A DNA stretch of 64,000 nucleotides, taken from positions 4,608,001-4,672,000 of the forward strand of contig CBDETK010000013.1 in NCBI GenBank assembly GCA_965242865.1, written 5' to 3'. A program made the translations under genes and the position numbers. Under the pieces are notes generated by a model. The model was not told the DNA's origin and made no database searches. It worked only from the letters and a program-made list of their open reading frames with translations. Of the stretch, positions 1 through 64,000 are shown in pieces. How positions within the stretch are numbered: the stretch's first letter is position 1; the number at the start of each line of letters is the position of its first letter. The DNA is from Candidatus Latescibacterota bacterium. Its GTDB lineage: Bacteria; Latescibacterota; UBA2968; UBA8231.

Positions 1-1260
1 GGTGAAGTCTATAGCGTCGATCCCGCCTACAGCACCAGTTCCTTTCTAGCCGGCACCCAAAACGACGCAGCCGATATCAACTACGACGATGACCTCCGTT
101 TTGTGTACGAATTCGTTGATGACAACGACGACCAAGACCGCAACCCCGACTGGCAGCGGGCCAATTTCTCGCAGGATAGGAAAATTTTCCCCGGGTTCGA
201 CGAAAACAACGATTTCATTAACGACTTCAATCAGAATGACTCCGAGGATCGCTGGAATACGGTGCCAGACTACGAGGAGCCTTTTCTCCGCTACGCCTCG
301 GATCGGCCCGAATTCCTCTTTGGAGTCGATATGAACAACAACGGCATCGTCGACCGCTTTGAAAACGACATTCTGCCCGACTACCTATACAAACGGGATC
401 GGCGCGGATACAACATCTACGTGGGGTCTCATTTGGGGCCAGAGGCGCGGCTGACCGTTGGGCGCCTCGACGAGCGCCAGCTAGCCGACGCCCGCGAAAA
501 CGTCACCAATTACGCCTTGCTGACCTTTGACAAGGACTACGCCAGCAAGGGGCGCGTGCAAGTGTACAACAACTATCGAAGAGTCCAAGACAATATTCGC
601 GACGACGTGATTGAATGGGTGGTGCGCGAGGGGTCGCGCGGCGACTTAGTGCCCTATACCGATCTCCTGCCCCTGCGCGATGGTTGGGCCAATACCCTGT
701 ACTTGGGCTATCAATACCAGAGCGACCGCATCCACTTCAAAAACCGCGCTAAGTGGGAGGTTTTCAAGCAATCCAATTTCGCCGACCGCCCCATTGAGGA
801 GCAGGACATCCGCGAGACCGCTTCCTTCTTTGGGATCCTCAATAAGGTTGATTACACGTTTGACCTCGGCGTCCTCAAGCTGCAGCCGCGCTGGAAGAGC
901 GAGTTCCAGCGCCAGCGGCCATCGCGCCGCGAAGATACGCAGGTGCGGTTGGCTACTACGGAATTGCGCGAGCTCTGGTCTTTGGTCGTGCGCGTACCCA
1001 TCTTGGCGCGCACCGAATTGCAGACCGGCCTAGAGTACCTGCTCGTCGAGCAGTTCCGCGAGGATCTGGAAACCCACTTGCTGCGCTCGGATCGCAACGA
1101 GATGGTCTTTGCCCTGCAGTTTACCAACAATGCCGAATACCTAGGCTATAATCTGTGGACCCAGACCGGGTTCCGCGTGTCGCGGATCGATCGCGCCTCG
1201 GCCGAAAGGACGCGCACCGAAACAGCCATGTTCGTCACCGTGTTCGCTGGCTTAGAGTAG
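1..1260 (+). CDS. 5'-truncated predicted outer-membrane protein with acidic DxNxD segment; paralog of 45599..48328 and 48331..51051
   Basis: Frame is open from base 1 (GEVYSVDPAY...). Shares VDDNDDQD..FPG[FW]DENNDFINDFNQND..PDYEEPFLRY.SDRPEFLFG.D[ML]NNNG..DRFEND and C-terminal YLGY..FAGLE with both paralogs; alternating beta-strand-like C-terminal half. Confidence 0.8.
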   Translation, partial: GEVYSVDPAYSTSSFLAGTQNDAADINYDDDLRFVYEFVDDNDDQDRNPDWQRANFSQDRKIFPGFDENNDFINDFNQNDSEDRWNTVPDYEEPFLRYASDRPEFLFGVDMNNNGIVDRFENDILPDYLYKRDRRGYNIYVGSHLGPEARLTVGRLDERQLADARENVTNYALLTFDKDYASKGRVQVYNNYRRVQDNIRDDVIEWVVREGSRGDLVPYTDLLPLRDGWANTLYLGYQYQSDRIHFKNRAKWEVFKQSNFADRPIEEQDIRETASFFGILNKVDYTFDLGVLKLQPRWKSEFQRQRPSRREDTQVRLATTELRELWSLVVRVPILARTELQTGLEYLLVEQFREDLETHLLRSDRNEMVFALQFTNNAEYLGYNLWTQTGFRVSRIDRASAERTRTETAMFVTVFAGLE

Positions 1261-1270
1261 GAGGTTTTTC

Positions 1271-2029
1271 ATGCTGAACTATTTCACGCCGCTGCTTTTG
1301 GCCGGGCTGTTTTTTTCGGGCTGCTCCTATCGCTACTACGCCGAAGACCTCACGCCGATGAGCGAGGCCGAGCAAGGAGCCAACAAGACGGTGGCCGACG
1401 ACGGTACGGTGTCTTATAGACAGGCCCGGCTCGAAATTAGCCTGCGGCCGATGACCGACGAGGAGTTGAACCGCCAGTTCAGCACCTACTCCAATGAGGG
1501 CGCTGACTCGCGCAACCCCTACACTTTTGGCAATTCGACGCACTTTCGCACGGGGGACACCCCGCAGCGATTCACCGTCTTTCGCCTGTACCTTTCTAAT
1601 TACGAATACCCCAAGGTCTATCTCGACCCCAAAGAGGTCTATATAACCACTTCTAACGGGCGCAAGTACTACGCACTGAGGCACGAGCAGCTTTCGATAT
1701 ATTATCGCCGGTATGTCGGCGGCGGCATCGGGGGCAACGACCCTGGGACGCCCGGTAACGCTCGCTACGTCTGGCAGGAACGCATCGGCGTCCTGCGGGG
1801 TACGATGTTTCCCGATGAGGAAGTGTTCAGCGCCCAAGAGAGCGAGGGGTATCTCGTCTTTAAGCCGCTGGCCCCAGATGTGGAAGAACTGACCGTGCAT
1901 ATTCCCGATGTGGTGGTGCGCTTCGACTTCAAGGGAGATCCGATTGAGGCCGTGGACGTCGAAATGCACTTTGAGCGGGAGATCGGCCGCATCTACCCCG
2001 ACGGGAGCAAGGTGGCGACCGGCCAATAG
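1271..2029 (+). CDS. Lipoprotein of unknown function; paralog of 19362..20111
   Basis: GGAGG RBS; lipobox LFFSG-C; shared blocks VADDGT, PMTDEELNRQF, NPYTFGN, QRFTVFRL, RFDF. Confidence 0.8.
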   Translation: MLNYFTPLLLAGLFFSGCSYRYYAEDLTPMSEAEQGANKTVADDGTVSYRQARLEISLRPMTDEELNRQFSTYSNEGADSRNPYTFGNSTHFRTGDTPQRFTVFRLYLSNYEYPKVYLDPKEVYITTSNGRKYYALRHEQLSIYYRRYVGGGIGGNDPGTPGNARYVWQERIGVLRGTMFPDEEVFSAQESEGYLVFKPLAPDVEELTVHIPDVVVRFDFKGDPIEAVDVEMHFEREIGRIYPDGSKVATGQ

Positions 2030-2118
2030 CGCGGCACCGGGGTAAGCCAATTTCAACTCGCTGCGCGGTGCCGCTGGGGAAGCGGTGCCGCGCAGTTTTG
2101 TACACAGGTGATGCCATT

Positions 2119-3780
2119 ATGTTGCAGGGATTTTTTGTCTGCGGCCTCCTCTTAGCGGTCGCAGGTTGCGAGCGGGAAAGTGGACCGGCCACTCCGGTCT
2201 TGGCCACGGTGGCCGGGGAGGCGATCACGGCCTTAGACCTCGACCGCTTTGAGCGGGAATTGCCCGATTATCTGCGCTCGAAGAAGGAGGGCGTAGCGGC
2301 CCATCGCGCCCATTTGCAGAGCTTGATCGACAAGAAGCTCGTGCTGCGCGAGGCTAGGAAGCGGAAACTGGAGCAGCTACCCGGCCTGAAGCGCGAGCTC
2401 GCCAAGATGGTCAACAAGCGCCTCGTGGAGGAGCTGTCGCGCGAACTGGTCGATGCCCAGCTCGCAATTACCGAAGAGGAACTGCGCGCGGATTATGAGG
2501 AGCAAGCGCTGGGTTGGGAAATCTGGCCGGCGCACATCCTCTCGGCCAGCGAAGAAGACGCCCGCGCGATCATCCGCTTACTCGATGCAGGGGCCAGCTT
2601 CTCCGAATTGGCCCGCGAGCGTTCCCTCGCCGACGACGCAGACAAAGGCGGCAACCTCGGGGCCTTCTTCGGCCAAGGGGGGGCCGTGGCCAGCTTGCGC
2701 GCTGGCACCTTCCACTTGGAGGAAGGCCAAATCAGCGAGCCGATCCGCACCATCGATGGCTATGAAGTGGTCAAGGTGCTCAAAAAGCAGCGCATTCCCT
2801 TTGAAGAATTGCGCGACGATATTGCCAAGCGGATCAGTCGGCGCAAGTGGGTGAGCCGGCGCGAAGCAGTCATTGATTCGCTCAAGCAGGCGCACGACCT
2901 GCGCTATCACCGCGATCGCGTCCACGCCGTGCTCGCTGGGCTGCATGGCCGGGGACTGGACCAAGCGCACGCGCAAGCCCCGCTCGTCGAATACACCGGC
3001 GGGGCGATCAAGGCGGGCGACTTCGTGCGAGGGCTGCTCGATTTGGAAAAAGGCGCGTTGCCGCCCGACAGCGCCGCCGTCTTTCACGTGCTTGAGGTGT
3101 GGATTCTTCCCGATTCGCTGCTGGCTCTCGAAGCTCGCACGCAGGGGCGGCATCAGCGAGCCGATATAGTGGAGTGGAAAGAAAAAAAGCTCCAGCGGCT
3201 GCTCGCGTCCCAACTGCGCCTAGACCAAGTAGCGGGCCAGGTCGAAGTGACAGACGCTGAGGTTCGGGCCTATTACGACGACCACCTCGATGCCTACAAG
3301 TCCTTGCCCGGTATCATCGAGATGACCGAGGTGCTGGTCAATACGCACGCGGAAGCCGAGGAAATTCTCGTGCGGGCGCGCAGCGGGGAGCGGCTAAGGG
3401 AGTTGGCGATTCGCCATTCGGTGCGGCCGGGCATGAAGCCGGTGGGCGGCCATGCGTTCGCCGATAGCGGTCGGGTCACCCTTGAGTCGCTGTACCAGTC
3501 GCCGTACCGCACCTTCTTTGGCGACCACAATGCCAAAGACGTCGGGGTGCTGCAAGGCCCGCTAGAGGTCCAAGAAAAGTACAGCGTCTTTCGCCTCGAC
3601 CAGCCCTTTGAAATGGTGCCGTTGCCCTTTAAGCAGGTGCAGCGGCCCATTCGCGTCAGTATCCGCAAGCGCCGCGAAGGGGTGATTTTCGCCGCGTTCC
3701 TCGACTCACTGCGCCGAGCGGAGGCCGAGCAGGTGCAAATCAGCGAAGAAGCTCTCGCCCGTTACCCGGCCGCGCGTTAA
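2119..3780 (+). CDS. PpiC/parvulin-type peptidyl-prolyl isomerase lipoprotein (PrsA/SurA-like, two rotamase-like domains)
   Basis: Lipobox LLAVAG-C after ATG 2119; LATVAGEAIT, LQSLIDKKL (SurA_N-like), AHIL..FSELARERS..KGGNLG, GQISEPIRT.DGYEVVKV. Confidence 0.85.
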   Translation: MLQGFFVCGLLLAVAGCERESGPATPVLATVAGEAITALDLDRFERELPDYLRSKKEGVAAHRAHLQSLIDKKLVLREARKRKLEQLPGLKRELAKMVNKRLVEELSRELVDAQLAITEEELRADYEEQALGWEIWPAHILSASEEDARAIIRLLDAGASFSELARERSLADDADKGGNLGAFFGQGGAVASLRAGTFHLEEGQISEPIRTIDGYEVVKVLKKQRIPFEELRDDIAKRISRRKWVSRREAVIDSLKQAHDLRYHRDRVHAVLAGLHGRGLDQAHAQAPLVEYTGGAIKAGDFVRGLLDLEKGALPPDSAAVFHVLEVWILPDSLLALEARTQGRHQRADIVEWKEKKLQRLLASQLRLDQVAGQVEVTDAEVRAYYDDHLDAYKSLPGIIEMTEVLVNTHAEAEEILVRARSGERLRELAIRHSVRPGMKPVGGHAFADSGRVTLESLYQSPYRTFFGDHNAKDVGVLQGPLEVQEKYSVFRLDQPFEMVPLPFKQVQRPIRVSIRKRREGVIFAAFLDSLRRAEAEQVQISEEALARYPAAR

Positions 3781-3792
3781 GTCCGCATTCCA

Positions 3793-5832
3793 ATGAACGC
3801 AGGGGCCATGCGCGGCCGGTTTGCGGCCCTGCTGCTCGGCGTGGTTTTGGTCGCGCTCATCGAAGGGGGGTTGCGGCTGATCCCGGCGTTGGATCCGCCG
3901 CCGTTTGCCATCGAATTGGCGCGCGTTGAAGGTCGGGCACTCCACGCGGTCAACCCAGACTATGCCCGGCGCTTTTTCGCCGGCGTGGCTGAGCCCATCC
4001 GCCGCGGCATCCGCATGACCCCGCGGCCCTATATCGAACCCGCGCCCGAAGGCGCGTTGCGCGTGCTCTTTGCCGGGGGTTCAACGGTGCAGGGCTATCC
4101 CCACCCCAAGCGGTTATCGGCCCCGTCCTATCTCCAAGCAATGCTCGGCGACCTCTTACCAGACCGCCCGATCGAGGTCTTTAACGCCGGGATCACCGCG
4201 GCTTCGAGCTTTGCCGTGGCCCGCGCCGTGGAAGATGGCGTAGCCGCGCTCGGGGCGGATTTGGTCGTAGTCTATACGGGGCACAACGAGTTGTACGGGG
4301 TGTATGGGGCGGCCTCATTGGCCCAAGGCGGGCAAGCGGTGTGGATGAAGCGGGTCCACTACGCGCTGGTGCAGTGGCGGCTAAGGCCCTTGGTTGGCAA
4401 GCTGATCGGGCCGTTGGGCCACCAACCGGCGGATGGCCCCTTAATTGAGGTGATGTCTAAGGCGGGCGCGATCGCGGCGTCTGATCCGCGGCGAGCGCGG
4501 GCCGCGGCCAACTTGGAGACCAACCTCCGCGCCGTGGCGGCTCTTTGCCGGGCGCGGCACATTCCCTTGGTGCTCTGTACGGTGACCAGCAACGAGCGCG
4601 GTTTCGCGCCGGCGCGCCTTGAGCCGCCTTTGCCGACTGGGGAGCGCACGCGCTATGGGGATTTTTTGGCGCAGGGCCAGCGGGAGCAAGCCTCGCCGGC
4701 CGCGCTGGCGGCCTTGGCGCAGGCCGAGGAGCTGTACGCGGACGATGCCTATTTGCACTTCTTGCGCGGGTATCACTTAGAGCAGTTGGGCCACGAGGCG
4801 CGGGCTCGGGCGGCATATAGGCAGGCGCGCGAGTTGGATCCTCGGCCTTGGCGGGCGACCGCCGCGTTGAACGAGGTCGTGCGCCGGGTCGCGGCCGAAG
4901 AAGGGGTGCTCCTCGCCGATGTGGAGGATCGCTTCCGCGCCCACAGCCCGGCGGCCGGCGTGGGCTGGGAGCTGATGGCCGATCACTTGCATCCGGCCGC
5001 GGCCGGCCAAGTCCTCTTGGCCCGGTCCATTGCCGTGGCCTTGGAAGAAGCACCGGCCCCTTGGCAGGTCGCGCCCGGCGCGGCGGATCGGTTGGCGTCC
5101 GCCGACGAGTACCGCCGTAGGCTCGGCGACCTGCCCGTTGAGCGGCTGGCCGTGCTGCGGGCCATGGTCGCGCTCTTGGCCGCGCCGCCTCTGGATGCGG
5201 GCAACGAGCGTCGAGTGCAGACCTTGCGCGCACAGGCCGCGGCTCGGTGGGACGAACTGAGTGCTGGAGAGCAGAGCGGAGTTGAGCGTTGGCAAACGGG
5301 CGCGGGGCCGGATCTGCTGGCCCTGAACGTGGCTGAAGCGTGTTACGAGGCGCGGGAATACGAGCGGGCGCGGGCCTATTATCGCGCGGCCCGTCTGGAG
5401 GAGCCGTACACGATCTGGGGCGATTTGTGGAGTACGCTGCGCTATGTGCGTTGCGGACAGCTCGCGGGCGATGCCATTGGGCCGACCGAGCGCGCCGCGC
5501 TCTCCGCCCTGCTAGACCGCTTGCGCTTTTTGAGCGCGGCCCCGGACTTTTCCTTGGGGTTACAGGATTTTATTCGCGGCCATGCCCATCATTTGCTCGG
5601 GCAGCATGTCAGGGCGTTAGCCGCGCTAGAACGCGCCGCGCAAGACGCGAACATCCGCAAGACATTCACAACGGACTTGCTGGAGTTGCTCGTCGCCGAG
5701 CTAATGACTGCGGGCCGCTTGGCCGACGCCGAGCGATATGCGATAGAAATCGCTGCCGAGCAGGGCCAAGAGGCGTTTGGTCGCACACTCGTTGAGCAGA
5801 TTAGGGTCGAGCAGATTAGGGCGGTCCCTTAG
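3793..5832 (+). CDS. Membrane-anchored SGNH/GDSL hydrolase with TPR repeats
   Basis: N-terminal TM; SGNH blocks GGSTVQG, FNAG, YTGHNE, DHLHP; TPR-like helices. Confidence 0.8.
   Translation: MNAGAMRGRFAALLLGVVLVALIEGGLRLIPALDPPPFAIELARVEGRALHAVNPDYARRFFAGVAEPIRRGIRMTPRPYIEPAPEGALRVLFAGGSTVQGYPHPKRLSAPSYLQAMLGDLLPDRPIEVFNAGITAASSFAVARAVEDGVAALGADLVVVYTGHNELYGVYGAASLAQGGQAVWMKRVHYALVQWRLRPLVGKLIGPLGHQPADGPLIEVMSKAGAIAASDPRRARAAANLETNLRAVAALCRARHIPLVLCTVTSNERGFAPARLEPPLPTGERTRYGDFLAQGQREQASPAALAALAQAEELYADDAYLHFLRGYHLEQLGHEARARAAYRQARELDPRPWRATAALNEVVRRVAAEEGVLLADVEDRFRAHSPAAGVGWELMADHLHPAAAGQVLLARSIAVALEEAPAPWQVAPGAADRLASADEYRRRLGDLPVERLAVLRAMVALLAAPPLDAGNERRVQTLRAQAAARWDELSAGEQSGVERWQTGAGPDLLALNVAEACYEAREYERARAYYRAARLEEPYTIWGDLWSTLRYVRCGQLAGDAIGPTERAALSALLDRLRFLSAAPDFSLGLQDFIRGHAHHLLGQHVRALAALERAAQDANIRKTFTTDLLELLVAELMTAGRLADAERYAIEIAAEQGQEAFGRTLVEQIRVEQIRAVP
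5791..5820 (+). repeat. 15-bp tandem duplication (GTYGAGCAGATTAGG x2)
   Basis: gttgagcagattagg gtcgagcagattagg; encodes VEQIR VEQIR at the C-terminus of the SGNH gene. Confidence 0.8.
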
Positions 5833-5860
5833 CGAATAGGGATTGGGTCGGTTCTGGGTG

Positions 5861-6097
5861 TCAGGGACGTCCGTGGTTGCTTTGATGGCTTGGTTTGGCC
5901 GAGTTATTCTGAGGAGCCGACTGGCCGGTCCCCCCCGTAGGAGGCTTCGGAGGTTGTTGAGCTGGTCGCTCACTTTGGGCAGCTTGAGCACTGGCCACTG
6001 GTCGATACCCTTCATCAAGCGGACGATAGCCAGCCCTCTTTTCAATACCGGACTGTACCGGCTGTTGTGTATTTTCATTTCGACTGTTCTTTGCCAT
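5861..6097 (-). CDS. Small disordered Pro/Gln-rich peptide (78 aa) with tandem GYRP motifs and PPxGGTG
   Basis: ATG 6097 preceded by GAGG; overlaps the 3' end of the DUF6338-like gene; sequence EKRAGYRPLDEGYRP...PPKPPTGGTG. Confidence 0.6.
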   Translation of the reverse strand: MAKNSRNENTQQPVQSGIEKRAGYRPLDEGYRPVASAQAAQSERPAQQPPKPPTGGTGQSAPQNNSAKPSHQSNHGRP

Positions 6098-6704
6098 TGT
6101 CTTGTTCCTCTTGGGGTTTTTTGAAGAATTCAATTAGCTCGTACTGATCTTTCCGTATTATTGCTCCATCTGAGGCATCAATAGGTTCCCTGAATTTCCC
6201 GTCTTCATCCACAGAATATACGGTTTCCAGATAAATATCGCCCTCTGTTGGAAAAGAGGTTGCATAGGACTGAGGCCCGTAGTACCCGCCAATTTTGGAT
6301 CCATTTCTGAGTTGCACTAAAACAAAGACGGGTATCCTCTGGTCGAAGAAGTAATCCCAAGCAGTCGGGTATGGCAACTGAATTTTTGAAGCTAACCACC
6401 GCCATCTCAAAAGACGCCTATATAGAAAAGGCCAGACCACTGGTAACACCAGCAAAACCATCATCAAGCTCGCCACATACCAGTACGGATGTTCTTTTAT
6501 AAAACCACCTTGGTGAATTGGAACGAGAAGCGGCAAGCAGATGGCAAGGTTGAGGCTGCTGTAGAAGAGGGCCTGCACAAGTCCACTTTTCCAATCGATC
6601 TCTTTTGCCGCAAAGAGAAGTCGATATACGTGCATAGATATAAGCCCTGGTACTACCATAACAAGGAATAGAGTCCACGATTCCAAATCCGGGGCAATTT
6701 TCAT
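6075..6704 (-). CDS. DUF6338-like membrane protein (3 TM plus soluble C-terminal domain), low GC
   Basis: FLVMVVPGLIS, PTAWDYFF, VLVQLRNGSKIGGYYG, SFP..DIYLE motifs; visibly AT-richer than its flanks. Confidence 0.75.
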   Translation of the reverse strand: MKIAPDLESWTLFLVMVVPGLISMHVYRLLFAAKEIDWKSGLVQALFYSSLNLAICLPLLVPIHQGGFIKEHPYWYVASLMMVLLVLPVVWPFLYRRLLRWRWLASKIQLPYPTAWDYFFDQRIPVFVLVQLRNGSKIGGYYGPQSYATSFPTEGDIYLETVYSVDEDGKFREPIDASDGAIIRKDQYELIEFFKKPQEEQDNGKEQSK

Positions 6705-6774
6705 ATCTGCATTTCTCTTGAAAAATGTAAGGTCTCAACTTGGTGATTCGGGACATGCATCACAATAGAGACCT

Positions 6775-6803
6775 AGAATAATTTAGACGAATAACAAAAT
6801 CAA
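6775..6803 (-). promoter_or_regulatory. Putative sigma70 promoter for the DUF6338 islet
   Basis: Minus strand TTGATT-N17-TATTCT, about 70 nt upstream of ATG 6704. Confidence 0.5.
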
Positions 6804-6847
6804 GATCAGCGTGGAGATATTGATCTTGGGATAGAGGCCGATCCCAT

Positions 6848-8725
6848 CTATCGCACCGGGTCAGAAGCCGCGCTGACGCCTTTGCCTTCGACGAGGGCGA
6901 TGGCTTGGTTGGCGGCAAAGGGGCCGAATTGCTCCACTCGGCCCGAAGGCCAATGCACGACGAGCGCGTCGAGTTGCGGCCGGTTCCCCAGGCCCAAACA
7001 GATGCGGAGCTGACTTTGCGATAGGTACGAGCGGCTGCCGCGCAATTCCCTCGTCTGGACCCAGTCGCCGCTTTGAGCCGTCAGCCGGGCACCGATGCCA
7101 TTCGGGTTGCCGCTGGTCCCCACGAGCCGAATGGTGATCGAGTGATTGGCCGCGCCGTGGTCGTTGCGCAACAAGCTGAGCGGCTGCCCGGAGTTGAAGA
7201 CGAGCAGGTCCGGGTCGCCGTCGCCGTCGTAGTCGCCGGTGGCACTGCCGCGACTGACGCGCTTTAGGGAAAAGCCGGGGCCGGACGCGGCCGACACCTC
7301 GGCAAAGTGACCGCTGTCGTTGCGGAAGAGCAAATTGCGCTGTCCATAGCTCGTGGATTGGTCGATGTCGGCGACGTTGTCGAGGACGTGACCGTTGGCG
7401 GCAAACAGGTCGAGATCGCCATCGAGGTCGGGGTCGAAAAACTGGGTGCCAAAACCGAGAAACGGCAGCGAGGGAAGGCCCAGCCCGGCCGCAAAGGTCG
7501 CCACCGAGAAGAAGCCGTCTTCGCCCCGATAGAGCGCATTTGGCTCGGCTTGGAAGTTGGTCACCGTCAAGTCGAGTACGCCATCGCCATTGTAGTCGCC
7601 CCAATCGACCCCCATGCCCGCCTCCATCTGCCCGTCTTGGCCATAAGCCACCCCGGCCAGCCCCGCCCGTTCGACAAAGGTGCCGTCGCGGCTGTTGTGG
7701 TAGAGGAAGTTGCGCACCGCGTCGTTGGCCACGTAGATGTCGGGCCAACCGTCGCGGTCGTAGTCGCCAAAAGCGACCCCCAGCCCCTTGCCGCTCGCAT
7801 CGGCGATCCCGGCGGCGGCCGACACATCGACAAAGCGCCCCGCCCCGTCGTTGCGAAAGAGCAGGTCGGCTTGCCCCGGGAAGTTGTCTGGATGCGGGTA
7901 GCCGACCGGCGCAGGGCCGCCGTAGCTTTCGTAGCCGGCCATGTAGGGCACTTGCTCGGCGCGGGCCGCGCCCGGATCGTAGGCCACGTAGTTGGCGACA
8001 TAGAGGTCGAGATCGCCGTCGCGATCGTAATCGGCCGCGGCGCAACTCGTGCCCCAGCGCGCATCGGCCACGCCGGTCTGCCGCCCGATTTCGGCAAAGT
8101 GCCCGTGGTCGTTGCGAAAGAGCGCGTTGGGGCCAAAGTTGGTCACATAGAGGTCGAGATCGCCGTCGCCATCGTAGTCGGCCGCGGCAACCCCCATGCC
8201 AACGCCGCGGTGGGCGACGCCGGCCGCGATTTCGGCAAAGTGCCCGTAGTCGTTGCGAAAGAGCGCGTTGACCGGGGCCGCGTCCGGCGGGTCGGCGGCA
8301 ATAAAAGCGCCGTTGACCGCGTACACATCCAAATCGCCATCGCTGTCGTAGTCGAAGAAGGCGCCGCCGCCGCCCATGGTCTCGGGAAAGTAGCGCTGGG
8401 GGCTGCGGCCGTTTTCGTGCCGCCAAGTTAGGCCGACGGCCGCCGCTACTTCGACAAAGTGGAGAGACGAGCGCACGGGTGCGGCGTCCTGCAGCGGTGC
8501 CGGCGGTGCGGTCTCTTCGGCGGGGGTACAGGCCAGACCGAGAAGGCATAAAAGGAGAACGAGGCTGGATTCCCGCTTTCGCGGGAATGACGAAGCGGCG
8601 CAAAGCAGCGGCAAGACGCGCAAGGCGACGGGGCGACCGGATTTCCGCCCCGTGTCGGAGCACGGGGTGACGTCCGTGCGCGGGAATGACGTTTTATAAG
8701 CAAAAAAGACGGCGTTGATGAACAT
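6848..8725 (-). CDS. CRTAC1-family lipoprotein (FG-GAP/VCBS repeats plus ASPIC/UnbV domain); start uncertain
   Basis: Many DYDxDGDxDL repeats; ETMGGG..., GIGARL..RGSRSYLSQS..GLG..V.WPSG; lipobox LLGLA-C. Confidence 0.9.
   Translation of the reverse strand: MFINAVFFAYKTSFPRTDVTPCSDTGRKSGRPVALRVLPLLCAASSFPRKRESSLVLLLCLLGLACTPAEETAPPAPLQDAAPVRSSLHFVEVAAAVGLTWRHENGRSPQRYFPETMGGGGAFFDYDSDGDLDVYAVNGAFIAADPPDAAPVNALFRNDYGHFAEIAAGVAHRGVGMGVAAADYDGDGDLDLYVTNFGPNALFRNDHGHFAEIGRQTGVADARWGTSCAAADYDRDGDLDLYVANYVAYDPGAARAEQVPYMAGYESYGGPAPVGYPHPDNFPGQADLLFRNDGAGRFVDVSAAAGIADASGKGLGVAFGDYDRDGWPDIYVANDAVRNFLYHNSRDGTFVERAGLAGVAYGQDGQMEAGMGVDWGDYNGDGVLDLTVTNFQAEPNALYRGEDGFFSVATFAAGLGLPSLPFLGFGTQFFDPDLDGDLDLFAANGHVLDNVADIDQSTSYGQRNLLFRNDSGHFAEVSAASGPGFSLKRVSRGSATGDYDGDGDPDLLVFNSGQPLSLLRNDHGAANHSITIRLVGTSGNPNGIGARLTAQSGDWVQTRELRGSRSYLSQSQLRICLGLGNRPQLDALVVHWPSGRVEQFGPFAANQAIALVEGKGVSAASDPVR
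8565..8592. repeat. REP-like palindrome CGTCATTCCCGCGAAAGCGGGAATCCAG within the CDS
   Basis: Plus strand ctggattcccgctttcgcgggaatgacg; hairpin ATTCCCGC-N4-GCGGGAAT; reads SFPRKRES or VIPAKAGIQ. Confidence 0.85.
8637..8691. repeat. Second, composite REP-like palindrome with a nested hairpin
   Basis: ggatttccgc...gcgggaatgacg outer arms with inner ccccgtg-tcggag-cacgggg hairpin. Confidence 0.7.
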
Positions 8726-8742
8726 TTCATGCCTTCAAGTCA

Positions 8743-10233
8743 TTAGGGACTCGGCAGCTCGGCGAGGCGTTCGCGGGCTTGGCGCAGGAAGTCTGGGTCG
8801 CCTTGCCACTGGTCGATAAAGGCTTGGTAGCAACGGCGGGCCTGATCAATCGAGCCTTGGGCTTGGTACACGGTGGCCAGCGCGTAATAGGTCCGCGCAA
8901 AGGTCGAATCGGCTGCCAGTGCCGCCCGATAGGCGCGTTGCGCTTGGGCTAGCTGCCCCTTTTGCAGGAAGAGGCCGCCGAGATTGTAGTGGGCATCGGC
9001 TAGGGTTGAATCGGCGGCAATGGCCGCTTCCAGTGCCCGTTGGCCGGCTGCTTCTTCGCCCAAGCGCAGCCGGACGTGGCCGAGGTTGTTCCAAGCGGTA
9101 GCCGAGGAAGAATCCAAGGCTAGCGCGTACTCGAAGGAAGTGCGAGCGTTCTCGTATTGGTTGCGCTGCATATAGACGTACCCCGCGGCAAAGTGGAGCT
9201 TGCTGGTGCGTACATCCGCGGGATGCTGGGCGATGCCCCGGCCGCATAGTTCGAGCACTTCTTGGTGCTGTCCTCGCGCCAACAAAAGCCCGCTAAGCGG
9301 AATTAGGACCGCTAAGTGGGCCGGGTCGGCCAGCAGGGCGGCCCGATAGTGGGTGAGGGCGTCGTCGTCGCGCCCCAGTTGCCGATAGTGATGGGCCAGT
9401 TGCAAGCGAGTATCGCGGTCGTTGGGGTCGGCGTCGAGCTGGCGGCGCAGATAGGCGACTTGGGCCGCGTGTGCGGCGAGGGCTTCAAAACGCGCGAGGG
9501 CTGTCTGCGCTTGGGTTGGCTGCCCCAGCCCCAAAAACGCCGAAGAAAGGTTGTAGTGGGTCTCGATTCGGTGTGGGTCGAGGGCGAGGGTGCGGCGAAA
9601 GGCGGCCAATGCTGCTGGATAACGCCGCTCCGCTAGGTGCAGCAGCCCCAGCAGCCGGTGGCTTTCGGCTTGGGTCGAGTCTTGGCCGAGGGCACGGTTG
9701 AGGGCGGCCCGGGCCTCGTCGTAGCGGCCTTGGCGCAAGTAGAGCCGGCCGAGTTGTTGCCGCACGTCAATGCTTTCCCCGCCGGCCGCTAGGGCGGCGT
9801 GCAAACCTTGTTCGGCTAGGTCGTAGCGTCCCTGCTTGGCGTAGAAGAGAGGCAGGGTGCGGAGGGCGGGGATATAGGTCGGAATGTGTTCGAGCAGCTC
9901 AATGGCCAAGGGCAGGTGGCCCCGGTCGGCTTCGAGCACGGCTAAGTTATGCCGAGCGCGATGGTGCGTAGAGTCGGCCGCGAGCGTAGCTTCGTAGGCC
10001 CGGGCCGCTCTCTCCACGTGCCCGAGCCGAGCGTCGAGATCGCCCAATGCACAGTGCGCTGCCGCGTCGAGCGAGTCTAAGGCTAGGGCCCTTTCAAAGG
10101 CGCGCCGGGCCTCGGCATAGCGGTGTTCTGCAGCCAAGGCGCGCCCGGCCCGCACGTAGTGCTCCCCCTCTTCTTCCGGCCCGCACCCACTCAAGGTCGC
10201 CCATAGTGCGGCGAGCGGGACAGCCCAACTCAT
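8743..10233 (-). CDS. TPR-repeat lipoprotein
   Basis: Lipobox ATLSG-C; more than 10 TPRs, many with ALAxDST motifs; 4-bp overlap with upstream gene. Confidence 0.88.
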   Translation of the reverse strand: MSWAVPLAALWATLSGCGPEEEGEHYVRAGRALAAEHRYAEARRAFERALALDSLDAAAHCALGDLDARLGHVERAARAYEATLAADSTHHRARHNLAVLEADRGHLPLAIELLEHIPTYIPALRTLPLFYAKQGRYDLAEQGLHAALAAGGESIDVRQQLGRLYLRQGRYDEARAALNRALGQDSTQAESHRLLGLLHLAERRYPAALAAFRRTLALDPHRIETHYNLSSAFLGLGQPTQAQTALARFEALAAHAAQVAYLRRQLDADPNDRDTRLQLAHHYRQLGRDDDALTHYRAALLADPAHLAVLIPLSGLLLARGQHQEVLELCGRGIAQHPADVRTSKLHFAAGYVYMQRNQYENARTSFEYALALDSSSATAWNNLGHVRLRLGEEAAGQRALEAAIAADSTLADAHYNLGGLFLQKGQLAQAQRAYRAALAADSTFARTYYALATVYQAQGSIDQARRCYQAFIDQWQGDPDFLRQARERLAELPSP

Positions 10234-11549
10234 CGCGGTGTGCGCTCTGCGGATAGCTGCTGGCGGGCGTCCGCGATCTTGGCTTGTAACGCCTCATTGG
10301 CCGCCCCACCGGACGGAATGGCCTCCCAAAGCGCGATGGCCCGGGCGAATTCGCCGCGGCGGGCGTGAATGTCCCCGAGCAGGATGTGCGCACTGTAGAG
10401 CTTGGCGTCCAGCGCGATGGCGCGCTCGACAGCCGCTTGGGCCTGGTCCAGTTGCTCCATTTCGAGGTACGCATTGCCGAGATTGGAGTAGTAAAAACCC
10501 GTAGCTGGGGCGAACCGAATGGCCTGCTCGTATCGTTGGAGGGCCTTTGCGAGGGCGCCCTGCTTGTGAAAGATCAAGCCGAGGTTGTTGTGGCTTTCGG
10601 CCAAGGTCGAGTCGTGACTCAGTGCTCTGAGGTAATAGTGCGCCGCCAAATCGTCCTTGCCCCGGCGCTGGAGCAGGGTGCCCAACCCTTGATACCCCAA
10701 GCCATACGTCGAGTCGATGAGGATGGACTGGCGATAGTGTTCAACGGCCAGTTTGAGACGCCCAAAGCGGCTGTACGCCGCGGCGAGATTGGAGTGGGCT
10801 TGGGGTTGGTCTGGGTACTGGCGTAGCGCGTCTTGGTGGGGCTTGAGTTGGGCGTTTTGTTCGTCCAAGACGCGCGCCCGCTCGAGGACGCGCTGCCCTT
10901 CGGCGGTGCGTCCCAAGCGCAACAGAGCCTGCCCGATCCCCAAAAACGCGGCCGGCTCGTGGGGACTAAGGCGGGCGACTTGGCGCAGTTCGCGCTCGGC
11001 TTCTTGATAATTGCCTAGCTTTAGATCCACGAGGCCGAGCTGGAGTCGGGCTTGGAGGTGGGTGGAGTCGGCCACGGCAATGGCGGCGAAAATTTCGCGG
11101 GCCTCTTGTAGCTGGCCTTCGCGCTGGTGGATCGCGCCGAGGATGTACCGCGCTTCGACCGCACTCGGCGCCAGTTCTAGGGCCTCGGTGAGGAGCTGGC
11201 GCGCTTGTTCTACTTTCCCGTGGACATCGTAGAGCATTTTGCCCAAGGCAATGCGCGGACCAGCGTAGTCGGGTTTTAATTCGAGTGCTTTTTCAAACTG
11301 GGTGCGCGCCTCGGCAAACCGGCTTTGGGCATGCAATGCAACGCCGAGATAGTAGTGGTATTGGGGGTTGGTCGGGGCTTGTTGCAGGGCGCGGCGATAG
11401 GCTTGCTCGGCTTGGGTGAACAAGCCACGCGCTTGGAGGGCGCGGCCGGTGGCAAAGGTCTGCGCCGCTGGGTCGGCGGGCGCGGGGGGATCGGGTGTTT
11501 CGCGGGTACAGGCGATGCAGGTTAAGAAAAAAAGCAGGGCAAAGCGCAT
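10230..11549 (-). CDS. TPR-repeat lipoprotein
   Basis: ATG 11549 with GGAG RBS; MRFALLFFLTCIA-C; TPRs such as AESHNNLG, YYSNLGNAY. Confidence 0.88.
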   Translation of the reverse strand: MRFALLFFLTCIACTRETPDPPAPADPAAQTFATGRALQARGLFTQAEQAYRRALQQAPTNPQYHYYLGVALHAQSRFAEARTQFEKALELKPDYAGPRIALGKMLYDVHGKVEQARQLLTEALELAPSAVEARYILGAIHQREGQLQEAREIFAAIAVADSTHLQARLQLGLVDLKLGNYQEAERELRQVARLSPHEPAAFLGIGQALLRLGRTAEGQRVLERARVLDEQNAQLKPHQDALRQYPDQPQAHSNLAAAYSRFGRLKLAVEHYRQSILIDSTYGLGYQGLGTLLQRRGKDDLAAHYYLRALSHDSTLAESHNNLGLIFHKQGALAKALQRYEQAIRFAPATGFYYSNLGNAYLEMEQLDQAQAAVERAIALDAKLYSAHILLGDIHARRGEFARAIALWEAIPSGGAANEALQAKIADARQQLSAERTPR

Positions 11550-11553
11550 GGTT

Positions 11554-13185
11554 CTACTCCGGCATGAGGCGATGGACGCCCCGGTGAATGACGTAGTGGC
11601 GGTCGGCAGGCACGGCGCGAAAGGCTTGGCGGTCGCCGCTCGGCCACGTGATTTCGATGTCGGCCGCGGTGGCTCGTCCCAAGCCAAAGTGCAAGCGCGT
11701 ATCGCTCTGGGCTTGAAAGCTAGAGCCGGTCAGCACTTCGCGCATCTGGTCTTGGCCGCCGGCATGGACCCGCACGTGCGCCCCGATGGCCTCGGTGGCT
11801 CCTTGGCGTAGCGTCAACAGCAGATAGTGGCCTTTGTGCGCGACGTCGTTGCGCAAGAGGGTGGGGGCGTCGTCGAGATTGGCGATTAAGAGGTCGAGGT
11901 CGCCATCGCCGTCGTAATCGCCGCTGGCCGCGCCGCGGCTGACCCGCTCGGCTGCGAGCGCCGGCGCGTTGGCGATTTCGCGAAAGCGTCCGTCGCCCAA
12001 GTTGCGGTAGAGTTGGTTGCGCTGGCGGTAGCGGAGCCCGCCGCCGGCGCGTTCAATGGCCGGCATTAGGTGGCCGTTGGCGATGAAGAGGTCCTGCCAG
12101 CCGTCGTGGTCGTAGTCGAAGAAGAGGGTGCCCCAGCCCATAAAGGGACGGCTGCTGCCGGCTAGCCCAGCGCGCCCACTGACGTCGGCGAAAAACCCAT
12201 GGCCCTCGTTGCGGTAGAGGGTGTTGTGGTCTTGGGAGAAGTTGGTCACGAAAATGTCCGTCTGTAAGTCGTTGTCGAAGTCGGCGAGGGCGACGCCCAT
12301 GCCGGCTTGGGCCCGGCCGTCGCCGCTGTACGCGGTGCCGGTTGCCAGCGCGATGTTGACGAAGCGACCTCGGTCGTTGCGATAAAGGCTGTTGGGATGC
12401 CCGTCGTTGGCCACGTAGAGATCGGGGTCGCCGTCGCTGTCCAAGTCGGACCAAGCCACGCCCATACCGTAGTAATGCGGCCCGCGAAGGCCCGCTTGTC
12501 GGCTGGCGTCGATAAAGGTGCCATCGCCTTCGTTGCGGTAGAGCAAGTCCGGCTGGGCTTGGGCGCCGCTCGGACCGCAGGCGGCGAGGACGCCGTTGTG
12601 CTTGCACCAACGGTCGTAAAAAGGCGGCCCCCCGCGTTCATACGTTATGTAGTTGGCGACGTAGAGGTCGAGATCGCCGTCGCGGTCGTAGTCGGCAAAG
12701 GCCGAGCCGATTCCCCAGCCTTCCGACCCGAGGCCGGCTGCGGTCGTGACGTCTTTGAAGGGCGCGTCGGTCTCGTTGGCCAAAAGCGCGTCCCGGCCCC
12801 AACGAGTGAGGTAGAGGTCGGGGTCGCCATCGCCATCGTAGTCGGCAAAGGCCACGCCCATATTCCAGCCGCCCAACCCCGTGCCCGAGCCGGCGGTCGC
12901 CTCGCTAAACGCGCCGCGACCGATCCCGCGATAGAGCGCGGTGCCGGTCGTCGAGTCCGGGCGGACGCCGCTGGTGAGAAAGATGTCGAGCTGGCCGTCG
13001 CCGTCGTAGTCCCAAAAGCCGCCGCCAGCCGATTGGGTTTCGATGATGTACTGCTTGGCGGCCCCGCCAGACTCATTGATAAAGGCGATACCGGCGGCTT
13101 GGGTCACATCGGTAAAGAGCGGCCCCGCGCTGGAGACGGGCCACGCGCAGGCGAGGAACAAAAGAGCTTGGAGGTAGCCGGACAA
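11554..13185 (-). CDS. CRTAC1-family protein (FG-GAP plus ASPIC/UnbV)
   Basis: Probable TTG start 4 nt after upstream stop; signal peptide; DYDGDG repeats; AIGAHV..GSSFQAQSD.RLHFGLG..WPSG. Confidence 0.88.
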   Translation of the reverse strand: MSGYLQALLFLACAWPVSSAGPLFTDVTQAAGIAFINESGGAAKQYIIETQSAGGGFWDYDGDGQLDIFLTSGVRPDSTTGTALYRGIGRGAFSEATAGSGTGLGGWNMGVAFADYDGDGDPDLYLTRWGRDALLANETDAPFKDVTTAAGLGSEGWGIGSAFADYDRDGDLDLYVANYITYERGGPPFYDRWCKHNGVLAACGPSGAQAQPDLLYRNEGDGTFIDASRQAGLRGPHYYGMGVAWSDLDSDGDPDLYVANDGHPNSLYRNDRGRFVNIALATGTAYSGDGRAQAGMGVALADFDNDLQTDIFVTNFSQDHNTLYRNEGHGFFADVSGRAGLAGSSRPFMGWGTLFFDYDHDGWQDLFIANGHLMPAIERAGGGLRYRQRNQLYRNLGDGRFREIANAPALAAERVSRGAASGDYDGDGDLDLLIANLDDAPTLLRNDVAHKGHYLLLTLRQGATEAIGAHVRVHAGGQDQMREVLTGSSFQAQSDTRLHFGLGRATAADIEITWPSGDRQAFRAVPADRHYVIHRGVHRLMPE

Positions 13186-13189
13186 GGTG

Positions 13190-15286
13190 TTATGGCGAGT
13201 TGAGCCGGCGATAGGCTTCGTCGAGCAGCCGCTGTGCGTGAGGGGAAGGGCCGTGCGCCAGTACTCGGCGCAGCCGGGCAATGGCGGCCGCGTGGTCCCC
13301 AGTTTCGAGTTCGATGAGCGCGAGATTGACGTGGACTTCTGGGTTGTCTGGTGCCAACTCTAGTGCTTGAAGAAAATGCGTCCGCGCCACTTGGGTGCGC
13401 CCGGCGAGCAGATGCAAGGCCCCGATGGCGTTTAGGGCCTCGGGCCTCCTTTCGAGCGCGAGGGATTGGTGGTACTGCCCGAGTGCCGCCTCGGCTCGCC
13501 CGGCCTGCTGTAAGGCCCGCCCCAGTTCGTAGTGTAGCCAGAAGTCCTGTGGCTGCCAAGCAACGGCCCGCTGCAAGTGGGTCGCGGCCGCGGCGTGATG
13601 CCCTTGGCGGTAGAGCAAGCGGCCGTAGTAGTAATGGGCCGGGCCGGACTCTGGAGCCCGCTCGAGCGCACGACGCAGATGCGCGGCAGCCTGCGGCAAC
13701 TTATGGGTCGCTAGGTAAATCCGCCCTAGGAGGATATGAGTGTCGGCGCGCCGGGGATTTTCTGCGAGGGTCTGTAGGGCCTCGCGCTCGCTTGCTCCAT
13801 AGCGTTCTTGATGAAAATACGCCACGGCTAGATTGTGGCGAGCGTAGTTGTACGCCGGGTCCAGTTCCAATGCCCGACGCGAGTAGCGCGCAGACCGGAC
13901 ATAGTCTCGCTGGCGCAGATGCACCTCCCCGAGGTCGAAGTAGAGCTGGGCGTCCTCGGTCGTTGGCGCGGCTTCGGCGAGGTTGCACAGCACCAATAGA
14001 CCGCCGAGGGGCAGGGCCAGTGCTGAGGTGCGGAGATAGGCTTTGCGGCGCAGGCCTAGGTAAAACTGAAAGGCGGCAAAAGCAGCAAAGGCGATCAGCA
14101 CCGGCACGACTGGCATGCGGTAGCGGGCCGCCGGAAAGAAGAGCACGACCGAGGCCGTGTACGCAAGAGCGTAGAGCCGCAGCAAGGCCATCGGCGGCGT
14201 CCACTCCCTCCTCATGCTCAACCCCAAGCCGAGCAAACTCAGCGGCCCGATTAGGCCGAAGGGCATGGACAGGTGCCAATCCCAGAGCAAGAGACTCAAG
14301 ACCCACGAGTGTTGGCGGGCGTAGTATATATCTTGGTTGCGCTTGGTCTCTGGGCCGCTCCAAAAGTGACCCCCCTTTTTGCAGAGCAGCCCAAGATAAT
14401 TGAGGGGTTGCGCGGTTATGTAATCAAGGGCCTTGCCAAAAAAAAAGGCCGATTGGCCGGCCGCCGTCTCATGCCCCGAATGCGCCGCTTCGGCGATCAT
14501 GGCCTCCCACGGCATACCCGGACGCAGCGAGACCGTGCGCTCGTACTCGGCGTTGTTGCCGATGTAGAAGTTGACGCCGGCATTGGAGGAAATGAGGACG
14601 AGGTCCGGTTCAATGGTCCAGTTGCGATAGGTGATGGGCAAAACGACTAGGGCTATGGGCAAGGCTAACAAGACTAGGGAACGATAGGCCGATACGCGCC
14701 GGTGCCACAGTGCCCAAGCGCAAAAGGCCGCGATAAAGAGCAAGATATTGGGGCGAGTCAGGGCCGCAAGGCCGGCGACGAGGCCGGCTAGCACCCAGTC
14801 GTGCCCGCGATCTCGCTGCCACGCCCGCAATAGGCCGGACAGGAGCAGGAGATTGAGGAATACTTCCACTGGTACGGCCAATAGCTCGCCCTCAAAGTAA
14901 AGCAGGGAGCCGCACAAGGCCGCTGTGACGCCGGCGATGCGGCCGACCTGTTCGCCAAAGGCGCGCCGGGCCAACGCATAGACCAAGAGGCAGGAAAGAA
15001 CGCCGAGGCCGGCGTGCATGAGCCGGATGCCGACGAAGTACGAGGCCGGCAGGAGCCAGCAAACGAAGGCCAGCAGATAGATGTAGAGGGGCGGCTGCCA
15101 ATACGGTTCGTCGCCTCCCCAGAATGGGCCGCTGGCAAGGGCTTGTGCTTGGTTGAGAAAGGTCTGGGCGTCAACTATGGGCGCGTCGAAGAAGGGGCTG
15201 GCGCGGTGTTCCCATAAATAGCCCAACCGCAGCGCGAGGGCGACGAGCAGGAGTGCGCCGCAAAAGAAGCGGGTGTTGTAGGCCAT
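13190..15286 (-). CDS. GT-C fold (ArnT/PMT_2-like) glycosyltransferase with C-terminal TPRs
   Basis: About 12 TM; PFFDAPIVDA, WQPPLY, YFEGELL, LAALTRPN, GVNFYIGN, RYRMP; TPR tail; paralog of 55389..57383. Confidence 0.85.
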   Translation of the reverse strand: MAYNTRFFCGALLLVALALRLGYLWEHRASPFFDAPIVDAQTFLNQAQALASGPFWGGDEPYWQPPLYIYLLAFVCWLLPASYFVGIRLMHAGLGVLSCLLVYALARRAFGEQVGRIAGVTAALCGSLLYFEGELLAVPVEVFLNLLLLSGLLRAWQRDRGHDWVLAGLVAGLAALTRPNILLFIAAFCAWALWHRRVSAYRSLVLLALPIALVVLPITYRNWTIEPDLVLISSNAGVNFYIGNNAEYERTVSLRPGMPWEAMIAEAAHSGHETAAGQSAFFFGKALDYITAQPLNYLGLLCKKGGHFWSGPETKRNQDIYYARQHSWVLSLLLWDWHLSMPFGLIGPLSLLGLGLSMRREWTPPMALLRLYALAYTASVVLFFPAARYRMPVVPVLIAFAAFAAFQFYLGLRRKAYLRTSALALPLGGLLVLCNLAEAAPTTEDAQLYFDLGEVHLRQRDYVRSARYSRRALELDPAYNYARHNLAVAYFHQERYGASEREALQTLAENPRRADTHILLGRIYLATHKLPQAAAHLRRALERAPESGPAHYYYGRLLYRQGHHAAAATHLQRAVAWQPQDFWLHYELGRALQQAGRAEAALGQYHQSLALERRPEALNAIGALHLLAGRTQVARTHFLQALELAPDNPEVHVNLALIELETGDHAAAIARLRRVLAHGPSPHAQRLLDEAYRRLNSP

Positions 15287-15340
15287 GGCGTTAGGACGAC
15301 GACCCCTGCACGGCCCCCTCTCGCTTGGCGGCCCGTGCGG

Positions 15341-17995
15341 TCAATAGACCAGCGAGAGGGTACCCGTATAGGCCGTGGAGGTCGCGTCCGAATCTGCGAC
15401 GAGCCGGTAGAGATAGATCCCCGGCGGTGCGAGTTGGCCGTGGCTTGCGCGGCCATCCCACTTAATTTGGACGTTGCTCGCGGGCGAGCCGCCGGTGTGT
15501 ATCTCGGCGATGGAGCGGCCGGACAGGTCGTAGATGGTGACGTGAACGTTAACCGGCTCTAAGAGGCGGACGAGATCAAAGGAAAAGATCGCCTCGTCGT
15601 TGATGCCATCGCCGTTGGGGGTAAAGGGGTTGGGAATGATACGGGGCGCCTCGATGAGCTGATTGATCTCGTCGGCGACCACGAGGCGGGCGTTGGTGGC
15701 TATGTCCGGGGTGGCGTCTCCATCTTCGGTCGGCTGGGGGATAAATTCGACGTCGTGGCCGCTCTGGTCGTTCCACACCGTGCTGACGAACTCTTCTGAG
15801 CCGCGGAAGAGCTTGGAACGAAAGACGATTTCGATGTTTTCCCCGAGTTGGAAATGCTCCGCGCCCATTGTGGGCAGCTTGATGTGTAGCTTGGACGAGC
15901 CGGTGAGCGGGTCGGAAATTAGGCTCTGAGCGAATTGCCCGAGGCTGTCGGAGCGGCCCGCGGCTGGAGCGAGGCGGCTGGGACGAACATCGCGCAGCGG
16001 ATCGGCGGCCGTGCCAGCCGCGATTTCGACCCAATCTTGGCCGTCAAAGCGCAAGGTGTCGATGCGCGTGTCGGCACTGGGCACGGCGATCTCGATGCGG
16101 TTGAAGGAGGTGGCCTCGCCCGTTTTGAAGAATGGCCGGACAAAGTAGCGGAAAGCAGTCTCCTCGCCCAAGGTGACGTACGGGGGAAAAATTTCGGCGA
16201 CGATCCCGCCCGAGACCAGCGGCGCGTCGTAGTCGAACTCGATGAAGTCCAACCGGGCCGCGCTGTGCTGGGCGGAATCAAAGAAGATGCGGAACTGGAT
16301 GTAGCGAGTGCCGCCGGGCAGAGGCAGCTGGACGCCGGCGTTTTGCCACTCGGATTCGGGCAAGCTCTCGTCGATAAGCCCGTCTTCGAGCTTGAACGGT
16401 GCCGACCAGAAGCTCCAGCCCAAGAGGCCGTCGTCGCCTAGGTCAACCCCTAGCTCGTTGTACTGAAGCTCGTGTTCGGGGACGCGGCCTTCGGGGAGCT
16501 TGATCCAAGAAAATAGGTCGAGGGGTACGCCGTTTTCGTCTTGGGTGTCGGAGAGGCCCGGGCCTAAGCGGCGGGCGTATATGTGGGTGTCGAGGGTGTT
16601 GCCAACGCGGAACTGGATGCGGACATCGCTGTCGCGGCTGTCCCGACGCCCGCGCCAACGGACCTTGCCCCAGTTGACTTGGCCGCCGGCCACATCAAAG
16701 GGAAACTGGCTTTCATACCCAGCGCGATCCGAGCCGGCGAACTGCTCAATCTCTCGGTCGTAGCGACGAATGCGCGGGGTGGGTGTGCCCACGTCAATGA
16801 TCGCCGAGGTGTACCGTGCGTCGATGGCGTAGCCGTCGCCGAAATAGCTAGCTTCGGCGGTCTCCACGTAGGTGCCTTTGGGATCAATCGAGACTATGTC
16901 GAGGCGGCCGGCGACAAAGGGCAGTCCGAATCGGATATCCTTGACTACCGGATTGAACTGGCCGTTGATGACAGGGACTAATGTTTTGCTCGCTTGGATA
17001 GTTTCGGAGCGGCTGTCGATGGTGGTGGGGTCTCCATAGCGGATGAAGTAGTTGGCAATAGTGGTGGCGGGCAAGGTCGGCCGTGGACGGAAGACAATGC
17101 GATTGAGATAGTAGTAGCCCATCAGGTTGATGCCGACTCCGCCGCGGCCGTAAAGGGCGGAGCCGTATTCGGTACGCAGGTTGCCGTCAACCGACTTTTC
17201 TGCATCGACTCGACCGATTACCTGCGCGGTCGACCAGTAGTCTGCCGAAATCGGGTCAGCTATTTCACGGCGGAAGCCGTATTCGCTCGGCACCACCATA
17301 AAGGGGCGCTGAGGAGTCTTACCGGGGATGATGCCGCCGAACTCGCCGATCTTGAAGCGCTGGTTGAGCAGGTAGGCGAGGTTTCGCAGGCTGTCCAAAT
17401 GCACCGGCCTAATCCAAGAGGTAACTCCCCCACCGTGTTCGGGCAGTGGCGGGTCTTCATCGATCAGCCCGTCGTTGTCGTCGTCGAGAGCATTGACCGG
17501 ATCTTCGTTGAGCAGTCCGTCCCAGTCGTCGTCAAAAGGAGAATACAACCCGTCCTCATTGAGCAGCCCATCGCCGTCATTATCGAACTGAGGATCCGGC
17601 CCATCCTCGTCGATGCGCCCGTCGAGGTCGTTGTCGAAAAATTCCGGGGGGTCTTCGTCGATGAGGCCGTCGCCATCGTCGTCGCGCCCGTTGGCTGGGT
17701 CTTCGTTGATCTGGCCGTCGTCGTCATTGTCAACTTGTGGGTCTATGGGGTCTTCGTTGATCTGGCCGTCGTCATCGTTGTCGACTAGCTCGACCGGGTC
17801 TTCGTCGATGCGCCCGTCGCCATCGTCGTCGGCGATCAACTCGACAGCCCAGCTACGGCCCAAGTCGAGACGACCTGTGACCGGCCGCAGGGTCCAAGGA
17901 TGCACATCGTCGCCGATGCGCCACCGCTTGATTTCGGCGTAGCCGTTGCTGAGTATAGACGCGACGCCGAGTGCCGCTACCAACAACCTGATCAT
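15341..17995 (-). CDS. Exported protein: Asp-rich Ca-binding-like repeats, discoidin-like domain and FlgD-Ig/CHU_C-like C-terminal domain
   Basis: GGAGG RBS; signal peptide; 8 x DxDxDGx[IL][DN]ED[PG]; WSFWSAPF; PNPFTPNGDGIND, YDLSGR, WDGR, PGIYLY, terminal LSLVY. Confidence 0.85.
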   Translation of the reverse strand: MIRLLVAALGVASILSNGYAEIKRWRIGDDVHPWTLRPVTGRLDLGRSWAVELIADDDGDGRIDEDPVELVDNDDDGQINEDPIDPQVDNDDDGQINEDPANGRDDDGDGLIDEDPPEFFDNDLDGRIDEDGPDPQFDNDGDGLLNEDGLYSPFDDDWDGLLNEDPVNALDDDNDGLIDEDPPLPEHGGGVTSWIRPVHLDSLRNLAYLLNQRFKIGEFGGIIPGKTPQRPFMVVPSEYGFRREIADPISADYWSTAQVIGRVDAEKSVDGNLRTEYGSALYGRGGVGINLMGYYYLNRIVFRPRPTLPATTIANYFIRYGDPTTIDSRSETIQASKTLVPVINGQFNPVVKDIRFGLPFVAGRLDIVSIDPKGTYVETAEASYFGDGYAIDARYTSAIIDVGTPTPRIRRYDREIEQFAGSDRAGYESQFPFDVAGGQVNWGKVRWRGRRDSRDSDVRIQFRVGNTLDTHIYARRLGPGLSDTQDENGVPLDLFSWIKLPEGRVPEHELQYNELGVDLGDDGLLGWSFWSAPFKLEDGLIDESLPESEWQNAGVQLPLPGGTRYIQFRIFFDSAQHSAARLDFIEFDYDAPLVSGGIVAEIFPPYVTLGEETAFRYFVRPFFKTGEATSFNRIEIAVPSADTRIDTLRFDGQDWVEIAAGTAADPLRDVRPSRLAPAAGRSDSLGQFAQSLISDPLTGSSKLHIKLPTMGAEHFQLGENIEIVFRSKLFRGSEEFVSTVWNDQSGHDVEFIPQPTEDGDATPDIATNARLVVADEINQLIEAPRIIPNPFTPNGDGINDEAIFSFDLVRLLEPVNVHVTIYDLSGRSIAEIHTGGSPASNVQIKWDGRASHGQLAPPGIYLYRLVADSDATSTAYTGTLSLVY
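17450..17830 (-). repeat. Eight coding repeats of a 12-aa acidic motif (16-17 aa period)
   Basis: DDDGDGRIDEDP, DNDDDGQINEDP x2, DDDGDGLIDEDP, DNDLDGRIDEDG, DNDGDGLLNEDG, DDDWDGLLNEDP, DDDNDGLIDEDP. Confidence 0.9.
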
Positions 17996-18126
17996 CGAAC
18001 ACCTCCGCGCAAGAATGTGAGCCCTTGGCTGCCTGCGACGAGGAGAACAAGGACGCCGACGGGGCTACAGACTCCAAAACTTAGTCCGCACCGGCCGGGT
18101 TAATCACGCATTTCGTTTGCTATTCT

Positions 18127-18155
18127 ATTATATAGTATATTGGTGAACATCTCAA
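18127..18155 (-). promoter_or_regulatory. sigma70-type promoter for the leftward operon (17995 to 6848)
   Basis: Minus strand TTGAGA-N17-TATAAT in the AT-rich intergenic region. Confidence 0.7.
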
Positions 18156-18349
18156 GATAGTCGGATCGGGCCGCTGATCCTAGAAAAGAGGAGCCTTTGT
18201 CGTCAATCGCTTAGATAATTAGTGGAGTTGAGGCGCAGATGAAGGGACTTGCAGCGACTTACGCGGGGGTTGAATAGACCTAACTTATTGTTATTCATTG
18301 ACTTTATTCGTTATAGGCTCGTTGTTTCCACCGCTATCTTTAATATATC

Positions 18350-18378
18350 TTGACACGTCTTAGGCCATTGATTATCAT
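18350..18378 (+). promoter_or_regulatory. sigma70-type promoter for the rightward operon (18394 to 26935)
   Basis: TTGACA-N17-TATCAT. Confidence 0.7.
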
Positions 18379-18393
18379 ACAACCCGATAATAA

Positions 18394-19365
18394 TTGAAAG
18401 CCATCAAAACGAATGAGAAGGGGTCGGCTGAGGTGCTGGTCGCGTTTGTTTTTTTAGGGCTGATGCTATGGATGACAGTAGGCTCAGTTAAACCGGCTCT
18501 GGCGCATTATCCCGCAGGAGTGGCCTACAGAGCTTTTCAATTTCCCGACCACTTGGTCCCCGCCATTGACGGAGACTTGAAAGATTGGGAAGTTGTAGGC
18601 GACTCTTACGTCGTATTAACGGATCAGTTTCACGATCTAATTAGTCCAGAAGTTGAGGCGAGTGATTCGGATGATTTTGCTGCTCGTCTCATGGTAGGGT
18701 GGAACAAAGCGGAGAACAGAATTTACATAGCCGCTCAGGTCCGCGATGATATACACCAAATCGATCGTCCCGCTGGCAGTGCTACGATGCTTTTCCAAGA
18801 CGACGCGATGGAATTGTTTATTGACGCGGACCACTCAGGTGGACAATTTGCGAATTTCACCGAGTTGAGCCACGAAGAGCAGAGGCGGCGCAACGGGGCT
18901 GAGGCCAACCATTTCGTTTTGGCTGGCCCGCCGCCCGACGAGGATTTTTTCGTCAACTTTTCCGCCGCCGCTTGGTACGCGCTACCCGATGGCCCCTATT
19001 CCGGCGCGGCGGTCGAGTTTATCGGTGTCTTGGGAGGAGAGGGCGTGACGAATTACGAAGTCATGCTCGTGCCATTTGATCGGGTCGATATCAATGCGGT
19101 CTTTCAAAGCGAAGAGCATATCTTGCAAGAAAATGAAATCCTTGGTTTTAACGTAGAGTTTAACGACTTCGACGTGCATTCAGAGCTTTTTGACGCTAAA
19201 TGGTCGCTTTCGGGCCAACACAATTCTTATCGCTTTTCCGATCGCTTTACCGACTTGATCCTAATGCCACTAGAGGGTACTTTTACGGCTGTGGAGCCGA
19301 GGTCTTGGGGGCGTTTGAAAGCCTCTTTGCACACAGAGCAGTACCATCAAGGAGTTTCTGAATGA
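18394..19365 (+). CDS. Exported CBM9/DOMON-like protein with C-terminal TAVE..SWGRLK tail; start uncertain
   Basis: Signal peptide (..ALA-H); PAIDGDLKDW, VGWN..RIYIAAQVRDD, DAMELFIDADHSGG, GFNVEFNDFD; paralog of 39723..40613. Confidence 0.75.
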   Translation: MKAIKTNEKGSAEVLVAFVFLGLMLWMTVGSVKPALAHYPAGVAYRAFQFPDHLVPAIDGDLKDWEVVGDSYVVLTDQFHDLISPEVEASDSDDFAARLMVGWNKAENRIYIAAQVRDDIHQIDRPAGSATMLFQDDAMELFIDADHSGGQFANFTELSHEEQRRRNGAEANHFVLAGPPPDEDFFVNFSAAAWYALPDGPYSGAAVEFIGVLGGEGVTNYEVMLVPFDRVDINAVFQSEEHILQENEILGFNVEFNDFDVHSELFDAKWSLSGQHNSYRFSDRFTDLILMPLEGTFTAVEPRSWGRLKASLHTEQYHQGVSE

Positions 19366-20111
19366 TGAGTCCCACACGAGTATTATTATTCTTGGCCTTG
19401 GTTATCGGCTCGGGTGTGCTAGGCTGTGGATATAGCTATTACACGGGGCCATTGCAGCCCGGCCAAGATCAGGCCTCGTTGATCAGCGTGGCAGATGACG
19501 GGACCTTGACCTTTGCCCAAGATCGTTTTGAAGTGCGACTTAAGCCGATGACCGATGAAGAATTGAATCGCCAGTTTTTCAATAATTCCCAAGCAGGTCC
19601 TAAGTCCACAAACCCCTATACCTTTGGCAACACGGTATTTTGGGGGACGGATAAAGAAAAACAGCGATTTACCGTCTTCCGTCTCAGCGTTAAGAATTAC
19701 GCCTACCCCAAAGTCAGAATTGATCCGAGCAAAATCGTCGTCAAAGCGAGCAATAATCGCGAGTATTGGAGCCTCAACTTTGAGCAGCTCGACACGTATT
19801 ATCGCGCCTATGCCATAGGTTATAGAGGCAATGAATATGCCCGCTACCAAGAACGTCGCGACTTGCTGCGGCGGACGATGCTCAAAGACGAGGAGATCTT
19901 CAGCGGTCAAGAGACGGAGGGCTTCGTTGTTTTCCCCGTGCTCCACCCCGACGTGAGTGATATCGAAGTCCAAGTGCTCAATGTAATCCTGCGATTTGAC
20001 TTTCGCAACGAGCCGGTGGAGACCACCAATATTTCCTATAAATTCGTCCGAGATATCGGCAAAGTTTACAAGGACGGCACGGTCGTCCCTAGAGTTGCTA
20101 AGGCAAACTAG
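19362..20111 (+). CDS. Lipoprotein of unknown function; paralog of 1271..2029
   Basis: ATGA overlap with upstream gene; lipobox GVLG-C; collinear similarity with 1271..2029. Confidence 0.82.
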   Translation: MMSPTRVLLFLALVIGSGVLGCGYSYYTGPLQPGQDQASLISVADDGTLTFAQDRFEVRLKPMTDEELNRQFFNNSQAGPKSTNPYTFGNTVFWGTDKEKQRFTVFRLSVKNYAYPKVRIDPSKIVVKASNNREYWSLNFEQLDTYYRAYAIGYRGNEYARYQERRDLLRRTMLKDEEIFSGQETEGFVVFPVLHPDVSDIEVQVLNVILRFDFRNEPVETTNISYKFVRDIGKVYKDGTVVPRVAKAN

Positions 20112-20115
20112 CCTT

Positions 20116-20129
20116 TAAGCCTTTAAGCG
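20116..20129 (+). repeat. 14-bp direct repeat TAAGCCTTTAAGCG, copy 1
   Basis: Identical to 26943..26956; intergenic, just after a stop codon. Confidence 0.6.
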
Positions 20130-20154
20130 AGATTACCAAGGAGGAGTTGGCATT

Positions 20155-21117
20155 ATGAAATCTCTGAAAATGCTTAGTGTTTTAGTCGGCTTGCTGTTAG
20201 TCGCCCAATCAAGCGAAGGGGTTGTGAACATTCAGAATGTCGGTTCGGGTGCTCGGGCGCAGGGGTTGGGCAACAGCTTCGTGGCGGTGGCAGACAATGC
20301 GGATGCCGTGTTTGCCAACCCGGCGGGGTTGGGTCAGGTGTCGGGTCGTCAGGTTTCCTACACGAACGTGTCGCTGTTGTATGTGGGAATTGACGGCAAT
20401 GATCTGGGGCAACACGTGGTTTCGTACGCGCAGCCGCTGGGCGACAAGCTGGGGCTGGGGTTGGGCTATGAGCGGATCGGCTCGTCGCTGATGAGCGAGA
20501 ACGGGGCGTTTGTGTCGGTGTCGTATCAGGTGCAGCGTCGGCTGCAGGTGGGGGTGTCGGCCAAGTATTTGTTTTGGAGTGTCGGCGCGATTCCCCCCGA
20601 TCCCGATAATGGGCGGGAGGATCCGGTATCAAACAAGAGCGCGGGCAATGTGGGCTTGGATTTGGGGTTGTTGTGGCAGAGTCCGGTGGCTGGGGCGCAG
20701 GTGGGGGTGTTGTTGAAGAACATCAATCAGCCGAATGTGAAGTGGGGCGAGGTCAAAGACGCCAGCGGCCAGGTGGATTCGGATGCGGGTGGGTTGCCGA
20801 TGGATGTGCATATTGGAGTGGGCTATCGTCTGAGCAGCCAGTCGTTGGTGTCGGTTCAGTATGTGCGTCACGATGCGACGGGGGATGGTTCGGACAACAG
20901 GGTGGTGGTTGGGGGGGAGACGCAGTTGTTGGAGGGGCTGGTGTTGCGTGCGGGGGGTCGTCGCTTGCTGTCGGATTCAGAGGATTCGGGTGCGGGCTTG
21001 AACGCGGGGTTGGGGTATCAGTGGAACCAGTTGGTATTCGATTATGCCTATGACATCGGCTTGGAGTTGACCGATACCAATGGAGCGCACCGGTTCTCCT
21101 TTGCCTACGAATTCTAA
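20155..21117 (+). CDS. PorV/PorQ-like (FadL-fold, UPF0164-like) outer-membrane beta-barrel
   Basis: AAGGAGG RBS; signal peptide; GARAQGLGNSFVAVADNADAVFANPAGL; GLDLGLLW, LVLRAG, GLNAGLGY, FDYAY, terminal HRFSFAYEF beta-signal. Confidence 0.85.
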   Translation: MKSLKMLSVLVGLLLVAQSSEGVVNIQNVGSGARAQGLGNSFVAVADNADAVFANPAGLGQVSGRQVSYTNVSLLYVGIDGNDLGQHVVSYAQPLGDKLGLGLGYERIGSSLMSENGAFVSVSYQVQRRLQVGVSAKYLFWSVGAIPPDPDNGREDPVSNKSAGNVGLDLGLLWQSPVAGAQVGVLLKNINQPNVKWGEVKDASGQVDSDAGGLPMDVHIGVGYRLSSQSLVSVQYVRHDATGDGSDNRVVVGGETQLLEGLVLRAGGRRLLSDSEDSGAGLNAGLGYQWNQLVFDYAYDIGLELTDTNGAHRFSFAYEF

Positions 21118-21170
21118 AACCAAAAAGCCCCCGATGAACTCCAAATTAGTATAGACAAGGAGATGCACAA

Positions 21171-24100
21171 ATGACGGTCTGGGCCGGACTTATCGCGCTG
21201 GGATTGGGGCTAGGAGCTAGCCTTTTTCTGCCGGTGCCGCAAAATCTGAAGACCAGTTTTGACGCCGGACAATCTCTCTATGCCCTTGGCGAGTTTGAAG
21301 GGGCGATCATTGAGTATTCAAAGATCGTCAAGTTTGATAGCAGGGCCGTGCGCACCGATAGTGTACGGGTGATGTTTGGCAACGACTTGGAATTACCCGT
21401 AGTCGCGGCGGCTTGGTATCAGCTAGGCAATGCTTACAAAAAGAGCGGACAGCACGAAAAAGCGGTGGAGGCCTACCGCCAAGTTATTGATGTAGGGAGC
21501 GTGGCCGAGGATTTCAAGTCGTTAGTGCAGTTCCAAGTCGCCGAGACCCGCTTCCTCGCCAAAGAGTACGGCGAGGCCGCAAAGGAATACAAGCGCTATG
21601 TCGAGTTGTTTCCCGAAACGAAGGAAGCCGGCAAGGCGTATTTTTACGCGGGCTGGAGCGAGTTTAATACCAAAGAATACGACCAGTCCATCGAAACGCT
21701 CAACGGCATGTTGGCGGCTTATCCGCAAGATCGCTACGCGCCGGATTCTCAGTTCCGCATCGCCAGTGCGCTTTATGAGAAGGGCGATTACGCCCAAGCC
21801 GTTGAGATGACCCAGGTAGTCCTCGACAAGTATCCCAATAGTCCGGTCATTGCCCAAGCCCTCTATCTGAAGGCCAATGCCTATGACCAGATGGGGCGCG
21901 ACGCGGAGGCGATTAAAGCCTACCGCGATGTGCGCGACCTCTACGACCGGATGTTTGAACTCTTGCGCGGCTCGTTCCGCGAGGGTAAGAACGTCGATTT
22001 TGAAAACTATCGACAGCTTTTTGAGACCTCCTCATTGCGCGTCGCTGAGATTTTCCGTAAAACAGACCAGTTTGAGGAAGCCTATCAAGAGTTGATCGCG
22101 GCCCAAGAAACCGCTGAGGAGCGCTTTTATAAGGCCAAGGTGCAGATGAGAATCGGCGACAACTACATGGAGTGGAATAAGTTCGACGAGGCATGGACCG
22201 CTTATAACCAAGTGATCGAACTCTACGGGGATACGCCGTACCCACCTAACGCTCAGTATCAGAAAGGCGAAGCTAAATACTTCGCCGGAGACTACGCGGC
22301 TGCCCGTGAAGACTACCTCCAACTGTTGGAAGACTACCCGGACAGCGATACGGGTTTGCGCTCCGCAGCACTCTACAGCGCAGGTTGGTCCGCTGAGAAA
22401 TTCGGCGGGGTGGACCAAGCTATCGCAAGCTATACGCAAGCAGTGGACAACTTCCCCCGCTCCGATCAAGCTCCGTTGTGCTTGTTGCGCATTGCTCGGC
22501 TCAGCTACGAGCAGCAGAAAGTCGATGAGGCCATTGAAGCCTACAAGGCCATAACGGAGAGCTATCAGGATACGCGGCATACGGCTGATGCGTACTATGG
22601 CCTTGGTATTCTCTACCGCGACGAGGATCGGAAAGACGAGGCCGTTGCTGCTTTTTCCAAAGTGGACCGCGACGCCCGCGAGACGTACATCGCCGCGCTG
22701 ATTGAGGCGGCCAATATCTATATTTCCCAAGATCGCACTGCCGAGGGGCGTGCGTTGCTCAATCAATTGCTGGAAGGTGTAACCGGCGACCGCGACTTGG
22801 AGGCTAGGGCCCATTTCCAGATGGCCCAACTCGACCTCAACAACAAAAACTACGTCGACGCAGTCGAGCGTTACAGCTTGGTGCTTGAAGAATACCCAGA
22901 GAGCGATGTCATTCGCGATACCCGCTACGGTCGTGCATTGGCCTATCACTATTCGGGCCGCTACGACCGTGCGCTGGTCGATTACAAGTGGCTATTGGAC
23001 ACCAAAATTCCCAAGGCTATGCAGCTAAAGGTCACGTTCTCAATGGCCCTCTCGTACTCTGCGGAAGGCAACGACGAAGAGGCCGAGAAGCTGCTAAACG
23101 AAGTCGTTGCTTCAGGGGACGAGAGCTTGGTGCGTTCGGCGAGGTTGCAGCTGATCTCAATGGCCGAAAAGAAGGGCAATCCAGAGGAAGCCGTACATAT
23201 CTACGAGGAGATGTTGGCTACTACTACCTCTAGCGAAGACCGGGAGCGTTTACTCATTCGCTTGGCCAATGCCTACTTCAAATTGGATAAGTTTCAACAG
23301 AGCATTGATGCGGCTCAGGAGCTAATTGACTTGGCCATCAATGCCGAGAGCATTGCCAACGCACTCTTCGTCCAAGGCAACTGCTTCTATAAGTCGGAGC
23401 AATTCGTCCAAGCGATTGCTACTTATAACACCATTATCGAAAATTACCCGCAGATTGCTTGGGCCAGAAACGCTCAGTTCCAGATCGGCGTAGCGTATAA
23501 CAGGCTATCGGCCAACGGCAATGTCGAAGTACTTCCAGCCATGTCAAAGGCGTTCAATGCCTATTACACTCAATATCCCGAAGATGACCGCGCGGTGCAT
23601 GCCTACTACTACGATGCTTGGGCGCATTATCGGATGGGTAAATGGCGCGCTGCCAGCGATATTTTTGCCAGCCTAGCAAATAAGTATCCTCAGTCTCGCT
23701 ATGCCTCTGAGGCACTCTTTCGCGCTGGTGATGCCCTGTTTAACATGACCAACCGGAGCGGCGCAGAGAACAAAAACCAGAACTTCCTAGACGCCATGGT
23801 TTTCTACAACCGCATCATTAAGGGCTATCCTAGGTCGAGTCATGTGGACGACGCGCTTTACAACAAGGCTTGGTGCCTGATCAACCTTGACCGGAAGGAA
23901 GAGGCAGTGCCCGTCTTCGAGCGCATCGTTGCGGATCATTCCGATGGGACTTATGGGGCACGCAGCCAATTTACGCTCGGAGATTACTATTACGGCCTCA
24001 AGGACTATGAGAAGGCCACCGAGAGCTACCAAGCTTTCTTGGAGCGCTTTCCCGCTGATAAGCTGATTGCCCAAGATCGAGTGCTGCCCAAAAAGGCGAG

Positions 24101-24416
24101 AACCCTGCTCGGGCATTTGGCTGAGATCGATGCCTACAATCTTTATGCAACGGGCGAAAAGCTCTTAGCTGAGAAGAACTACGACGAGGCCATGGCGATT
24201 TTCAAGGAGGTGCAGCAGAAGTACCCCAAGAGCGACCAAGCTGTCAACTCGCTGGTCAACATCGGTGCTGCCTATATGGCCCAAGAGGAATTCCGCCAAG
24301 CCGGTGCTGTCTTTCAGGAGGTCGTCGATAACTATGGCGACAGTCCCAAGTACAGGACGCAGGTGGATTATGCCAGAGAGCAGCTAGAGGTAATGCAGGA
24401 AGCTCGCGTCCTATAA
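21171..24416 (+). CDS. Large TPR protein (1081 aa), BamD/CpoB-type repeats, N-terminal hydrophobic anchor
   Basis: AAGGAG RBS; roughly 20 or more TPRs with recurring YPxS..A.YxxG; N-terminal TM or signal. Confidence 0.88.
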   Translation: MTVWAGLIALGLGLGASLFLPVPQNLKTSFDAGQSLYALGEFEGAIIEYSKIVKFDSRAVRTDSVRVMFGNDLELPVVAAAWYQLGNAYKKSGQHEKAVEAYRQVIDVGSVAEDFKSLVQFQVAETRFLAKEYGEAAKEYKRYVELFPETKEAGKAYFYAGWSEFNTKEYDQSIETLNGMLAAYPQDRYAPDSQFRIASALYEKGDYAQAVEMTQVVLDKYPNSPVIAQALYLKANAYDQMGRDAEAIKAYRDVRDLYDRMFELLRGSFREGKNVDFENYRQLFETSSLRVAEIFRKTDQFEEAYQELIAAQETAEERFYKAKVQMRIGDNYMEWNKFDEAWTAYNQVIELYGDTPYPPNAQYQKGEAKYFAGDYAAAREDYLQLLEDYPDSDTGLRSAALYSAGWSAEKFGGVDQAIASYTQAVDNFPRSDQAPLCLLRIARLSYEQQKVDEAIEAYKAITESYQDTRHTADAYYGLGILYRDEDRKDEAVAAFSKVDRDARETYIAALIEAANIYISQDRTAEGRALLNQLLEGVTGDRDLEARAHFQMAQLDLNNKNYVDAVERYSLVLEEYPESDVIRDTRYGRALAYHYSGRYDRALVDYKWLLDTKIPKAMQLKVTFSMALSYSAEGNDEEAEKLLNEVVASGDESLVRSARLQLISMAEKKGNPEEAVHIYEEMLATTTSSEDRERLLIRLANAYFKLDKFQQSIDAAQELIDLAINAESIANALFVQGNCFYKSEQFVQAIATYNTIIENYPQIAWARNAQFQIGVAYNRLSANGNVEVLPAMSKAFNAYYTQYPEDDRAVHAYYYDAWAHYRMGKWRAASDIFASLANKYPQSRYASEALFRAGDALFNMTNRSGAENKNQNFLDAMVFYNRIIKGYPRSSHVDDALYNKAWCLINLDRKEEAVPVFERIVADHSDGTYGARSQFTLGDYYYGLKDYEKATESYQAFLERFPADKLIAQDRVLPKKARTLLGHLAEIDAYNLYATGEKLLAEKNYDEAMAIFKEVQQKYPKSDQAVNSLVNIGAAYMAQEEFRQAGAVFQEVVDNYGDSPKYRTQVDYAREQLEVMQEARVL

Positions 24417-24454
24417 CGTTGATTTCTTTGCGTCCTAACTTAAGGAGGAAAAAA

Positions 24455-25108
24455 ATGATTGAACTTTTTCGAGAAGGCGGACCTTTCATGTATCCTTTGG
24501 GGCTCTGGTCTATGCTTTCCATTGCGTTCTTTCTCGAGCGCATCTGGACTTATGCCCGGCTGCGCTCCGAGGATGAGTTGGCCGAAATCACCAACGATGT
24601 CAATGCGCGTATAGACTCGGGTGCTTCCATTGACCAACTCAAGGAGTACTGCTCCGAGGTCGGCAAGCTGGAAGGTGAGGTGTACGGCGAGGGGCTAGAG
24701 CGCTTTGAGCATTTGTCGCGCGAGCAGCGCACGATGGAGGAGATGCGCGAGGAAATGAACGGCACGGTTGAACGCGCCGCCTTGGGATACCTCGAACGGT
24801 ATCTGGCCGTTATTGACTTCGTCTCCAAATCCGTGGTGTTGCTCGGCCTGCTGGGTACGGTCAATGGTATGATCAATGCGTTTGAAGGTATTGCGGAAAA
24901 GGGTCTCGGTGAGCCGACGATCGTGGCCGCAGGTATCTCCGAAGCACTGATCACCACAGTTACCGGGCTGGTGATCGCCGTGCCTTCAATTGCTATCTTC
25001 ACGTACTTTAGCAACCGCGCCACAGGCAAGGCCGTTGAGTTTGAAGCATACGGCCACGGTTTTGTGGACGCCCTGCTGCGTCGCTGGCAAGGCACTCAGG
25101 CTGCCTAA
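24455..25108 (+). CDS. exbB: MotA/TolQ/ExbB proton-channel protein
   Basis: TAAGGAGG RBS; GGPFMYPL, LLGLLGTVNGMINAF, VAAGISEALITTVTGLVIAVP. Confidence 0.93.
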   Translation: MIELFREGGPFMYPLGLWSMLSIAFFLERIWTYARLRSEDELAEITNDVNARIDSGASIDQLKEYCSEVGKLEGEVYGEGLERFEHLSREQRTMEEMREEMNGTVERAALGYLERYLAVIDFVSKSVVLLGLLGTVNGMINAFEGIAEKGLGEPTIVAAGISEALITTVTGLVIAVPSIAIFTYFSNRATGKAVEFEAYGHGFVDALLRRWQGTQAA

Positions 25109-25141
25109 AGGCAGCTCTTCCTTTAAGGAGGGATGAGATAG

Positions 25142-25549
25142 ATGGCTCAGAGAGTAGATAAAAAAGAACTGACCATGCCCGACCTGACGCCGATGATCGA
25201 CGTGGTCTTTCAGCTACTCATCTTCTTCATGGTGACTGCTGTGTTCGCCATTACTCCAGGTTTGGACATCAAACTGCCCGAGGCCGAAGAAGCGCAGGCT
25301 CCGGAGAAGGAGAACCTTTTTATCGTCGTGGATCAGGACGGGAACATGAAGCTGAACCACAAATCGGTGACCTTTGCGACCCTCAAAGAGGAACTGCAGG
25401 CCAAGAGGCAGCTACTAGACAACACCACGATGATTATCATCCAAGGCGACGAGCGTTCCACGCACGGACAGATCGTCCAGATCATGGATATTGCTCGCCA
25501 AGTGGGCGTTGTTGATCAGGTCATCGCCACGGAACCGCAGCGCAACTAG
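25142..25549 (+). CDS. exbD: ExbD/TolR biopolymer transport protein
   Basis: DLTPMIDVVFQLLIFFMVT (catalytic Asp), IKLPEA, IIQGD..HGQIVQIMD. Confidence 0.95.
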   Translation: MAQRVDKKELTMPDLTPMIDVVFQLLIFFMVTAVFAITPGLDIKLPEAEEAQAPEKENLFIVVDQDGNMKLNHKSVTFATLKEELQAKRQLLDNTTMIIIQGDERSTHGQIVQIMDIARQVGVVDQVIATEPQRN

Positions 25550-25573
25550 GTCCTTCCAAGAGGGGGAAGAACT

Positions 25574-26935
25574 GTGGTAGACGAGTATAAAAAATCAGTA
25601 CAGGCCCAGCGCCAAAAAACGGCCTATATAGCGGTCGGCGCGGCCCTTTTTATTCACGTACTTTTCATCCTATCTAAGTGGGTGGTGATCGCGGCTGGCT
25701 TGGCGGGTGCCGGGGTGCTGTTATACGCCCTATATACGGCAACCACTGGCCGCCGGCTAAGCATGAGCGTGGCCTTTGTGCTCTCGGTCGCCATTCACGC
25801 TGGCGTCTTCGTTTATGATTATCTCTTTGGCATTGGCGAAGAACAGCAAAAAGAGGAGCTAATAATTTTCCGCGCTCCTCCGCCGATTCTCGAAAAGAAC
25901 TTCGACTTAGCCAAGCGTCCCGAGATATCCGAAGTGCAGATGGAGATGCTACAGTCGATGGCACCGCCGGATTTGTCGCAGGATATATCGGCGATAGCCG
26001 ATGTTAGCGCGGTAGGTAGCGACCTCCTGAGTTCGGTTTTGCCTGGTACGCAGGTTTTAGGGGCCTTCTCAGGGGCCAAGGCCGAGGAGTTGGCCTTTGA
26101 CGAGGTCGCGATGATCGAGCTGGCTGAAACGTCGGCGCCGGTGCAAGAGGCCCTGAGTCTGAGGCACGAATTGCTCAATGTCGGCGACTTGGACATTGGT
26201 CGCTACCAAGCGATCTTGATTCACGATCCAGACAACAAACGCAATATTCGCGGCTTCTTTAACATGACGGTCATCGACTACGACATCGCAGACAAGAACC
26301 GAGATCGGTTCCCAACAGCGGTAGAGGAGTTGATGCGCTATATGCGCGACCATACCCAAATCAATGCCCGCATTGAGGGCACGACCTTGGAGTTTTCGGA
26401 TCCGCGCATCATGGACGCCCCCATGATTTACGTGACGGGATGGGATGCCGTCTTGCAAATCAGCGATACAGAGAAGACCAACTTGGGTGAATATCTCAAG
26501 AACGGTGGTTTTCTCTATGCCGAGGAAATTCGCCATAGCGACGCTGAGAACCAGCTTGAAGGCAAAGAAGCCGGGGTTTCAGGTACGCCGTTTGACCGCC
26601 AATTCAAGGCAACAATGAAAGATCCGCTGGTGCTGGGTAGCGACGGCTCTAAGTGGCAGAAAGTGCCCAAGAGTCACCCGCTGTACTACAGTTTCTGGGA
26701 TTTTCCCGATGGCCCACCCATGGGCGGTGCCCCCGGTGGCAATGTGTTCGACTTGGAGATGCTGGAGTTGCGCGGTCGGGTGGCGGTGGTTTTCAGCGAC
26801 CTGAATATTAGTTGGTATTGGGGTGATCCGCTGGCCGATGCCCGAGAGCGCGGGTTGCAGTTCGGGGTCAACCTAATCGTCTATGCGTTGACCCAGCCGG
26901 GCGGCATCGCCAACGTGACTCAGTTTACCCAATAG
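25574..26935 (+). CDS. Membrane-anchored DUF4159-like protein with TonB-like TM/linker N-terminus
   Basis: TM with LSVAIH (SxxxH); acidic/Pro linker; C-terminal PMIYVTG, LGEYLKNGGFLYAE, HPLYYSFWDF, GRVAVVFS.., GVNLIVYALT. Confidence 0.75.
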   Translation: MVDEYKKSVQAQRQKTAYIAVGAALFIHVLFILSKWVVIAAGLAGAGVLLYALYTATTGRRLSMSVAFVLSVAIHAGVFVYDYLFGIGEEQQKEELIIFRAPPPILEKNFDLAKRPEISEVQMEMLQSMAPPDLSQDISAIADVSAVGSDLLSSVLPGTQVLGAFSGAKAEELAFDEVAMIELAETSAPVQEALSLRHELLNVGDLDIGRYQAILIHDPDNKRNIRGFFNMTVIDYDIADKNRDRFPTAVEELMRYMRDHTQINARIEGTTLEFSDPRIMDAPMIYVTGWDAVLQISDTEKTNLGEYLKNGGFLYAEEIRHSDAENQLEGKEAGVSGTPFDRQFKATMKDPLVLGSDGSKWQKVPKSHPLYYSFWDFPDGPPMGGAPGGNVFDLEMLELRGRVAVVFSDLNISWYWGDPLADARERGLQFGVNLIVYALTQPGGIANVTQFTQ

Positions 26936-26942
26936 CACTCTC

Positions 26943-26956
26943 TAAGCCTTTAAGCG
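26943..26956 (+). repeat. 14-bp direct repeat TAAGCCTTTAAGCG, copy 2
   Basis: Identical to 20116..20129. Confidence 0.6.
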
Positions 26957-26974
26957 GCAAAGAGATCAGATGCC

Positions 26975-28297
26975 CTATCGGCGAACCGGCCGGTAGGGCA
27001 TCTGCATTTCGACCGTTCCTCTTTCTCTTATCTGATCCCATACATCGAAGTACGTCGGAAAGGTTTTGCCAACGCAGCCTGGGTCATTGATGCGGATTCC
27101 GGGCACGAGCAATCCGACTAGGGCAAAACTCATAGCCACTCGGTGATCCTTATAGGTATCGATGGGGCTGCCTTTGGGCTTAGACGGCGCAATGGTAACG
27201 CCGTCTCTGTGCTCTTCTACCGCCACGCCGAGCCGACGCAGTTGGGCGACCATGGCGGCAACCCGGTCGGTCTCCTGCCAGCGCGTGTGCTCGATGTTGC
27301 GGATGCGCACTGGCTCCTTGGCAAAGGGCGCGATCGCGGCCAGCGTCAGCGAGGTATCCGATATAGCCTTCATATCGATGTCTATCCCCCTGAGTTGATC
27401 CGGCCCGATCACCTCGATTCCGTGGGCGTAGCGGTTGACCGTGCAGCCCATGTTCTCAAGTACATCGACGAAGTGGATATCGCCTTGGGCTGAGTCGGCA
27501 GCAATGTCGGCTACGCGCACTCGACCACCGCTGAGCGCAGCGGCCGCAAAGAAGTACGAGGCGTTGGAAGCGTCCGGCTCAATGGCGTAGGCGCGGGGCG
27601 TATAGCATTGACCGCCGGCAACGCGAAAACGCCGGTAATCGTCGTGCTCAACCTCGACCCCAAAGGACTGCATGACCGCCATAGTGATGTCGATATATTC
27701 GGTCTTAAACTCGCCGACCATCTCGATTTCCAAGCCGTTGTCGGCATAGGGGGCGACGAGCAGCAGCGAGGTGAGGAACTGGCTGCTCTTGCTGGCGTTG
27801 AGCTGGGTTTTTCCGCCGCTGAATCCCTTAGCCCGAATTTCTACGGGCAGGCATCCGTTGCGCGAGCGAGCGTCGATCCCGAGTTGGCCGAGCGCGTCGA
27901 GCAGGTCGGCAATCGGCCGGCTCTGGCGCATGGGCGCGTCGCCATCGATGACAAAGGTCCCATTGCCGAGCGCGACATAGCTCGTGACCGACCGCGAAGT
28001 AGTGCCCGAATTGCCAATGTACAGCTCGGCCCCATCGACGGGAATCCGTCCCCCGTTGCCGGCGACCGCAAAGCGGGCTGCTTTTGGATCGGCCTCTATG
28101 GAGACGCCGAGTTTGCGCAACGCTTGGACCATGTAGTCGGTATCGTCGCTAAAGAGCGCGCCCGTAAGGTGCGATTTTCCGTTGGCTAATGCCGCAACCA
28201 GCAGGGCTCGGTTGGTGTAGCTTTTGGAGCCGGGGACGGAGACCACGACGTTGAGCGGATCTTGCAAGGGTTGTATTTCGAGCGAATTGACGTTCAT
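26975..28297 (-). CDS. aroA: 3-phosphoshikimate 1-carboxyvinyltransferase (EPSP synthase)
   Basis: VPGSKSYTNRAL, GNSGTTSR, SSQFLTSLLL, EPDASNASYF, ETDR, DHRVAMSF, CVGKTFP. Confidence 0.96.
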   Translation of the reverse strand: MNVNSLEIQPLQDPLNVVVSVPGSKSYTNRALLVAALANGKSHLTGALFSDDTDYMVQALRKLGVSIEADPKAARFAVAGNGGRIPVDGAELYIGNSGTTSRSVTSYVALGNGTFVIDGDAPMRQSRPIADLLDALGQLGIDARSRNGCLPVEIRAKGFSGGKTQLNASKSSQFLTSLLLVAPYADNGLEIEMVGEFKTEYIDITMAVMQSFGVEVEHDDYRRFRVAGGQCYTPRAYAIEPDASNASYFFAAAALSGGRVRVADIAADSAQGDIHFVDVLENMGCTVNRYAHGIEVIGPDQLRGIDIDMKAISDTSLTLAAIAPFAKEPVRIRNIEHTRWQETDRVAAMVAQLRRLGVAVEEHRDGVTIAPSKPKGSPIDTYKDHRVAMSFALVGLLVPGIRINDPGCVGKTFPTYFDVWDQIRERGTVEMQMPYRPVRR

Positions 28298-28454
28298 GTT
28301 TGTTCGACAGCGCGGTTGGGTGGTATGGCGCGAGCAGGTTCCTGCATAATCTGGCGTCTCGCGGTGCTTTGAGCAACGTTGGCTTAGGCGGTCTTAGGCT
28401 GGAGGATACCGGGTTTTTCCTCTACCTTTACCCGCGAAAGGAGTGCGCCACGCC

Positions 28455-29351
28455 ATGCCATCAGACAAGACGCCGGACGAGATCAAAAATTTGCTCGAGG
28501 GGCCGGTCAACTCCATTCCCACTACCTTTTTGCCGAATGGCCAGCTAGACTGGGAGGGCATCGGCCACGTAATCGACATCGGCATCGTCAGCGGCAGCAG
28601 GGTCAGCTTGCTGACTTACGGGGACAGCCAGTTTGAGTTCCTCAGCGACGAAGAGGTCGCCCAACTCACCCGCTTTTTGATCGACCGGGTCGCCGGGCGG
28701 GCGTTGACGGTGGCGGCGACCCGACGCTGGCCAGACGATCGGGCGGTCCAATTCGCCGAGTACTGCCGCAGTTGGGGAGCCGATGTGCTGATGGTGCTGC
28801 CGCCGGACCAAGCCCAGCCGCGGGGCAAGGTTATCCAATACCGCAAAGTAGCCCAAGTAATGCCCCTGATGTTAGTGGGGTGTCCTCCCTATGAAATTCT
28901 CGACGCGCTGCTCGACGCGCCCAACATCTGCACCTTCAAAGAAGACGGCACACTCGAATACGCAAAGGCGACCATGCACCGCTATGGCGACCGGTGGAAG
29001 TTTATGACCGGCGGGGGGCTATGGCGCAATTTCGCCCAATGGCCCTGCGGCGTCCGCGCCTTCTTTTGCTATCCATCTTCGTTTGCTCCCCACATAGCGC
29101 GAAGCTACTGGCGGGCCTTCCAAGATGGCGACGCCAAAACGGCCCAGACCATCATCACCCAAATTGAGGAACCCTTTTGGGGAGTGGCCGCCGATGTGCT
29201 GGGCGGCGGCCAAGCGGTGTGGCGCACCGCGCTCGAACTCAACGGCATTGCTTCGCGCTGGTTGCGCCCGCCCATGGTGACGGCCACGGACGCGGAGGTG
29301 GACAAGATCGGGGCCGTTTTGGATGCCATCGGGCTGATAAATCCCCGCTGA
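28455..29351 (+). CDS. Dihydrodipicolinate synthase-family (class I aldolase/lyase) protein
   Basis: IPTTF..GQLDWEG, GADVLMVLPP, PNICTFKED (Schiff-base Lys), terminal LRPPM; GxTGE replaced by YGDSQ, so not true DapA. Confidence 0.82.
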   Translation: MPSDKTPDEIKNLLEGPVNSIPTTFLPNGQLDWEGIGHVIDIGIVSGSRVSLLTYGDSQFEFLSDEEVAQLTRFLIDRVAGRALTVAATRRWPDDRAVQFAEYCRSWGADVLMVLPPDQAQPRGKVIQYRKVAQVMPLMLVGCPPYEILDALLDAPNICTFKEDGTLEYAKATMHRYGDRWKFMTGGGLWRNFAQWPCGVRAFFCYPSSFAPHIARSYWRAFQDGDAKTAQTIITQIEEPFWGVAADVLGGGQAVWRTALELNGIASRWLRPPMVTATDAEVDKIGAVLDAIGLINPR

Positions 29352-29361
29352 GCGGCTCGCA

Positions 29362-31422
29362 TCACCGGCTCGGCGAAAATTCTGCTTCCCAGAGGATGCG
29401 ATTCTCGATGGCAAGCTGGGCGATACGGATGCGGTCGATGGCGTAGGCGGGGAGGCGGACGAGCACCATGCACTCGTCGTCAACGTGCTCTCTGAGCCAG
29501 TTGAAGTTGAAGTCGAGATTATCAAAACCGTACTGTCTGCTGTAGGCGGGCAGATCGGCCGGATCGACCGGATAGACGTCTAGCACGAACTTGGCCTGCA
29601 CGTCGGCGGGGGCACACGGCTTCTTGCGGTAAACCAGCGTGCGTCCGGTGCGGTACACGTGCCAGCCAGCGCGGATGACTTGCTCGTCGGCCTGTTGGAT
29701 GAGTTGGTTCACGTAGCGTTGTCGCCGGGCGCGAGACCGGTCCGCATTGAAGGGTTTGGTCGTCGTTTTTGCACAGCAGGGTTCGCCCGTCGTCATGCGA
29801 AACACCACCCCATCGGCTAGCTCGGCCACGGGTTCCACATCGGGCAGGCCGCGGAGGTTCCGGTCGTCGTCGACCATTTGGATATTTCCGATATAGACGA
29901 GATACACATCGTCGCCAGCGGTCTGCCGCATTATGTGCGGCATCACCTTATAGCTCTTTCTCGGGAGCCGCTGGTGCTTTCCCGGGGCGGCGGTCCGATC
30001 CCAAAACCAAGCAAGACCCATTCTGTTGCTGTAAATCCGGCCCTCGCGGAGGTGGAGCCTGATGTAATTCAGAGTCTCGGAGGATGCCCAGTAGGAGGTA
30101 TTGTGCTTCCAGATTCCGAACCCGAATCCGAATTCCAATGCTTTGGTGGTAATACAGAGGTTCCTGTGCGCCGAGAAGCCGATGTGGGCGAGGGCGGCCA
30201 GCAAGACGAGGCCCTTTAGCCCCGACTTGGCCACGGCCATCCGACCCGCCATCGCGATGGACAGGAACCGGTCCAGCAGCAACACCGCCGCCGACAGCAA
30301 CGGCACATACACCGGCAGCAGGTAGCGACTGTCGATTTCCTGCCAAGTCATAAAGGGCACGACAGCGACGATGAATAGGAGATAGGCTAGAGCGAACCCC
30401 CCGAATGGGAGTGCCGGCCCCAACCCTAAGAGCAGCGACCCAGGCCGAAGCCGTAGATTCAGACCAACGGCACCCAACCCTGCGGCCCCCACTAGCCCGG
30501 CCGCTGTCCACAGGAGTAACCCGTCCGGCGCATCCGGGGGAATCACCCACTCTTGGAATACATCCACCACTTGGCTCAGCCCATCGGACACATCGGACAG
30601 GGACTGCCTCCTCTCTCTCTTTCCCGTCAGGGTCCCGGAGATCGCCCAGTTGCGCGTCAGCACTACCGCGAGGGGCAAGGAGGAGACCGCGCCAAATACG
30701 ACAGCGTCTTTCAACCGGGCGGCCAGCGGCGGGGTGCGCCACCCCAGCAGCAGGACGCCAGCACCGATCAGCACCACGCCCGGCCAACGGGTCAGCGCGG
30801 CCAGCGCGGTGAAAACCGCCGCCCACCACAGAGGCGTCCGCCCGCCGCGTTGCAGGAAGGACGCCAACTGGATCAAGGCGAGGAGCGTCAACAGGACGAA
30901 GAGGGGCTCGGTCAAGAGGGTTGACGCGAATTCGCTCAAGGGCAGGGACGCCGCGATGGCCCCGGTCGCGGCCAGTGCCAGCCCTCGCGACCGGAGATTC
31001 GAGCGCAACCAGCACCCCGCGGCGAGGATGGTCAGCCCGAAGGCGGTGGCGTTAATCCACCGACCCGCCTCCAGCGGCGCGATGCCGACCCAACCGCCAG
31101 CCGCCAGCCCCAAGGGAAACAAGGGCGGCCAGCCCACCAGCGGTCTGTCCCAGAAATCCCGCCAGCCTTCTCCGGCGAGGAAGTTTATGGCCGTGGACAG
31201 GAAAAGGGTGCTGTCGTGGCCGACCGCGGGACCGTAGGTGGCGGTGCGGACGAGGATGTGGGCGGTGCCCAGCCCGGCGAGGACGCCGATGAGCAGCGCG
31301 AAGCGGTCTCGCCCGAACCGGACGATCCGCTCGATGGCGGAGCACTTCTCTCTCCCCCCCCATAAATTTAATAAAAACAACCACTTACGATACGTCCAAA
31401 AATGAGAAATACCTCGTTCCAT
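29362..31422 (-). CDS. Lipid-carrier-dependent (ArnT/PMT_2-like GT-C) membrane glycosyltransferase with periplasmic C-terminal domain; start uncertain
   Basis: DSTLFLSTA.N..AGEG, WPPLFP, LLTEPLF, ALAALTRWPG, RYLLPVYVP; multiple TMs. Confidence 0.8.
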   Translation of the reverse strand: MERGISHFWTYRKWLFLLNLWGGREKCSAIERIVRFGRDRFALLIGVLAGLGTAHILVRTATYGPAVGHDSTLFLSTAINFLAGEGWRDFWDRPLVGWPPLFPLGLAAGGWVGIAPLEAGRWINATAFGLTILAAGCWLRSNLRSRGLALAATGAIAASLPLSEFASTLLTEPLFVLLTLLALIQLASFLQRGGRTPLWWAAVFTALAALTRWPGVVLIGAGVLLLGWRTPPLAARLKDAVVFGAVSSLPLAVVLTRNWAISGTLTGKRERRQSLSDVSDGLSQVVDVFQEWVIPPDAPDGLLLWTAAGLVGAAGLGAVGLNLRLRPGSLLLGLGPALPFGGFALAYLLFIVAVVPFMTWQEIDSRYLLPVYVPLLSAAVLLLDRFLSIAMAGRMAVAKSGLKGLVLLAALAHIGFSAHRNLCITTKALEFGFGFGIWKHNTSYWASSETLNYIRLHLREGRIYSNRMGLAWFWDRTAAPGKHQRLPRKSYKVMPHIMRQTAGDDVYLVYIGNIQMVDDDRNLRGLPDVEPVAELADGVVFRMTTGEPCCAKTTTKPFNADRSRARRQRYVNQLIQQADEQVIRAGWHVYRTGRTLVYRKKPCAPADVQAKFVLDVYPVDPADLPAYSRQYGFDNLDFNFNWLREHVDDECMVLVRLPAYAIDRIRIAQLAIENRILWEAEFSPSR

Positions 31423-31637
31423 CTGTCGTAATCCCGTCAAGTTGGGAGCCGGTCATTCAATGAGTTCCCGTTTCCATGCACGGCGATTCTCCTCTGATGT
31501 ATCCCTAAGTAATGGCGGTATGAGAAGGTGTCAACAGAGCGTTTGCCGCGTCGGCGGCGATCAAGTAGTAGCATCAGCCCCCTGCAATGTTTAGCTTGAA
31601 ACGCCCGTCCATTCGGCCCATTAACGCGGAGGAAATC

Positions 31638-32099
31638 ATGGCCAGCCATCTCGAAGACGTCGAGTACAAAAACGGCAAAAAACACGGCCCTTGGGTGCTG
31701 TACTACGCCGCTGGCGGCAAGCGGCGCGAAGGTGCGTTTGACTTGGGCAAAAAGACCGGCCAATGGGTGGAGTACCACAGAAACGGCCGGCCGGCCAGCG
31801 TCAATCACTACCGAGAAGACCGGCTTACCGGCGACCACGTAGCCTACTACGAAAACGGCAACCGCAAGCAGACCGGGCAATTCAACGACTACCGCGGCAA
31901 GAGCACGGATGGGCGCAAAACGGGCACGTGGACCTTTTACGCCATTGACGGCGAAACGGTCTGGCGTCGCATTACCTACAAAGACGGCCGGCGCTGCCGG
32001 GAGGACGAGCATCCCCTCGGCTTGTGCCCGGATTGCGACAAGCCGGTGGAATCGCCCGCGTGGGAACGCTGCCCCCGTTGCGACGCCGAGTTGCTCTAA
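31638..32099 (+). CDS. MORN-variant (YwqK-like) repeat protein with C-terminal zinc ribbon
   Basis: GGAGG RBS; GKKHGPWVLYY, GKKTGQWVEYHRNG, YYENGNRK; CPDC-x9-CPRC. Confidence 0.8.
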   Translation: MASHLEDVEYKNGKKHGPWVLYYAAGGKRREGAFDLGKKTGQWVEYHRNGRPASVNHYREDRLTGDHVAYYENGNRKQTGQFNDYRGKSTDGRKTGTWTFYAIDGETVWRRITYKDGRRCREDEHPLGLCPDCDKPVESPAWERCPRCDAELL

Positions 32100-32127
32100 A
32101 TCATTCATTTGCAGATAGGAGAACGCC

Positions 32128-32943
32128 ATGAGCGAACTTAGACCCGTACCCATGACTGAAGAGCAGAAGTTTTTTTTCGACCTGCAAGGCTGGATCTTGT
32201 TGCCCGCGGTGCTGTCTGAAGCGGAAATCGCAGCGATGAAGGCCGAGGTGTATGGCGGCGCCAAACAGGGCTACCAAGGCGTCTTGCAGGAACTGTTGGA
32301 CCACCCGGCCGTGGTCGGCATCCTCACCGAGATCCTCGCCGAAGAGCCGTACCTCGGGGCCGAGTACCACAGTTTCCGCTGCGAAAATTCCTTTATCACA
32401 GTGCGACGCGCCGGTTGGAAAAGCACGGACAACGGCACTGGCCTGCCGCATGTGGTGCGGCCGCCGCAACAGGCCAATGCCATGCGCTACCAAGTGGCCG
32501 GGAACAAGATATTTTCCGGGCTGACGCGGGTGGTGTGGGAGCTTGAAGAAGTGAAAGCCGGCCAAGGGGGCACCACGTTTCTGTCCGGCTCGCACAAGGC
32601 CCATTTCAACTACGGCGGCCCCGACCCAAACCGGCCCAATATCGGCGAATCGCCTTGGGAGGAACCCATGCGGGCGGCCATGGCCCAATACAGCTGCCCG
32701 CCCGGCTCGGCCATTGTCTTCACCGAAAGCCTGCTACACGCGGCCAACGATTGGCTCAACCGCGACAATCCGCGTTGCGCCGTGTTCAATTGCTACAATT
32801 CTCTGTGGGCGCAATGGCACCGGCTCAACCTCAGCCACGAGATCATCGAAGCCATGCCGCCCAAGCGCCGCTCGCTGTTTCGCGGCACGTGGCAAATAGG
32901 CGGCGACAATCGCGCTTATTCGCAGGACAATCGCTCGGTTTGA
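32128..32943 (+). CDS. Phytanoyl-CoA dioxygenase (PhyH)-family Fe(II)/2OG enzyme
   Basis: EEQKFFFDLQGW, GGTTFLSGSHK, PPGSAIVFTESLLH, distal R. Confidence 0.85.
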   Translation: MSELRPVPMTEEQKFFFDLQGWILLPAVLSEAEIAAMKAEVYGGAKQGYQGVLQELLDHPAVVGILTEILAEEPYLGAEYHSFRCENSFITVRRAGWKSTDNGTGLPHVVRPPQQANAMRYQVAGNKIFSGLTRVVWELEEVKAGQGGTTFLSGSHKAHFNYGGPDPNRPNIGESPWEEPMRAAMAQYSCPPGSAIVFTESLLHAANDWLNRDNPRCAVFNCYNSLWAQWHRLNLSHEIIEAMPPKRRSLFRGTWQIGGDNRAYSQDNRSV

Positions 32944-33003
32944 AGTCGCCGTAGCTGCGAATTTGTGCCGCCGGTAGAACCCCAGAAGGCGGGGTGGGAG
33001 CGA

Positions 33004-34998
33004 ATGGCCGAGACCTTTATCAGCCAAGCCCACTTGGAGGCGACTCCGACCGGGAAGAGCCAGCCCCTTTCCGGCCGGGCCTTTGTGTTGGGTGCCCTGT
33101 TGTGCCTGCTCATTGGCGTCGGCACCATCTACGCCAACGCCATCATCCAAGGCACCTTCATGGCTTGGTGCTTTAGCAATCCCGTCGCTCTCTTTCTGTT
33201 CTTCTATTTGGTGTTGGGCAACATCTTGGTGGGAACCTTGGCCCGCAATTTGATGCTCAGGCGGGAGGAATTGGTGCTGATCTACGCCATGATGATGGTG
33301 TCGGCCTCGATTCCCACCTTTGGTTTGGTCGAGCACTTGCTGCCCATGATCACCGGGGTTTTCTATTACGCCACCCCGGAAAACAACTGGGACGAGCTGA
33401 TCCAGCCCTATGTACCCGCTTGGCTCGCCCCCAGCGATGAGCCGTTGATCCAAGGGTTCTACGAGGGCCTGCCCAAGGGGACGCCGGTGCCTTGGGCAGG
33501 CTGGTTGGAGGCGTTGGGCTATTGGTCTGTTTTCCTCATTGCCCTCTATCTAGTATCAATCGGCCTGATGGTGCTTTTGCGCCGGCCGTGGATGGAAGGG
33601 GAACGCCTGCTCTATCCGATGATGCAGGTCCCCATTGAGATGATCAACGGACGCGAAGGGCGCGAGGGGACGGCCTTGGTCAGCGCGGTCTTCCGCCAGC
33701 CGCAGATGTGGATCGGCTTTGCCCTGCCCGTCCTCGTGGGCTGCTGCAACGCCCTACACAATTACTATCCGCAATGGCCGGCGCTGTACTTTCGCTCCAG
33801 TATGTACTTGTTCCGCGATACCATCAATCTGCCCTTTGAGTTTTCTTTTTCTTTAGTGGGTTTTTCCTATTTCATCAACCGCAACCTCGCCTTGGGGATC
33901 TGGTTTTTCTATTTGCTGGCCCTAGTGGAGCAGGGTTGTTTCAATATTTTAGGCGTCCACAGCACGGAAAAGTTGGGCTGGTTTAGCAATCCGAGTTCTC
34001 CCTATCTGACCCATCAGGCTTTGGGGGCCATGCTGGTATTCGCTCTATATACGCTGTGGAAGGCGCGCTTCCACTTGCTGGCAGTGGTGCGACGGACTTG
34101 GAGTCGCGGCGGCGACGATAGCGACGATGGCGACGAGATCATGTCGTACCGGGCGGCCCTGTGGACGGTGCTGGTGGGGTTGGTCATCATGGTCGGGTGG
34201 CTCGAAGCTACGGGCATCCCCTTAGCCTCGGTCTTGCTCTTAGTCGCGGTGGCGATGCTGATTTTCATTGCCTTGTCGCGCATTGTCGTTGAGGCTGGGG
34301 TCGCGTTGGTGCGGGCGCCGCTCATCGCGCCCGATTTTGTCATGGCCAGCATGGGCTCCTCCTTCCTCGGGCCGAAGGGCTTGACCGGCTTGGCGTACAC
34401 CTATCCGTGGACGGCGGATATTGTCACCTTCCCCATGGCGGCCTGCGCCAATAGCCTGAAGATGATCCACGAGGTGGTGCGGGGGAGAAAACGAGCCTTT
34501 TTCTGGGGCATGGTGCTGGCCTTGGTGGTTACTTTGGGGGGAGCGTTCTGGATTGTGCTGTATCTGTCCTATCGGCACGGCGGCATCAATCTCAATAGCT
34601 GGTTCTGGCTCACCTCTTCCTCGGTGCCCCTCTCCTATATCTCGATGATGATGCGCAGTCCCTCCACTACCGACCTAGGCGGTTGGCTGTTTACGGGCTT
34701 GGGTGCTGGGCTGATGTGGCTGCTAATTGGGGTCCATCAGCGGGTCCTCTGGTGGCCCATTCATCCGCTCGGCTTGGCCATGACCGGGACGGTCTTCACC
34801 TCGGGGGTGATGTGGTTCAACGTCTTTTTGGCTTGGGCCATAAAAGGCGTGGTGCTCAAGTACGGCGGGGGCGTTTTGTACCGTCAGACTCGGTATTTTT
34901 TCGTCGGCATGATTTTGGGGGCCTTTGTCGTGGCCGGTACTTGGCTGGTGATTGATTTCATCACCGGGAAGCAGGGCAACTTCGTATTGATATGGTGA
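33004..34998 (+). CDS. DUF6785/DUF6784-like polytopic membrane protein (putative transporter)
   Basis: About 16 TM; W...ERLLYPMMQVP, WWPIHPLG, AWAIK.VVLKYGG..LY...RYFF.GMILG. Confidence 0.75.
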   Translation: MAETFISQAHLEATPTGKSQPLSGRAFVLGALLCLLIGVGTIYANAIIQGTFMAWCFSNPVALFLFFYLVLGNILVGTLARNLMLRREELVLIYAMMMVSASIPTFGLVEHLLPMITGVFYYATPENNWDELIQPYVPAWLAPSDEPLIQGFYEGLPKGTPVPWAGWLEALGYWSVFLIALYLVSIGLMVLLRRPWMEGERLLYPMMQVPIEMINGREGREGTALVSAVFRQPQMWIGFALPVLVGCCNALHNYYPQWPALYFRSSMYLFRDTINLPFEFSFSLVGFSYFINRNLALGIWFFYLLALVEQGCFNILGVHSTEKLGWFSNPSSPYLTHQALGAMLVFALYTLWKARFHLLAVVRRTWSRGGDDSDDGDEIMSYRAALWTVLVGLVIMVGWLEATGIPLASVLLLVAVAMLIFIALSRIVVEAGVALVRAPLIAPDFVMASMGSSFLGPKGLTGLAYTYPWTADIVTFPMAACANSLKMIHEVVRGRKRAFFWGMVLALVVTLGGAFWIVLYLSYRHGGINLNSWFWLTSSSVPLSYISMMMRSPSTTDLGGWLFTGLGAGLMWLLIGVHQRVLWWPIHPLGLAMTGTVFTSGVMWFNVFLAWAIKGVVLKYGGGVLYRQTRYFFVGMILGAFVVAGTWLVIDFITGKQGNFVLIW

Positions 34999-35116
34999 GT
35001 GCCAAGCGGCCCGGGCGGCGCGACAACTGCGCGGTGGACGGCGGTTGGAGCGCGGCGGTGCGCGACCTATCTTTTCCGGCATCCGCAACGGCAACGAGTT
35101 CATCAAGGAGGGACAA

Positions 35117-36043
35117 ATGGGAGTGTGGCTCGAAAAAGCACCCATGCCGACCAATCGGCACGACCTACAGGCCATTGCTGTGGCAGGCGAGATCTATGCC
35201 ATTTCTGGAGCCGGAGACTATACGGTCCACGCGGTTGAAATCTACGACGTAGCCAGCGACACTTGGCGGCCGGGACCGCCCATTCCCACGCAGCGGGGGT
35301 GGTTCGGCGCAGCGCGGATCGGCGACGAGGTGTACGTCTGCGGTGGCAAGCGGGTGCGCTCGGACGAGGAAAAGCAGCAAACCGGCGACGACTATCACTT
35401 TGAAATCCGCGACAGCGTCGAGGTGTTGGATCTAAGGACGCAGACTTGGTCAGCCGCTGCTCCCTTGAGCAAGCCCCGGGCCGGTCTGGTGGCCGTTGCC
35501 TGTAAGGGGAAGATCTACGCGGTCGGCGGCAACAGCATGAACGCCGAGCCCGAAATAGGCCAGCGGCACTTGGACCGCGTCGAGGTCTTCAACCCGGCCA
35601 CGGCCCGCTGGACCGTAGGCGTGCCCCTGCCCAAAGCAGTCCAAGGGCCTGGAGTCGCCGTCGTAGAAGACAAAATCTACGTCGCGACCGGAATAGGCGG
35701 CGATGGCCCCCGGCCCGACTTCAACGTCTTTGACCCAGCGACCAACCATTGGTCGCCGCTGCCGCCCATTCCCACGCCGCGCTGCGATCCGGGCTGTGTG
35801 GCGGTGGGGCGTGCGATCTACGTTTTTGGCGGCTGGGGCGGGTCCGCGCCCTATCACACAGCGGTTGAAGTGTACGATATCGACGCCGGCACTTGGTCGA
35901 GCGAGACCCCCATGCCGCTAAAAAAAGCCTGGATGGCCACGGCAACCGTCGGCGAGCGGATTTTCGTCATGGGTGGGGCCCACAAGTGGGAGGATCGCGC
36001 GGGGTACAACTGGATCGCGGATCTACACGAGTACGTTCCCTAA
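35117..36043 (+). CDS. Kelch-repeat beta-propeller protein
   Basis: AAGGAGG RBS; six repeats of IY..GG..VEVYD....W....PMP. Confidence 0.9.
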   Translation: MGVWLEKAPMPTNRHDLQAIAVAGEIYAISGAGDYTVHAVEIYDVASDTWRPGPPIPTQRGWFGAARIGDEVYVCGGKRVRSDEEKQQTGDDYHFEIRDSVEVLDLRTQTWSAAAPLSKPRAGLVAVACKGKIYAVGGNSMNAEPEIGQRHLDRVEVFNPATARWTVGVPLPKAVQGPGVAVVEDKIYVATGIGGDGPRPDFNVFDPATNHWSPLPPIPTPRCDPGCVAVGRAIYVFGGWGGSAPYHTAVEVYDIDAGTWSSETPMPLKKAWMATATVGERIFVMGGAHKWEDRAGYNWIADLHEYVP

Positions 36044-36057
36044 GTCGGTGCTTGCTG

Positions 36058-37728
36058 ATGTCCAAAGGGGTTGCCGAGGTACTGGTGGTCATGCTACTGG
36101 GCTGCCAAGCGCAATCCGGGCGGGAACAGAGCGAGCCGCCCCCCTCCCCCTTTTACTTCGTCGATGTCAGCCGGGCGGCCGGGCTAGACTTCACCAATGT
36201 TTCCGGCAGCGCAGACCAGAATTACGTCCTCGAGTCCATGTCCACCGGGGCGGCTTTCCTCGACTACGACGACGATGGCTTTCAAGATTTGTTCGTCGTC
36301 AATGGGACGCGGTTAGAATACCAACCCGAGGGCGCCCGCAACCGGCTGTTCCACAATGAGCCGGGTGCGGGCGGGGAGCGAATTTTCCGCGAGGTGGCAG
36401 CCGATTTCGGCGTTGGCGGCTGGGGGATGGGATGCGCTGTAGGGGACTACGACAACGATGGCGACGTCGATCTATACGTCACGTATTGGGGCCCCAACCA
36501 ACTCTGGCGCAACGACGGAGCCGGCCGCTTTGCCCAAGTGGCCACGGCCGCCGGAGTGGATGACGAGCGCTGGGGCTCCAGTGCCGCCTTCGGGGACCTT
36601 GACGGCGATGGGTGGCTCGATCTATACGTGGCCAACTACCTCGAATTCGACTTGAAGAATCCGCCAGCGGGCGGGTCTAAATGCCACTACAAAGGGCTGT
36701 ACGTGTACTGCGGCCCCGAATACGCCGGCCGGTCGGCGGATCGGCTCTACCGCAACCGGGGCGACGGAACGTTTCAGGATATGAGCGATTCCACCGGAGT
36801 CGGCGTCCGGCGCTATCCGGCGATGGGGGTCGTCTTCAACGACTTGGACCGCGACGGCGATCTCGATCTGTACGTGGCCAACGACACCGAACCCAACCTG
36901 CTCTGGCGCAACGATGGCAACTGGCGTCTGGCCGAGGTAGCTGTCGAGGCTGGTGCCGCGTACAGCGGCGATGGCTTGCCGCAAGCCAGCATGGGGTTGC
37001 ACGCTGGCGATTTTGACAACGACGGCGATCTCGATCTGTTTGCGACGCACTTTTCCGAAGAGCTCAATACCCTGTACTGCAACGAGGGGGCTTGGAGGTT
37101 CCGGGATTGCACCCGCGCGGTCGGCTTGGGCCAGATTGAGGCCCCCTATTTGGGCTGGGGCACGGCCTTTGTCGATTTTGACCGCGATGGCTGGCTCGAC
37201 TTATTCGTCGCCAATGGACACGTCTATCCGCAACTGGACCAACACTACGCCGATTTGCGCTACGCCCAGCGCAATTTGCTCTACCGCAACGAGGGCGGGC
37301 AGTTTGGTGAGGTGGGCGAGCAGAGCGGAGCCGGGTGGACGTTGCAGAAAGTGAGCCGCGCTGCGGCCGTGGGCGATTACGACAACGACGGCGACGTCGA
37401 TGTTTTCATTATGAACTTGAACGACGCGCCGACCCTGCTGCGCAACGACAGCGCGGCGGATAACCGCTGGTTGGGTCTGCGGTTGGTGGGTGCCGAAGGG
37501 CGGCTGGCCATTGGCGCTGTGGTGCGCGTGCGAGCGGGCGGCATGGAGCAAGTGCGGGAGGTGCATCGCGGGTATAGCTTCCAAGCCCAAAACGACCCGC
37601 GCTTGTTGTTTGGCTTGGGACCGACGGCCGAGGTGGAGCAGGTGGAAATCCGCTGGCCTTCTGGCCGGCGGCAGGTTTTGCCGGGCTTACCGACCGACCG
37701 CTACGTGGAGATAGTAGATAGGCGCTGA
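36058..37728 (+). CDS. CRTAC1-family lipoprotein (FG-GAP plus ASPIC/UnbV)
   Basis: Lipobox VMLLG-C; DYDNDGD repeats; AIGAVV..GYSFQAQNDPRLLFGLG..RWPSG. Confidence 0.9.
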   Translation: MSKGVAEVLVVMLLGCQAQSGREQSEPPPSPFYFVDVSRAAGLDFTNVSGSADQNYVLESMSTGAAFLDYDDDGFQDLFVVNGTRLEYQPEGARNRLFHNEPGAGGERIFREVAADFGVGGWGMGCAVGDYDNDGDVDLYVTYWGPNQLWRNDGAGRFAQVATAAGVDDERWGSSAAFGDLDGDGWLDLYVANYLEFDLKNPPAGGSKCHYKGLYVYCGPEYAGRSADRLYRNRGDGTFQDMSDSTGVGVRRYPAMGVVFNDLDRDGDLDLYVANDTEPNLLWRNDGNWRLAEVAVEAGAAYSGDGLPQASMGLHAGDFDNDGDLDLFATHFSEELNTLYCNEGAWRFRDCTRAVGLGQIEAPYLGWGTAFVDFDRDGWLDLFVANGHVYPQLDQHYADLRYAQRNLLYRNEGGQFGEVGEQSGAGWTLQKVSRAAAVGDYDNDGDVDVFIMNLNDAPTLLRNDSAADNRWLGLRLVGAEGRLAIGAVVRVRAGGMEQVREVHRGYSFQAQNDPRLLFGLGPTAEVEQVEIRWPSGRRQVLPGLPTDRYVEIVDRR

Positions 37729-37737
37729 CGCCGCTAT

Positions 37738-39450
37738 TCAGCGCGAAGGCGCGGGCGGGTCGAGCTGGATTTGGGGAATGGCTGCTTCAAAGACGCGCAC
37801 CCGATCGGCGTACTCTGCTCGGCAGCGGGCGACCAATTCGTTGAAGCGCCGTTCCTGCTCTATGACGCGCAAAATCGCCGCTACGCGCTGGTGTACCGCT
37901 TTTAAGGGGGGGATTTCCCCGCCGCTGCGCTCTTTGACGCGGAAGATCGAATAGCCGCCGGCCACCGCTACCGGGCCGACCAAGGCCCCGATGTCGGCGG
38001 CCATAGCATGGTCCACCAGCGCGCCGTAAATCCCTTGCTGATACGAATGGAGATGAAGTTTCCCCCGGCCATCAGGCCCCCCGGGACGCTGACTCAGGGA
38101 AGCTACATCGGCGATGGTTTCGCCGCGGTCTAGACGCTGGCGCAGAACCTCGGCTCGGTCGCGGTCTTCGACTAAGAGCTCGTCTAGCCATATTTCCACC
38201 GGGGTGCGAAATTGTTGCCGATGGTCTTGGTAGTACTGGGCTACGGCCGCATCGGTGATGGTTATTTGGTCGCCGATCTCGCGCTGGCGCAGGGCGAGGA
38301 TGAGCAGTTCCTCGGTCTTGCGCTGCTTCCAGTAGCGCATGGCCGGGCTCTCGGTGTGGCCGGCCTCTTTGGCCGCGCGCCAGACCAGCGTCTTGGGAAT
38401 GGGCAATTTCCAGGCCGCCCGGATTATTTGCAGGCTGTCGCCCAAGGCCGGCACCTGCCGGCTGCGGCGGAACGATTCAATGTAGTGAGTCGCGGTTATG
38501 CGGCCGCCGTCAAACGTGAACAGCGGTGCCGAACCTTCCTCGGGGGCGAGTGTGGGATAGGGCTCGATGGCGGGGTCTTGGGCCGCAAGGACCGCCAGCC
38601 CAGCAGAGTGCAGGCGCAGGTTTAGGGAAATCGCCAATTCCTCGATCAGGGCCTGATGTTCGGCGACGAAGCGTTCCTTCCACACATCTTTGTACAAGCC
38701 TTGGCGATGCTGGGCGAAATCGCCTTGGCGTTCAGCGGTGCAGAAAACGAGCTGGTAATTTTTGCTCAGGGGCAGGACCTCAGACAGGGAACCGCGCTTT
38801 AGGTTGGCAAAAACTTGGGCGGGAATGCCGTGATTGGCGGCCCCGACGCGGTTGACATAGCCCAAATCGCCGCCCTGCTCGGCGGATTGCAGGTCAAGGG
38901 AATGGGCTTGGGCCAAGGCGGCGAAGTCGTCGGCCGTGGCTATTTGCTGGCGCAGTTTCACGGCTTCGTCGCGGGTGTTGACCAACAGGCGGAGTAAGCG
39001 CTTTTCGCGCTGAAAATCGCCGGCCACAAACAGCGCTTCGAGCTCCTCGTCGGAAATTTCGATCCGGGCGCTTACTTTGACGCTTTGGTAGGTGTTGATG
39101 ACCTTTTCGCGAAATTTCCACGCGAGTTTGTTCTCAAAGGTCCGCACCGTGTCCAAACCGCGCGCGCGGGCCGCATGCGCTAGCAGCTTCTGGTCTATGA
39201 GCGATTGCAGATAATCGCGGCGTGCGGCATCGCCGCTCTCCTTGGATTTTAGACCCGGCCCCAACGAGGCAATGAGACGCTCTACTTCAACCGCGAAAAT
39301 AGAATCGCGGCCGACTCGGGCGACGGCGATTGGCGGGGCCGTTTGCTCGGGCGGGGGCGGGGCGGGCGCGGGGGATTGGTCTTGGGGCACACAAGCAGAC
39401 AGAACCCAACTGAGTGCCAAACACGGCATTGAAACGGTGGGGCGATACAT
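37738..39450 (-). CDS. PpiC-type peptidyl-prolyl isomerase lipoprotein; paralog of 2119..3780
   Basis: Lipobox WVLSA-C; YLQSLIDQKLL, FAALAQAHS.D..SAEQGGDLGY, GPV.V.GGYSIFRV. Confidence 0.85.
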   Translation of the reverse strand: MYRPTVSMPCLALSWVLSACVPQDQSPAPAPPPPEQTAPPIAVARVGRDSIFAVEVERLIASLGPGLKSKESGDAARRDYLQSLIDQKLLAHAARARGLDTVRTFENKLAWKFREKVINTYQSVKVSARIEISDEELEALFVAGDFQREKRLLRLLVNTRDEAVKLRQQIATADDFAALAQAHSLDLQSAEQGGDLGYVNRVGAANHGIPAQVFANLKRGSLSEVLPLSKNYQLVFCTAERQGDFAQHRQGLYKDVWKERFVAEHQALIEELAISLNLRLHSAGLAVLAAQDPAIEPYPTLAPEEGSAPLFTFDGGRITATHYIESFRRSRQVPALGDSLQIIRAAWKLPIPKTLVWRAAKEAGHTESPAMRYWKQRKTEELLILALRQREIGDQITITDAAVAQYYQDHRQQFRTPVEIWLDELLVEDRDRAEVLRQRLDRGETIADVASLSQRPGGPDGRGKLHLHSYQQGIYGALVDHAMAADIGALVGPVAVAGGYSIFRVKERSGGEIPPLKAVHQRVAAILRVIEQERRFNELVARCRAEYADRVRVFEAAIPQIQLDPPAPSR

Positions 39451-39571
39451 GAATGAAGCGGTTCCTTTGTAGACTCAATGGGCCGTGGTTGGGCAGAATA
39501 TATAGTTCTCTGGCAAAGAGCACGAATCAGGGCAAAGGGGGCGAGCACGGGTGGCCGTTCTTTTATTTTTC

Positions 39572-39601
39572 TTGATTTTTAATTTTTAATTTTCGTACCT
39601 T
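39572..39601 (+). promoter_or_regulatory. Possible promoter for the rightward 39723.. operon
   Basis: TTGATT-N18-TACCTT in a T-rich divergent intergenic region. Confidence 0.3.
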
Positions 39602-39722
39602 GGAAGCCGAGTAGTAAGTCGCTTTTGTCCCACTCAATCGCAGAAAGGAGGAAGCGCAGCAGGCTCAGAGAAGTATTCGACGTAGAACGCAAGTTTTCCT
39701 GCTTTGCGAGAAAGGAACAGAC

Positions 39723-40613
39723 ATGGCACGTCGCATTATGACGGCTGCTTTGGCTCTCACGTTGGGCCTTGCGGTCAATGTTTCGGCGCACTCGCCCGAA
39801 GGCGCCATTTTTCCGGCCTTCCAGTGGCCAGCCGGCCTCGAGCCCGTCCTAGACGGCGTCGGCAGTGAATACGATATCGTCCCCGAGGCGTACTGGCAGA
39901 CCACCGAGCAGTTTCCCGATACCCAAGGTGGGCGGGAGATAGATGCGTCCAATTTCGACGCCAAAGCCACGGTGACCTTCAGTTTGGGGACCAACCGGCT
40001 CTACTTTTACAGCCAAGTATTCGACGACATCAACCGGCCGGGCGACACGTGGCAAATTCTCCTCGACGCCGACCACAGCGGGGGCGAATGCTATCCGGGC
40101 GATGAGCGGTTGGACGGTTCCCAGTGCTATCAGACCGAGACCTACAACAACATCGGCGACACGGTGTTAGGCTCGGAAATTGTCCACTTCTTCTGGGGCG
40201 CGGCGACTTGGTTGCCCGAGGAGGGCTGGTACAATGCCGTGGCCACTTTTGAAGGCGAGCACTACGGTCCGGGGACGACTTGGCTGGAAATCCGCTTGGC
40301 GCCCACCGACGACATCAATCCCGCCGGCCCGGGCGAGTCCATCCTCCACACGATGCAAGAGAGCAACATAATCGGCATCCACTACAACTGGATGGATTAC
40401 GACGTGGGCTGCCGCGAGCCGCGCGCGGGCGAAGAGTGCAGCGGCTGGGACGCTTTTTACAACCTGAGCCAGAGCGACATTGGCTTTAGGAACGCCGATG
40501 GCTGCAGCGACTTCTTCTTGTCGCCCATTGACGAGAGCGTTGACTTCGGCTCGATTCCCTCGGCGGTTGAAGCCACGACTTGGGGCCGGCTCAAGGCCGG
40601 TTTCGTCCACTAA
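39723..40613 (+). CDS. Exported CBM9/DOMON-like protein with SAVEATTWGRLK tail
   Basis: AAGGA RBS; signal peptide (VSA-H); AFQWP..PVLDG, RLYFYSQVFDD, LLDADHSGG; paralog of 18394..19365. Confidence 0.78.
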   Translation: MARRIMTAALALTLGLAVNVSAHSPEGAIFPAFQWPAGLEPVLDGVGSEYDIVPEAYWQTTEQFPDTQGGREIDASNFDAKATVTFSLGTNRLYFYSQVFDDINRPGDTWQILLDADHSGGECYPGDERLDGSQCYQTETYNNIGDTVLGSEIVHFFWGAATWLPEEGWYNAVATFEGEHYGPGTTWLEIRLAPTDDINPAGPGESILHTMQESNIIGIHYNWMDYDVGCREPRAGEECSGWDAFYNLSQSDIGFRNADGCSDFFLSPIDESVDFGSIPSAVEATTWGRLKAGFVH

Positions 40614-40695
40614 GCGACCCTCCAGCGGGTGTTGTTTTCGCTGCCTGGTGTACCGCGACGGTGCGCCAGGCAGCACCTTTTAACCCAATTAAAGT

Positions 40696-42543
40696 ATGAA
40701 AGCCGCGCTGCTGTCTTTTCTGGCCCCGACCTTGGCTTGGGGACTCACCATATATCGAGTGGGTGGCCATGGGCTTCCGCCGCCCGAATTGGCGAGCCAT
40801 CCAGCCGTGGAGTTTGTCCAGTTGAGCTGGGAGCGCTTTGCCGAGGGCACCGAGGGGGTGCAGGTCGGCGTGGAGGTCGGCCAGGAGGGCCGGCTCGCCC
40901 CGGTGTTCATTCCTTCGGACGAGAATATGGCGCGGTCTTCCTTTGCCCGCGGCGGCGGCCCCGGCAGTTGGAAGTACAATTTTCTCACCAAAGGCGAAGA
41001 AATCGATCGGATCGCCGACGGCGATTCAACCACTTTTCTCGACCCGGCCGTGCTGGTCGCGCGCTCGGAGTCGTCCTTGGTGTATCTCGATTTAGGCGGC
41101 CGCTTCTTGGTGAACCGAGTGGTCGTCTATCCCCGCCCGAATCATCCCGACCGCCTCATTGCGGACTACACCCTGTACTCGTTGCCCAAGGGGACGATAA
41201 GGCCACAGAGCAAAAACGCAATCGCGCGGGGGACCGACAACCGAAATCCGCGGCTCGAAATCAACTTTGTCCCCCGGGTTCTCGATCAGATCCAGCTCAA
41301 TATCCACAAAAAAGAGGGTTGGGAGATCGCCGAGCTGGAGGTCTATGGCGAGGGCTATGTATCGAGTGCCCTGTACACTTCCGGGGCTTTTGACCTCGGC
41401 CAGCCATCCAGCTTGGGTGCGGTCCGCTGGTCGGGCTTTGCAGATACCCACGCTAAACTGAGCATCCGCACGCGCAGCGGCCATACGGCGGATCCCAATC
41501 GCTACTGGCGGTTTACCGGCCGCGGCCAAGAGAAAACCTTCCGCAATGCACAGGGGGAGCCCTTGACCGGGGCCGACTACCACAACCTAAAGGGCAACAA
41601 AGCCGAAATCACCACGGACCTCGACAACTGGAGTTCGTGGTCCGGGCCGTACGATTGGGCCGACCGGCGCGGCACGGCGATTACCTCGCCGAGCCCCCGA
41701 CAATTCATCCAAGTGCAGTTGGAGTTTGTACCCAGTGGACTGGACGGCGCGGCCCTCGATTTTATTGAATTCCGCGTCACCCAGCCGCCGGTGGCCGGGC
41801 GGGTGCTCGGCGAGATCTGGCCGATTGAGGTAACGCCCGGGGAAGAGACGGCCTTTGTCTATGCCATGCGGCCGGATTTTGCCGGCGGCGAAAGCGGCTT
41901 TGACCGCTTGGTGCTGGAGACGGCGGGGCAGTTCACCAGCGTCGATTCCGTGCGCGTCAATGAGGAAGTGCAGGATTGGCGCCTCGTCGAGCCGTTGACG
42001 GACCAGCGGTTGGTCTTGGAAGTGGGGCGCATGGACCGGAGCAAGACCGGCCGCGTGGTGGAGGTGTTCTTTAAGGGGCGGGTGTTTCGCTTTGGCACGG
42101 TGTTCGCCGCCGAGGTCTTCGATAGCCAACGCCCGCTGGAGGTGGGGCAGTTGGTCGAAGATGGGGATGCGACCTTCCGCCTAGACGGCAACCAGCGGTC
42201 GGTGGGGATTGAGTTGGGCCGCACGATCGTCAGTGAGTTGGTGCTCAGTTCGCAGGTATGCACGCCCAATGGCGACCGAGTCAACGACGAGGTCCATATC
42301 GAGTACACGCTGCTCGAACTGGCCGGCACCGGCGCGGTGGAAGTGGGCATATTCGATCTGGCGGGACGCCGAGTGCGCCAGGTGTATCGGGGCGCGGATA
42401 CCAGCGGCCAATACGCCCGGAGGTGGGATGGCCGGGCCGATGGCGGGAGCGTGGTGGCGCCGGGTGTATATCTCTACCGAGTACAGGTGGATACAGACGA
42501 AGGACGGACCGAACGCAGTGGACTCGTGGCGGTCGCGTATTGA
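40696..42543 (+). CDS. Exported discoidin-like / FlgD-Ig-tail protein
   Basis: Signal peptide; IADGD.TTF, LDLGGRF.VNR, ELEVYGEGY, WSSWSGPY, SPSPRQF, TPNGDRVND, WDGR, PGVYLY, terminal VAVAY. Confidence 0.85.
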   Translation: MKAALLSFLAPTLAWGLTIYRVGGHGLPPPELASHPAVEFVQLSWERFAEGTEGVQVGVEVGQEGRLAPVFIPSDENMARSSFARGGGPGSWKYNFLTKGEEIDRIADGDSTTFLDPAVLVARSESSLVYLDLGGRFLVNRVVVYPRPNHPDRLIADYTLYSLPKGTIRPQSKNAIARGTDNRNPRLEINFVPRVLDQIQLNIHKKEGWEIAELEVYGEGYVSSALYTSGAFDLGQPSSLGAVRWSGFADTHAKLSIRTRSGHTADPNRYWRFTGRGQEKTFRNAQGEPLTGADYHNLKGNKAEITTDLDNWSSWSGPYDWADRRGTAITSPSPRQFIQVQLEFVPSGLDGAALDFIEFRVTQPPVAGRVLGEIWPIEVTPGEETAFVYAMRPDFAGGESGFDRLVLETAGQFTSVDSVRVNEEVQDWRLVEPLTDQRLVLEVGRMDRSKTGRVVEVFFKGRVFRFGTVFAAEVFDSQRPLEVGQLVEDGDATFRLDGNQRSVGIELGRTIVSELVLSSQVCTPNGDRVNDEVHIEYTLLELAGTGAVEVGIFDLAGRRVRQVYRGADTSGQYARRWDGRADGGSVVAPGVYLYRVQVDTDEGRTERSGLVAVAY

Positions 42544-42566
42544 GCGGCAGCTCAAAGGAGAAAGCA

Positions 42567-43436
42567 ATGGACAGCATGTATCTGCGCTGGGCTGGCTGTG
42601 GGCACTTTGAGGCCCTATTGGGCGATGTCAACGTGTGTTTTGATCCCTATCTCTTCGGCGAAGAACTCGACCGAGCCGAACCGATTTTCGACTACGTTTT
42701 CATCAGCCACGAGCACTTTGACCATTGTCACCCCAAGACCTTGCACAAGCTCTGTAGGGGCGAGCGCTGGAAAAAACTCTTCGTCCCCATCGGCTGTCTG
42801 ACGCCCAACGAACCCATTGACGAACACTACGGCGACGCCGCTTTTGCCCGCGACCTGCCCATCACCAAGCACATCGACCCGGCCAAGGTCCAAGTGGTCT
42901 ATCCCAAGTACCAGGACGTCGCGCGCTATGGCCGCCGCGAATTTCCCGGCCCCTTTGCGCTCGACCTAGGGCCGCTTCAAGTCGAAGTGTACGAAAGCGG
43001 CGAAAGCGCCCGGCCGGACCTGCCCACTTGCGCCTATCTAGTCACCCATGCCGCCCGGGATGTAGCCATTTTCCACACCGGAGATTTGCACGGGGCCTAT
43101 CCGCCGCTGGAGAATCTGCGCGGCCGCGTCGATTACTTAGTGCATATGAAGACGCCGATGGGGCCGCTGATCAATGCGGTGCGGCCCAAATTCGTCATTC
43201 CCACCCACTATCGGACGGACCGCCAGTCCGAGCCGATTCCGGCCGGCCATTGGCCGCCCAATCTAACGGACGTCAACGCCTTCCTCGAAGACCTGCGGCA
43301 GCAGATTGACGGTCAAGCCCAATTGCTGCCCTTTACCGCGCCCATTCAATACGAAGTGGAGCTGCCAGCCAAAAAGGTCAAGTGGGCGTGGGCGTGGTAC
43401 AATTCATGGGATGTTCCGGCTTGGCGCGCCGAGTAA
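42567..43436 (+). CDS. Metallo-beta-lactamase-fold hydrolase (UlaG-like)
   Basis: AAGGAG RBS; FDPY, SHEHFDH, HTGD, IPTHY. Confidence 0.85.
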   Translation: MDSMYLRWAGCGHFEALLGDVNVCFDPYLFGEELDRAEPIFDYVFISHEHFDHCHPKTLHKLCRGERWKKLFVPIGCLTPNEPIDEHYGDAAFARDLPITKHIDPAKVQVVYPKYQDVARYGRREFPGPFALDLGPLQVEVYESGESARPDLPTCAYLVTHAARDVAIFHTGDLHGAYPPLENLRGRVDYLVHMKTPMGPLINAVRPKFVIPTHYRTDRQSEPIPAGHWPPNLTDVNAFLEDLRQQIDGQAQLLPFTAPIQYEVELPAKKVKWAWAWYNSWDVPAWRAE

Positions 43437-43450
43437 GCGCGCCCCTTGGG

Positions 43451-45586
43451 GTGGCCCAACCTTTTCGGCCCATAGGAAGGAAAAGGTACGGCCTTCTCGC
43501 CTTGGCGTGGCTGTCGTTGGCCGCCGAGGCCCCAGCGCAGACCATCGCCTTGGGGGAAGGCGGGCGGGCGTGGTTGGGCGGGGGAGAAGAAATGGACCCG
43601 CAATTCCGCTTGTCTAATACCGAGTTGGCCGTTGGCAATACGCCGGGCGGCGTCATCGACTTTGCGTTTGCCGAGGGGTGGATTTTCCCGCAACAGATCG
43701 ACCCCGGGCGGAATCTGGCCCTCGGCGCGGCCGACCGGGAGGGCGGCATGAATTCGCCCCTGCCCTCGATCAGCGAGGCTTCGCTGGCGGCCATGATTGA
43801 CGGGGATGCAGAAACGGCCTTTCGCCGCAAGGCCAACGCGGCCGGAGAAGTGGTCATCGCCCGCGGCATCATTATGGACTTGGACTTGGGGGCGCGCTTT
43901 GGCGTCAACCGAATCCGGTTTTTCCCGCGCAACACCATTCGCCCCAGCGCGGAGTTCAAGTTTGAAAACGACTTCATGCGCGGCTATGCCCTCCAACTAA
44001 ACGACGGCAGCGAGGAAGCGTCGGTGGAAGGCCGCCCGCAGTACACGACCTTCGTGCGGGTCGAGGACAATACCGAGGCCGTCGTCGAGTGGTCTCTGCC
44101 CTTGCAATTCGTGCGCTACGTGCGATTGGTGTCCCTGTCCAACATCGGCTTTGAGGTGGATGAGTTGGAGGTCTTCGGCGCGGGCTTCGTGCCCGAAGCC
44201 CAGTACTTGTCGGACATCTTCGATCTGGGCGATTTAGCCAACTGGGGCCATATCCGCTGGAGCGAGCGGCGCGAGGGCCTAGCCGGCCTGTCGGCCATTC
44301 GCGTTTTCACCCGGTCCGGCCGCGACCCTACGCCCTTTATCTTCAATCGCTTCAACGCCGACTTGCAGGAAGTGCCTTGGCAGGAGGCGGCCGCAATCAA
44401 CGGCGTCTTGCTCGACGACCTGCCCCTAGACGAGGCGTTCGATCAGTACAACTCCCAATCCGCAGCCGTGCGGCAAGCCCTCGCGCTGTCGCAGGCCGAG
44501 CACGCCGGTTTGCCCCTCCAGCAAAAAGCACCCATAAGAGACGACCTAATCAACTGGAGCAACTGGTCGCCCCCCTACCCGCCCGCGGGAACGACCCCGG
44601 CCGGCACGCCCATTGTCTCGCCCGGTCCGCGGCAGTACTTCCAGTTCAGGATCGATTTTGTCAGCCGCGATTTTCTCGCCGCGGCCGGGGTTGGCGTCCT
44701 GTCCTTTGACCTCGCCCGACCGGTGCCGGCCGAAAAAATCGTCGGCGAAATTTTCCCCCGCGAGGTCGCGGCCGGGGAGGTGGTGGAGTTCACCTACGGG
44801 GCGCGGGTGGGAGTCCGGCCGCAGGATACGGGGTTCAATCGCTTTGAAGTATCCTCGCCGAGCGTCTTTGAAAAAATCGGCCGCATCGAGGTGCTCAATG
44901 CCCGGGACGAGCTCATCGCCGGGGAGGATTTTGACGCGGTCCTCGCCGAGGCGCGCCTGCCGCTGCGGGCGGGCGAGTTCAGCATTGAGAGCGCCGCGGC
45001 CGGCCGCTTTGTCGTCGGCTTCCCGCTGGTCGGCGATGGCGATTTGCTCAAAATTTCGTTCACGACTTCGGTTTTGCGCTTTGGACAGGGGTTTGCCGGT
45101 AGCGCTTGGCTGGTCGATCCGGCCGCGCCCGAGCCGTTGCCGCAGTCGGTGGTGCCGGGCAATGCGGCTCAACTGGGGGCCGCAGACGTGGATCCGCGGC
45201 CGGTGGGCAGCGAGGATTTGACTGCAGTGGACAACAACTTAGCGGTGCGCATCGCCATAAGGGGCTCGCTGCTGGGGCGACTGCACGTGACCCCGGAGGT
45301 TTTTACCCCCAACGGCGACGGGATCAACGAGGCGGCCGCGGTCCATTTTGAGGTGCTGCGGCTGGGGGTAGGCGCTCCGCTCAGGGTGGAGATCCGCGAT
45401 TTGAGCGGTCGGTTCATCGCCGCGCCCTTTGCGGATGACCGGGCCAGCGGTCGCTTTGCCGCCGCTTGGGATGGGCGGGATGGCACCGGCGCGGTGGTGG
45501 CGCCGGGCATCTATTTGGTGCGCGTCTCGCTCGCTACAAATGTCGGCGCCGAGGCCAAAACCGGCCTCGTTCGCGTGGCGTACTGA
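43451..45586 (+). CDS. Exported discoidin-like / FlgD-Ig-tail protein; start uncertain
   Basis: GTG start then signal peptide; MIDGD..TAF, LDLGARFGVNR, ELEVFG.GF, WSNWSPPY, SPGPRQY, FTPNGDGINE, terminal VRVAY. Confidence 0.85.
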   Translation: MAQPFRPIGRKRYGLLALAWLSLAAEAPAQTIALGEGGRAWLGGGEEMDPQFRLSNTELAVGNTPGGVIDFAFAEGWIFPQQIDPGRNLALGAADREGGMNSPLPSISEASLAAMIDGDAETAFRRKANAAGEVVIARGIIMDLDLGARFGVNRIRFFPRNTIRPSAEFKFENDFMRGYALQLNDGSEEASVEGRPQYTTFVRVEDNTEAVVEWSLPLQFVRYVRLVSLSNIGFEVDELEVFGAGFVPEAQYLSDIFDLGDLANWGHIRWSERREGLAGLSAIRVFTRSGRDPTPFIFNRFNADLQEVPWQEAAAINGVLLDDLPLDEAFDQYNSQSAAVRQALALSQAEHAGLPLQQKAPIRDDLINWSNWSPPYPPAGTTPAGTPIVSPGPRQYFQFRIDFVSRDFLAAAGVGVLSFDLARPVPAEKIVGEIFPREVAAGEVVEFTYGARVGVRPQDTGFNRFEVSSPSVFEKIGRIEVLNARDELIAGEDFDAVLAEARLPLRAGEFSIESAAAGRFVVGFPLVGDGDLLKISFTTSVLRFGQGFAGSAWLVDPAAPEPLPQSVVPGNAAQLGAADVDPRPVGSEDLTAVDNNLAVRIAIRGSLLGRLHVTPEVFTPNGDGINEAAAVHFEVLRLGVGAPLRVEIRDLSGRFIAAPFADDRASGRFAAAWDGRDGTGAVVAPGIYLVRVSLATNVGAEAKTGLVRVAY

Positions 45587-45598
45587 GGGAGGGCGTTT

Positions 45599-48328
45599 AT
45601 GTATGGCCGGTGCGGGTTGGCTTTTCTGCTCCTTTGCTGCTTGCTGAGTCCAGCGTGGGTCCAAGCGCAGGATTACGGCTCGCGCCTCGGGGTGCAGCGC
45701 GGCGGTCGGGTGTCGTACGAACCTCGGGGGCCGGGCGTGCTCTTTGACGCCCTCGACCCCACCCTCAAACGCTGGTACGTGCCTCAAGAACTCTACAACG
45801 AGTACCGCTGGCGGCCTTGGCAGTACAACAACTACGCCCGCGAGAACTACCAGCGCTACGTCAATACGGCCATTGAGGGCCATTACTTCTACGACCTATA
45901 CGGCAATTTTGTCACCCAAGGCTGGCTGATCTACGACATGCGCCGGCAACAACCGGCCGAGTTCGGCAGCACCGTGTTTAAGGACAGCCGCTACGGCTCG
46001 TGGTTCAACAACGTCTTGATCGCCTCGGACAGCAAGGGCCAAAACCACTACGCGGTGACCATTGGCAACAGCATTCGCACGACCCTGACGCCGCTGACTT
46101 TTTCCAAGCCGGCCTTCAACGGCATCGAGGCCGATTTTGCCGCGGACAAATACCAAGCCACCGTGCTGTTGTCGCGCATCAGCGCCCCCAACCAAGTGGG
46201 CGTCGCCGTGGGCGCCGTGCCCACGGGCGTATCGAACACCACCGACTTTCTCGGCGGCCACTTCACCGCGCAGGTGGGCGATTTCGTCTCCTTGGGCGCC
46301 ACCTATGTCAACGCCCACCAGTCCAACACGCTGTTGGAGAGCTTTCTCGGGGGGCGCGCCCAAGGCGATTTGACCGTCGAGCAAAACAGCAGCGCGGTCA
46401 CCCGCATTGAAATTTTGCTCGAAGACGACTCGCCCGCCGATGGCCGGGGGGGGGCCGCGCTGTTTTCGCAAAACATCATCATCACGGCGATTCGGGACTT
46501 CAACACCGGCGAGCGCGAAACCGTCACCGGCAAGGAGATCAACTTCACGCCCCTCGTCCAAGGCGGCTTCCAGCGGCCGGGGGGCTTTTTGGCCGCGGAC
46601 GGGGACGAGGCCATTCGCCTGATCTACGATTTTTCCGACCGCGCCTATTTGGGGCCAGACCCCTCGACCATTGTCGAGGTTACGTTCGAGTTGGTGCTGG
46701 CCAACGACTACAAGGTGTCGATGGCCTCCAATCGCCAACTGAGCCGCACGGGCGAATTCCATCCCCTGCTCATCGCCCGGGCCGACGGCAATGTGCGCGA
46801 CACTTCAAACCAGCGGCTCGTGCGCTTTGACTACGGCCTACCCACCGCCAACCAAATTTTCGGCTTCCACCTCGCGACGACTCGCTTCTTAGGCTTTGAC
46901 ACCTATGCCGAATACGCGGTCAACCACCAATTCAGAAAATACCCCAACCCCAATGTAGAAGGCGACCACCAAGCGGCTGCGCGGCGGGCCGATGCTTGGA
47001 TGCTCAACGCGGCGAAAACCGCCTATCCGTGGTTTGTCTATGGCGAGGCTTTCAGCATGGGCAAAGACTACGCGACCCGCATCTTTCTCAGCGACCCGCG
47101 GGGCGTCATTGACTATGCGACCCACAACCGATTCTTCGAGTTCGTCGAGGACAACGACGACCAAGACCGCACGCCCGACTGGGGACGAGCCAACCAAGCC
47201 GGCCCCGACATTGAAGTCTTTCCCGGCTGGGACGAAAACAACGATTTCATCAACGACTTCAACCAAAACGACAACCGCACGCGCGAGAACCAGTTGCCCG
47301 ATTACGAAGAACCCTTCCTGCGCTATCACAGCGACCGGCCCGAATTTCTCTTTGGCATTGATCTCAACAACAACGGCTGGATTGACCGCTTTGAAAACGA
47401 CACCGAGCCCGACTTCCCGTACAAGCGAGACCATCGGGGGTACAACGCCTACGGCGGCGTTCACCTGACGCCGGAGATCCGGCTGACCGCGGGGCGGACC
47501 CGGCAGTGGTTGATCTCGGCGGCGCGGCGCAGCGAGACCAGTTACGCCCTCTTTACCTTGGACAAGGATATTGCCGGCTGGGGGCGCGTCCGGGTCTTTG
47601 AACACCTCAAACGGGCGCGCGACGCGATCGCGGACGACCGCATCGCGCCCCTGCCCTTTTTCCGCGGGCCGCAGCTACCGGTCCAAGATGTACTGCCGGC
47701 CCAAGACACGTGGATCAACGCGGTGTGGCTGGGCTTTAAGTACACGGGCACGGCCAACCTCGTGGTGGAAAACAAGCTCAAGTGGGAATTTTTCCACCAA
47801 TTGCTCGACGATGAGGTCTTGGCCGAGCGGGGGGCGCGGCGGGATTCGCGCTTTTTCGGGCTGATCAATAAGGCGGAGTATGCCCTCGACCTAGCCGGGG
47901 TGGAGCTGATGCCGCGGGTCAAAAGCGAGTACCTGATTGACTCGCCCTTTCTGCGGGCCGAAGACGAGCGCAAGCAGTGGACGCCGAGTCTGTTTTTCAT
48001 TACCCGCCTGCCGCTGATGCCGCGCACCCAGATCGAAGCGGGCTGGGAGCAAAATTACCGCTGGGAGTTGCTGCGCGACGAAAAGGCCCTAGTGGAGACG
48101 GGGGCCGAGGGGGTGGATACCGGGGATCAGCGCGAGACCATTCTGGCGATTCAGGCGACCAACATCAGCGATTATTTGGGCTATAAACTGATCACCCAGC
48201 TCGGGTTCCAATACGAGCGCCGCGCCGCGGAAATCGTCGAAAAGAAAGCCGCGGATTTCGGCTTGGGGAACCGGACCTCGACCGGGTTCACGACCTTCAT
48301 CACGGTGTACGCCGGGCTGGGTCTCTAG
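45599..48328 (+). CDS. Large predicted outer-membrane protein with acidic Ca-binding-like segment
   Basis: GGAGG RBS; signal peptide (VQA-Q); WYVPQELY, IASDSKGQ, RFDYGLPTANQ, acidic block shared with paralogs, terminal VYAGLGL. Confidence 0.8.
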   Translation: MYGRCGLAFLLLCCLLSPAWVQAQDYGSRLGVQRGGRVSYEPRGPGVLFDALDPTLKRWYVPQELYNEYRWRPWQYNNYARENYQRYVNTAIEGHYFYDLYGNFVTQGWLIYDMRRQQPAEFGSTVFKDSRYGSWFNNVLIASDSKGQNHYAVTIGNSIRTTLTPLTFSKPAFNGIEADFAADKYQATVLLSRISAPNQVGVAVGAVPTGVSNTTDFLGGHFTAQVGDFVSLGATYVNAHQSNTLLESFLGGRAQGDLTVEQNSSAVTRIEILLEDDSPADGRGGAALFSQNIIITAIRDFNTGERETVTGKEINFTPLVQGGFQRPGGFLAADGDEAIRLIYDFSDRAYLGPDPSTIVEVTFELVLANDYKVSMASNRQLSRTGEFHPLLIARADGNVRDTSNQRLVRFDYGLPTANQIFGFHLATTRFLGFDTYAEYAVNHQFRKYPNPNVEGDHQAAARRADAWMLNAAKTAYPWFVYGEAFSMGKDYATRIFLSDPRGVIDYATHNRFFEFVEDNDDQDRTPDWGRANQAGPDIEVFPGWDENNDFINDFNQNDNRTRENQLPDYEEPFLRYHSDRPEFLFGIDLNNNGWIDRFENDTEPDFPYKRDHRGYNAYGGVHLTPEIRLTAGRTRQWLISAARRSETSYALFTLDKDIAGWGRVRVFEHLKRARDAIADDRIAPLPFFRGPQLPVQDVLPAQDTWINAVWLGFKYTGTANLVVENKLKWEFFHQLLDDEVLAERGARRDSRFFGLINKAEYALDLAGVELMPRVKSEYLIDSPFLRAEDERKQWTPSLFFITRLPLMPRTQIEAGWEQNYRWELLRDEKALVETGAEGVDTGDQRETILAIQATNISDYLGYKLITQLGFQYERRAAEIVEKKAADFGLGNRTSTGFTTFITVYAGLGL

Positions 48329-48330
48329 CC

Positions 48331-51051
48331 GTGGCCCGGGTGGTTATGGCCATACTCGCCCTGTTGTCGCTCGGCGGCGAGCTCGGCGGCGAGGAATACG
48401 GCAATCGCTTGGGGCGGGGGCACGGCGGCGGGCTGCAATACGTCACGCGCAGCCGCAGCACGCTCATCAACGCCATTGATCCGCGGATCCAGAAGTGGTA
48501 CATGCCCCAAGAACTGTACCGCGAATACCGCCTCAAGCAGTGGGAATACACCAATTATGCGCGGAATTTCTATCGCAGCTATTTATCGGCCACGCTCGAA
48601 GGAGATTACTTCTACGACTTGTTTGGCCGCCGCGTGATGCACGGGTGGTTGGTGTACGAGGCGAGAAAGGAGCAGCCTAGAGCGTCGGAGGGCAACAGCC
48701 TGCTCAAGGGCCTGCCCTACGGCGGCAATTTCCAGAACCTGATCATCGCCTCGGACTCCAAGGGGCAGCACCACTTCTCCCTGACCATAGGCGATGCGAT
48801 CGCCACGACCCTCACGCCGATGACGTTCCGCAAGGCCGCCTTCAACGGCGTCCAGTTTCACTATCTGCAAAACCGCTACGCGGGCACGGTGCTGTTGTCG
48901 CGCATCAGTGCGCCGCTGGTCACCACCTCGTCGTTCGACGTGGGGCTGACCAATGCCACGGAATTGACCGCCGGGCGGCTCACCGCCCAGTTGGGCGATC
49001 ACCTCACGGTCGGCGGTACGTACGTCAACAGCCACAACAGCCGCGCCACCTTGGAGCGCTTTGCCGGCAACATGTTCAAGGGGTTTCTCACCACCGACCA
49101 AGCCAGCAACGCCGTCACATTTGTCGAGGTGCGCCTCAGCGACGATTCGCCCGAAGACGGCGAGAATGGGGCCGTTCTCTTTGCCGAGAACATCATCTTA
49201 AAGGACGTGCGCGGTCATCAGTGGAACGGGGCGCAGGTCGGGTACGTGCCGGCGCGCACGGGCGGCGAATTGCGCGACGGTTTTGCGGTGGCCGACGGCG
49301 GCGACCGCATGGTGCTGCGCTACAATCTCGAAGCCTTGGCCGCGGCGCGGGTCGTGGAAGTGGATGGCGAGCGTACATGGCAGCCGACTGCGGTCGATTC
49401 CCTCGCCGAGGTGCGCTTTGAATTGGCCTTAGCCAATGATTATCGGGTCGAGGTCGCTTCAAATCGCCAGACCAATATCGAGGCGCAGCCGGTCTTCCTC
49501 TTGGTCGAGCGCGCCCCGGGCAATGTCGGCGATACCTCCAATCGGCGCACCGTGCGGTTTGACTACGGCTTACCCACGGCCAATCAGCTCGCGGGCCTCA
49601 CCTTGGAGGTGCGCCAACTGTGGGGTTTTGACCTGTACGCCGAATTAAACGTCAACCACCGCTTTGCCCAGTACCCCAGCCCCCTGCTGGCGACCCACCG
49701 CACCTCCTCTCGCCGGGCCGCGGCGTGGATGGTTGAGCTCGCGCATAGACGAGCGCCCTATTTTTTGCACGGCGAAGTCTTCAGCATGGACCCAGAGTAC
49801 ACCACCAGCGTCTTTATGACCGAGACCAACGGGCGCGTCGATTACGTCGATCCAGAGTCCTTTTTGTACGACTATGTCGATGACAACGACGATTTGGACC
49901 GCTTCCCGGATCAAAAGCGCCGGTGGCAATCCTCGAGATTGGGGCAAACCCTTTCCACGGGCGAGGGCGCGGCCGACCCGGCCGTGTTCCCCGGTTGGGA
50001 CGAGAACGGCGATTTCATCTCCGATTTCAATCAGAACGACACGCCGACGCGCCGCAATGCACTGGCCGATTACGAGGAGCCCTTTTTGCGCTTTAGCGTC
50101 GATCGCCCCGAGTTCCTTTTTGGCCTGGACATGAACAACAACGGCTGGATCGACCGCTTTGAAGACGACGCAGAGCCGGACTATCCCTACGACCGGGATC
50201 TGCGGGGATACAACGTGTACGGCGGCGTTGACATCGCGCCCCAGGTGCGCTTGATCGCGGGCCAGACGCAGCAGTGGCAGTTGTCGAGCAAGCGGCGCAG
50301 CGAGGCCGCCTACGGCCTTTTGGTCCTAGAGCAAGACTGGCCCGGCCTAGGGCGTCTGCGAGTCTTTGAGCAGCTAAAAAAGGTGCGCGACAATATCGCG
50401 GACGACCGCTTGGCCCCGCCGCAGGCACTGGGCGAGCAGCAGGCCGTGGTCGAGGACCCGCTCGCGGCCCAGAACACTTGGATCCACACCGCGTGGCTGG
50501 GGTTTGATTACACGGGCCTAAAATCGCTGCAGGTGATCAACAAGTTCAAGTACCAGGGCTTTCACCAACGCGCCGCCCAGCCGGTGCTCGCCGCGCGCGG
50601 GGCGCGGCCCTTGGGGTACTTTTTGGGCGTGGTCAACAAGGTCGATTACGGCCGCGATCTGGGCCGAGTACACCTCCGCCCGCGCCTTAAAAACGAGTTG
50701 TTCTGGGAGGTCCCCTATCTAGCGCGAGCCAGCGCGCGTCAGTGGTGGAAACAGTTGCTGTCGTTCAGCGTGCGGTTCCCCATTTTTAAGGAGTCGTGGA
50801 TTGAGACGGGCGTTGAGCAGGTTTTTACCACCGACCTCGCCACGGCCCCCCAAGCAGGTGACCGCACGGGCGATGGCCAGCAGACGATTCTGGCGATTGA
50901 GCTGACCAATTACGGCACGTACTTGGGCTACCGCTCGGTCATGCAGTGCGGCCTGCGCTTCGATCGGGACCAGTTTGAGCGCGTTGGCCGCCGGGCCGCA
51001 ACCCAGACCGGCAGCCTCGTCTTTGTCTCGTTCTACGCCGGGCTGGAGTAG
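48331..51051 (+). CDS. Large predicted outer-membrane protein, tandem paralog of 45599..48328
   Basis: Collinear motifs WYMPQELY, IASDSKGQ, LLSRISAP, DDSPEDG, RFDYGLPTANQ, DYEEPFLR; terminal FYAGLE. Confidence 0.8.
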   Translation: MARVVMAILALLSLGGELGGEEYGNRLGRGHGGGLQYVTRSRSTLINAIDPRIQKWYMPQELYREYRLKQWEYTNYARNFYRSYLSATLEGDYFYDLFGRRVMHGWLVYEARKEQPRASEGNSLLKGLPYGGNFQNLIIASDSKGQHHFSLTIGDAIATTLTPMTFRKAAFNGVQFHYLQNRYAGTVLLSRISAPLVTTSSFDVGLTNATELTAGRLTAQLGDHLTVGGTYVNSHNSRATLERFAGNMFKGFLTTDQASNAVTFVEVRLSDDSPEDGENGAVLFAENIILKDVRGHQWNGAQVGYVPARTGGELRDGFAVADGGDRMVLRYNLEALAAARVVEVDGERTWQPTAVDSLAEVRFELALANDYRVEVASNRQTNIEAQPVFLLVERAPGNVGDTSNRRTVRFDYGLPTANQLAGLTLEVRQLWGFDLYAELNVNHRFAQYPSPLLATHRTSSRRAAAWMVELAHRRAPYFLHGEVFSMDPEYTTSVFMTETNGRVDYVDPESFLYDYVDDNDDLDRFPDQKRRWQSSRLGQTLSTGEGAADPAVFPGWDENGDFISDFNQNDTPTRRNALADYEEPFLRFSVDRPEFLFGLDMNNNGWIDRFEDDAEPDYPYDRDLRGYNVYGGVDIAPQVRLIAGQTQQWQLSSKRRSEAAYGLLVLEQDWPGLGRLRVFEQLKKVRDNIADDRLAPPQALGEQQAVVEDPLAAQNTWIHTAWLGFDYTGLKSLQVINKFKYQGFHQRAAQPVLAARGARPLGYFLGVVNKVDYGRDLGRVHLRPRLKNELFWEVPYLARASARQWWKQLLSFSVRFPIFKESWIETGVEQVFTTDLATAPQAGDRTGDGQQTILAIELTNYGTYLGYRSVMQCGLRFDRDQFERVGRRAATQTGSLVFVSFYAGLE

Positions 51052-51055
51052 CAAG

Positions 51056-53572
51056 ATGCGAAAGGGGATTTCTATGGCGATCTGGATTTTGGTCGTCGCG
51101 CTCGGTTGCCGGGCCGCGGCGGCCGAGGAGGGGTACGCGATCCAAGGCGACCGCATTGTCGTGCGCGGCGCGGATCAGTGGCGGCAATGGCTCTTTCCCT
51201 TTGGCACGGTCGACATCGACTCCGCAGGCGCTCGGCCGCACTTTGTGGCGTCGGAACTCAACGCCAGCCTCAATGCCCACCGCTTTCCCTTGGGGGCGGA
51301 CGAGGACGAAAAGGAAGGGGGAATTTTGGCCGCTGGCTCGGGCTTGGCCGGGGCCGCGCACCTCCTCGACGGCCAAGTAGATACCTATTGGGCACCCGAC
51401 CTAGACGATCCCCCGGAGCTGTGGTGGGTGGCGATTGACTTGGGGCGGATCGTTTCGGCCCAGCGCATTGTCTTGCGCTTTGCCGGCGAGGGCGAGGGCG
51501 ATCCCTTTTACCAATTTCGCCTGATGGTGGCCGACGGCGAGGGCAAAGTAGGCGACAATCTCGATTATCACTTGGTCGGCAAGACCGAGCGGCCCAATGG
51601 GACCCAACGCGAATTTTCTTTTGACCTCCAGCCCTTCCAACAGGCCGATCCCCATTTTATCGGCGATGCCTTTCGCTTTGTGCAGGTGGTGATGACGGAC
51701 AGCCGCTTGGGCAAGGCCGAGGAAGTGGACCGCTCGGCCTACCAGAATTTGCCTGCGGAGCTGCAGGGCGCTGTGGAGCACTTTGGCCGCAGCCGCACCG
51801 GGAACGAGTGGCTGCTCGACGAAGAGGCGTACGCGCTGCTCGACCCGGCTGAGCGGGGTTCAATCCGCTATTATCGCCGCGAACAACCGCGCCTCGCCGA
51901 GGTCGAGGTCTGGACCTTGGGCGAGAACATAGCGCTGGGGGCGATCCAGCGGGGCGGCACGGTGGAAGGGCACGGCTTTAACCCCACCCGCAGCCTCGAT
52001 GGGGACTACACCACTTGGTACGGTCTGCAACAGAGTTACACCCGCGAGGCGGCCGAGCCCGAACGGCAAGTCCTCTTTGACCTAGGGGCTTTGTACTGGC
52101 TGGACCTATTCCACTTTCTACCGCCCGCCGCCCGCAGCGCCGGCGGTACGCTGGGCAACTATCGGATGAAGCTGTCGGACGGTTCGCTCGCGCCGGACGG
52201 GAGCTTGCAGTGGGTGCCCGTTGAAGAGCGGCGGGCCTTTCGCCAGCCCCGGTTCCAAGAAGTGCGCTTTGCGCTGCAAAAGGTCCGCTACATCGCCTTC
52301 GATTATCTGGTGGGCAGGGGGGGAAGCAGAGCCGGTTGGTCCGAACTGCAGGCCTACGGCGAAGGCTATCAGCCGGAGGTGGTGTTGGAATCGCCGTTGA
52401 TCGACTTGAGCAGTAGCCGGAATTTGACCGCGCTCCACTGGGACGCCGACATCCCGCCCGGGACGCGCCTGGAGGTGGCCACCCGCACCGGCGACCAGAC
52501 CAAAGTCAACACCACGTATTACCGGAGCGACGGCGCCGAAGTAGATAAAAAAGCGTACCACAAGTTGATTGCCGCGCTCCGGGGGGATTCGCTCAATGTG
52601 TTGGTCGTTGATGAGGAGACTTGGAGCCCTTGGAGCAAACCGCACCTGCGGTCGGGCCAAGTGGTCACGTCGCCATCGCCGCGCCGCTTCCTCAAGGCCC
52701 AAGTGCGGTTGAGCAGCGACGACCCGCAAAACGCCGTGCTCTTGCGCCGCTTGGAGGTGTGGTTTTCCCAACCCTGGGTGGGCCGAGCCTTGGGCGAGGT
52801 GTTTCCGGTGCAGGTGGAACGCCCGGGCGAGAACATGCCGCTGACCTTTTTCGTGCGGCCGGTGCGGCGGGTGGGCGATCCGGGGATCGACGAGGTGTTG
52901 TTGGTCAGCTCCGGGGGGACGCCGCTGTCGCTGCGGGAGGTTCGCCTCGGCGCGGCCGCAGCTGTAGCGGCTGGTGGTGGCCAAGCGCTGGGCCTAGCCG
53001 GGGTGGAGGTGCTCAAGACAGGGGCCGACTCGTTGTGGGTGCGGCTGCCGGCCGCCGTGGGCCGCGCCGAGATAGTCGCCGTTGACGTCTGGACCTCGCT
53101 GTTTGGCCACGGCGTTTCCTTTGCGGGGCGGGTGGGCAACCGCGCCGATTCGGGAACTTGGCAATTGGTCGAAGCCGACCAAGAGGCCGTGGCCGAAGTG
53201 GAAAGCGGCGTCCTGCGGGTGCTGGTGCCCTCGGGCCCGGTGGGGTTGTCGAACCTGACGCTCGCCGCCAAGGTCGTGACGCCCAACGGCGACGGGATCA
53301 ACGACGCCGTGCGGATTGGCTTTGAAGTGCTGCGCTTGGACGGAACCGAGGCCGTGCGCGTGTCGGTGCACGATCTGGCCGGTCGGCGCGTTTGGACGCT
53401 GGAGCAGGTGCGGGCCCGGGCGAGCGGCCAATACTCAGTAGCTTGGGAGGGGGTCAATGACGAGGGCGAGCGGGTGCGGCCGGGGACTTACCTCTTGCGG
53501 GTGGAGGTCCATGCGGATGCGCGCCGCAACGTGCGCACCCAGATCACGCGCCTCGTTCACGTGGTGTATTGA
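51056..53572 (+). CDS. Exported FlgD-Ig-tail protein with two discoidin-like domains
   Basis: Signal peptide; LLDG..DTYW..IDLG and SLDGDYTTWY..FDLG; ELQAYGEGY, WSPWSKP, SPSPRRF, TPNGDGIND, terminal VHVVY. Confidence 0.85.
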   Translation: MRKGISMAIWILVVALGCRAAAAEEGYAIQGDRIVVRGADQWRQWLFPFGTVDIDSAGARPHFVASELNASLNAHRFPLGADEDEKEGGILAAGSGLAGAAHLLDGQVDTYWAPDLDDPPELWWVAIDLGRIVSAQRIVLRFAGEGEGDPFYQFRLMVADGEGKVGDNLDYHLVGKTERPNGTQREFSFDLQPFQQADPHFIGDAFRFVQVVMTDSRLGKAEEVDRSAYQNLPAELQGAVEHFGRSRTGNEWLLDEEAYALLDPAERGSIRYYRREQPRLAEVEVWTLGENIALGAIQRGGTVEGHGFNPTRSLDGDYTTWYGLQQSYTREAAEPERQVLFDLGALYWLDLFHFLPPAARSAGGTLGNYRMKLSDGSLAPDGSLQWVPVEERRAFRQPRFQEVRFALQKVRYIAFDYLVGRGGSRAGWSELQAYGEGYQPEVVLESPLIDLSSSRNLTALHWDADIPPGTRLEVATRTGDQTKVNTTYYRSDGAEVDKKAYHKLIAALRGDSLNVLVVDEETWSPWSKPHLRSGQVVTSPSPRRFLKAQVRLSSDDPQNAVLLRRLEVWFSQPWVGRALGEVFPVQVERPGENMPLTFFVRPVRRVGDPGIDEVLLVSSGGTPLSLREVRLGAAAAVAAGGGQALGLAGVEVLKTGADSLWVRLPAAVGRAEIVAVDVWTSLFGHGVSFAGRVGNRADSGTWQLVEADQEAVAEVESGVLRVLVPSGPVGLSNLTLAAKVVTPNGDGINDAVRIGFEVLRLDGTEAVRVSVHDLAGRRVWTLEQVRARASGQYSVAWEGVNDEGERVRPGTYLLRVEVHADARRNVRTQITRLVHVVY

Positions 53573-53581
53573 GGCCGAGGA

Positions 53582-55396
53582 GTGGGCCGCCCAGTCCAAC
53601 GGTGGATGGCTGTTTGGGTGCTTGGCTGGGCCGTGGGCTGCCAAAGCGAGCGGCCGGCCGTGTACTTCACCGATGCCACCGACCAAGCCGGCCTTTCTTT
53701 TATCCACGAAAACGGCGCGGCCGGGCAGTACTGGCTCATCGAGACCATGGGGGCCGGCGGGGCCCTTGCCGACTTGGACGAGGACAGCGACTTGGACGTC
53801 TATCTGGTCAACGGCTTCGATCTAAGGGGCTTGAACGCCCGGCCGATCAACTTGGTGCGCCGCGAAAACGGCCTCTATTGGGTGGCTCCGTCGGCCCCCA
53901 GCCCCGAGCCACGCTCGGCGGACCCGGCCGATTATGCGGTTGAGCTGACGCCCGCGGCCGGGGTGGTGCCAAGGGGCAACGCGCTCTACCGCAACGAAGG
54001 GACTGGTACTTTTGTCGAAGTGCCCAATGCCGGTGGGGCCGCGGATGTAAGCTATGGCATGGGCGTAGCCGTGGCCGATGCCGACAACGACGGCGACCAA
54101 GACCTGTACGCGACCAACTACGGACCCAACGCCTTCTATCGCAACCGCGGGGACGCTACCTTCGTCCGCGCCCGGGGCGTTAAGGCTCCCCAATGGAGCA
54201 CCAGCGCCGCCTTTTTCGACCGCGACAACGATGGCTCGCTCGACCTGTACGTGGTCAACTATCTCGATTTTACCCCAGCTACCAACAAAATCTGCGGCGG
54301 CTTCATCCACACGGACGACGCGGGCTTGCGCGCCATTGGCGAAGATTCGCGCTCGTACTGTGCGCCCAGCGAGTACGGGGGCGTGCCCGATGTGCTCTAC
54401 CACAACGCGGAGGACGGAACCTTTGTCGATGTATCCCTGGCTGCCGGCGTGGCCAATCCCGAGGGCAAGGGGCTGGGCGTGGTGGCTTGGGACTGGAACG
54501 AGGACGGGTACCAAGACCTGTACGTAGCCAACGACGGGGTGGCCAACTTCCTCTACCAAAACGCCGGCGATGGCACGTTCCGCGATGTAGCCCTGCAAGC
54601 TGGGGTGGCCTACAATGTGCGCGGCCAAGCCGAGGCCGGCATGGGAGTCGATATCGGCGATTGCGACCGCGATGGCGACTGGGACCTGTTCGTCACCAAT
54701 TTCTCCCGCGAAACCAATACGCTCTATCGCAATGAGGGAACCTACTTCAAGGATGTGACCGCGGCGGCGGGCTTGGGCCGGCCGAGCTGGCTCTATTTGG
54801 GCTTTGGCACCGCGTTTTTCGATTACGACCACGACGGCGACCCGGATCTGTACGTGGCCAACGGCCACGTCTTGGACCGCGTCGAGGTACTGCAACCCGG
54901 GGTGCGCTACGCCCAAGAGCATCAGTTGTTTCGCAACGATGGCTCCTGTCGCTTTGCCGAGGTGGGGGACCGCGCGGGGAGTTGGTTCGCGCAAGCGCAA
55001 ATAAGTCGGGGGCTGGCCCGGGGCGACTGGGATGGCGATGGCGATTTAGACCTGCTGGTGACCAATTGCGGCGGCCCGGCCAAGCTGGCCCGCAACCACC
55101 ACGGCAACGGGCGTCACTGGGCCTCGATCAAGCTGGTGGCTACAGCGGCCAACCGCGACGCAGTGGGAGCCGAGGTGCGCGTGGTGACCGATTCGTTGGA
55201 CCAGCGCCGTCTCGTGAGCAGCGGGAGCAGCTATTTATCGGCCGGCGATCGGCGGCTCCACTTTGGCTTGGGTGACCGCCAGCGCATTGATCGGCTCGAA
55301 GTCCAATGGCCCCATGGCGTCAGGCAGGTATTTCGGGAGCTACCCGCCAACCGGAATTTGCTCGTTGAGCAAGGACGGGGCGTGCAGTATGAATGA
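53582..55396 (+). CDS. CRTAC1-family lipoprotein (FG-GAP plus ASPIC/UnbV)
   Basis: Lipobox WAVG-C; DxDxDG repeats; NRDAVGAEV..GSSYLSA.DRRLHFGLG..QWPHG. Confidence 0.9.
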   Translation: MGRPVQRWMAVWVLGWAVGCQSERPAVYFTDATDQAGLSFIHENGAAGQYWLIETMGAGGALADLDEDSDLDVYLVNGFDLRGLNARPINLVRRENGLYWVAPSAPSPEPRSADPADYAVELTPAAGVVPRGNALYRNEGTGTFVEVPNAGGAADVSYGMGVAVADADNDGDQDLYATNYGPNAFYRNRGDATFVRARGVKAPQWSTSAAFFDRDNDGSLDLYVVNYLDFTPATNKICGGFIHTDDAGLRAIGEDSRSYCAPSEYGGVPDVLYHNAEDGTFVDVSLAAGVANPEGKGLGVVAWDWNEDGYQDLYVANDGVANFLYQNAGDGTFRDVALQAGVAYNVRGQAEAGMGVDIGDCDRDGDWDLFVTNFSRETNTLYRNEGTYFKDVTAAAGLGRPSWLYLGFGTAFFDYDHDGDPDLYVANGHVLDRVEVLQPGVRYAQEHQLFRNDGSCRFAEVGDRAGSWFAQAQISRGLARGDWDGDGDLDLLVTNCGGPAKLARNHHGNGRHWASIKLVATAANRDAVGAEVRVVTDSLDQRRLVSSGSSYLSAGDRRLHFGLGDRQRIDRLEVQWPHGVRQVFRELPANRNLLVEQGRGVQYE

Positions 55397-57383
55397 ACCG
55401 CCAGCCCCGCGGCGAGACTTGGGGCTGGCCGGCGGTGTCTTGCTCCTAGCTTTGGCCGTGCGTCTGGTCTATCTGGCGCACAGCGCGGCCAATCCCTTCT
55501 TCGCGGCCCCGGTTGTGGACGCCCACTCATACATGGCGCAGGCGCGGCAGCTCGCCGAGGGGTCTTGGGTGGGCGACAAGCCCTTTTGGCAGCCGCCTCT
55601 ATACCCTTATTTCCTCGCCTCGATTTACGCGGTTTCCGGCGACTTGTTGTGGACGCCCCGGTGTATCCAGCTTCTCTTGGGAGCGGCCTCAGCTGCCTTG
55701 GTCTTTGCCCTCGGTCGGCAGGTTTTTGGCACCCGAGTCGGTCTCTTGGCTGGGGGCATGGCCTGTCTATACGGCCCCTCCATCTATTTTGAAGGCGAGC
55801 TGCTGCCCACCGCGCTGGCCGTTTTCCTCAATCTCCTGTTGCTCTTTATCCTGCTCCAGCCCGGCCGGGGCTGGGGACAGGCCCTAGCCGCGGGCCTGGT
55901 CCAAGGCTTGGCCATAATCGCCGTGCCCAATGCGGCTGGGTTGGCTTTTTGCGCCGGCCTGTGGTACTGGAAGAGCGCCGAGCGAGCCGTGCGGGGCAAG
56001 CTGGCTTGGTGCCTGCTTTTTGCGGCGGCCGCCAGCGCCGTGGTCGGAGCGGTGACGGCGAGGAATTGGGTGGTCAGCGGCGAGTTCATCCCCTTGTCTT
56101 GGAACGGCGGCGTGAATTTCTACTTGGGCAACCATCCCGAGTACGACCGCTTGGTGGCAATTCGCCCCGGGCCGGCCTGGGAGGCCCTGATGGAGCAGCC
56201 GGTGGCCGCGGGCCATGTGGGGTACGCGGACCGCTCGGCGTACTTCTACCGGCAAGCTGGCGACTGGATCGCCCGTGCGCCGGGGGATTTTGTGCGGTTG
56301 TTGGGATACAAGGCGTTCTTGCTGGTGCGCGGCGAGGAGATCAAACGCAACCAAGACGTGTACTTTGCCCGCACCTATTCTTGGCTGCTCGGCGTCTTGC
56401 TGTGGAAAATCCACCACTTCGCCGTTCCGTTTGGGCTACTGGGGCCTTTGGCCGCTGTGGGCATGGTGCTCGCTTGGCGTCGTCGGCCCCAAGCGGGTTT
56501 GCTGCTGCTTTGCACTGGCGCGTACAGCGCCTCGCTGCTGCTCTTTTTTGTGACTAGCCGCTATCGCTTGCCCTTGGTGCCGCTGCTGTTGCCGTTTGCC
56601 GGGTACGCGCTGGTCTGGCTGGTGCAACAGGGGCGGGCCAGCCAGTGGCGTCTCTTGGGGAGCGGGGTGGTGGTCGTCGTCTTGCTGGCGATGGTATCCA
56701 ACGCTGGCCTGCGGCCGGCCGACCCCTTGGCCGACGCGGAAATACACTTTGAGCTGGGGCGCGTCCAAGCCCAACAAGGGCAGTACGCGGCCGCGGTGCG
56801 CTCCTTTGGAACCGCCGTGCAGCTCGATCCCAATTACCTGCGGGCGCGCCACAATCTAGGCGCGGCGCTGGCCGCGATGCGGCGCTACCGCGAAGCCGAA
56901 GCGGTTTATCAGCGGGCCTTGGCGCAAGCTCCCGACGATCAGGGACTGCATCTCAACTTGGCGGCTCTGTACCGGGCTACGGGACGATACGAGCAAGCGG
57001 TGGAGCACTACCGCCGAGTGCTGGCCACCAAGGCCGACGCCGCGGTTTTTCTCTCGCTGGGACGGGTCTATGAGAGCATGGGGGCAACCGAGCAGGCTCG
57101 GCACGCCTTTGCCGCAGCACTAAGCGACGACGAGGTGCGGGCGCAGGCGGCCAATGCGCTGGGATTGATCGCGGTCCGGCAAGGGTCGTTGGAGCGGGCG
57201 GTTGATTACTTTGCCATGGCGCTAAAGGCCGCGCCCGGCAATCACTTGATCGCCTTCAATTTAGGAGCGGCCTACCGCGACTTGGGCCAATTCGACGAGG
57301 CGGCAACGTTCTACCGCCTGACGCTGCGCTTGGCCCCCGAGTACGCCAAAGCCGAGCGTGCGTTGGCGCGATTGGAGCGGTGA
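55389..57383 (+). CDS. GT-C (ArnT/PMT_2-like) glycosyltransferase with C-terminal TPRs
   Basis: 8-bp overlap with upstream gene; PFFAAPVVDA, WQPPLY, YFEGELL, GVNFYLGN, KRNQDVY, RYRLP; TPR tail. Confidence 0.85.
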   Translation: MNEPPAPRRDLGLAGGVLLLALAVRLVYLAHSAANPFFAAPVVDAHSYMAQARQLAEGSWVGDKPFWQPPLYPYFLASIYAVSGDLLWTPRCIQLLLGAASAALVFALGRQVFGTRVGLLAGGMACLYGPSIYFEGELLPTALAVFLNLLLLFILLQPGRGWGQALAAGLVQGLAIIAVPNAAGLAFCAGLWYWKSAERAVRGKLAWCLLFAAAASAVVGAVTARNWVVSGEFIPLSWNGGVNFYLGNHPEYDRLVAIRPGPAWEALMEQPVAAGHVGYADRSAYFYRQAGDWIARAPGDFVRLLGYKAFLLVRGEEIKRNQDVYFARTYSWLLGVLLWKIHHFAVPFGLLGPLAAVGMVLAWRRRPQAGLLLLCTGAYSASLLLFFVTSRYRLPLVPLLLPFAGYALVWLVQQGRASQWRLLGSGVVVVVLLAMVSNAGLRPADPLADAEIHFELGRVQAQQGQYAAAVRSFGTAVQLDPNYLRARHNLGAALAAMRRYREAEAVYQRALAQAPDDQGLHLNLAALYRATGRYEQAVEHYRRVLATKADAAVFLSLGRVYESMGATEQARHAFAAALSDDEVRAQAANALGLIAVRQGSLERAVDYFAMALKAAPGNHLIAFNLGAAYRDLGQFDEAATFYRLTLRLAPEYAKAERALARLER

Positions 57384-57397
57384 CCGGGACGGAGGGG

Positions 57398-57444
57398 TTG
57401 ACTTTAACCAAAGTGTGTCGTATATATGACACATGACACACTTT
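57398..57444 (+). promoter_or_regulatory. Promoter plus palindromic operator overlapping the XRE start codon
   Basis: TTGACT-N17-TATATA; TGTGTC-GTATATAT-GACACA palindrome (57414-57433); perfect 10-bp IR AAAGTGTGTC-N15-GACACACTTT (57410-57444). Confidence 0.7.
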
Positions 57445-57786
57445 GGAGATGCCGTCAAAGAGGTGCGCGAACGTCTCCGCCGGGAGGATCGGCACTTTTC
57501 GTTGCGCCAAGTGGCGTTGCGGGTCGGGATTGAACCGGCCTATCTGAGCAAGATCGAGCGCGGCCAAGTGCCGCCGCCTTCGGAGGCCACGACGGTCCGA
57601 CTGGCAGCGGAACTGGGCCAAGACCCGGATGTGCTTTTGGCGCTGGCGGGGAAGGTCTCCGGCGATCTACAAGAAATCATCCGCAAGCGGCCCAAGCTGT
57701 TCGCCGAGTTGATCCGGCAGCTGAAAGAGGCCCCGGATCACGCCATCCTACGAGTGGTGCGCGAGGTGCGAGACGGCGACTGGTAA
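57433..57786 (+). CDS. XRE-family helix-turn-helix regulator
   Basis: FGDAVKEVR..SLRQVALRVGIEPAYLSKIERG..PPS. Confidence 0.9.
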   Translation: MTHFGDAVKEVRERLRREDRHFSLRQVALRVGIEPAYLSKIERGQVPPPSEATTVRLAAELGQDPDVLLALAGKVSGDLQEIIRKRPKLFAELIRQLKEAPDHAILRVVREVRDGDW

Positions 57787-57840
57787 GGAGAGGCACCCAA
57801 ACCTTGGATTAACCCCAACCCAACGAGAGGAGACCCCGCT

Positions 57841-58863
57841 GTGATTACCCTTGAAGACGACAGACTGCTTTTCAGCTTTCCCGAAGTACACGACCAAGCG
57901 CGTTGCTCGCTGGGGTTCCAGCGCACCCTGCGAATCCCCGACGACGACCGGGATTACCCTCTGCCGCCGGGCTTAGGCTCCTTCCCGTTGCGGCATATAG
58001 ACGACTACGCGCCCCAGTTGCCCGAGGCATGGTGTCGTCGGGGTGGCGTGGTCGCGCCCATGCACCAAGCCGAGGCATTGTGGATCAACTTTGGGGCGAG
58101 GTCGGATTATCCGTTTGCGGTGAAAGTGGCGACCGGCAAGGTCTGTGCGGTCACGGGTGAGACTTGGGTCAATCACCTGAACAGCGACCCGCAGGACTAT
58201 GTCGTGCTGCCCGAACAGCCATGGCTCGACGGGTACTGCGTCGAAAAGGGCGTGATCCGCCAGTTCGTCGCCATGCCCTTGGGCGAGGGGTACACGGTGG
58301 AGGAGCAGATAACGGGTGCCGCGCAGCACGGCGGGCTGCAGATCGTCGCCTATCCCATGAAGCCGGAACGGTACGAGGAGCTGTGCAAGCGGGGCAAGCG
58401 GTCCCGCAAGCGGAGCAAGCTGTTTCCGTTTGTACTCGGGTGCTTCGTTAAACCTATCGGTATGGGGCTCGCGCCCGGTGGTCGGATGAAGCAGGCTATC
58501 TACGACGATTCGTACGGCCTAGATGCGTGGGATCAGCGGCACGCCAGCCGGTGCTTTGTCTCCATCGTCAATTCCGTCCAATGGATGGCGATCACCCATG
58601 AGCCGCCGCCGACCGAGCCCCCGACGGCGCAGCAATACACGCAAGCGGGCCTCCCTTGGTTCGACTATTACGGCGGCGATGCTGAAGCTATCGCTGGCAG
58701 CGAAAAGCTGAAGGCGGTTGCGAGCGTGGGGCAAATTTCCAAGGAAAAAGGCAATGCGCTGTCAGCAAACGAAACGCTCAATGTGGGCCACGTCATCAGG
58801 CTGCGAAAAGGTCGCTCGCGCCGAGTGCGGGAGTGTCCCGCTGGAGAGGTCGTGGATTTATGA
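57841..58863 (+). CDS. Conserved hypothetical protein (FQRTLRIPDD..YPLPPGLG family)
   Basis: GAGGAG RBS plus GTG; motifs RGGV..PM.Q.EALWINF, QDYVV.P.QPWLDG, RQFVAMPLG.GYTVE.QITG, MGLAPGG. Confidence 0.75.
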   Translation: MITLEDDRLLFSFPEVHDQARCSLGFQRTLRIPDDDRDYPLPPGLGSFPLRHIDDYAPQLPEAWCRRGGVVAPMHQAEALWINFGARSDYPFAVKVATGKVCAVTGETWVNHLNSDPQDYVVLPEQPWLDGYCVEKGVIRQFVAMPLGEGYTVEEQITGAAQHGGLQIVAYPMKPERYEELCKRGKRSRKRSKLFPFVLGCFVKPIGMGLAPGGRMKQAIYDDSYGLDAWDQRHASRCFVSIVNSVQWMAITHEPPPTEPPTAQQYTQAGLPWFDYYGGDAEAIAGSEKLKAVASVGQISKEKGNALSANETLNVGHVIRLRKGRSRRVRECPAGEVVDL

Positions 58864-58889
58864 CAGCCGCGGAGGTGTTTTTGGCCGTT

Positions 58890-59023
58890 TAAGTACACGA
58901 CAGTAGCGGCCAACCTTCCAAGGATCGAGGGCATCTTGCCCTCGTCGAGGGCGGGACGCCCTCGATCCCGGATTCAGCAGGAACCGCAGAAAAGGCGGAC
59001 TTAAAGCAAGTGTCGCGTACTTA
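58890..59023. mobile_element. Putative MITE (134 bp) with internal REP-like doublet
   Basis: Terminal IRs TAAGTACACGACA / TGTCGCGTACTTA (12 of 13 match); inner GGATCGAGGGC...GCCCTCGATCC (58922-58968) made of two CGAGGGC/GCCCTCG hairpins. Confidence 0.6.
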
Positions 59024-59081
59024 GCAGGCCGTTACAAAGGATCGCTTAAACAACTAAACAACGCCGAAAGGAGGCGTAGAA

Positions 59082-59633
59082 ATGCTTCAGACTCAGCAGA
59101 CGTTTCTCGATTATCTCGACGCGGTACAAGCGGAATTGGGCAGGGCCGGCTCTGGGGGTTTGCAAGAAAACATCCAAGCCATAGAGCGGTTGAAGCAAGA
59201 GTTGGCCGAGGCCGAGTTGATCGTGCCGGTGGTGGGGGCTTTCAGCGCGGGCAAGAGCACGTTGATCAACTCCTTTTTAGGCGCAGGGCCTCTATCTGTG
59301 GGGATTACCCCGGAAACCGCGTTGGCGACCGAGTTGCGGCATTCGGCCAGCGAGTATGTCGAGGGGATTAGAGCCGATGGCGAGGTTGACCGTTTTGACA
59401 TCGGGGAGATCGCAGAAGCCAAAGTCAACGCCCAGGACATAGACGGCAACAGGCCACTACACATTGCGGCACAAAAAGACGCTAGTGATGCGGCAAAGGT
59501 ATTGCTCAGTTATGGATCCTATTTCCATACGAAAAACTACATTGGCTTTACACCCCTAGATATTGCGAGGAAACACAATGCTCACAAGACGGTCGCGGTA
59601 TTGGATCGTCGCAACGGGATAACATGGTTTTGA
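59082..59633 (+). pseudogene. Truncated dynamin-family GTPase N-terminus fused to ankyrin repeats
   Basis: GGAGG RBS; PVVGAFSAGKSTLIN (G1), ITPET (G2), no DxPG (G3); then VNAQDIDGNRPLHIAA and GFTPLDIA. Confidence 0.65.
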
Positions 59634-59762
59634 CCGGGTGCTCCTGATCTCCTGCGACCCGATTTCCTCGTTCCGCACTTCCAACCGCTAGCCTTCCTAA
59701 GAAGCTGTCTGAAAACTCCATTTTTCATTCGATCTCTTCCTATCGAGCCAAATCGGAAAACC

Positions 59763-60476
59763 ATGAATCTATTGCGGAAATGCTCCGCTGAATTCATCGG
59801 CGCGTTTGCCATTGTCTTTGCCGGCTGCGGCGCGGTGGCTATCGACCAGATTTCTGGCGGCGCGGTTGGCCATGTCGGCATTGCCGCGGCGTTTGGGCTG
59901 GTCGTCATGGTGATGATCTATGCCACCGGCCACATTTCTGGAGCGCATTTCAACCCGGCGGTGACCCTCGCGTTCGCCCTGACGCGGCATTTTCCCAAAC
60001 GGGAGATCGCGCCCTATATCTCGGCCCAGTGCGCCGGGGCCGTGGCGGCTAGCGGCGTCCACGCGGCGAGTTTGTCGTCGGTGCTGGCCGCGGCGCGCCC
60101 TCAACAGGTGCTGAACTTGGGAGTTACCCGGCCGGTAGATGGACTGTTCGCCACGGCCCTCGTGTGGGAATTCATGCTGACCTTTTTGCTGATGCTGGTC
60201 ATTATGAGCATGGCGACCGATTTTCGCGCCGTGGAGCCGGCGGCTGGATTGGCCATTGGCGGCACGGTGGGGCTAGAAGCCCTGTTCGCCGGGCCGTTGT
60301 GCGGGGCCTCGATGAATCCAGCTCGCAGCTTAGGCCCCGCGCTGGTCGCCGGCGAATGGACGGCTTTTGCGGCCTACGTCGTCGGTCCGGTGCTAGGGGC
60401 GGCGGCCGGTGCGCTGTTCTACGAATTCATTCGCTGCCAAACCCCTTCCGACCGAGAAGTGAAGGGCTGTTGTTAA
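59763..60476 (+). CDS. MIP-family channel (aquaporin/aquaglyceroporin, NIP/AqpS-like)
   Basis: AEFIG, GHISGAHFNPAVT, GASMNPARSLGP, 6 TM; C-terminal GCC. Confidence 0.93.
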   Translation: MNLLRKCSAEFIGAFAIVFAGCGAVAIDQISGGAVGHVGIAAAFGLVVMVMIYATGHISGAHFNPAVTLAFALTRHFPKREIAPYISAQCAGAVAASGVHAASLSSVLAAARPQQVLNLGVTRPVDGLFATALVWEFMLTFLLMLVIMSMATDFRAVEPAAGLAIGGTVGLEALFAGPLCGASMNPARSLGPALVAGEWTAFAAYVVGPVLGAAAGALFYEFIRCQTPSDREVKGCC

Positions 60477-61177
60477 GTGCGCACCGCGTAAAGCCTGTTC
60501 ACCGCCGCTAGGGACACCCGCTTGGAATAGTGATACACCTGCTCGTCGCCCACGCGGGTCGGTGCTTCGAGGACGAAATCGGCAAAGTGCGGGGCGTTAA
60601 AGACCACAAAGGCGAGGGATAGGGCATCGACGTGGCGGGCGCGACGCTGGCTCAGGTCTGGGAAGGCCACCGGGCCGGTGTCCACTTGGTAGAGGTCGTT
60701 GGCGCGATTGGTGTTCATGGTTTTGACCGGGTACTCCATGATCGCCTGCAACCCGGTTTCCTCGTTCCGCACTTGGGTTTGCGCGACGATGGGCACGGCC
60801 GCGTAGGTCGCTTCGCGCACGGCCGCTGCGCTGGTCAGTTCCTCCACCTCGCGCCCGACAATCAGATGGTACTGTTGCCCGTTCCACCACTCCTGTGAGC
60901 GGCGAATTTCTCGATAGCGGTCGCGCAGGTCCGCGTGACGCCGATAGACGACCGACCACTCTGGGCCGAAGACCGGCAGAAAGTCGTAATTGTCCTCGTG
61001 CAGGAGGTTTTCTCGGGCAAAGGTGTGCTCGCTCTTGCACGACCCCACCTGCACGTAATCCTCGCGCTGGCCAGAGGCTTCGTCGATGATGCGCGTCCGC
61101 GACTCGACCCAAAACCGCACCTCGTTTTCCGGGCCGTTGCCGAGTATAAATGAGCGTCCGTAGTCTAGTGGTGTCAC
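60473..61177 (-). CDS. Conserved hypothetical protein
   Basis: AAGGAGG RBS plus GTG; globular composition (DYGRSF, RFWVESR, CKSE.TF, YQVDTGPV); convergent TTAA overlap with the MIP gene. Confidence 0.7.
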   Translation of the reverse strand: MTPLDYGRSFILGNGPENEVRFWVESRTRIIDEASGQREDYVQVGSCKSEHTFARENLLHEDNYDFLPVFGPEWSVVYRRHADLRDRYREIRRSQEWWNGQQYHLIVGREVEELTSAAAVREATYAAVPIVAQTQVRNEETGLQAIMEYPVKTMNTNRANDLYQVDTGPVAFPDLSQRRARHVDALSLAFVVFNAPHFADFVLEAPTRVGDEQVYHYSKRVSLAAVNRLYAVRT

Positions 61178-61214
61178 AACAGCACCTCCTTTGAAGTGGG
61201 CAAAGTGCGAAAAC

Positions 61215-61244
61215 TTGACAATTGTTCAGGGTACGTTATTTAAT
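61215..61244 (+). promoter_or_regulatory. Possible sigma70 promoter of the low-GC islet
   Basis: TTGACA followed by an AT-rich -10 region (TTTAAT at 18-nt spacing). Confidence 0.4.
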
Positions 61245-61301
61245 TATTGTATTGAAGCCCCACGAAATGGGGGTAAGCCTCGCCGAGAAAGGGTCCGAGT
61301 A

Positions 61302-61586
61302 ATGGCGACGTCAACGTTTGTTGTTTTATTAAATGATGCAGCCGCGCCGCGCTTCCGAAATCTAATTGATCAGTGGTATTCAAAACACTATGAATTTTCG
61401 GAGACTATATTCTTTATTCAAGACGACGATATTCCTGAAACCATAGCGAAGAGATTGGGAATTAAGGGAGAGGAATCTATAGCTCCTGGCGTCGTTCTAA
61501 AATTAGAAGGTTCATACGCGGGTTTTACTGCCCGCGCTCTATGGGATTGGTTCAAATGGGTGGAGAAACACGATGAGCACTATTAA
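61302..61586 (+). CDS. Small low-GC hypothetical protein (94 aa)
   Basis: ATG 61302; alpha/beta pattern ending YAGF....LWDW; overlaps the next gene. Confidence 0.6.
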   Translation: MATSTFVVLLNDAAAPRFRNLIDQWYSKHYEFSETIFFIQDDDIPETIAKRLGIKGEESIAPGVVLKLEGSYAGFTARALWDWFKWVEKHDEHY

Positions 61587-61857
61587 ACCTGATTTTCGGC
61601 AAGACCCAAATCAAGAAAACGCTCGGGGTCATAATGGAAATGGAAATCGCCTAAGAGATTACAGGCTAGATACACTAGAAGAGCGAATTTCTAATCTTGA
61701 AACAACAGTAAATGAAATAAAAACGGCTGTAACAGAAATCAAAGCTAGCATGATTACAGCGAAACAACTCCTATATACTGTTATTTCCATCGCTGTAACC
61801 TTAGTTGGCACTATTGTGGTTCATGTAATCATAAGATCGTTCTTTACCAATAGCTAA
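61573..61857 (+). CDS. Small low-GC coiled-coil protein with C-terminal TM (XhlA/holin-like topology)
   Basis: GGAG RBS; RLDTLEERISNLETTVNEIK heptads; LLYTVISIAVTLVGTIVV TM. Confidence 0.7.
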   Translation: MSTIKPDFRQDPNQENARGHNGNGNRLRDYRLDTLEERISNLETTVNEIKTAVTEIKASMITAKQLLYTVISIAVTLVGTIVVHVIIRSFFTNS

Positions 61858-61875
61858 ACCCGCCCACAGGCAACC

Positions 61876-61906
61876 CCCGTGCCAACTTCCCCGGCACGGG
61901 TTTTTT
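61876..61906 (+). terminator. Rho-independent terminator
   Basis: CCCGTGCC-N9-GGCACGGG followed by TTTTTT, 18 nt after the stop. Confidence 0.8.
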
Positions 61907-61930
61907 ATGTTCAAACGCGAGAAACGAATT

Positions 61931-62716
61931 ATGACCTTAAAAATCACCGACGATGTTTTCTTGGATCCGGCGGGACAGCCGCGTCGGATTCGCGGCGTCA
62001 CCGTCAATAGTGCCTCGCCCTTGCTCGTCTCGCTGGCGGCGCAGGTCGGTTTTGAAGCGGTGTGGATCGAAAGCGAACACGGCCCGGTCGGCTTTGAGCG
62101 CGCCGAGACCTTGTGCTTGGCCGCAGAGGCCGGCGGCATTTTCCCGCTCATCCGCCTGCCCGATGGCGAGCGCCACCACGTGTTGCGCGCCCTCGAAATC
62201 GGAGCGCGGATCATTCTCGTCCCCATGGTGGACGATGCGGAGTACGCGCGCCGCATCGTCGAGGCCGGCAAGTACCCGCCGTTGGGGCGGCGCGGCTTCA
62301 ACGTGCGGACGCGCGGCATGGGCTTTGGCATGGAAAACCTGCCAGACGCCCTAGCCCGCGCCAATGCGCGCACCCATCTCTTTGTCCAGATCGAGACCGT
62401 GCAGGCCGTGGCGAATGTCGAGGCGATACTGGCGGTGGAAGGGCTCGCTGGAATCTTCATGGGGCCGAGCGATTTGGCCGTCAGCATGGGCTGCACCGGC
62501 CAGATGGGCGATCCCAAGCTGCGTGCGGCCGTGCTCTCGTGCTTGGCCAAGGCGCGGGCCGCCGGCAAGCTGAGCGGCATTTTCACCTTGCCGGGGCCGC
62601 TGCTGACGGCCGCCATGGACGCGGGCTGCGACTTGGTAATCTGCGGCGGCGACGTGATGGACTTGGGCGCGGCTTGGAGCGCGTTGCTGCGCCAGATTCC
62701 GGCCGAGCGCGGGTGA
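61931..62716 (+). CDS. HpcH/HpaI aldolase-family protein
   Basis: GFEAVWIESEHG, LIRLP, ILVPMV, YPPLGRRG, VQIET..AVANVEAI, IFMGPSDL. Confidence 0.9.
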   Translation: MTLKITDDVFLDPAGQPRRIRGVTVNSASPLLVSLAAQVGFEAVWIESEHGPVGFERAETLCLAAEAGGIFPLIRLPDGERHHVLRALEIGARIILVPMVDDAEYARRIVEAGKYPPLGRRGFNVRTRGMGFGMENLPDALARANARTHLFVQIETVQAVANVEAILAVEGLAGIFMGPSDLAVSMGCTGQMGDPKLRAAVLSCLAKARAAGKLSGIFTLPGPLLTAAMDAGCDLVICGGDVMDLGAAWSALLRQIPAERG

Positions 62717-62729
62717 GGGTAGCAGACGC

Positions 62730-64000
62730 CTACTTGAGCAGGATCATTTTCTCGACGAGAAAGACCGAGCCTGCTTGCAGCCGATAGAAGTAAATCCCCG
62801 CTGACAAATCGCGCCCGTCGTAGTGGACGGCGTACCGCCCTGCTGGCTGATACTCGGCGACGAGGGTGTGGAGGAACTGCCCCAAGGCATTGTGAATGGT
62901 CAACTGCACCTCGGCGGCTTGCGGCAGCGCGTACTGAATCGTCGTAGCCGGGTTGAACGGGTTGGGATAGTTGGGGCCGAGGGCAAACGCGGCCGGGGTG
63001 CTGGAGGCGATGGCACCGACGCGCCCTTCGGTGGCGGTCATGGCCGATTGCACGACCGGCTGGGCAAGCAGCACGGCCCGTCCGTCGCGGGCGGAGGGCA
63101 CTAGTTTGGCCCGGTCGTCGGCCACCCTCAAGGAGGTGCGCTGGCGGCCGCACTCGGCCGCTACCGCCCAGCGGGTCGCCCGGTAATCGAGCGTCGTCAC
63201 GACGGCGCGCCCCACGGAAACGCCCGGCACTGCATCGACCCGCGTCCACGGCACGAACTCGTCGCGGGGTTCGTCCAACTCAACCAACTTGCCGTGCTCG
63301 TCGGCACTGTACGTCATTAACATCTCGCGGTAAATGCGGTAGGCATCCACAAAGGCATGCTGGCTCGGCAAAGCCCACGTCAGCAGGACAAAGCCGCCCC
63401 AAGTGCTCGTGCTATCGGCCCCGAGGTAGTTTTCGGCGCGCACCCAATCGGGCGCGTCCAAGCCGGTATGGACCGTTAGGGTGAAGGGCAGGGTGGCCGC
63501 GTCGCCGTCGGCATCGGTGACCGTGTAGGTCCCCTGTATGGTGCTCGTCTGGCCCTCGTCGCCCAAGGCTGGGGGGGGGGAACCCTGCAACTGGCGGGTG
63601 TCAGGGTGGAACACCAAGCCGGCCGGCAGGTTTGACAGACTATACGTCAGCGGCTCGTCGCCGCCGCTGGCGGCCGGCAGGGACTGAGCAATCGGTTGGC
63701 AAGCGGTCGCCGTCAGCGGCGCGATCGCGGCGTCGCCAAAGGTCGGCATTAGATCGGCGTCGATGACGGCGATGGTAAACGTCAGGGTCGCTTCATCGCC
63801 GTCGGCATCGGTGACCGTGTAGGTGGCGACGGTGGTGTCGGCAGCGGTTGCCGCGCCGCGCAACTGGCGGGTGTTGGCATGGAACACCAAGCCGGCCGGC
63901 AGGTTCGACAGACTATACCGCAGCGGGTAGTCGCCGCCGCTGGCCGACGGCAGATCCACCGGCTCAATCGCTTCACCCGGCTCAATCGCTTCACCTACCT
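62730..64000 (-). CDS. 5'-truncated surface protein with putative Ig (He_PIG-like) repeats and a T9SS type-A C-terminal sorting domain
   Basis: Frame open to the window edge; two LP.ASGGD.PL.YSLSNLPAGLVF..TRQL.G..YTVTDADGD repeats; FALGPNYPNPFNPATTIQYALP..GIYFYRL..KMILLK. Confidence 0.88.
   Translation of the reverse strand, partial: VGEAIEPGEAIEPVDLPSASGGDYPLRYSLSNLPAGLVFHANTRQLRGAATAADTTVATYTVTDADGDEATLTFTIAVIDADLMPTFGDAAIAPLTATACQPIAQSLPAASGGDEPLTYSLSNLPAGLVFHPDTRQLQGSPPPALGDEGQTSTIQGTYTVTDADGDAATLPFTLTVHTGLDAPDWVRAENYLGADSTSTWGGFVLLTWALPSQHAFVDAYRIYREMLMTYSADEHGKLVELDEPRDEFVPWTRVDAVPGVSVGRAVVTTLDYRATRWAVAAECGRQRTSLRVADDRAKLVPSARDGRAVLLAQPVVQSAMTATEGRVGAIASSTPAAFALGPNYPNPFNPATTIQYALPQAAEVQLTIHNALGQFLHTLVAEYQPAGRYAVHYDGRDLSAGIYFYRLQAGSVFLVEKMILLK
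63960..63995. repeat. Perfect 18-bp in-frame tandem duplication
   Basis: cggctcaatcgcttcacc x2, encoding GEAIEP GEAIEP. Confidence 0.8.

Follow-up and report, generated by a model that had tools for sequence, protein, structure and literature searches.

Giant outer-membrane barrels paired with sugar-binding-like surface proteins in an undescribed, multi-copy gene module of Latescibacterota

In gene arrangements of the sprB-sprF type, a cargo gene is followed by a gene for a PorP/SprF-like protein. According to the available text of PMC9143113, proteins with a type-B CTD associate with PorP-like proteins. In Fibrobacter succinogenes, the available sections of PMC6851124 describe the cellulose-induced TPR proteins FSU_2397 and FSU_2398 and a TonB/ExbB/ExbD cluster (FSU_2400-2403) as co-regulated with T9SS-displayed carbohydrate-binding proteins (CBM enzymes). 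The Fibrobacter system was proposed to act in surface capture and uptake, and in those sections its barrel is not identified by the authors (PMC6851124). Here we describe, from a Latescibacterota genome (completeness 93.6%, contamination 6.8%), an undescribed, multi-copy outer-membrane (OM) gene module, specific to Latescibacterota, which pairs a giant barrel with sugar-binding-like surface proteins. The window, that is, the whole stretch of 64,000 nt of contig C13 that was analysed, holds three copies of the module and one motor operon, and its cassettes are part of 24 loci genome-wide. We tentatively read them as PUL-like cassettes for capture and transport, predicted to be served by a dedicated TonB-less motor. 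Grouping by all-vs-all BLASTP and domain assignment with Pfam and NCBIfam placed all the families listed by an earlier sequence-only reading where that reading had put them, in the numbers given; its observation as a whole is confirmed, and the system is larger than stated.

The three barrels of the window are proteins of ~900 aa that are mutually 39-46% identical by all-vs-all BLASTP. Two are complete and in tandem, at 45599..48328(+) (909 aa) and 48331..51051(+) (906 aa), with 46% identity over 894 aa, and the third is represented by the C-terminal 419 aa of a 916-aa gene (1..1260, +; 44% and 39% identical to the full copies). The start of this gene lies upstream, at C13:4606510, so the first cassette, formerly placed in the window, begins outside it. 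Pfam and NCBIfam gave zero matches for all three, the partial copy included, and neither the barrel at 45599-48328 nor the profiles of both barrel subfamilies had a sequence match in the PDB. In an AF2 model of the 45599-48328 protein, a beta-barrel spans residues 138-906, and fold searches with it returned only generic large barrels and no specific family. The 120 N-terminal residues are conserved, yet modelled with pLDDT <50. Barrels embedded in motor operons miss part of the conserved N-terminal motif, and hhalign confirms that they belong to the family (probability 100%, E 1e-105). Within a conserved acidic loop is a stretch readable as an EF-hand-type calcium loop. OM barrels usually end in a terminal aromatic, and the C-terminal consensus of the divergent subfamily, ...VAGF, may be read as such an end. 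The genome carries 37 copies of this unannotated family, grouped in the 24 loci, and at least 1099 homologues exist, none of them named for a function (a few carry the name 'hypothetical protein'). Plug and TonB_dep_Rec domains are absent from the barrels in Pfam and NCBIfam. The identity of a TonB-dependent receptor or SusC was considered and is ruled out at that level, and the earlier view of these proteins as barrels of another kind stands, with AF2 predicting large beta-barrels.

Four proteins of the window have FlgD_ig/CHU_C tails. They lie at 15341..17995(-) (884 aa; CHU_C 34.1 and FlgD_ig 33.2 bits, residues 787-880), with BLASTP homology to the other tails that extends beyond the CTD; at 40696..42543(+) (615 aa; CHU_C 41.8, FlgD_ig 34.8 bits); at 43382..45586(+), directly upstream of a barrel; and at 50975..53572(+) (865 aa; FlgD_ig 34.7, CHU_C 30.4 bits), the only one of the four with a Pfam F5/8-type-C (discoidin) match (F5_F8_type_C, 30.6 bits). 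The NCBIfam type-A tail model stayed under its cut-off for the window tails. The AF2 model of the 43382-45586 protein (pLDDT 85.5) shows, in order, a CBM32/discoidin-like jelly roll, Ig-like domains, a disordered linker and the CTD; the jelly roll superposes on the CBM32 modules 4a41, 4a44 and 4zz5 with target-normalised TM values of 0.71-0.77. Between two tail genes lies a metallo-beta-lactamase-fold gene (Lactamase_B_3; 42258..43436, +), which probably starts later than the listed ORF start at 42258; in another locus, L043, its orthologue is likewise found between two tail genes. A fifth CTD protein, with a type-A tail, lies at 62730-63998(-), beyond the range (1-57383) covered by the sequence-only reading.

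Two genes make up the core of the module, the secreted tail first and the giant barrel immediately after. Of 62 related loci with enough upstream DNA, 61 have a tail gene on the barrel's own strand, <400 nt upstream of it. Among the 37 barrels of this genome, 23 follow a tail gene, 5 another barrel and 1 a PorV-like gene, and the remaining 8 have no gene or a different one upstream.

Around this core pair recur a tagged CBM9-like protein, a small lipoprotein, a SurA-like PpiC (parvulin) lipoprotein and a GT-C/TPR glycosyltransferase and, more loosely, TPR proteins and CRTAC1-like propellers. The two CBM9-like proteins of the window are 30% identical and end in SWGRLK (18394..19365, +; secreted, CBM9_1 24.8 bits) and TWGRLK (39723..40613, +; assigned by BLASTP family and tag), and 22 of the 24 family members bear such a C-terminal WGRLK-type tag. 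The lipoproteins at 1271..2029(+), with the lipobox LFFSGC, and 19362..20111(+), assigned by BLASTP, share 46% identity, and the PpiC proteins at 2068..3780(+), with Rotamase_2, Rotamase and Rotamase_3 above cut-off, and 37738..39450(-) share 27%. Two GT-C (PMT_2) membrane glycosyltransferases, which face the periplasm, are 38% identical; the one at 13190..15286(-) has 8 hydrophobic segments, a PMT_2 match of 54.7 bits and C-terminal TPR, and the other lies at 55263..57383(+), with PMT_2 and TPR matches. The four FG-GAP + UnbV_ASPIC propellers were assigned by domain matches, at 6848..8725(-) (41-45% identical to its paralogues), 11554..13281(-), 35893..37728(+) and 53582..55396(+), and the Pfam/NCBIfam scan found two TPR proteins at 8743-10233 and 10230-11687(-).

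This recurrence of families around barrels is far beyond chance. The zone within 15 kb on either side of any barrel gene makes up 14.9% of the genome and contains 82 of 125 tail proteins, 23 of 29 PpiC, 18 of 24 CBM9-like, 11 of 12 PMT_2-TPR and 10 of 12 of the small lipoproteins; the association of FG-GAP/UnbV proteins is looser (20 of 47). A GDSL-type esterase with TPR (3793..5832, +; Lipase_GDSL_2 50.8 bits) has three genome copies, all near barrels, and a DUF6785/DUF6784 multi-pass membrane protein (32965..34998, +; 413 bits, ~9 hydrophobic segments) is a loose associate, with 10 of its 30 copies near barrels and a place beside barrels in other genomes too. Carbohydrate-active enzymes are scarce, with one GH127, one sub-threshold GH130 and one DUF4185 among 54 flanking proteins scanned. 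In other genomes the flanks of barrel loci contain sugar and peptide ABC importers, GH127, sugar-acid dehydratases and amidohydrolases. In other Latescibacterota genomes the families are again found together and in synteny, which bears out the proposal of a recurring lineage-specific system.

Divergent from the minus-strand cassette (17995-6848) runs the motor operon (18394-26935, +), in which the CBM9-like and lipoprotein genes precede those for a small OM barrel of the PorV/PorQ/PorP superfamily (20155..21117), a 1081-aa periplasmic protein with YbgF/BamD-type TPR repeats, here TPRbig (21171..24416), an ExbB/TolQ-type proton channel (24419..25108; MotA_ExbB 81.7 bits), ExbD/TolR (25142..25549; ExbD 98.4 bits) and a DUF4159 protein (25574..26935; 89.5 bits). 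The last sits where TonB would be expected, a position kept in 5 other genomes, and had been called TonB-like; it is a membrane-anchored multi-TM protein with N-terminal hydrophobic segments, and Pfam finds no TonB C-terminal domain in it or elsewhere in the operon. The PorV-like call holds in part, with PorP_SprF at 36.2 bits above its Pfam cut-off of 22.3, but NF033709 at 76.8 bits below the curated NCBIfam cut-off of 90; a profile of 17 orthologues matches F. johnsoniae PorV (6h3i_F) at E 1.1e-8.

A link between motor operon and barrel family, as had been suggested, is supported by other families and by a second locus of this genome. The order PorV-like/TPRbig/ExbB/ExbD/DUF4159 recurs in 5 other genomes, which belong to 4 families, and TPRbig orthologues in other families are 43-68% identical and lie in the same operon. 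Four genomes, from 2 further families, show the order tail/PorV-like/barrel(x1-3)/TPRbig(/ExbB/ExbD/ExbD), and the second locus (C13:4723526-4740743) has the same embedded order, with barrel and tail genes inside the operon. Three cassettes around one core had been envisaged; instead, the 24 loci with their 37 barrels have no more than two or three motor operons between them. Most cassettes are far from any of these, and coupling in trans is therefore an assumption. A canonical TPR/ExbB/ExbD/ExbD/TonB cluster is present elsewhere in the genome, so that the motor of the window is an extra one.

Across the phylum, matches to the barrel profile occur in 105 of 168 genomes (75/75 in family f1, 0/3 in f2, 0/22 in f3, 0/31 in f4 and 0/5 in f14), and SprA is found in 163 of 168, including 22/22 in f3 and 31/31 in f4. 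In a sample of 51 genomes, with 12 from f4 and 5 from f14, the presences of TPRbig orthologues, tail body and PorV-like protein match those of the barrel: TPRbig is found in 0/12 f4 genomes and is absent from f14, the tail body is missing from both, and there are a weak PorV-like match in 1/12 f4 genomes and weak PorV-family matches in 4/5 of f14. Barrel, tail body, TPRbig and PorV-like protein thus share one phyletic pattern, unlike that of SprA; the genomes are related, and the agreement reflects few independent gains or losses.

The genome under study encodes SprA, PorU and a PorV-family protein at other sites, and this set of translocon, sortase and PorV-family protein can explain how the tails are exported. 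Searches run without a positive control detected none of GldK/L/M/N here and no GldM among 51 genomes of the phylum, so that a complete canonical T9SS was not found. An explanation of the tails by a canonical T9SS, which would speak against the earlier interpretation, thus holds for SprA, PorU and the PorV-family protein and not for the complete system. SusD is absent from the genome, in a search whose positive control worked.

The earlier interpretation is partly supported. Of its two functions, both of them predictions, the evidence speaks more for a PUL-like uptake locus with novel barrels than for a machine for export, folding and glycosylation. In such an uptake locus, the T9SS would export the tail proteins for display on the cell surface, and each tail with its cognate barrel would form a unit for ligand capture and translocation, probably of glycans. 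A dedicated ExbB/ExbD motor may energise many barrels in trans through the TPR and DUF4159 proteins, much as many TonB-dependent transporters share one TonB system, and the PpiC, lipoprotein and glycosyltransferase genes may serve assembly and modification of the tail-barrel unit. Binding of tail to barrel and action of the motor on barrels are predicted from gene context. The scarcity of carbohydrate-active enzymes in the cassettes, unlike classical PULs, counts against this reading, as do a barrel with no recognisable plug or TonB box and the assumed coupling in trans.

The adjacency of tail and PorV-like genes in the embedded operons, where the PorV/PorP-like gene comes straight after the tail, fits equally well a rather unlikely arrangement in which nothing passes through the giant barrel, and the cognate T9SS cargo is held at the surface with the barrel as its platform. 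Bacteroidota anchor type-B CTD proteins by PorP/SprF-like barrels, of which this one would be a larger equivalent. What the cassettes encode would then be lectin-like adhesins that make up a variable coat, suited for instance to attachment to host or particle glycans, and the ExbBD/TPR operon would serve to move or remodel these adhesins or be unrelated. CHU_C, the type-B CTD model, is above its Pfam cut-off in three of the four tails, cargo genes adjoin barrel genes in all but one of the 62 loci and degradative enzymes are few, all in line with anchoring. However, hhalign detects no relationship between the barrel and the PorV/PorP family (probability 0.6%), whose members are about a third of its size, the NCBIfam type-B tail model remains under cut-off (26.1 and 18.0 bits vs 35), and an anchor has no need of an ExbB/ExbD motor in the operon. 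The disordered linker before the CTD, moreover, suggests that PorU, which is present, removes the CTD, and therefore fits covalent surface attachment rather than anchoring by a barrel.

It is improbable that each giant barrel is a dedicated translocon or assembly pore for neighbouring tail, CBM9-like or propeller proteins, with the ExbBD motor powering export in place of the undetected GldLM motor of the phylum's T9SS, PpiC doing the folding and the GT-C/TPR enzyme the glycosylation. The foldase and glycosyltransferase genes do recur in the cassettes, ushers, LptD and SprA are among the generic fold matches of the barrel, and a 5:2 stator architecture is common to GldLM and ExbBD. GldL:GldM 5:2 stator units harness the proton-motive force, as stated in the available text of PMC11205867. 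The lack of Gld matches alongside SprA, PorU and a PorV-family gene also suits such a machine, but comes from the searches without a positive control; the fold matches are non-specific (TM ~0.2), and the tails bear T9SS CTDs, whose known route is SprA. Furthermore, f4 has SprA in every genome, but no TPRbig and a single weak PorV-like match among its 12 sampled; the motor operon does not follow SprA and therefore cannot be the general T9SS motor of the phylum. Least probable, and very much so, are passive giant porins or structural barrels distantly akin to the abundant OM barrels of the SlpA/OmpM type, expanded by duplication together with neighbours that are ordinary secreted proteins, and with no specific machine. 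Foldseek ranks the SlpA complex of Deinococcus first (7zgx_A, E 4.4e-7; also 8ae1_A), and SlpA_C reaches 19-25 bits, under its cut-off of 35, in 3 of 5 divergent-subfamily proteins scanned, but all large barrel classes match equally well, the profiles of both subfamilies lack a PDB sequence match and Pfam finds no SLH or other peptidoglycan-binding domain. Strict tail-barrel order across paralogues and families, and embedding in ExbBD operons, would be unexpected for generic porins.

Among described systems, Deinococcus SlpA (SlpA_C; 7zgx/8ae1) resembles the giant barrel as a very large OM barrel, the best-ranked in Foldseek, with sub-threshold Pfam matches to the divergent subfamily, and differs in the scores under cut-off, the low TM, the SLH domain that our barrels lack and the missing PDB sequence match. 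The T9SS type-B/PorP-SprF pairs (such as SprB-SprF) share a CTD cargo gene directly upstream of an OM barrel, CHU_C over cut-off, SprA, PorU and a PorV-family gene, and the PorV/PorP-like gene after the tail in embedded operons; unlike them, the adjacent barrel has ~900 aa and is unrelated to PorV/PorP by profile comparison, GldK/L/M/N are undetected and neither of the NCBIfam tail models, type-A or type-B, reaches its cut-off. With TonB-ExbB-ExbD transport the module shares ExbB and ExbD above Pfam cut-offs in an operon with OM barrels, and one or few motors for many barrels, whereas its operon has no TonB C-terminal domain, the canonical TonB cluster is elsewhere and the giant barrels are not TonB-dependent receptors. 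The system of Fibrobacter succinogenes, also of the FCB group, seems similar in its TPR and ExbB/ExbD genes alongside T9SS-displayed carbohydrate binders; unlike the Latescibacterota operon its cluster has TonB, and no giant-barrel family is reported for it in the available sections of PMC6851124.

The SusC/SusD PULs of Bacteroidota differ in their parts: the Latescibacterota barrel is without Plug or TonB_dep_Rec, SusD is absent from the genome, the partner is a T9SS-tailed lectin-like protein and not a TPR-like lipoprotein, glycoside hydrolases are few here, and a DUF4159 protein and a 1081-aa TPR protein stand where TonB would be. They are alike in that one genome carries many paralogous cassettes (24 loci in this case), that a large OM barrel stands beside a surface binding protein with CBM-like accessories, and that an ExbB/ExbD-type motor is genetically linked to the barrel family. 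Taken together, the module may be the Latescibacterota counterpart of the nutrient-capture loci of Bacteroidetes; if so, it would be a functional analogue of the SusC/SusD polysaccharide-utilisation loci, made of unrelated parts.

Assignment of 41 open reading frames (ORFs) of the window to families, by ORF listing, Pfam and NCBIfam scans and all-against-all BLASTP, recovered every family that the sequence-only reading had named. The three giant barrels, which belong to an unannotated outer-membrane family of about 900 residues, lie at 1-1260 (partial), 45599-48328 and 48331-51051 (window positions, as are all coordinates given here without a contig), share 39-46% mutual identity and match 0 Pfam and 0 NCBIfam families. 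Four tail proteins of 615-884 aa (15341-17995 on the minus strand, 40696-42543, 43382-45586 and 50975-53572) have a C-terminal FlgD_ig/CHU_C region and share 25-29% identity along the greater part of the chain. They are accompanied by two CBM9-like proteins, two small lipoproteins, two SurA-like PpiC lipoproteins, four FG-GAP+UnbV_ASPIC propellers and two PMT_2+TPR membrane proteins. The motor operon (18394-26935, plus strand) runs divergently from a minus-strand cassette beginning at 17995, and encodes a CBM9-like protein, a lipoprotein, a PorV/PorQ/PorP-like barrel, a TPR protein of 1081 aa (here TPRbig, 21171-24416), ExbB, ExbD and a membrane-anchored DUF4159 protein.

These families had been described as recurring in three operons. 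The families stand, and the scale does not: the source genome (6.0-Mb assembly, completeness 93.6%, contamination 6.8%), in which the window occupies C13:4608001-4672000, has 37 giant barrels spread over 24 loci. When the window proteins were searched against all of its ORFs, 125 tail proteins, 47 FG-GAP/UnbV propellers, 29 PpiC proteins, 24 CBM9-like proteins, 12 small lipoproteins and 12 PMT_2-TPR proteins were found. A typical cassette begins with a CBM9-like gene, followed by one to four tails, one or two barrels, PMT_2-TPR or lipoprotein plus PpiC, and TPR and propeller genes. The regions within 15 kb on either side of barrels make up 14.9% of the genome and hold 82 of the 125 tails, 23 of 29 PpiC, 18 of 24 CBM9-like, 11 of 12 PMT_2-TPR and 10 of 12 lipoprotein genes. 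Propellers (20/47) and TPR genes (18/38) are less often near barrels and are therefore looser companions of the cassettes. The genome-wide scale of the module is new in this analysis.

Other genes of the window also belong to expanded families. A 692-aa protein with about seven N-terminal hydrophobic segments (29362-31440, minus strand) has no Pfam, NCBIfam or PDB match; its family counts 39 copies in the source genome, several of them in tandem arrays that reach six members (e.g. C13:49677-62019), with only 9 of the 39 near barrels. The DUF6785+DUF6784 multi-pass membrane protein at 32965-34998 (plus strand) has 30 copies, and DUF6785 genes recur beside barrel cassettes in other genomes, for instance in the order barrel, barrel, DUF6785, DUF6785; this protein could be an inner-membrane partner of the cassettes. 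Genes of eukaryote-like or host-interaction type encode a protein of Kelch repeats, a PhyH dioxygenase and, in one short ORF, a dynamin-N GTPase fragment together with ankyrin repeats (35045-36043, 32128-32943 and 59082-59633), and LRR proteins occur inside barrel cassettes of related genomes.

The sequence-only reading had proposed to test whether its families keep company elsewhere, and the order of tail and barrel is conserved in other Latescibacterota genomes. A scan of species-representative genomes confirmed at least 535 of 573 matched stretches, and the 73 barrel loci retained come mostly from Candidatus Latescibacterota, with some labelled Gemmatimonadota, one Handelsmanbacteria and one Planctomycetota. 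Sixty-two loci have 2.2 kb or more of upstream sequence, and at 61 of them (all but locus L099) the first barrel is preceded on its own strand by a tail gene whose end lies less than 400 nt away; these 62 span several paralogue groups and include orthologues of close genomes, so that they are not independent. For the 37 barrels of the source genome, the neighbour on the upstream side is a tail in 23 cases, another barrel in 5, the PorV-like gene in 1 and nothing assigned in 8. The module is undescribed in the literature searched.

Database searching at E≤0.001 gives at least 1099 homologues of the barrel. Most are nameless and a few are labelled 'hypothetical protein', so that no functional name is attached to any, and Pfam finds no domain in any of these; the named homologues come mainly from Latescibacterota MAGs. 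A first-pass search gave more than 100 candidate copies in some genomes of the phylum. Given these numbers and the lack of any Pfam or NCBIfam model, the family represents a large unannotated share of the cell surface in a widespread, uncultured phylum. The model of the 909-aa barrel at 45599-48328 (mean pLDDT 69, from a 36-sequence alignment) places residues 138-906 in a large beta-barrel of some 24-26 long strands, as read off the DSSP string rather than counted geometrically, which carries a beta-rich insertion (about 269-395). The N-terminal 120 residues have pLDDT below 50 and are strongly conserved, with many invariant columns. The acidic segment 517-600, also below 50, contains two loops, WDENNDFINDFNQ and DLNNNGWIDRFE. 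The latter has the spacing D-x-N-x-N-G-x-I-D-x-x-E, which we take to be a putative calcium site of EF-hand or dockerin type; Pfam has no dockerin or EF-hand match in the barrel. The acidic segment is kept even in the divergent barrel subfamily that is embedded in motor operons.

Comparison of the barrel model by Foldseek and VIA-align returned SlpA, MtrB, LptD, FhaC, BamA/TamA, TonB-dependent receptors, ushers and SprA, at TM of about 0.2 and Z of at most 13.6. At the level of the model the matches are generic and no family stands out. Neither barrel subfamily has a PDB sequence match in profile searches. The sequence-only reading had recognised no SusC/SusD homologue in the window, and the window barrels are not TonB-dependent receptors or SusC proteins by Pfam and NCBIfam domain criteria: the three match 0 Pfam and 0 NCBIfam families, Plug and TonB_dep_Rec included, and the same Pfam model gives 21 ordinary receptor matches elsewhere in the genome. 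SlpA_C (PF21620) is absent from the window barrels, and reaches 19.0-25.1 bits against a cut-off of 35 in three of five divergent-subfamily barrels scanned.

The tail protein at 43382-45586 was modelled with a pLDDT of 85.5. Its jelly roll superposes on the CBM32 structures 4a41, 4a44 and 4zz5 with a target-normalised TM of 0.71-0.77 in Foldseek (rmsd 3.5-4.9 over about 160 columns, identity 17-19%), and is followed by Ig-like domains, then a disordered linker (model residues 567-597), then a C-terminal beta-sandwich (601-704). This architecture leads us to read the tail as a predicted non-catalytic, lectin-like surface protein with a T9SS-type tail (T9SS, type 9 secretion system). Of the four window tails, just one exceeds the cut-off of Pfam F5_F8_type_C, and all four exceed that of FlgD_ig; CHU_C scores 34.1, 41.8 and 30.4 bits in three (cut-off 27) and 16.8 in the fourth. 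The NCBIfam sorting-domain models remain under their cut-offs, TIGR04131 at 26.1 and 18.0 bits (cut-off 35) and TIGR04183 at 19.1 and 19.5 (cut-off 23). A search of the ESM Atlas with the tail returned solely its own hypothetical clusters, labelled Latescibacterota/Gemmatimonadota.

A different C-terminal tag, (T)SVE-x2-(S/T)WG-x-(I/L/V)K, ends 22 of the 24 CBM9-like proteins of the source genome (in the window at 19300-19365 and 40560-40613). A further 45 small ORFs carry the tag at their end; they range from 84 to 515 aa, with most at 180-350 aa and many in tandem arrays, and among them a few short ones may be spurious and only 7 are near a barrel. In all ORFs the tag occurs 91 times; an even spread would put about 12 occurrences in the last 30 residues. 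We regard it as a candidate signal for sorting or docking.

In the motor operon, ExbB (81.7 bits) and ExbD (98.4 bits) are confirmed by Pfam; the gene previously called TonB-like encodes DUF4159 only and has no TonB_C domain, and a PDB sequence search with this protein gave nothing useful. The source genome has three ExbB copies by phmmer with the window protein, and five MotA/ExbB genes in total by Pfam. We rejected the window ExbBD as the housekeeping TonB motor: a canonical TPR/ExbB/ExbD/ExbD/TonB cluster sits separately at C13:4979842-4983140 (TonB TIGR01352, 32.3 bits vs 27.1), so the window motor is an additional, TonB-less one. The PorV-like protein (20155-21117) is over the Pfam PorP_SprF cut-off (36.2 bits vs 22.3) and under those of NF033709 (76.8 vs 90) and TIGR03519 (45 vs 90.55), and its profile from 17 orthologues matches PorV 6h3i_F with E 1.1e-8. 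A second copy, 96% identical, at C13:889329-891242 has a 52%-identical paralogue after it and stands at a distance from every TPRbig/ExbBD operon.

The genetic setting of this operon was compared over 14 regions around PorV-like homologues in other genomes and three of the source genome, in which genes were assigned by comparison with the window proteins. PorV-like, TPRbig, ExbB, ExbD and DUF4159 follow one another in this order also in genomes G155 (family f1 of the phylum), G010 (f9), G003 (f5), and G006 and G005 (f6). In G007 (f7) and in G012, G022 and G016 (f10), a tail and a PorV-like gene are followed by one to three barrels and TPRbig, to which G016 adds ExbB, ExbD and ExbD. The source genome itself has a locus (C13:4723526-4740743) with tail, PorV-like, barrel, TPRbig, ExbB, ExbD, ExbD, lipoprotein and PpiC, where ExbB and both ExbD are Pfam-confirmed, and a third (C13:497843-506001) with tail, barrel, TPRbig and lipoprotein. 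By hhalign profile comparison (probability 100%, E 1e-105) the barrels embedded in these operons genuinely belong to the barrel family; the alignment covers 841 columns and takes in the acidic segment.

The phyletic pattern points in the same direction. The barrel profile is found in 105 of 168 genomes: f1 (75/75), f5 (3/3), f6 (3/3), f9 (2/2), f11 (1/1) and f12 (5/6), more weakly f7, f8, f10 (12/13) and f13, and not in f2 (0/3), f3 (0/22), f4 (0/31) or f14 (0/5). In a 51-genome sample, TPRbig orthologues occur in f1, f5, f6, f11, f12 and half of f9, and in none of f4 (0/12) and f14 (0/5). The tail body without its C-terminal domain (CTD) is present in f1, f5 (2/3), f6, f9, f11 and f12 (5/6) and absent from f4 (0/12), f14 (0/5) and f10 (0/13), and PorV-like matches are strong in the same families, with one weak match among 12 f4 genomes and weak matches only in f14. 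SprA is present in f3 (22/22), f4 (31/31), f14 (5/5) and nearly all other families. These shared presences and absences, which reflect few independent events among related genomes, indicate that the motor operon tracks the barrel and tail module and not the T9SS translocon. The motor operon thus belongs with the barrels both genetically and phyletically; this link to a TonB-less motor and the phyletic pattern are new in this analysis.

The T9SS itself is encoded elsewhere. The sequence-only reading had recognised neither SprA nor GldKLMN in the window and proposed to look for them in the source genome, where SprA is present (TIGR04189, 606 bits on a 2122-aa ORF at C13:2954269-2960637) and GldK, GldL, GldM and GldN were not detected by models run without a T9SS-bearing control genome: TIGR03517 and PF12081 (GldM) and PF19841 (GldN) have no match, TIGR03513 (GldL) reaches merely E 0.006, and TIGR03525 (GldK) gives partial matches that do not exceed 69 bits (cut-off 350). 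These last are solely to FGE-sulfatase-domain proteins, which are not GldK by score; such proteins lie beside FG-GAP/UnbV genes and the second motor operon, e.g. at L146:2705-3370 (C13:4720705-4721370). GldM_1st (PF12081), likewise run without such a control, was found in 0 of 51 sampled phylum genomes, and SprA in 163 of 168, 162 over the cut-off. The best PorW/SprE match in the source genome scores 72.7 bits (cut-off 250); TPRbig, at just 43.6 bits, was rejected as PorW. PorU (NF033707, 624 bits vs 420) is followed by a PorV-family gene (PorV/PorQ NF033709, 230 bits vs 90; PorV equivalog 155 vs 250, under cut-off) and an M6-like protein, and a PorU-like CTD is carried by more than 50 ORFs. 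We found no paper on T9SS in Latescibacterota in a literature search; in the excerpt available of Youssef 2015 (PMC4454575), porins and TonB import of B12 and iron are the sole systems mentioned. The survey of GldKLMN in this phylum is new in this analysis, and a SprA that is nearly universal, with no GldKLMN detected beside it, poses the question of how type 9 secretion is driven outside Bacteroidota.

CTD proteins of about 720-950 aa also form long arrays (C13:3157996-3205137, 367171-406357 and 490800-497537). Membrane-anchored DUF4159 proteins of about 445 aa are interspersed in them, so DUF4159 accompanies T9SS-tailed proteins outside the motor operon too. At the end of the window, two long minus-strand ORFs, 61801-63249 and 62730-63998, share about 500 nt. 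The one at 62730-63998 encodes a He_PIG protein whose type-A Por_Secre_tail exceeds the cut-off (34.9 bits); the one at 61801-63249 has no match and may be a spurious ORF.

The sequence-only reading had left two functions side by side, an export and glycosylation machine or a PUL-like uptake locus with novel barrels. We tentatively favour the second, in which the cassettes would be PUL-like capture and transport units with a dedicated TonB-less motor. Tails would be displayed on the surface by the T9SS, each tail with its own barrel would form a capture and translocation unit, and the ExbBD motor would energise the barrels in trans. Nutrient acquisition is favoured by the PUL-like paralogy, by the multi-pass DUF6785 membrane proteins beside cassettes, by flanking sugar and peptide ABC importers and sugar-acid enzymes, and by the absence of SusD, which had been noted for the window and holds genome-wide (PF07980 has no match, with a positive control in Bacteroides thetaiotaomicron). 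Against it count the scarcity of CAZymes among the 54 flanking proteins scanned and the lack of a recognisable plug or TonB box in the barrel.

The main rival, a cargo-anchor module or adhesin coat modelled on the type-B CTD/PorP pairs, is possible and, in our judgement, somewhat unlikely. It would have each barrel hold its tail at the surface; however, the barrel shows no relation to PorV/PorP (hhalign against the PorV-like family gives a probability of 0.6%, with only N-terminal motifs aligning and not significantly), a linker precedes the tail CTD, and motor genes are linked to the barrels. An export machine is improbable: as the phylum's general T9SS motor, the operon would be expected to follow SprA, whereas it follows barrel and tail. 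That the barrels are passive giant porins seems very improbable. Uptake by PUL-like units, if correct, would mean that the PUL strategy arose independently from different parts, and would offer a handle to predict the substrates consumed by Latescibacterota, including sponge-associated ones. The TonB-less ExbBD/TPR/DUF4159 operon would be a new route coupling proton-motive force to the outer membrane. Taken jointly, the parts would amount to a new class of energised outer-membrane transport, with giant barrels in tens per genome, a lectin-like partner that caps or feeds each barrel and is delivered by a GldKLMN-less T9SS, and a TonB-less ExbB/ExbD motor that drives all barrels via TPRbig and DUF4159, the PUL principle having been invented independently outside Bacteroidota; this whole is a rather doubtful proposition.

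Known systems share some of these parts. The SusC/SusD PULs have a SusD-like partner and a Plug/TonB_dep_Rec barrel, whereas the window cassettes have neither. In Fibrobacter succinogenes, the partial text of one study (PMC6851124) reports TPR proteins and a TonB/ExbB/ExbD cluster that are up on cellulose together with T9SS-attached CBM enzymes, and states that the barrel could not be identified; the likeness to the TPR/ExbBD system described here is by description only. ExbB and ExbD are common to the TonB-ExbB-ExbD systems and the window operon, which lacks a TonB with its C-terminal domain.

What the first reader, a model, noticed from the sequence alone, without database searches (positions are those of the whole stretch)
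20155..26935. PorV-like barrel co-transcribed with a giant TPR protein, ExbB, ExbD and a TonB-like protein
Seen: a tight same-strand operon, mostly with clear RBSs. Known: the canonical T9SS motor is GldL/GldM rather than ExbB/ExbD; TPR + TolQ/TolR-like + TonB-like + OM barrel is the architecture of Tol-Pal and Agl-Glt. Inference: a hybrid trans-envelope machine in which the 1081-aa TPR scaffold links an ExbBD motor to a PorV-fold barrel.
Basis: partly seen in the sequence, partly recalled or inferred. Interest (0 to 1): 0.75.

Follow-up and report, generated by a model that had tools for sequence, protein, structure and literature searches.

The report
Ton-like motor operon with unusual transducer
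This is a real seven-gene operon for a proton-driven, Ton/Tol-like envelope machine whose TonB-like arm ends in an uncharacterised DUF4159 domain, and it belongs to a large, undescribed family of such loci in Latescibacterota-like bacteria.

Summary
The five genes are real, at the stated coordinates, tightly spaced on one strand. The operon probably starts earlier, at 18394, with a CBM9-like gene and a lipoprotein gene.

- **Barrel:** a modelled 14-stranded barrel of the PorV/PorQ/PorP sequence superfamily. It is below every NCBIfam cut-off and above Pfam's PorP_SprF cut-off.
- **"TonB-like" protein:** it has no TonB C-terminal domain. It has a membrane helix with a TonB-type Ser-x3-His, a disordered linker of about 100 residues with a conserved box, and a DUF4159 domain (ThuA/GATase1-like fold).

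A survey of 78 related loci, anchored on DUF4159, shows a recurrent module. It contains a giant TPR protein, ExbB/ExbD, the DUF4159 protein, the lipoprotein family and paired ~900-aa proteins. The family holding the window's CHU_C-tailed proteins is frequently nearby.

The barrel appears in only 7 of 78 loci. Its order is conserved in the nearest relatives found, and in Neomarinimicrobiota- and Lentisphaeria-labelled genomes.

Its specific claim that the TPR links the motor to the barrel is untested, and the barrel looks accessory.

The closest published concept is the vWA-ended force transducer found behind TPR-tolQ-tolR genes (2025). I rate this a new variant of a known kind.

The parts
18350..18378 (+). 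sigma-70-like promoter site ahead of the first gene
   Evidence: TTGACA, 17 nt, TATCAT: 11 of 12 positions match. This is a consensus match only. The region held 6 such sites against 6.4 expected from shuffles.
18394..19365 (+). CBM9-like protein (323 aa) with an N-terminal hydrophobic segment; probable first gene of the operon
   Evidence: Pfam CBM9_1, 24.8 bits against a cut-off of 23.4. A 248-aa CBM9 gene sits in the divergent exbB-exbD-exbD operon of related locus L036.
19362..20111 (+). lipoprotein (249 aa), short form of a conserved family that usually sits directly after the DUF4159 gene
   Evidence: The lipobox Gly-Cys is invariant in 20 of 20 aligned members. BLASTP to 38 locus proteins gives E 2e-36 to 6e-8. 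A family member lies directly downstream of DUF4159 in 31 of 69 loci that have room for it. No Pfam family.
20155..21117 (+). outer-membrane barrel (14 strands in the model) of the PorV/PorQ/PorP superfamily (320 aa)
   Evidence: Pfam PorP_SprF 36.2 bits (cut-off 22.3). NCBIfam PorV/PorQ 76.8 bits (cut-off 90). AF2 model has 14 strands, pLDDT 70, pTM 0.71. Foldseek matches FadL at 2e-12 and PorV 6h3i_F with TM 0.71. The protein ends ...AYEF and has no Cys.
21171..24416 (+). giant TPR protein (1081 aa) with an N-terminal hydrophobic anchor; not a lipoprotein
   Evidence: TPR_6 276 bits. NCBIfam YbgF/CpoB model 299 bits in 10 stretches, BamD model 228 bits. The N-terminal hydrophobic stretch followed by a Pro-rich motif is shared by 36 full-length relatives. 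A TPR gene lies upstream of DUF4159 in 31 of 52 loci with room for it.
24419..25108 (+). ExbB/TolQ-type stator subunit; the true start is probably ATG 24455
   Evidence: Pfam MotA_ExbB 81.7 bits. PDB sequence search: ExbB 5sv0 at 2.5e-12, TolQ 9avi at 1.1e-11. NCBIfam TolQ and ExbB equivalog cut-offs are not reached.
25142..25549 (+). ExbD/TolR-type stator subunit with Asp20 in its membrane helix
   Evidence: Pfam ExbD 98.4 bits. PDB sequence search: ExbD at 1.7e-8, TolR at 1.5e-5. The Asp is read from the sequence.
25574..26935 (+). TonB-like transducer (453 aa): three hydrophobic segments, the third with Ser71-x3-His75; conserved box at residues 99-116; disordered linker to about residue 199; DUF4159 C-terminal domain
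   Evidence: Pfam DUF4159 89.5 bits. His75 is present in at least 90% of 38 diverse relatives. AF2 gives pLDDT below 50 for residues 90-100, 106-112 and 120-199, and the C-terminal domain is mostly confident. Foldseek top hit is 4i66 at 2.2e-11, followed by ThuA-like proteins and IFT52.
15341..17995 (-). divergently transcribed neighbour: 884-aa protein with a type-B-like T9SS C-terminal domain
   Evidence: Pfam CHU_C 34.1 bits (cut-off 27). NCBIfam type-B and type-A tail models fall below their cut-offs.
45599..51051 (+). two tandem ~900-aa proteins (909 and 906 aa) of the family that most often accompanies the module elsewhere; probably part of the same system, not of the operon
   Evidence: The family is found in 44 of 78 loci. 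No Pfam match at E<=1 and no PDB sequence match of note. Flanked by three same-family genes at 40696-42543, 43382-45586 and 50975-53572; two of them have CHU_C tails and 43382-45586 shows FlgD_ig only.
1..2029 (+). second pair: C-terminal part of a ~900-aa family member (1-1260), then a second short lipoprotein (1271-2029)
   Evidence: HMM map. The two window lipoproteins are 46% identical.

Best explanation
The operon 18394-26935 encodes a proton-motive-force-driven, Ton/Tol-type trans-envelope module with a non-canonical force transducer.

**Proposed mechanism**
- ExbB and ExbD form the inner-membrane stator.
- The 453-aa protein docks on the stator through its third membrane helix (Ser71-x3-His75).
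- A conserved box just after that helix (residues 99-116) is the likely contact with ExbD.
- A disordered linker of about 100 residues crosses the periplasm, possibly running along the membrane-anchored 1081-aa TPR protein.
- The DUF4159 domain takes the place of the TonB/TolA C-terminal domain as the part that grips an outer-membrane partner.
- In this operon the candidate partners are the lipoprotein and the PorV/PorP-like barrel. By analogy with PorP/SprF, the barrel may hold the type-B-tailed surface protein encoded divergently next door.

**Wider context**
The module is one copy of a large paralogous family of loci in Latescibacterota-like bacteria. These loci combine the same parts with paired ~900-aa secreted proteins and with the family holding the window's CHU_C-tailed proteins. 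This suggests a role in handling surface enzymes or taking up their products.

**Shown versus inferred**
- Shown: gene content, family memberships, folds, the conserved His, and recurrence of the gene order.
- Inferred: every physical contact, the direction of force, and the output.
For: - **Stator genes.** They pass Pfam cut-offs. ExbD has the membrane Asp, and ExbB has GLLGTV and ITTVTG motifs in its last helices. The role of these residue types is described in Williams-Jones 2025, section 8.
- **Transducer.** His75 is nearly invariant in 38 diverse relatives, as are F99, P104, L106, K108, K114 and P116, with E at the position where the window has D111.
- **His and exbD adjacency.** Among 71 full-length DUF4159 genes with at least 700 bp upstream, 13 of 13 directly preceded by exbD have the His, against 30 of 58 others.
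- **Layout.** AF2 gives helix, then disorder, then a globular C-terminal domain. The C-terminal domain matches the solved DUF4159 protein 4i66 (E 2.2e-11, TM 0.78) and then ThuA-like and IFT52 folds.
- **Survey of 78 loci.** TPR upstream in 31 of 52; lipoprotein downstream in 31 of 69; ~900-aa family in 44 of 78; ExbB in the locus in 26 of 52.
- **Published parallels.** TMH-SHLS transducers with a non-TonB C-terminal domain behind TPR-tolQ-tolR genes. The Agl-Glt model, in which a TonB-like linker wraps a giant periplasmic TPR protein.
Against: - No contact was tested successfully.
- 28 of 76 full-length relatives lack the membrane His. The whole family therefore cannot work in exactly this way.
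- 21 of 78 loci show DUF4159 with none of the other parts in view; some of these contigs are short.
- DUF4159 is also found fused to ECF sigma factors and to BlaR1-type M56 proteins. That fits a sensor or binding role as well as a force-bearing one.
- The His/exbD association is not corrected for shared ancestry.
- The survey kept the best 80 of 435 matches. Its search pattern does not match the window's own motif variant, so the closest orthologues were not examined.
Confidence: 0.55

Rival explanations
1. The TPR protein is the physical bridge between the ExbBD motor and the PorV-fold barrel. The barrel is the working end of a hybrid T9SS/Ton machine: a GldLM-independent way to energise a PorP/PorV-type carrier.
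For: - Barrel-TPR-ExbB-ExbD-DUF4159 recurs in L001 and L004. With a ~900-aa gene inserted it also recurs in L020, L023, L078 and L030.
- In L020, L023 and L078 a CHU_C-tailed protein gene sits directly before the barrel. This is the PorP-like/type-B cargo pairing described by Gorasia 2022 (abstract).
- In Bacteroidota, SprF is coupled to a motor-driven track (Liu 2025, abstract and section 6).
Against: - The barrel is in only 7 of 78 loci, and no barrel is visible in L002 and L009, which are of the same in-line type.
- In the 31 loci with a TPR gene upstream, the gene just before the TPR is a ~900-aa family member in 15 and the barrel in 2.
- The barrel has no Cys and no C-terminal tail, so it lacks the SprF Cys-x-Cys coupling device.
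- No test of TPR-barrel contact was possible.
Confidence: 0.2
2. A nutrient-uptake locus resembling a polysaccharide utilisation locus. The transducer energises import through outer-membrane proteins, either the ~900-aa family or the barrel acting as a FadL-like channel. The secreted glycan-binding proteins feed this import.
For: - Many paralogous loci occur per genome; 16 loci come from one assembly.
- Neighbouring genes carry F5/8-type-C, GHL10 and CBM9 domains and T9SS tails.
- FadL-family entries give the barrel model its lowest Foldseek E-values.
- The F. succinogenes TonB/ExbB/ExbD-domain cluster FSU_2400-2403 and the TPR proteins FSU_2397/2398 are up-regulated on cellulose and were proposed for cellodextrin import (Raut 2019, passages).
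- The protein atlas's nearest named cluster for the ~900-aa protein is a TonB-dependent-receptor-like family, at 0.89. This is a lead only.
Against: - The ~900-aa family has no Plug or TonB-dependent-receptor Pfam match even at E<=1, and no PDB sequence relative.
- Its fold is unknown here.
- The window operon itself contains no such gene.
- No FadL-type family is among those the calls list for the barrel.
Confidence: 0.2
3. A trans-envelope signalling device. DUF4159 is a periplasmic sensor or binding domain, and the module reports an outer-membrane or periplasmic state, as in TonB-dependent cell-surface signalling.
For: - DUF4159 is fused to ECF sigma-factor domains in 3 of 13 proteins examined, and to BlaR1-type M56 in 2 of 13.
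- An HTH gene lies in the window at 57433-57786, which is not adjacent.
Against: - No sigma factor, anti-sigma factor or kinase gene is in or beside the operon.
- The tight pairing with exbD and the His correlation point to motor coupling.
Confidence: 0.1
4. A Tol-Pal-type envelope-maintenance system of this phylum: TolQ, TolR, a TolA substitute and a CpoB-like TPR protein.
For: - ExbB scores slightly higher against the NCBIfam TolQ model (77.6 bits) than against ExbB (51.6 bits).
- ExbD likewise scores higher against TolR (67.9 bits) than against ExbD (51.8 bits).
- The TPR protein matches the YbgF/CpoB model in 10 stretches.
Against: - No TolB- or Pal-like gene is in the operon.
- A Latescibacteria genome is listed with a canonical tolR-tolA-tolB-pal-cpoB locus in the supplement of Williams-Jones 2025 (passages).
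- Many paralogues per genome do not fit a housekeeping system.
- All NCBIfam TolQ/TolR cut-offs are missed.
Confidence: 0.07

Closest known systems
vWA-ended periplasmic force transducers behind TPR-tolQ-tolR-tolR genes (Williams-Jones et al. 2025, Mol Biol Evol; section 8 and supplement passages read)
   Same: - A membrane helix with the SHLS-type His, a disordered linker with a motor box, and a globular non-TonB C-terminal domain.
[quoted passage not shown]
- Function unknown in both cases.
   Different: - Here the C-terminal domain is DUF4159 (ThuA/GATase1/IFT52-like). No vWA entry is among the 50 Foldseek hits shown, and there is no vWA Pfam match.
- The window has one exbD; relatives L027, L030, L033, L063 and L076 have two.
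- The reported phyla were Proteobacteria, PVC, Bacteroidetes and Rhodothermaeota, not Latescibacterota.
- I could not compare sequences directly with their proteins.
TonB-ExbB-ExbD (Ton) system
   Same: - ExbB and ExbD family membership.
- A transducer gene directly after exbD.
- Ser-x3-His in the anchoring helix and a long flexible periplasmic linker.
   Different: - No TonB_C domain.
- The linker is only about 7% proline (sequence).
- Three hydrophobic segments instead of one.
- No Plug or TonB-dependent-receptor gene in the operon.
- A giant TPR protein, a barrel and a lipoprotein are co-encoded.
Fibrobacter succinogenes FSU_2396-2403 cluster: OmpA, two TPR proteins, ExbB, two ExbD, TonB (Raut et al. 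2019, Sci Rep; passages read)
   Same: - The FCB superphylum.
- An outer-membrane protein, large TPR proteins and ExbB-ExbD(-ExbD)-transducer in one neighbourhood.
- A T9SS-using, polysaccharide-degrading organism.
   Different: - That cluster has an OmpA-family protein rather than a PorV/PorP-type barrel.
- Its transducer is annotated as TonB-family.
- I made no sequence comparison.
Agl-Glt gliding machinery of Myxococcus xanthus (Commun Biol 2025 structural model; passages read)
   Same: - TolQ/TolR-type motor and TonB-like transducers.
- A giant periplasmic TPR protein, around which a transducer linker is predicted to wrap.
- Outer-membrane barrels connected through a TPR protein.
   Different: - The GltG and GltJ C-terminal domains are TonB-CTD-like and carry cytoplasmic FHA/ZnR/GYF domains.
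- GltD is a lipoprotein.
- None of the other roughly 17 parts were sought or seen here.
PorP/SprF-like carrier barrels of the T9SS (Gorasia 2022, abstract; Liu 2025, abstract and section 6)
   Same: - Pfam PorP_SprF membership.
- The modelled 14-strand fold is closest by TM-score to PorV.
- A type-B-tailed protein gene lies beside the barrel gene, directly upstream in L020, L023 and L078.
   Different: - NCBIfam PorP, PorQ and PorV cut-offs are not reached.
- No Cys-x-Cys C-terminal tail.
- Co-encoded with ExbBD rather than working with GldLM/PorLM.

Membership tests
[quoted passage not shown] | Pfam PF01618 at or above its gathering score | tested here: met
   81.7 bits against a cut-off of 22.9.
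ExbB or TolQ orthologue (NCBIfam equivalogs) | Score at or above the curated cut-off of TIGR02797 (ExbB) or TIGR02796 (TolQ) | tested here: not met
   TolQ 77.6 bits against 221. ExbB 51.6 bits against 206.2. PDB sequence matches to ExbB and TolQ are nearly equal, at 2.5e-12 and 1.1e-11.
ExbD/TolR family | Pfam PF02472 at or above its gathering score, and an Asp in the membrane helix | tested here: met
   98.4 bits against a cut-off of 25.4. Asp20 lies in the helix (sequence). The essential role of this Asp is as stated in Williams-Jones 2025.
TonB | TonB C-terminal domain (PF03544 or PF13103) | tested here: not met
   No match at E<=0.01. The C-terminal domain is DUF4159.
TonB/TolA-like force transducers (layout) | Anchoring helix with Ser-x3-His | tested here: met
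   Ser71 and His75. His is present in at least 90% of 38 relatives, in 48 of 76 full-length locus proteins, and in 13 of 13 directly after exbD.
TonB/TolA-like force transducers (layout) | Disordered or proline-rich periplasmic linker, then a globular C-terminal domain | tested here: met
   pLDDT below 50 for residues 90-100, 106-112 and 120-199. The C-terminal domain is mostly above 85 from about residue 210. The linker is not proline-rich.
TonB/TolA-like force transducers (layout) | Helix binds the ExbB/ExbD (TolQ/TolR) stator | not testable with these tools
   A 5:2:1 complex exceeds the size limit of the complex tool.
vWA-type force transducers (Williams-Jones 2025) | vWA-fold C-terminal domain | tested here: not met
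   Foldseek top hits are 4i66, ThuA-like proteins, IFT52 and GATase1. No vWA entry is among the 50 shown. There is no vWA Pfam match.
vWA-type force transducers (Williams-Jones 2025) | [quoted passage not shown] | tested here: met
   The window order is TPR-ExbB-ExbD-transducer. Two exbD genes occur in L027, L030, L033, L063 and L076.
DUF4159 (PF13709) | Pfam gathering score, and the fold of the solved member | tested here: met
   89.5 bits against a cut-off of 25.9. 4i66 matches at E 2.2e-11 with target TM 0.78.
PorV (T9SS shuttle) | NCBIfam PorV/PorQ family or PorV equivalog at or above its cut-off | tested here: not met
   NF033709 gives 76.8 bits against a cut-off of 90. The PorV equivalog NF033710 is not matched by the window protein, but is matched by 7 of 14 relatives (best E 2.6e-5).
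PorV/FadL fold | 14-stranded barrel with an N-terminal segment | tested here: met
   AF2 gives 14 strands, pLDDT 70 and pTM 0.71. PorV 6h3i_F matches with TM 0.71/0.66 and rmsd 4.3; FadL 3pgr matches at E 2e-12. Model confidence is moderate.
PorP/SprF | Pfam PF11751 at or above its gathering score; NCBIfam TIGR03519 at or above its cut-off | tested here: inconclusive
   Pfam 36.2 bits against 22.3 is met. TIGR03519 at 45 bits against 90.55 is not met. Relatives L001 and L020 give no Pfam hit at 1e-4.
PorP/SprF | Periplasmic C-terminal tail with Cys-x-Cys (SprF and close homologues; Liu 2025) | tested here: not met
   The mature protein has no Cys and ends at the last strand.
Tol-Pal system | TolB and Pal encoded with TolQRA | tested here: not met
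   None of the seven operon proteins has a TolB-type or OmpA/Pal-type Pfam match.
Agl-Glt | GltG/GltJ-type transducers with a TonB-CTD-like domain and cytoplasmic FHA/GYF domains | tested here: not met
   Only DUF4159 was found in the transducer. Other Glt parts were not searched for.

The most novel reading that the evidence does not exclude
DUF4159 may define a third class of periplasmic force transducer, after the TonB/TolA C-terminal domain and the vWA type.

In Latescibacterota-like bacteria such transducers, together with giant TPR scaffolds, would couple ExbBD-type motors to PorP/PorV-type carrier barrels, to lipoproteins and to a new ~900-aa protein family. That would be a GldLM-independent, Ton-type way to power the handling of T9SS-secreted surface proteins. 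The system would have multiplied into many substrate-specific loci per genome.
Probability: 0.2. Interest if true: 0.8.

Novelty: new variant of a known kind. Interest (0 to 1): 0.55.

Why it matters
- **A function for DUF4159.** The domain has a solved structure but no known function. In the held library the terms DUF4159 and PF13709 appear only in the 2015 Pfam paper, and IPR025297, Hoch_4089 and 4I66 appear nowhere. Finding it in TonB's place, behind exbBD with the motor-binding His, gives it a testable role.
- **A broader picture of envelope motors.** It would extend the recent idea that 5:2 motors drive more kinds of envelope machines than Ton, Tol, flagella and T9SS.
- **Biology of uncultured phyla.** The loci are numerous in Latescibacterota-like genomes and sit among secreted glycan-binding proteins. 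They may be a major, unrecognised part of how these bacteria feed.

Tried and rejected
- **Co-fold of the DUF4159 domain with the operon lipoprotein.** Residues 196-453 (alignment A1) were folded with residues 23-249 (alignment A4). The result was no verdict, at 0.00 against a mark of 0.32. This counts neither for nor against binding.
- **TPR contacts.** Co-folding TPR with the barrel or with the motor was not possible within the 1000-residue limit.
- **~900-aa family.** No Pfam match at E<=1. A profile against PDB sequences gave only a chance-level hit at E 0.19. The atlas gave only unnamed clusters at 0.99, and a TonB-dependent-receptor-like cluster at 0.89 as a lead.
- **Lipoprotein.** The atlas returned unnamed clusters only.
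- **Anti-phage defence.** No PADLOC match for any of the seven proteins, so this was rejected.
- **Regulatory RNA.** No Rfam family reached its gathering score in or before the operon.
- **Antisense ORFs.** No Pfam family.
- **ExbB phylogeny against ExbB/TolQ/AglR.** Not built, because no reference sequences were on hand. Only profile and PDB scores are given.
- **First neighbourhood pass.** The phmmer pass under-called exbD because of my greedy ORF choice. It was replaced by the six-frame HMM map.
- **Closest orthologues.** Relatives above 90% identity were seen only as proteins. They were not recovered as loci, because the scan pattern does not match their motif variant.


Full report
**1. 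What is there**

The + strand between 18394 and 26935 holds seven close-packed ORFs:
- a CBM9-like protein (18394-19365)
- a 249-aa lipoprotein (19362-20111, overlapping the first gene by 4 bp)
- a 320-aa barrel (20155-21117)
- a 1081-aa TPR protein (21171-24416)
- ExbB (24419-25108)
- ExbD (25142-25549)
- a 453-aa protein ending in DUF4159 (25574-26935)

Pfam supports each of the five genes named in the finding. The barrel's best NCBIfam match is the PorV/PorQ family.

A sigma-70-like site matching 11 of 12 positions lies at 18350-18378. A convergent aroA-like gene closes the unit at 26975.

AGGAG-like sites precede four of the five named genes. The exbB start is more likely ATG 24455, judging from the 216-222-aa ExbB of relatives.

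Antisense ORFs, Rfam and PADLOC gave nothing.

**2. The barrel**

- By sequence it belongs with PorV/PorQ/PorP. All 14 of 14 aligned relatives match NCBIfam PorV/PorQ at E<=0.01 and 11 of 14 match PorP/SprF. No FadL-type family is among those the calls list.
- It misses every NCBIfam cut-off but passes Pfam's PorP_SprF cut-off.
- The AF2 model (14 sequences, pLDDT 70, pTM 0.71) has 14 strands.
- Foldseek gives FadL entries the lowest E-values (2e-12). PorV chains give the best superposition (6h3i_F, TM 0.71/0.66; 8gl6_F, 0.69).
- It has no cysteine and no C-terminal tail. It therefore lacks the Cys-x-Cys device by which SprF is tied to the gliding track (Liu 2025, section 6).

"PorV-like" is a fair description of fold and superfamily. 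PorV or SprF orthology is not shown.

**3. The "TonB-like" protein**

It has no TonB_C match. Its layout is as follows:
- Three hydrophobic segments. The third carries Ser71-x3-His75.
- A conserved box at residues 99-116.
- A stretch that AF2 leaves disordered (residues 90-100, 106-112 and 120-199 have pLDDT below 50).
- A confident alpha/beta domain.

That domain matches the solved DUF4159 protein 4i66 (E 2.2e-11, target TM 0.78), and more weakly ThuA-like proteins, the IFT52 N-terminal domain and class-I amidotransferases. No vWA entry is among the 50 hits shown.

A scan of 1.84 billion representatives found 791 relatives at E<=0.001. Many are about 415 aa long, with one helix, a basic box and DUF4159. 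In an alignment of 38 of them, His75 and box positions 99, 104, 106, 108, 111, 114 and 116 are invariant or nearly so.

Positive charges before helix 1 and between helices 2 and 3 place the C-terminal domain in the periplasm. This topology is my inference from the sequence.

**4. Neighbourhood survey**

One scan of species-representative genomes, anchored on that alignment, returned 78 loci. By record title:
- 46 are labelled Latescibacter-
- 7 are Gemmatimonad-
- 2 are Neomarinimicrobiota
- 1 is Handelsmanbacteria
- 1 is Lentisphaeria
- 21 are "uncultured bacterium"

The scan kept the best 80 of 435 matches. Its pattern does not fit the window's own motif variant, so the top hits are only 47-56% identical and the closest orthologues are missing.

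I clustered all ORFs, built family HMMs and mapped them on six-frame ORFs. Counts are:

| Feature | Count |
|---|---|
| Giant TPR gene upstream, same strand | 31 of 52 loci with at least 4.5 kb upstream |
| ExbB between the TPR gene and DUF4159, as in the window | 11 of 52 |
| ExbB anywhere in the locus | 26 of 52 |
| Lipoprotein family directly downstream | 31 of 69 loci with room |
| ~900-aa family | 44 of 78 |
| Family holding the window's CHU_C-tailed proteins | 29 of 78 |
| The barrel | 7 of 78 |
| None of TPR, ExbB, lipoprotein or ~900-aa family in view | 21 of 78 |

Barrel-containing loci fall into three arrangements:
- barrel-TPR-ExbB-ExbD-DUF4159, exactly as here, in L001 and L004
- barrel, a ~900-aa gene, TPR, ExbB, ExbD(-ExbD), DUF4159 in L020, L023, L078 and L030 (the barrel is cut by the locus edge in L030)
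- barrel-DUF4159 in L021

L002 and L009 are of the same in-line type but show cargo, ~900-aa gene, TPR and so on, with no barrel in the sequence held.

Gene order is therefore conserved, and across differently labelled phyla. The barrel, however, is an accessory rather than a core part.

**5. The His and the motor**

- Of 76 full-length locus proteins, 48 have the membrane His and 21 have Leu there.
- All 13 of 13 genes directly preceded by exbD have the His, against 30 of 58 others (Fisher p = 0.001). This is not corrected for relatedness, which inflates the significance.
- The His-less class sits in TPR-DUF4159-lipoprotein-155aa-683aa-905aa-908aa arrays. In most of these an exbB-exbD-exbD-CBM9-TPR operon is transcribed divergently.
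- Long lipoprotein forms (about 410 aa) carry a weak TonB_C-like C-terminal domain in 4 of 4 tested (E 3.5e-5 to 0.16). The window's two copies are short forms without it.

**6. The rest of the window**

The window holds other parts of the same system:
- a partial ~900-aa gene and a second short lipoprotein at 1-2029
- two tandem ~900-aa genes at 45599-51051, among three same-family genes of which two have CHU_C tails
- a DUF6785/DUF6784 gene plus an FG-GAP/ASPIC gene at 32965-37728, as in L014, L015 and L024
- an 884-aa CHU_C-tailed protein encoded divergently from the operon

**7. Mechanism**

I think the module is a Ton-type energy coupler. ExbB/ExbD is the stator, the His-bearing helix docks on it, and the post-helix box contacts ExbD. 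The linker crosses the periplasm, perhaps along the TPR protein, as the GltG linker is predicted to wrap GltD in the Agl-Glt model. DUF4159 would then grip an outer-membrane partner.

Only the parts, folds, conserved residues and synteny are shown. All contacts are inferred. My one co-fold attempt gave no verdict (listed under tried and rejected).

The output could be any of the following:
- handling of type-B-tailed surface proteins through the PorP-like barrel (Gorasia 2022, abstract)
- import through the ~900-aa proteins
- signalling

DUF4159 also occurs fused to ECF sigma-factor domains (3 of 13 proteins examined), to BlaR1-type M56 domains (2 of 13) and to a CarboxypepD_reg domain (1 of 13). 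This shows it is a portable periplasmic module and keeps a sensor role open. From memory, not from a call: TonB_C is fused to M56 proteins in the same way in Bacteroidota.

A housekeeping Tol-Pal role is unlikely. No TolB or Pal is encoded here, there are many paralogues per genome, and a Latescibacteria genome is listed with a canonical tol-pal locus (supplement passages).

**8. Comparison and novelty**

The closest published concept is the vWA-ended transducer family found after TPR-tolQ-tolR-tolR genes (Williams-Jones 2025, section 8). The layout and synteny are the same. The C-terminal domain differs, and so does the reported range of phyla.

The F. succinogenes FSU_2396-2403 cluster is the closest case with expression data.

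Searches of the held library found the following:
- DUF4159 and PF13709 appear only in the 2015 Pfam paper. IPR025297, Hoch_4089 and 4I66 appear nowhere.
- "ExbD" with "Latescibacterota" gave two unrelated papers.
- PorV with ExbB and TPR gave four papers, none of which by title or abstract concerns such a module.
- The 2015 Latescibacteria genome paper mentions only canonical TonB/ExbB/ExbD (passages).

The library lacks most subscription journals, and bioRxiv supplements were closed.

I rate the finding a new variant of a known kind, with interest 0.55.

Noticed in passing
window 18394-26935: The operon is 53.6% G+C against 60.8% for the whole window. The first two genes are about 50%, while the flanking genes are 60-63%. 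This could reflect acquisition from elsewhere or different constraints.
   Followed up: partly
proteins P0259, P0264, P0286, P0312, P0339, P0363: DUF4159 occurs as the C-terminal domain of proteins that begin with ECF sigma-factor domains (3), a BlaR1-type M56 peptidase domain (2) or a CarboxypepD_reg domain (1), out of 13 examined. It looks like a portable periplasmic module.
   Followed up: partly
window 45599-48328, 48331-51051 and 1-1260; L013, L014, L036, L037 and others: A family of ~900-1000-aa secreted proteins, usually in tandem pairs, has an invariant Asp/Asn-rich stretch that resembles calcium-binding repeats (my reading of the consensus). It has no Pfam or PDB sequence match. It is the most frequent companion of the DUF4159 gene, in 44 of 78 loci.
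   Followed up: partly
L024-L026, L029, L031, L032, L035-L037, L039, L041-L044, L046, L048, L050, L071 and others: A subclass of DUF4159 proteins has Leu in place of the membrane His (21 of 76). It sits directly between the giant TPR gene and a lipoprotein, and the long forms of that lipoprotein tested carry a weak TonB_C-like end. In most of these loci exbB-exbD-exbD is transcribed divergently. How this class would couple to a motor is unclear.
   Followed up: partly
loci L012, L016, L021, L022, L027, L028, L033, L053, L054, L058, L061, L064, L069, L073, L074, L077: Sixteen of the 78 loci come from one assembly, and three from one complete chromosome (L024, L035, L070). The family is therefore strongly expanded within genomes.
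   Followed up: no
window 25099-25116: A 7-bp G+C-rich stem-loop spans the end of exbB, in the gap before exbD. It was flagged as terminator-like but has a poor T tail. Such sites are not significantly enriched in the region (18 found against 11.3 +/- 3.5 expected).
   Followed up: no
window 32965-34998 and 35893-37728: A DUF6785/DUF6784 membrane protein and an FG-GAP/ASPIC protein recur beside the module in L014, L015 and L024. A second FG-GAP/ASPIC gene lies at 6848-8725.
   Followed up: no
window 1235-2056 (-) versus 1271-2029 (+): The longer minus-strand ORF is probably spurious. The plus-strand ORF is a second copy of the operon lipoprotein, 46% identical to it.
   Followed up: yes
window 59082-59633: A 183-aa ORF combines a Dynamin_N match with ankyrin repeats. 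This is an unusual pairing for a bacterial protein of this size.
   Followed up: no

Follow-up and report, generated by a model that had tools for sequence, protein, structure and literature searches.

The window analysed here, a stretch of 64,000 nucleotides from a Latescibacterota genome, carries two adjacent genes for proteins of about 900 amino acids (aa) and part of a gene for a third, and it raises the question of what these proteins do at the surface of the cell. Latescibacterota are a widespread, uncultured group thought to degrade polymers, and to our knowledge the route by which they take up their substrates is not known. The features of the window on which our analyses are based are summarized in Table 1.

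Table 1. Features of the 64,000-nucleotide window that are discussed in the text.
Feature	Position	Strand	Characteristics
P0001	45599..48328	+	909 aa, ATG start; first of tandem pair ("alpha"); signal peptide, conserved N block
Tyr/Trp-rich block at the N-terminus of mature P0001	45668..45880	+	Residues 24-94
β-rich inserted loop domain of P0001	46328..46837	+	Residues 244-413, starts at DDSPxDG; pLDDT 82-91
Acidic Asp/Asn-rich segment of P0001	47138..47431	+	Residues 514-611; TSP3-like and EF-hand-like motifs
P0002	48331..51051	+	906 aa, GTG start; second of tandem pair ("beta")
Acidic segment of P0002	49870..50199	+	Residues ~514-623; 12-residue insert
P0003	1..1260	+	Third paralogue, open at window edge; only its C-terminal 419 aa are present
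Acidic segment of P0003	109..399	+	Residues 37-133
Second SurA-like PPIase	2068..3780	+	Adjoins P0003
PorV/PorQ-family gene	20155..21117		Matches PorP/PorV-type models
SurA-like double-parvulin PPIase	37738..39450	-	570 aa; its cluster mostly with lipobox-like N-terminus
B297 secreted protein	39723..40613	+	296 aa; weak CBM9_1 matches in 5/31 family members
A paralogue	40696..42543	+	615 aa; CHU_C/FlgD_ig C-terminal sorting domain
MBL-fold hydrolase	42258..43436	+	Within operon; listed start overlaps preceding gene; orthologues 289-301 aa
A protein upstream of P0001	43382..45586	+	734 aa as listed, true start probably later; FlgD_ig-type T9SS tail
A paralogue downstream of P0002	51056..53572	+	F5/8 type C (discoidin) domain and CHU_C/FlgD_ig tail; ATG 4 nt past P0002 stop, ORF as listed begins at 50975
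FG-GAP/ASPIC (CRTAC1-like) protein	53582..55396	+	After module in this locus type

A family of large predicted outer membrane barrels

A sequence-only reading of this region had described three paralogues of an unrecognised family that share a set of motifs. Open reading frames are found at all three positions, and each of the motifs is present (viz. the acidic run, the WYxPQELYxEYR..NYAR block, DDSPxDG, and the C-termini YAGLGL, YAGLE, and FAGLE). The ATG of P0001 is preceded by GGGAGGG 6 nt upstream, and the GTG of P0002 begins 2 nt past the P0001 stop. P0001 is 46% identical to P0002 over 894 aa and 44% identical to P0003 over 441 aa; P0003 represents a separate subtype, sharing at most 52% identity with any of the 118 members in our tree.

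The family is indeed unrecognised by the resources searched. P0001-P0003 gave nothing at E ≤ 1 against Pfam and NCBIfam, the PDB sequence search (E ≤ 10) gave no match with the single sequence or the close-family profile, and when the distant-branch profile is included the sole match was a chance one (E 0.38). A search of the available literature library found no paper on this barrel family, and the distant-branch members are all named "hypothetical protein" in their sources. An Atlas search with the whole protein recovered unnamed clusters and one named lead, DUF6029 (PF19494), at 0.89 (163 shared features); this identity was rejected, being a lead from Atlas features with no hmmscan match. 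The family comprises 1099 clusters and 1052 representatives at 50% identity, and its presence was confirmed in 563 of 576 genome stretches. Latescibacterota metagenome-assembled genomes are its main source, with several copies per genome and at least eight on one chromosome. Lengths range from 122 to 1057 aa among the best 150 of the 1052 representatives, and no fused forms were seen among proteins of 1592-4545 aa, which is weak evidence.

The proposal that these proteins are outer membrane barrels agrees with several lines of evidence, and P0001, P0002, and P0003 are probably Sec-exported outer membrane β-barrels of ~900 aa and ~24 strands that form part of an undescribed family. An N-terminal hydrophobic stretch is present in 113 of the 118 members, as expected of signal peptides. 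The AlphaFold2 model (pLDDT 72, pTM 0.67; barrel parts 80-94) is all-β and forms a big barrel, its ~24 strands being counted from the hairpin pattern and not measured on coordinates. By DSSP, regular hairpins in which short turns alternate with long loops extend from residue 173 to residue 906, the final strand comprising residues 886-906, and the closure of the barrel is likewise read from this pattern and not from the coordinates. Foldseek returned 98 matches at E ≤ 1e-3, led by 5iv9_A (7.5e-9) and 6r2q_B (2.3e-7) and including PapC and FimD, and all 47 rows examined are outer membrane barrels (e.g., LptD, MtrB, SlpA, TonB-dependent transporters, and ushers). The TM-scores are low (0.12-0.25) and thus support the fold class but not a functional relative; no characterised family was matched confidently over the full length.

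The top-ranking matches LptD, MtrB, and the chaperone-usher ushers are proteins that enclose or pass another macromolecule, and their barrels are similar in size (24-26 strands). However, their TM-scores are 0.16-0.24, no LptD, usher, MtrB, or SprA model in Pfam was matched at E ≤ 1, and LptD differs from the family in that the latter varies and occurs in multiple copies. The likeness is one of fold class only. The best structural scores were obtained with Deinococcus SlpA (TMq 0.25), also a very large outer membrane barrel, and the family might accordingly consist of giant structural porins or envelope tethers akin to SlpA or the OmpM-type proteins. SlpA_C (PF21620) is the only Pfam model touched by any relative, with weak matches in 13 of 31 distant-branch members (best E 1.9e-6) and a precomputed PF21620 label on four of them. 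However, none of these scores reaches the 35-bit cut-off, the matches extend over no more than ~75 of the 656 profile positions (~231-308), P0001-P0003 themselves do not match, and the distant-branch profile retrieved no SlpA chain from the PDB at E ≤ 10. The family also contains no SLH domain or coiled coil, and its multiplicity within a genome, with diversified copies in operons that vary, is ill-suited to a housekeeping envelope protein. We consider kinship of this type very improbable.

The acidic segment and the other loops

The most distinctive part of these proteins is an Asp/Asn-rich segment that the sequence-only reading had called near-invariant, and our comparisons bear this out, the conservation going beyond what chance would give. 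Residues 514-611 of P0001 are 68% identical to P0002 and 74% identical to P0003, whereas identity over the rest of the protein is 47 and 40%, respectively. In a superfamily alignment of 74 sequences reaching down to 23% identity, no other 98-aa window is as well conserved as this segment (0.59 vs. 0.39 overall), and its content of Asp plus Glu is 27.6% vs. 13.2%. It thus provides a simple signature for annotating the family.

Calcium-binding loops are known from thrombospondin type 3 repeats, EF-hands and dockerins, and the aspartate cage of BtuB. The acidic segment is like such loops in its Asp/Asn spacing (DxDxDGxxD, DxNxNGxIDxxE): an EF-hand-like 12-mer lies at residues 588-599 of P0001 and 600-611 of P0002, and distant relatives have the consensus DxDxDGxPD. 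It differs from them in that the EF-hand, TSP_3, and dockerin models of Pfam gave no score at E ≤ 1 with P0001-P0003, and the strict 12-mer is found in only 35 of the 74 relatives. An Atlas search with the segment alone gave no usable match. In the model the segment is almost without secondary structure, which is what would be expected of a chain folding around ions. By this resemblance of motifs, the segment is a candidate Ca2+-binding region.

The hairpin topology would place the acidic segment as a loop on the outer (long-loop) face of the barrel, and the β-rich domain (residues 244-413) is predicted to lie on the same face. Model confidence falls strongly (pLDDT <50) in the acidic segment and in the N-terminal Tyr/Trp-rich block, which is modelled as helices (pLDDT ~30) and by topology may be periplasmic or lie within the lumen. 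This block, earlier singled out as conserved, is present and shared within the close subfamily, but its conservation is limited to that subfamily (0.24 in the wide alignment).

Gene neighbourhood and the fate of the secreted partners

The family genes were earlier noted to be flanked by genes for proteins with FlgD-type tails, and this link proved to be much stronger than could be seen from one locus. A gene for such an "A" protein lies directly upstream on the same strand in 87 of 121 family genes and another family gene in 26, so that one or the other precedes 113 of the 121, with a median gap of 12 nt; four of the remainder stand at a locus end and four have something else upstream. Among 50 loci with full flanks, A genes are found in all 50, B297 in 36, the PPIase in 32, and a DUF6785 membrane protein in 19. 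The neighbouring enzymes and transporters vary between locus types. In the tree of the family, the first and second tandem copies form two separate, mirrored clades in fixed order, and the tree of the A proteins follows position within the locus. The mirrored clades lend indirect support to an alpha/beta hetero-oligomer, which the paired proteins may form, although an old duplication that was inherited vertically can also produce clustering by clade and by locus position with no physical pairing.

The A protein upstream of P0001 is a string of β-sandwich domains that includes a CBM32/discoidin-like one. In the model of the A protein (pLDDT 88.5) the β-sandwiches follow one another in a chain; its CBM32-like domain matches a galactose-binding CBM32 with a TMt of 0.73, and none of the structural matches is specific to an enzyme. 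A lipobox-like motif occurs in 9 of 199 A-type partner proteins. A scan of cluster representatives detected no glycoside hydrolase; of the 46 clusters with numbers 2-47 it covered 30, and four more were window genes scanned earlier, which leaves 12 small clusters outside it. The 252-aa ORF that follows P0003 is unrelated to the B297 gene. Rfam searches of the window gave no matches, no tRNAs were found, and the counts of terminator-like sites (27 vs. 22.3 ± 4.4 in shuffles) and promoter-like sites (1 vs. 3.4) are uninformative.

The position of the barrel gene after a gene for a secreted protein recalls the type B substrates of type IX secretion (T9SS), for which two reports describe a PorP/SprF-like shuttle gene directly after the cargo gene (PMC12618676; PMC9143113). 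The barrel could correspondingly serve only as an anchor or shuttle, which takes over the neighbouring T9SS cargo once this has been translocated, keeps it on the cell surface, and transports no substrate. The order of cargo gene and barrel gene is alike in the two systems, in both the cognate pairs diversify together (PMC12618676), CHU_C (a type B tail model) is reached at the Pfam cut-off by 3 of the 4 cluster-A proteins of the window (615, 865, and 884 aa), and the invariant acidic segment could bind a conserved tail. However, the A protein immediately upstream of P0001 matches FlgD_ig only, and the TIGR04131 and TIGR04183 scores are below the cut-offs. The family is about three times larger than the PorP/SprF-like barrels (~900 vs. 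~300 aa), occurs outside Bacteroidota, and has in addition the acidic segment and the β-rich loop domain. P0001-P0003 have no match at E ≤ 1 to the PorP_SprF, PorV, and TIGR03519 models (PF11751, TIGR03519, and NF033709, for PorP/SprF and PorV/PorQ proteins of ~300-400 aa), and since the PorV-family gene of the window does match them, these models work on this organism. A role of this kind would also leave the 24-strand lumen and the recurrent transporters unexplained, and we regard it as possible but rather unlikely. A complex prediction for P0001 (24-909) with residues 629-734 of the upstream A protein, its C-terminal sorting domain, scored 0.00 and was weighed neither way.

The same gene order could also reflect a dedicated export pore, i.e., a translocator of the usher or TpsB type that serves the adjacent A proteins, with the SurA-like PPIase as their periplasmic chaperone and the FlgD-type tail as its targeting signal in place of a T9SS one. 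Ushers have 24 strands, PapC and FimD are among the structural matches, the periplasmic chaperone gene recurs in the loci as noted above, and the operons are tightly packed. Against this, no Usher, POTRA, or ShlB model was matched, the usher TM-scores are only 0.17-0.23, and the PorV/PorQ gene of the window together with tail proteins encoded far from any family member (62730-63959) fit an ordinary T9SS. Export through the barrel is an improbable explanation of the data.

A putative surface capture and uptake module

Barrel genes that stand mostly beside genes for secreted, lectin-like surface proteins point to what is probably a new kind of surface capture and uptake device. Our preferred, still tentative, explanation is that the barrel forms the membrane core of such a module, which is encoded in operons and present in multiple copies. 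The A proteins would capture polymer at the cell surface, and a single barrel, or two paired as alpha and beta, would hold them and pass the substrate into the periplasm. Of its two long outer-face loops, one would be the β-rich domain and the other the 100-residue acidic segment, which may fold around several Ca2+ ions, and the loop stabilised in this manner may act as a lid or constriction. Further frequent parts would be the CBM9-like secreted protein and the SurA-like periplasmic chaperone. Contact with the A proteins and transport, like Ca2+ binding and the orientation of the loops, are inferred.

The role of such a module would be analogous to that of SusC/SusD-type loci, with unrelated parts. 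Both occur as many diversified copies per genome, both combine a large outer membrane barrel with non-enzymatic surface proteins of carbohydrate-binding-like character, and in both the enzymes and inner-membrane transporters vary from locus to locus. However, the family has no Pfam or NCBIfam match at E ≤ 1 to TonB-dependent transporters or SusC (the PF07715 plug and the 22-strand TonB_dep_Rec), and structures of these transporters reach a TMq of only 0.17-0.22 with the model. The partners carry T9SS tails and are not lipoproteins, and the scan described above showed neither a SusD-like protein nor a glycoside hydrolase. Counted against uptake is that no TonB-box or plug domain is found in the family. 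Inner-membrane transporters of any type are near only 23 of the 50 full-flank loci, and the family has no homologue of characterised function; both observations were also weighed on the negative side.

A more specific proposal, which we hold to be rather doubtful, is an outer membrane import machine of a hitherto unknown type, in which alpha/beta barrels without a TonB plug work with T9SS-delivered lectin-like proteins and a calcium-bound loop serves as latch or gate; it would then be the Latescibacterota counterpart of the Sus systems of Bacteroidota, invented independently. In a bolder variant, proteins that end in FlgD-type tails may have the barrel itself as their translocon.

With more than 1000 clusters, several copies per genome, no Pfam or NCBIfam name, and a fixed link to T9SS cargo, the family is a concrete candidate for the missing outer membrane step of Latescibacterota. 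If its members are import gates without a TonB plug, or giant anchors for cargo, they would represent a new architecture in outer membrane biology, and they would extend the biology of type IX secretion beyond the Bacteroidota.

Identity, range and sequence conservation of the family

The three open reading frames claimed in the sequence-only reading, viz. a tandem pair (P0001 and P0002) and a third paralogue (P0003), are present in the window, and the motifs that it quoted, as well as the [YF]AGL(E/GL) ends, were all found in the encoded proteins (the barrel C-termini consist of [YF]AG[LV] followed by one or two residues). P0001 shows 46% identity to P0002 over 894 aa and 44% to P0003, which represents a separate subtype with at most 52% identity to any member of our tree. 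The description of the family as unrecognised is borne out by the lack of any Pfam or NCBIfam match at E≤1 for P0001, P0002 and P0003, and of any PDB sequence match at E≤10 using either a single sequence or the close-family profile (A1). The relatives are in every case named "hypothetical protein" by their sources, and a literature search returned nothing on the barrel family, only general Latescibacteria genomics papers.

Coordinates of the features in the window
Feature	Coordinates	Strand	Details
P0003	1-1260		419-aa C-terminal piece, cut by window edge
Overlapping ORFs past P0003	1271-2029; 1235-2056	+; -	Neither with a credible family match
FG-GAP/ASPIC (CRTAC1-like) genes	6848-8725; 11554-13281; 35893-37728; 53582-55396	-; -; +; +
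TPR and PMT_2-type glycosyltransferase-like genes	8743-15286; 55263-57383	-; +	Interleaved with FG-GAP/ASPIC genes
Second cluster	18394-25108	+	GC 0.50-0.56 (~0.62 elsewhere)
PorV/PorQ-family barrel	20155-21117	+	76.8 bits (cut-off 90)
DUF6785+DUF6784 protein	32965-34998	+	Multi-pass membrane protein
A proteins	40696-42543; 43382-45586; 51056-53572
MBL-fold ORF	42258-43436	+	As called, overlaps preceding A gene by 286 nt
P0001	45599-48328		909 aa
P0002	48331-51051		906 aa; GTG start 2 nt past P0001 stop

When 1.84 billion representatives were searched with a profile, 1052 sequences passed E≤1e-3, of which 770 also passed 1e-10 and 368 passed 1e-30; 1099 clusters (90% identity) reached E≤1e-3 among 8000 candidates scored. 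Pattern matching in species-representative genomes confirmed at least 563 family stretches, out of 576 matches listed. By MAG label, the best 80 loci comprise 50 Latescibacter*, 23 Gemmatimonad*, 5 "uncultured bacterium", 1 Handelsmanbacteria and 1 Planctomycetota; five loci are 93–94% identical to the window, which assigns it to a Latescibacterota genome. Many copies are found per genome, with at least eight family genes on the OZ220721.1 chromosome and at least six on each of OZ244561.1 and OZ220690.1 in the best 80 loci alone. A distant branch (P0172 and relatives, alignment A4), likewise from Latescibacterota- and Gemmatimonadaceae-labelled MAGs, is 23–30% identical to P0001 and retains the acidic signature behind a longer insert; it is the source of the weak SlpA_C matches.

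The near-invariance reported for the acidic segment (P0001 514–611) is upheld: its identity is 68% with P0002 and 74% with P0003, compared with 47% and 40% for the remainder. In a superfamily alignment of 74 members, with identity down to 23%, no other 98-aa stretch is as conserved (0.59 vs. 0.39 overall), and its D+E content is 27.6% vs. 13.2%. The Tyr/Trp-rich N block (P0001 24–94) is conserved in the close subfamily but only there, scoring 0.24 in the wide alignment.

Predicted barrel fold and the acidic segment

The AlphaFold2 model of P0001, built from an alignment of 45 sequences (pLDDT 72, pTM 0.67), is nearly all beta, with long hairpin strands at residues 95–500 and 612–906 (pLDDT 80–94); its low-confidence parts (16–94, 119–145, 522–567 and 590–598) correspond to the conserved N block and the acidic segment. 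Foldseek gave 98 PDB matches at E≤1e-3, and all 47 of the rows listed are outer-membrane barrels, among them LptD (7.5e-9), MtrB, Deinococcus SlpA, TonB-dependent transporters, the PapC and FimD ushers and porins; the low TM-scores of 0.12–0.25 mean that these matches support a fold class and not a family. Together with an N-terminal hydrophobic stretch in 113 of 118 family members (a lipobox-like motif occurs in few), these results sustain the earlier assignment to outer-membrane barrels as a fold class. It is very unlikely that the barrel is a dedicated export pore, and less likely still that it is a structural porin like SlpA, the points in favour of the latter being sub-threshold local SlpA_C matches in 13 of 31 distant members and a Foldseek TMq of 0.25.

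Reading the DSSP string of the predicted model by hand suggests a barrel of about 24 strands; strand number, closure, lumen size and any plug are predictions from this string rather than from coordinates. From strand 173–181 to the last (886–906), tight turns of 2–5 residues (after residues 181, 226, 430, 474, 624, 658, 715, 765, 807 and 859) alternate with longer connections (193–213, 243–414, 447–459, 487–612, 675–704, 734–749 and 823–840). Outer-membrane barrels as a rule end their chain in the periplasm, from which the long connections are expected to face outwards; a beta-rich insert (244–413, pLDDT 82–91, beginning at DDSPxDG) and the acidic segment (488–611) would thus both lie outside.

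The near-invariant superfamily positions of the acidic segment are Asp, Asn, Glu, Pro and Gly. Its runs are DDNDDxD..PD; PGxDE(D/N)xD(G/F)xxDxNxN, read as DxDxDGxPD in distant relatives and followed by PDYxEPFL; and a closing YGxDxNNNGxxDxxE(N/D)D..PDYPY, which fits an EF-hand-like 12-mer (P0001 588–599, P0002 600–611; strict form in 35 of 74 sequences). The segment has hardly any secondary structure in the model, which would suit a chain built around ions; in thrombospondin type 3 repeats the chain is organised around bound ions. Calcium-motif models in Pfam gave no score on the three proteins at E≤1, an Atlas search with the segment alone returned nothing, and Ca2+ binding is a reasoned guess. 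Since the segment stays near-invariant while partner proteins diverge to 25–35% identity, a constant ligand (ions, lipid or a conserved tail) or a role as a common gate is more likely, and the segment is unlikely to set partner specificity.

Gene order, partner proteins and possible role

ORF clustering covered the window together with the 80 loci; the ORF caller was a simple one and overlooked the family gene in 3 of the 80. The upstream neighbour of 121 family genes is a same-strand cluster-A gene in 87 cases, another same-strand family gene in 26, the locus end in 4 and something else in 4, with a median gap of 12 nt (12, 2, 4 and 9 nt in the window). Cluster A (n=212, paralogous over ~600 aa) carries an F5/8-type-C/discoidin signal and a terminal FlgD_ig/CHU_C sorting domain; a lipobox-like motif occurs in just 9 of 199 members. 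The upstream A protein is modelled (pLDDT 88.5) as a chain of beta-sandwich domains, one matching galactose-binding CBM32 (TMt 0.73) and others Ig-like domains and the PorU tail, with no enzyme-specific structural match. The last residue of the A proteins, such as those tabulated, is aromatic (V[VA]Y). A type IX secretion system in the source organism is plausible, given the PorV/PorQ-family barrel encoded in the window. The barrel may instead do no more than anchor or shuttle cargo in the manner of PorP/SprF, an unlikely reading favoured by a barrel-module gene order that is the one described for type B cargo (PMC12618676, PMC9143113).

Two family genes are found in 25, and one in 23, of the 50 loci whose 8-kb flanks are complete. 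A FastTree tree of 118 members separates the tandem copies by their order: of the 26 second copies, 25 fall into a single clade (support 96), and a separate clade (support 98) unites 25 of the 26 first copies with one single from a contig end. The sub-clades of the two mirror each other (8, 3, 4 and 10–11 rows). Where the order is barrel-A-barrel, the 15 first copies all group in a single clade with support 100, and a 20-row clade holds the 15 second copies. Position in the locus is also tracked by the A protein tree (16 label changes vs. a shuffled mean of 98). Hence, these genes are old, stably ordered, co-inherited sets. The pattern fits non-redundant subunits; contact is not proved, because vertical descent alone yields mirrored clades. 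An LRR protein (~510–620 aa) follows the second barrel in barrel-A-barrel loci L039, L041, L047, L048, L051, L058, L063, L067, L074 and L077.

Within the full-flank loci, A proteins occur in 50/50, B297 (secreted, ~290 aa; weak CBM9_1 matches in 5 of 31 members) in 36, a SurA-like PPIase (lipobox-like N-terminus in 27 of 37) in 32, the DUF6785/DUF6784 membrane protein in 19 and any inner-membrane transporter type in 23. Other neighbours vary with locus type (viz. ABC sugar-type parts, MFS, amidohydrolase, isochorismatase, enolase-superfamily enzyme, GDSL hydrolase, phosphodiesterase and LRR proteins); in the window's type, one FG-GAP/ASPIC and TPR/PMT_2 pair lies directly 3' of the barrel operon. 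The DUF6785+DUF6784 protein, mentioned in no paper found by our literature search, recurs beside barrel modules and is a candidate inner-membrane partner. The second cluster encodes a 323-aa relative of B297 with a weak CBM9_1 match, a 249-aa member of the recurrent unknown family G247, the PorV/PorQ-family barrel, a TPR/YfiO-like protein (1081 aa) and ExbB. The true start of the MBL-fold ORF is probably later, its orthologues being 289–301 aa.

We read the family as the probable membrane core of a surface module that is conserved and has been duplicated many times. On the basis of the lectin-looking partners, predicted wide barrel, many variable loci and recurring nearby transporters, we tentatively favour a capture-and-uptake role like that of SusC/SusD loci.
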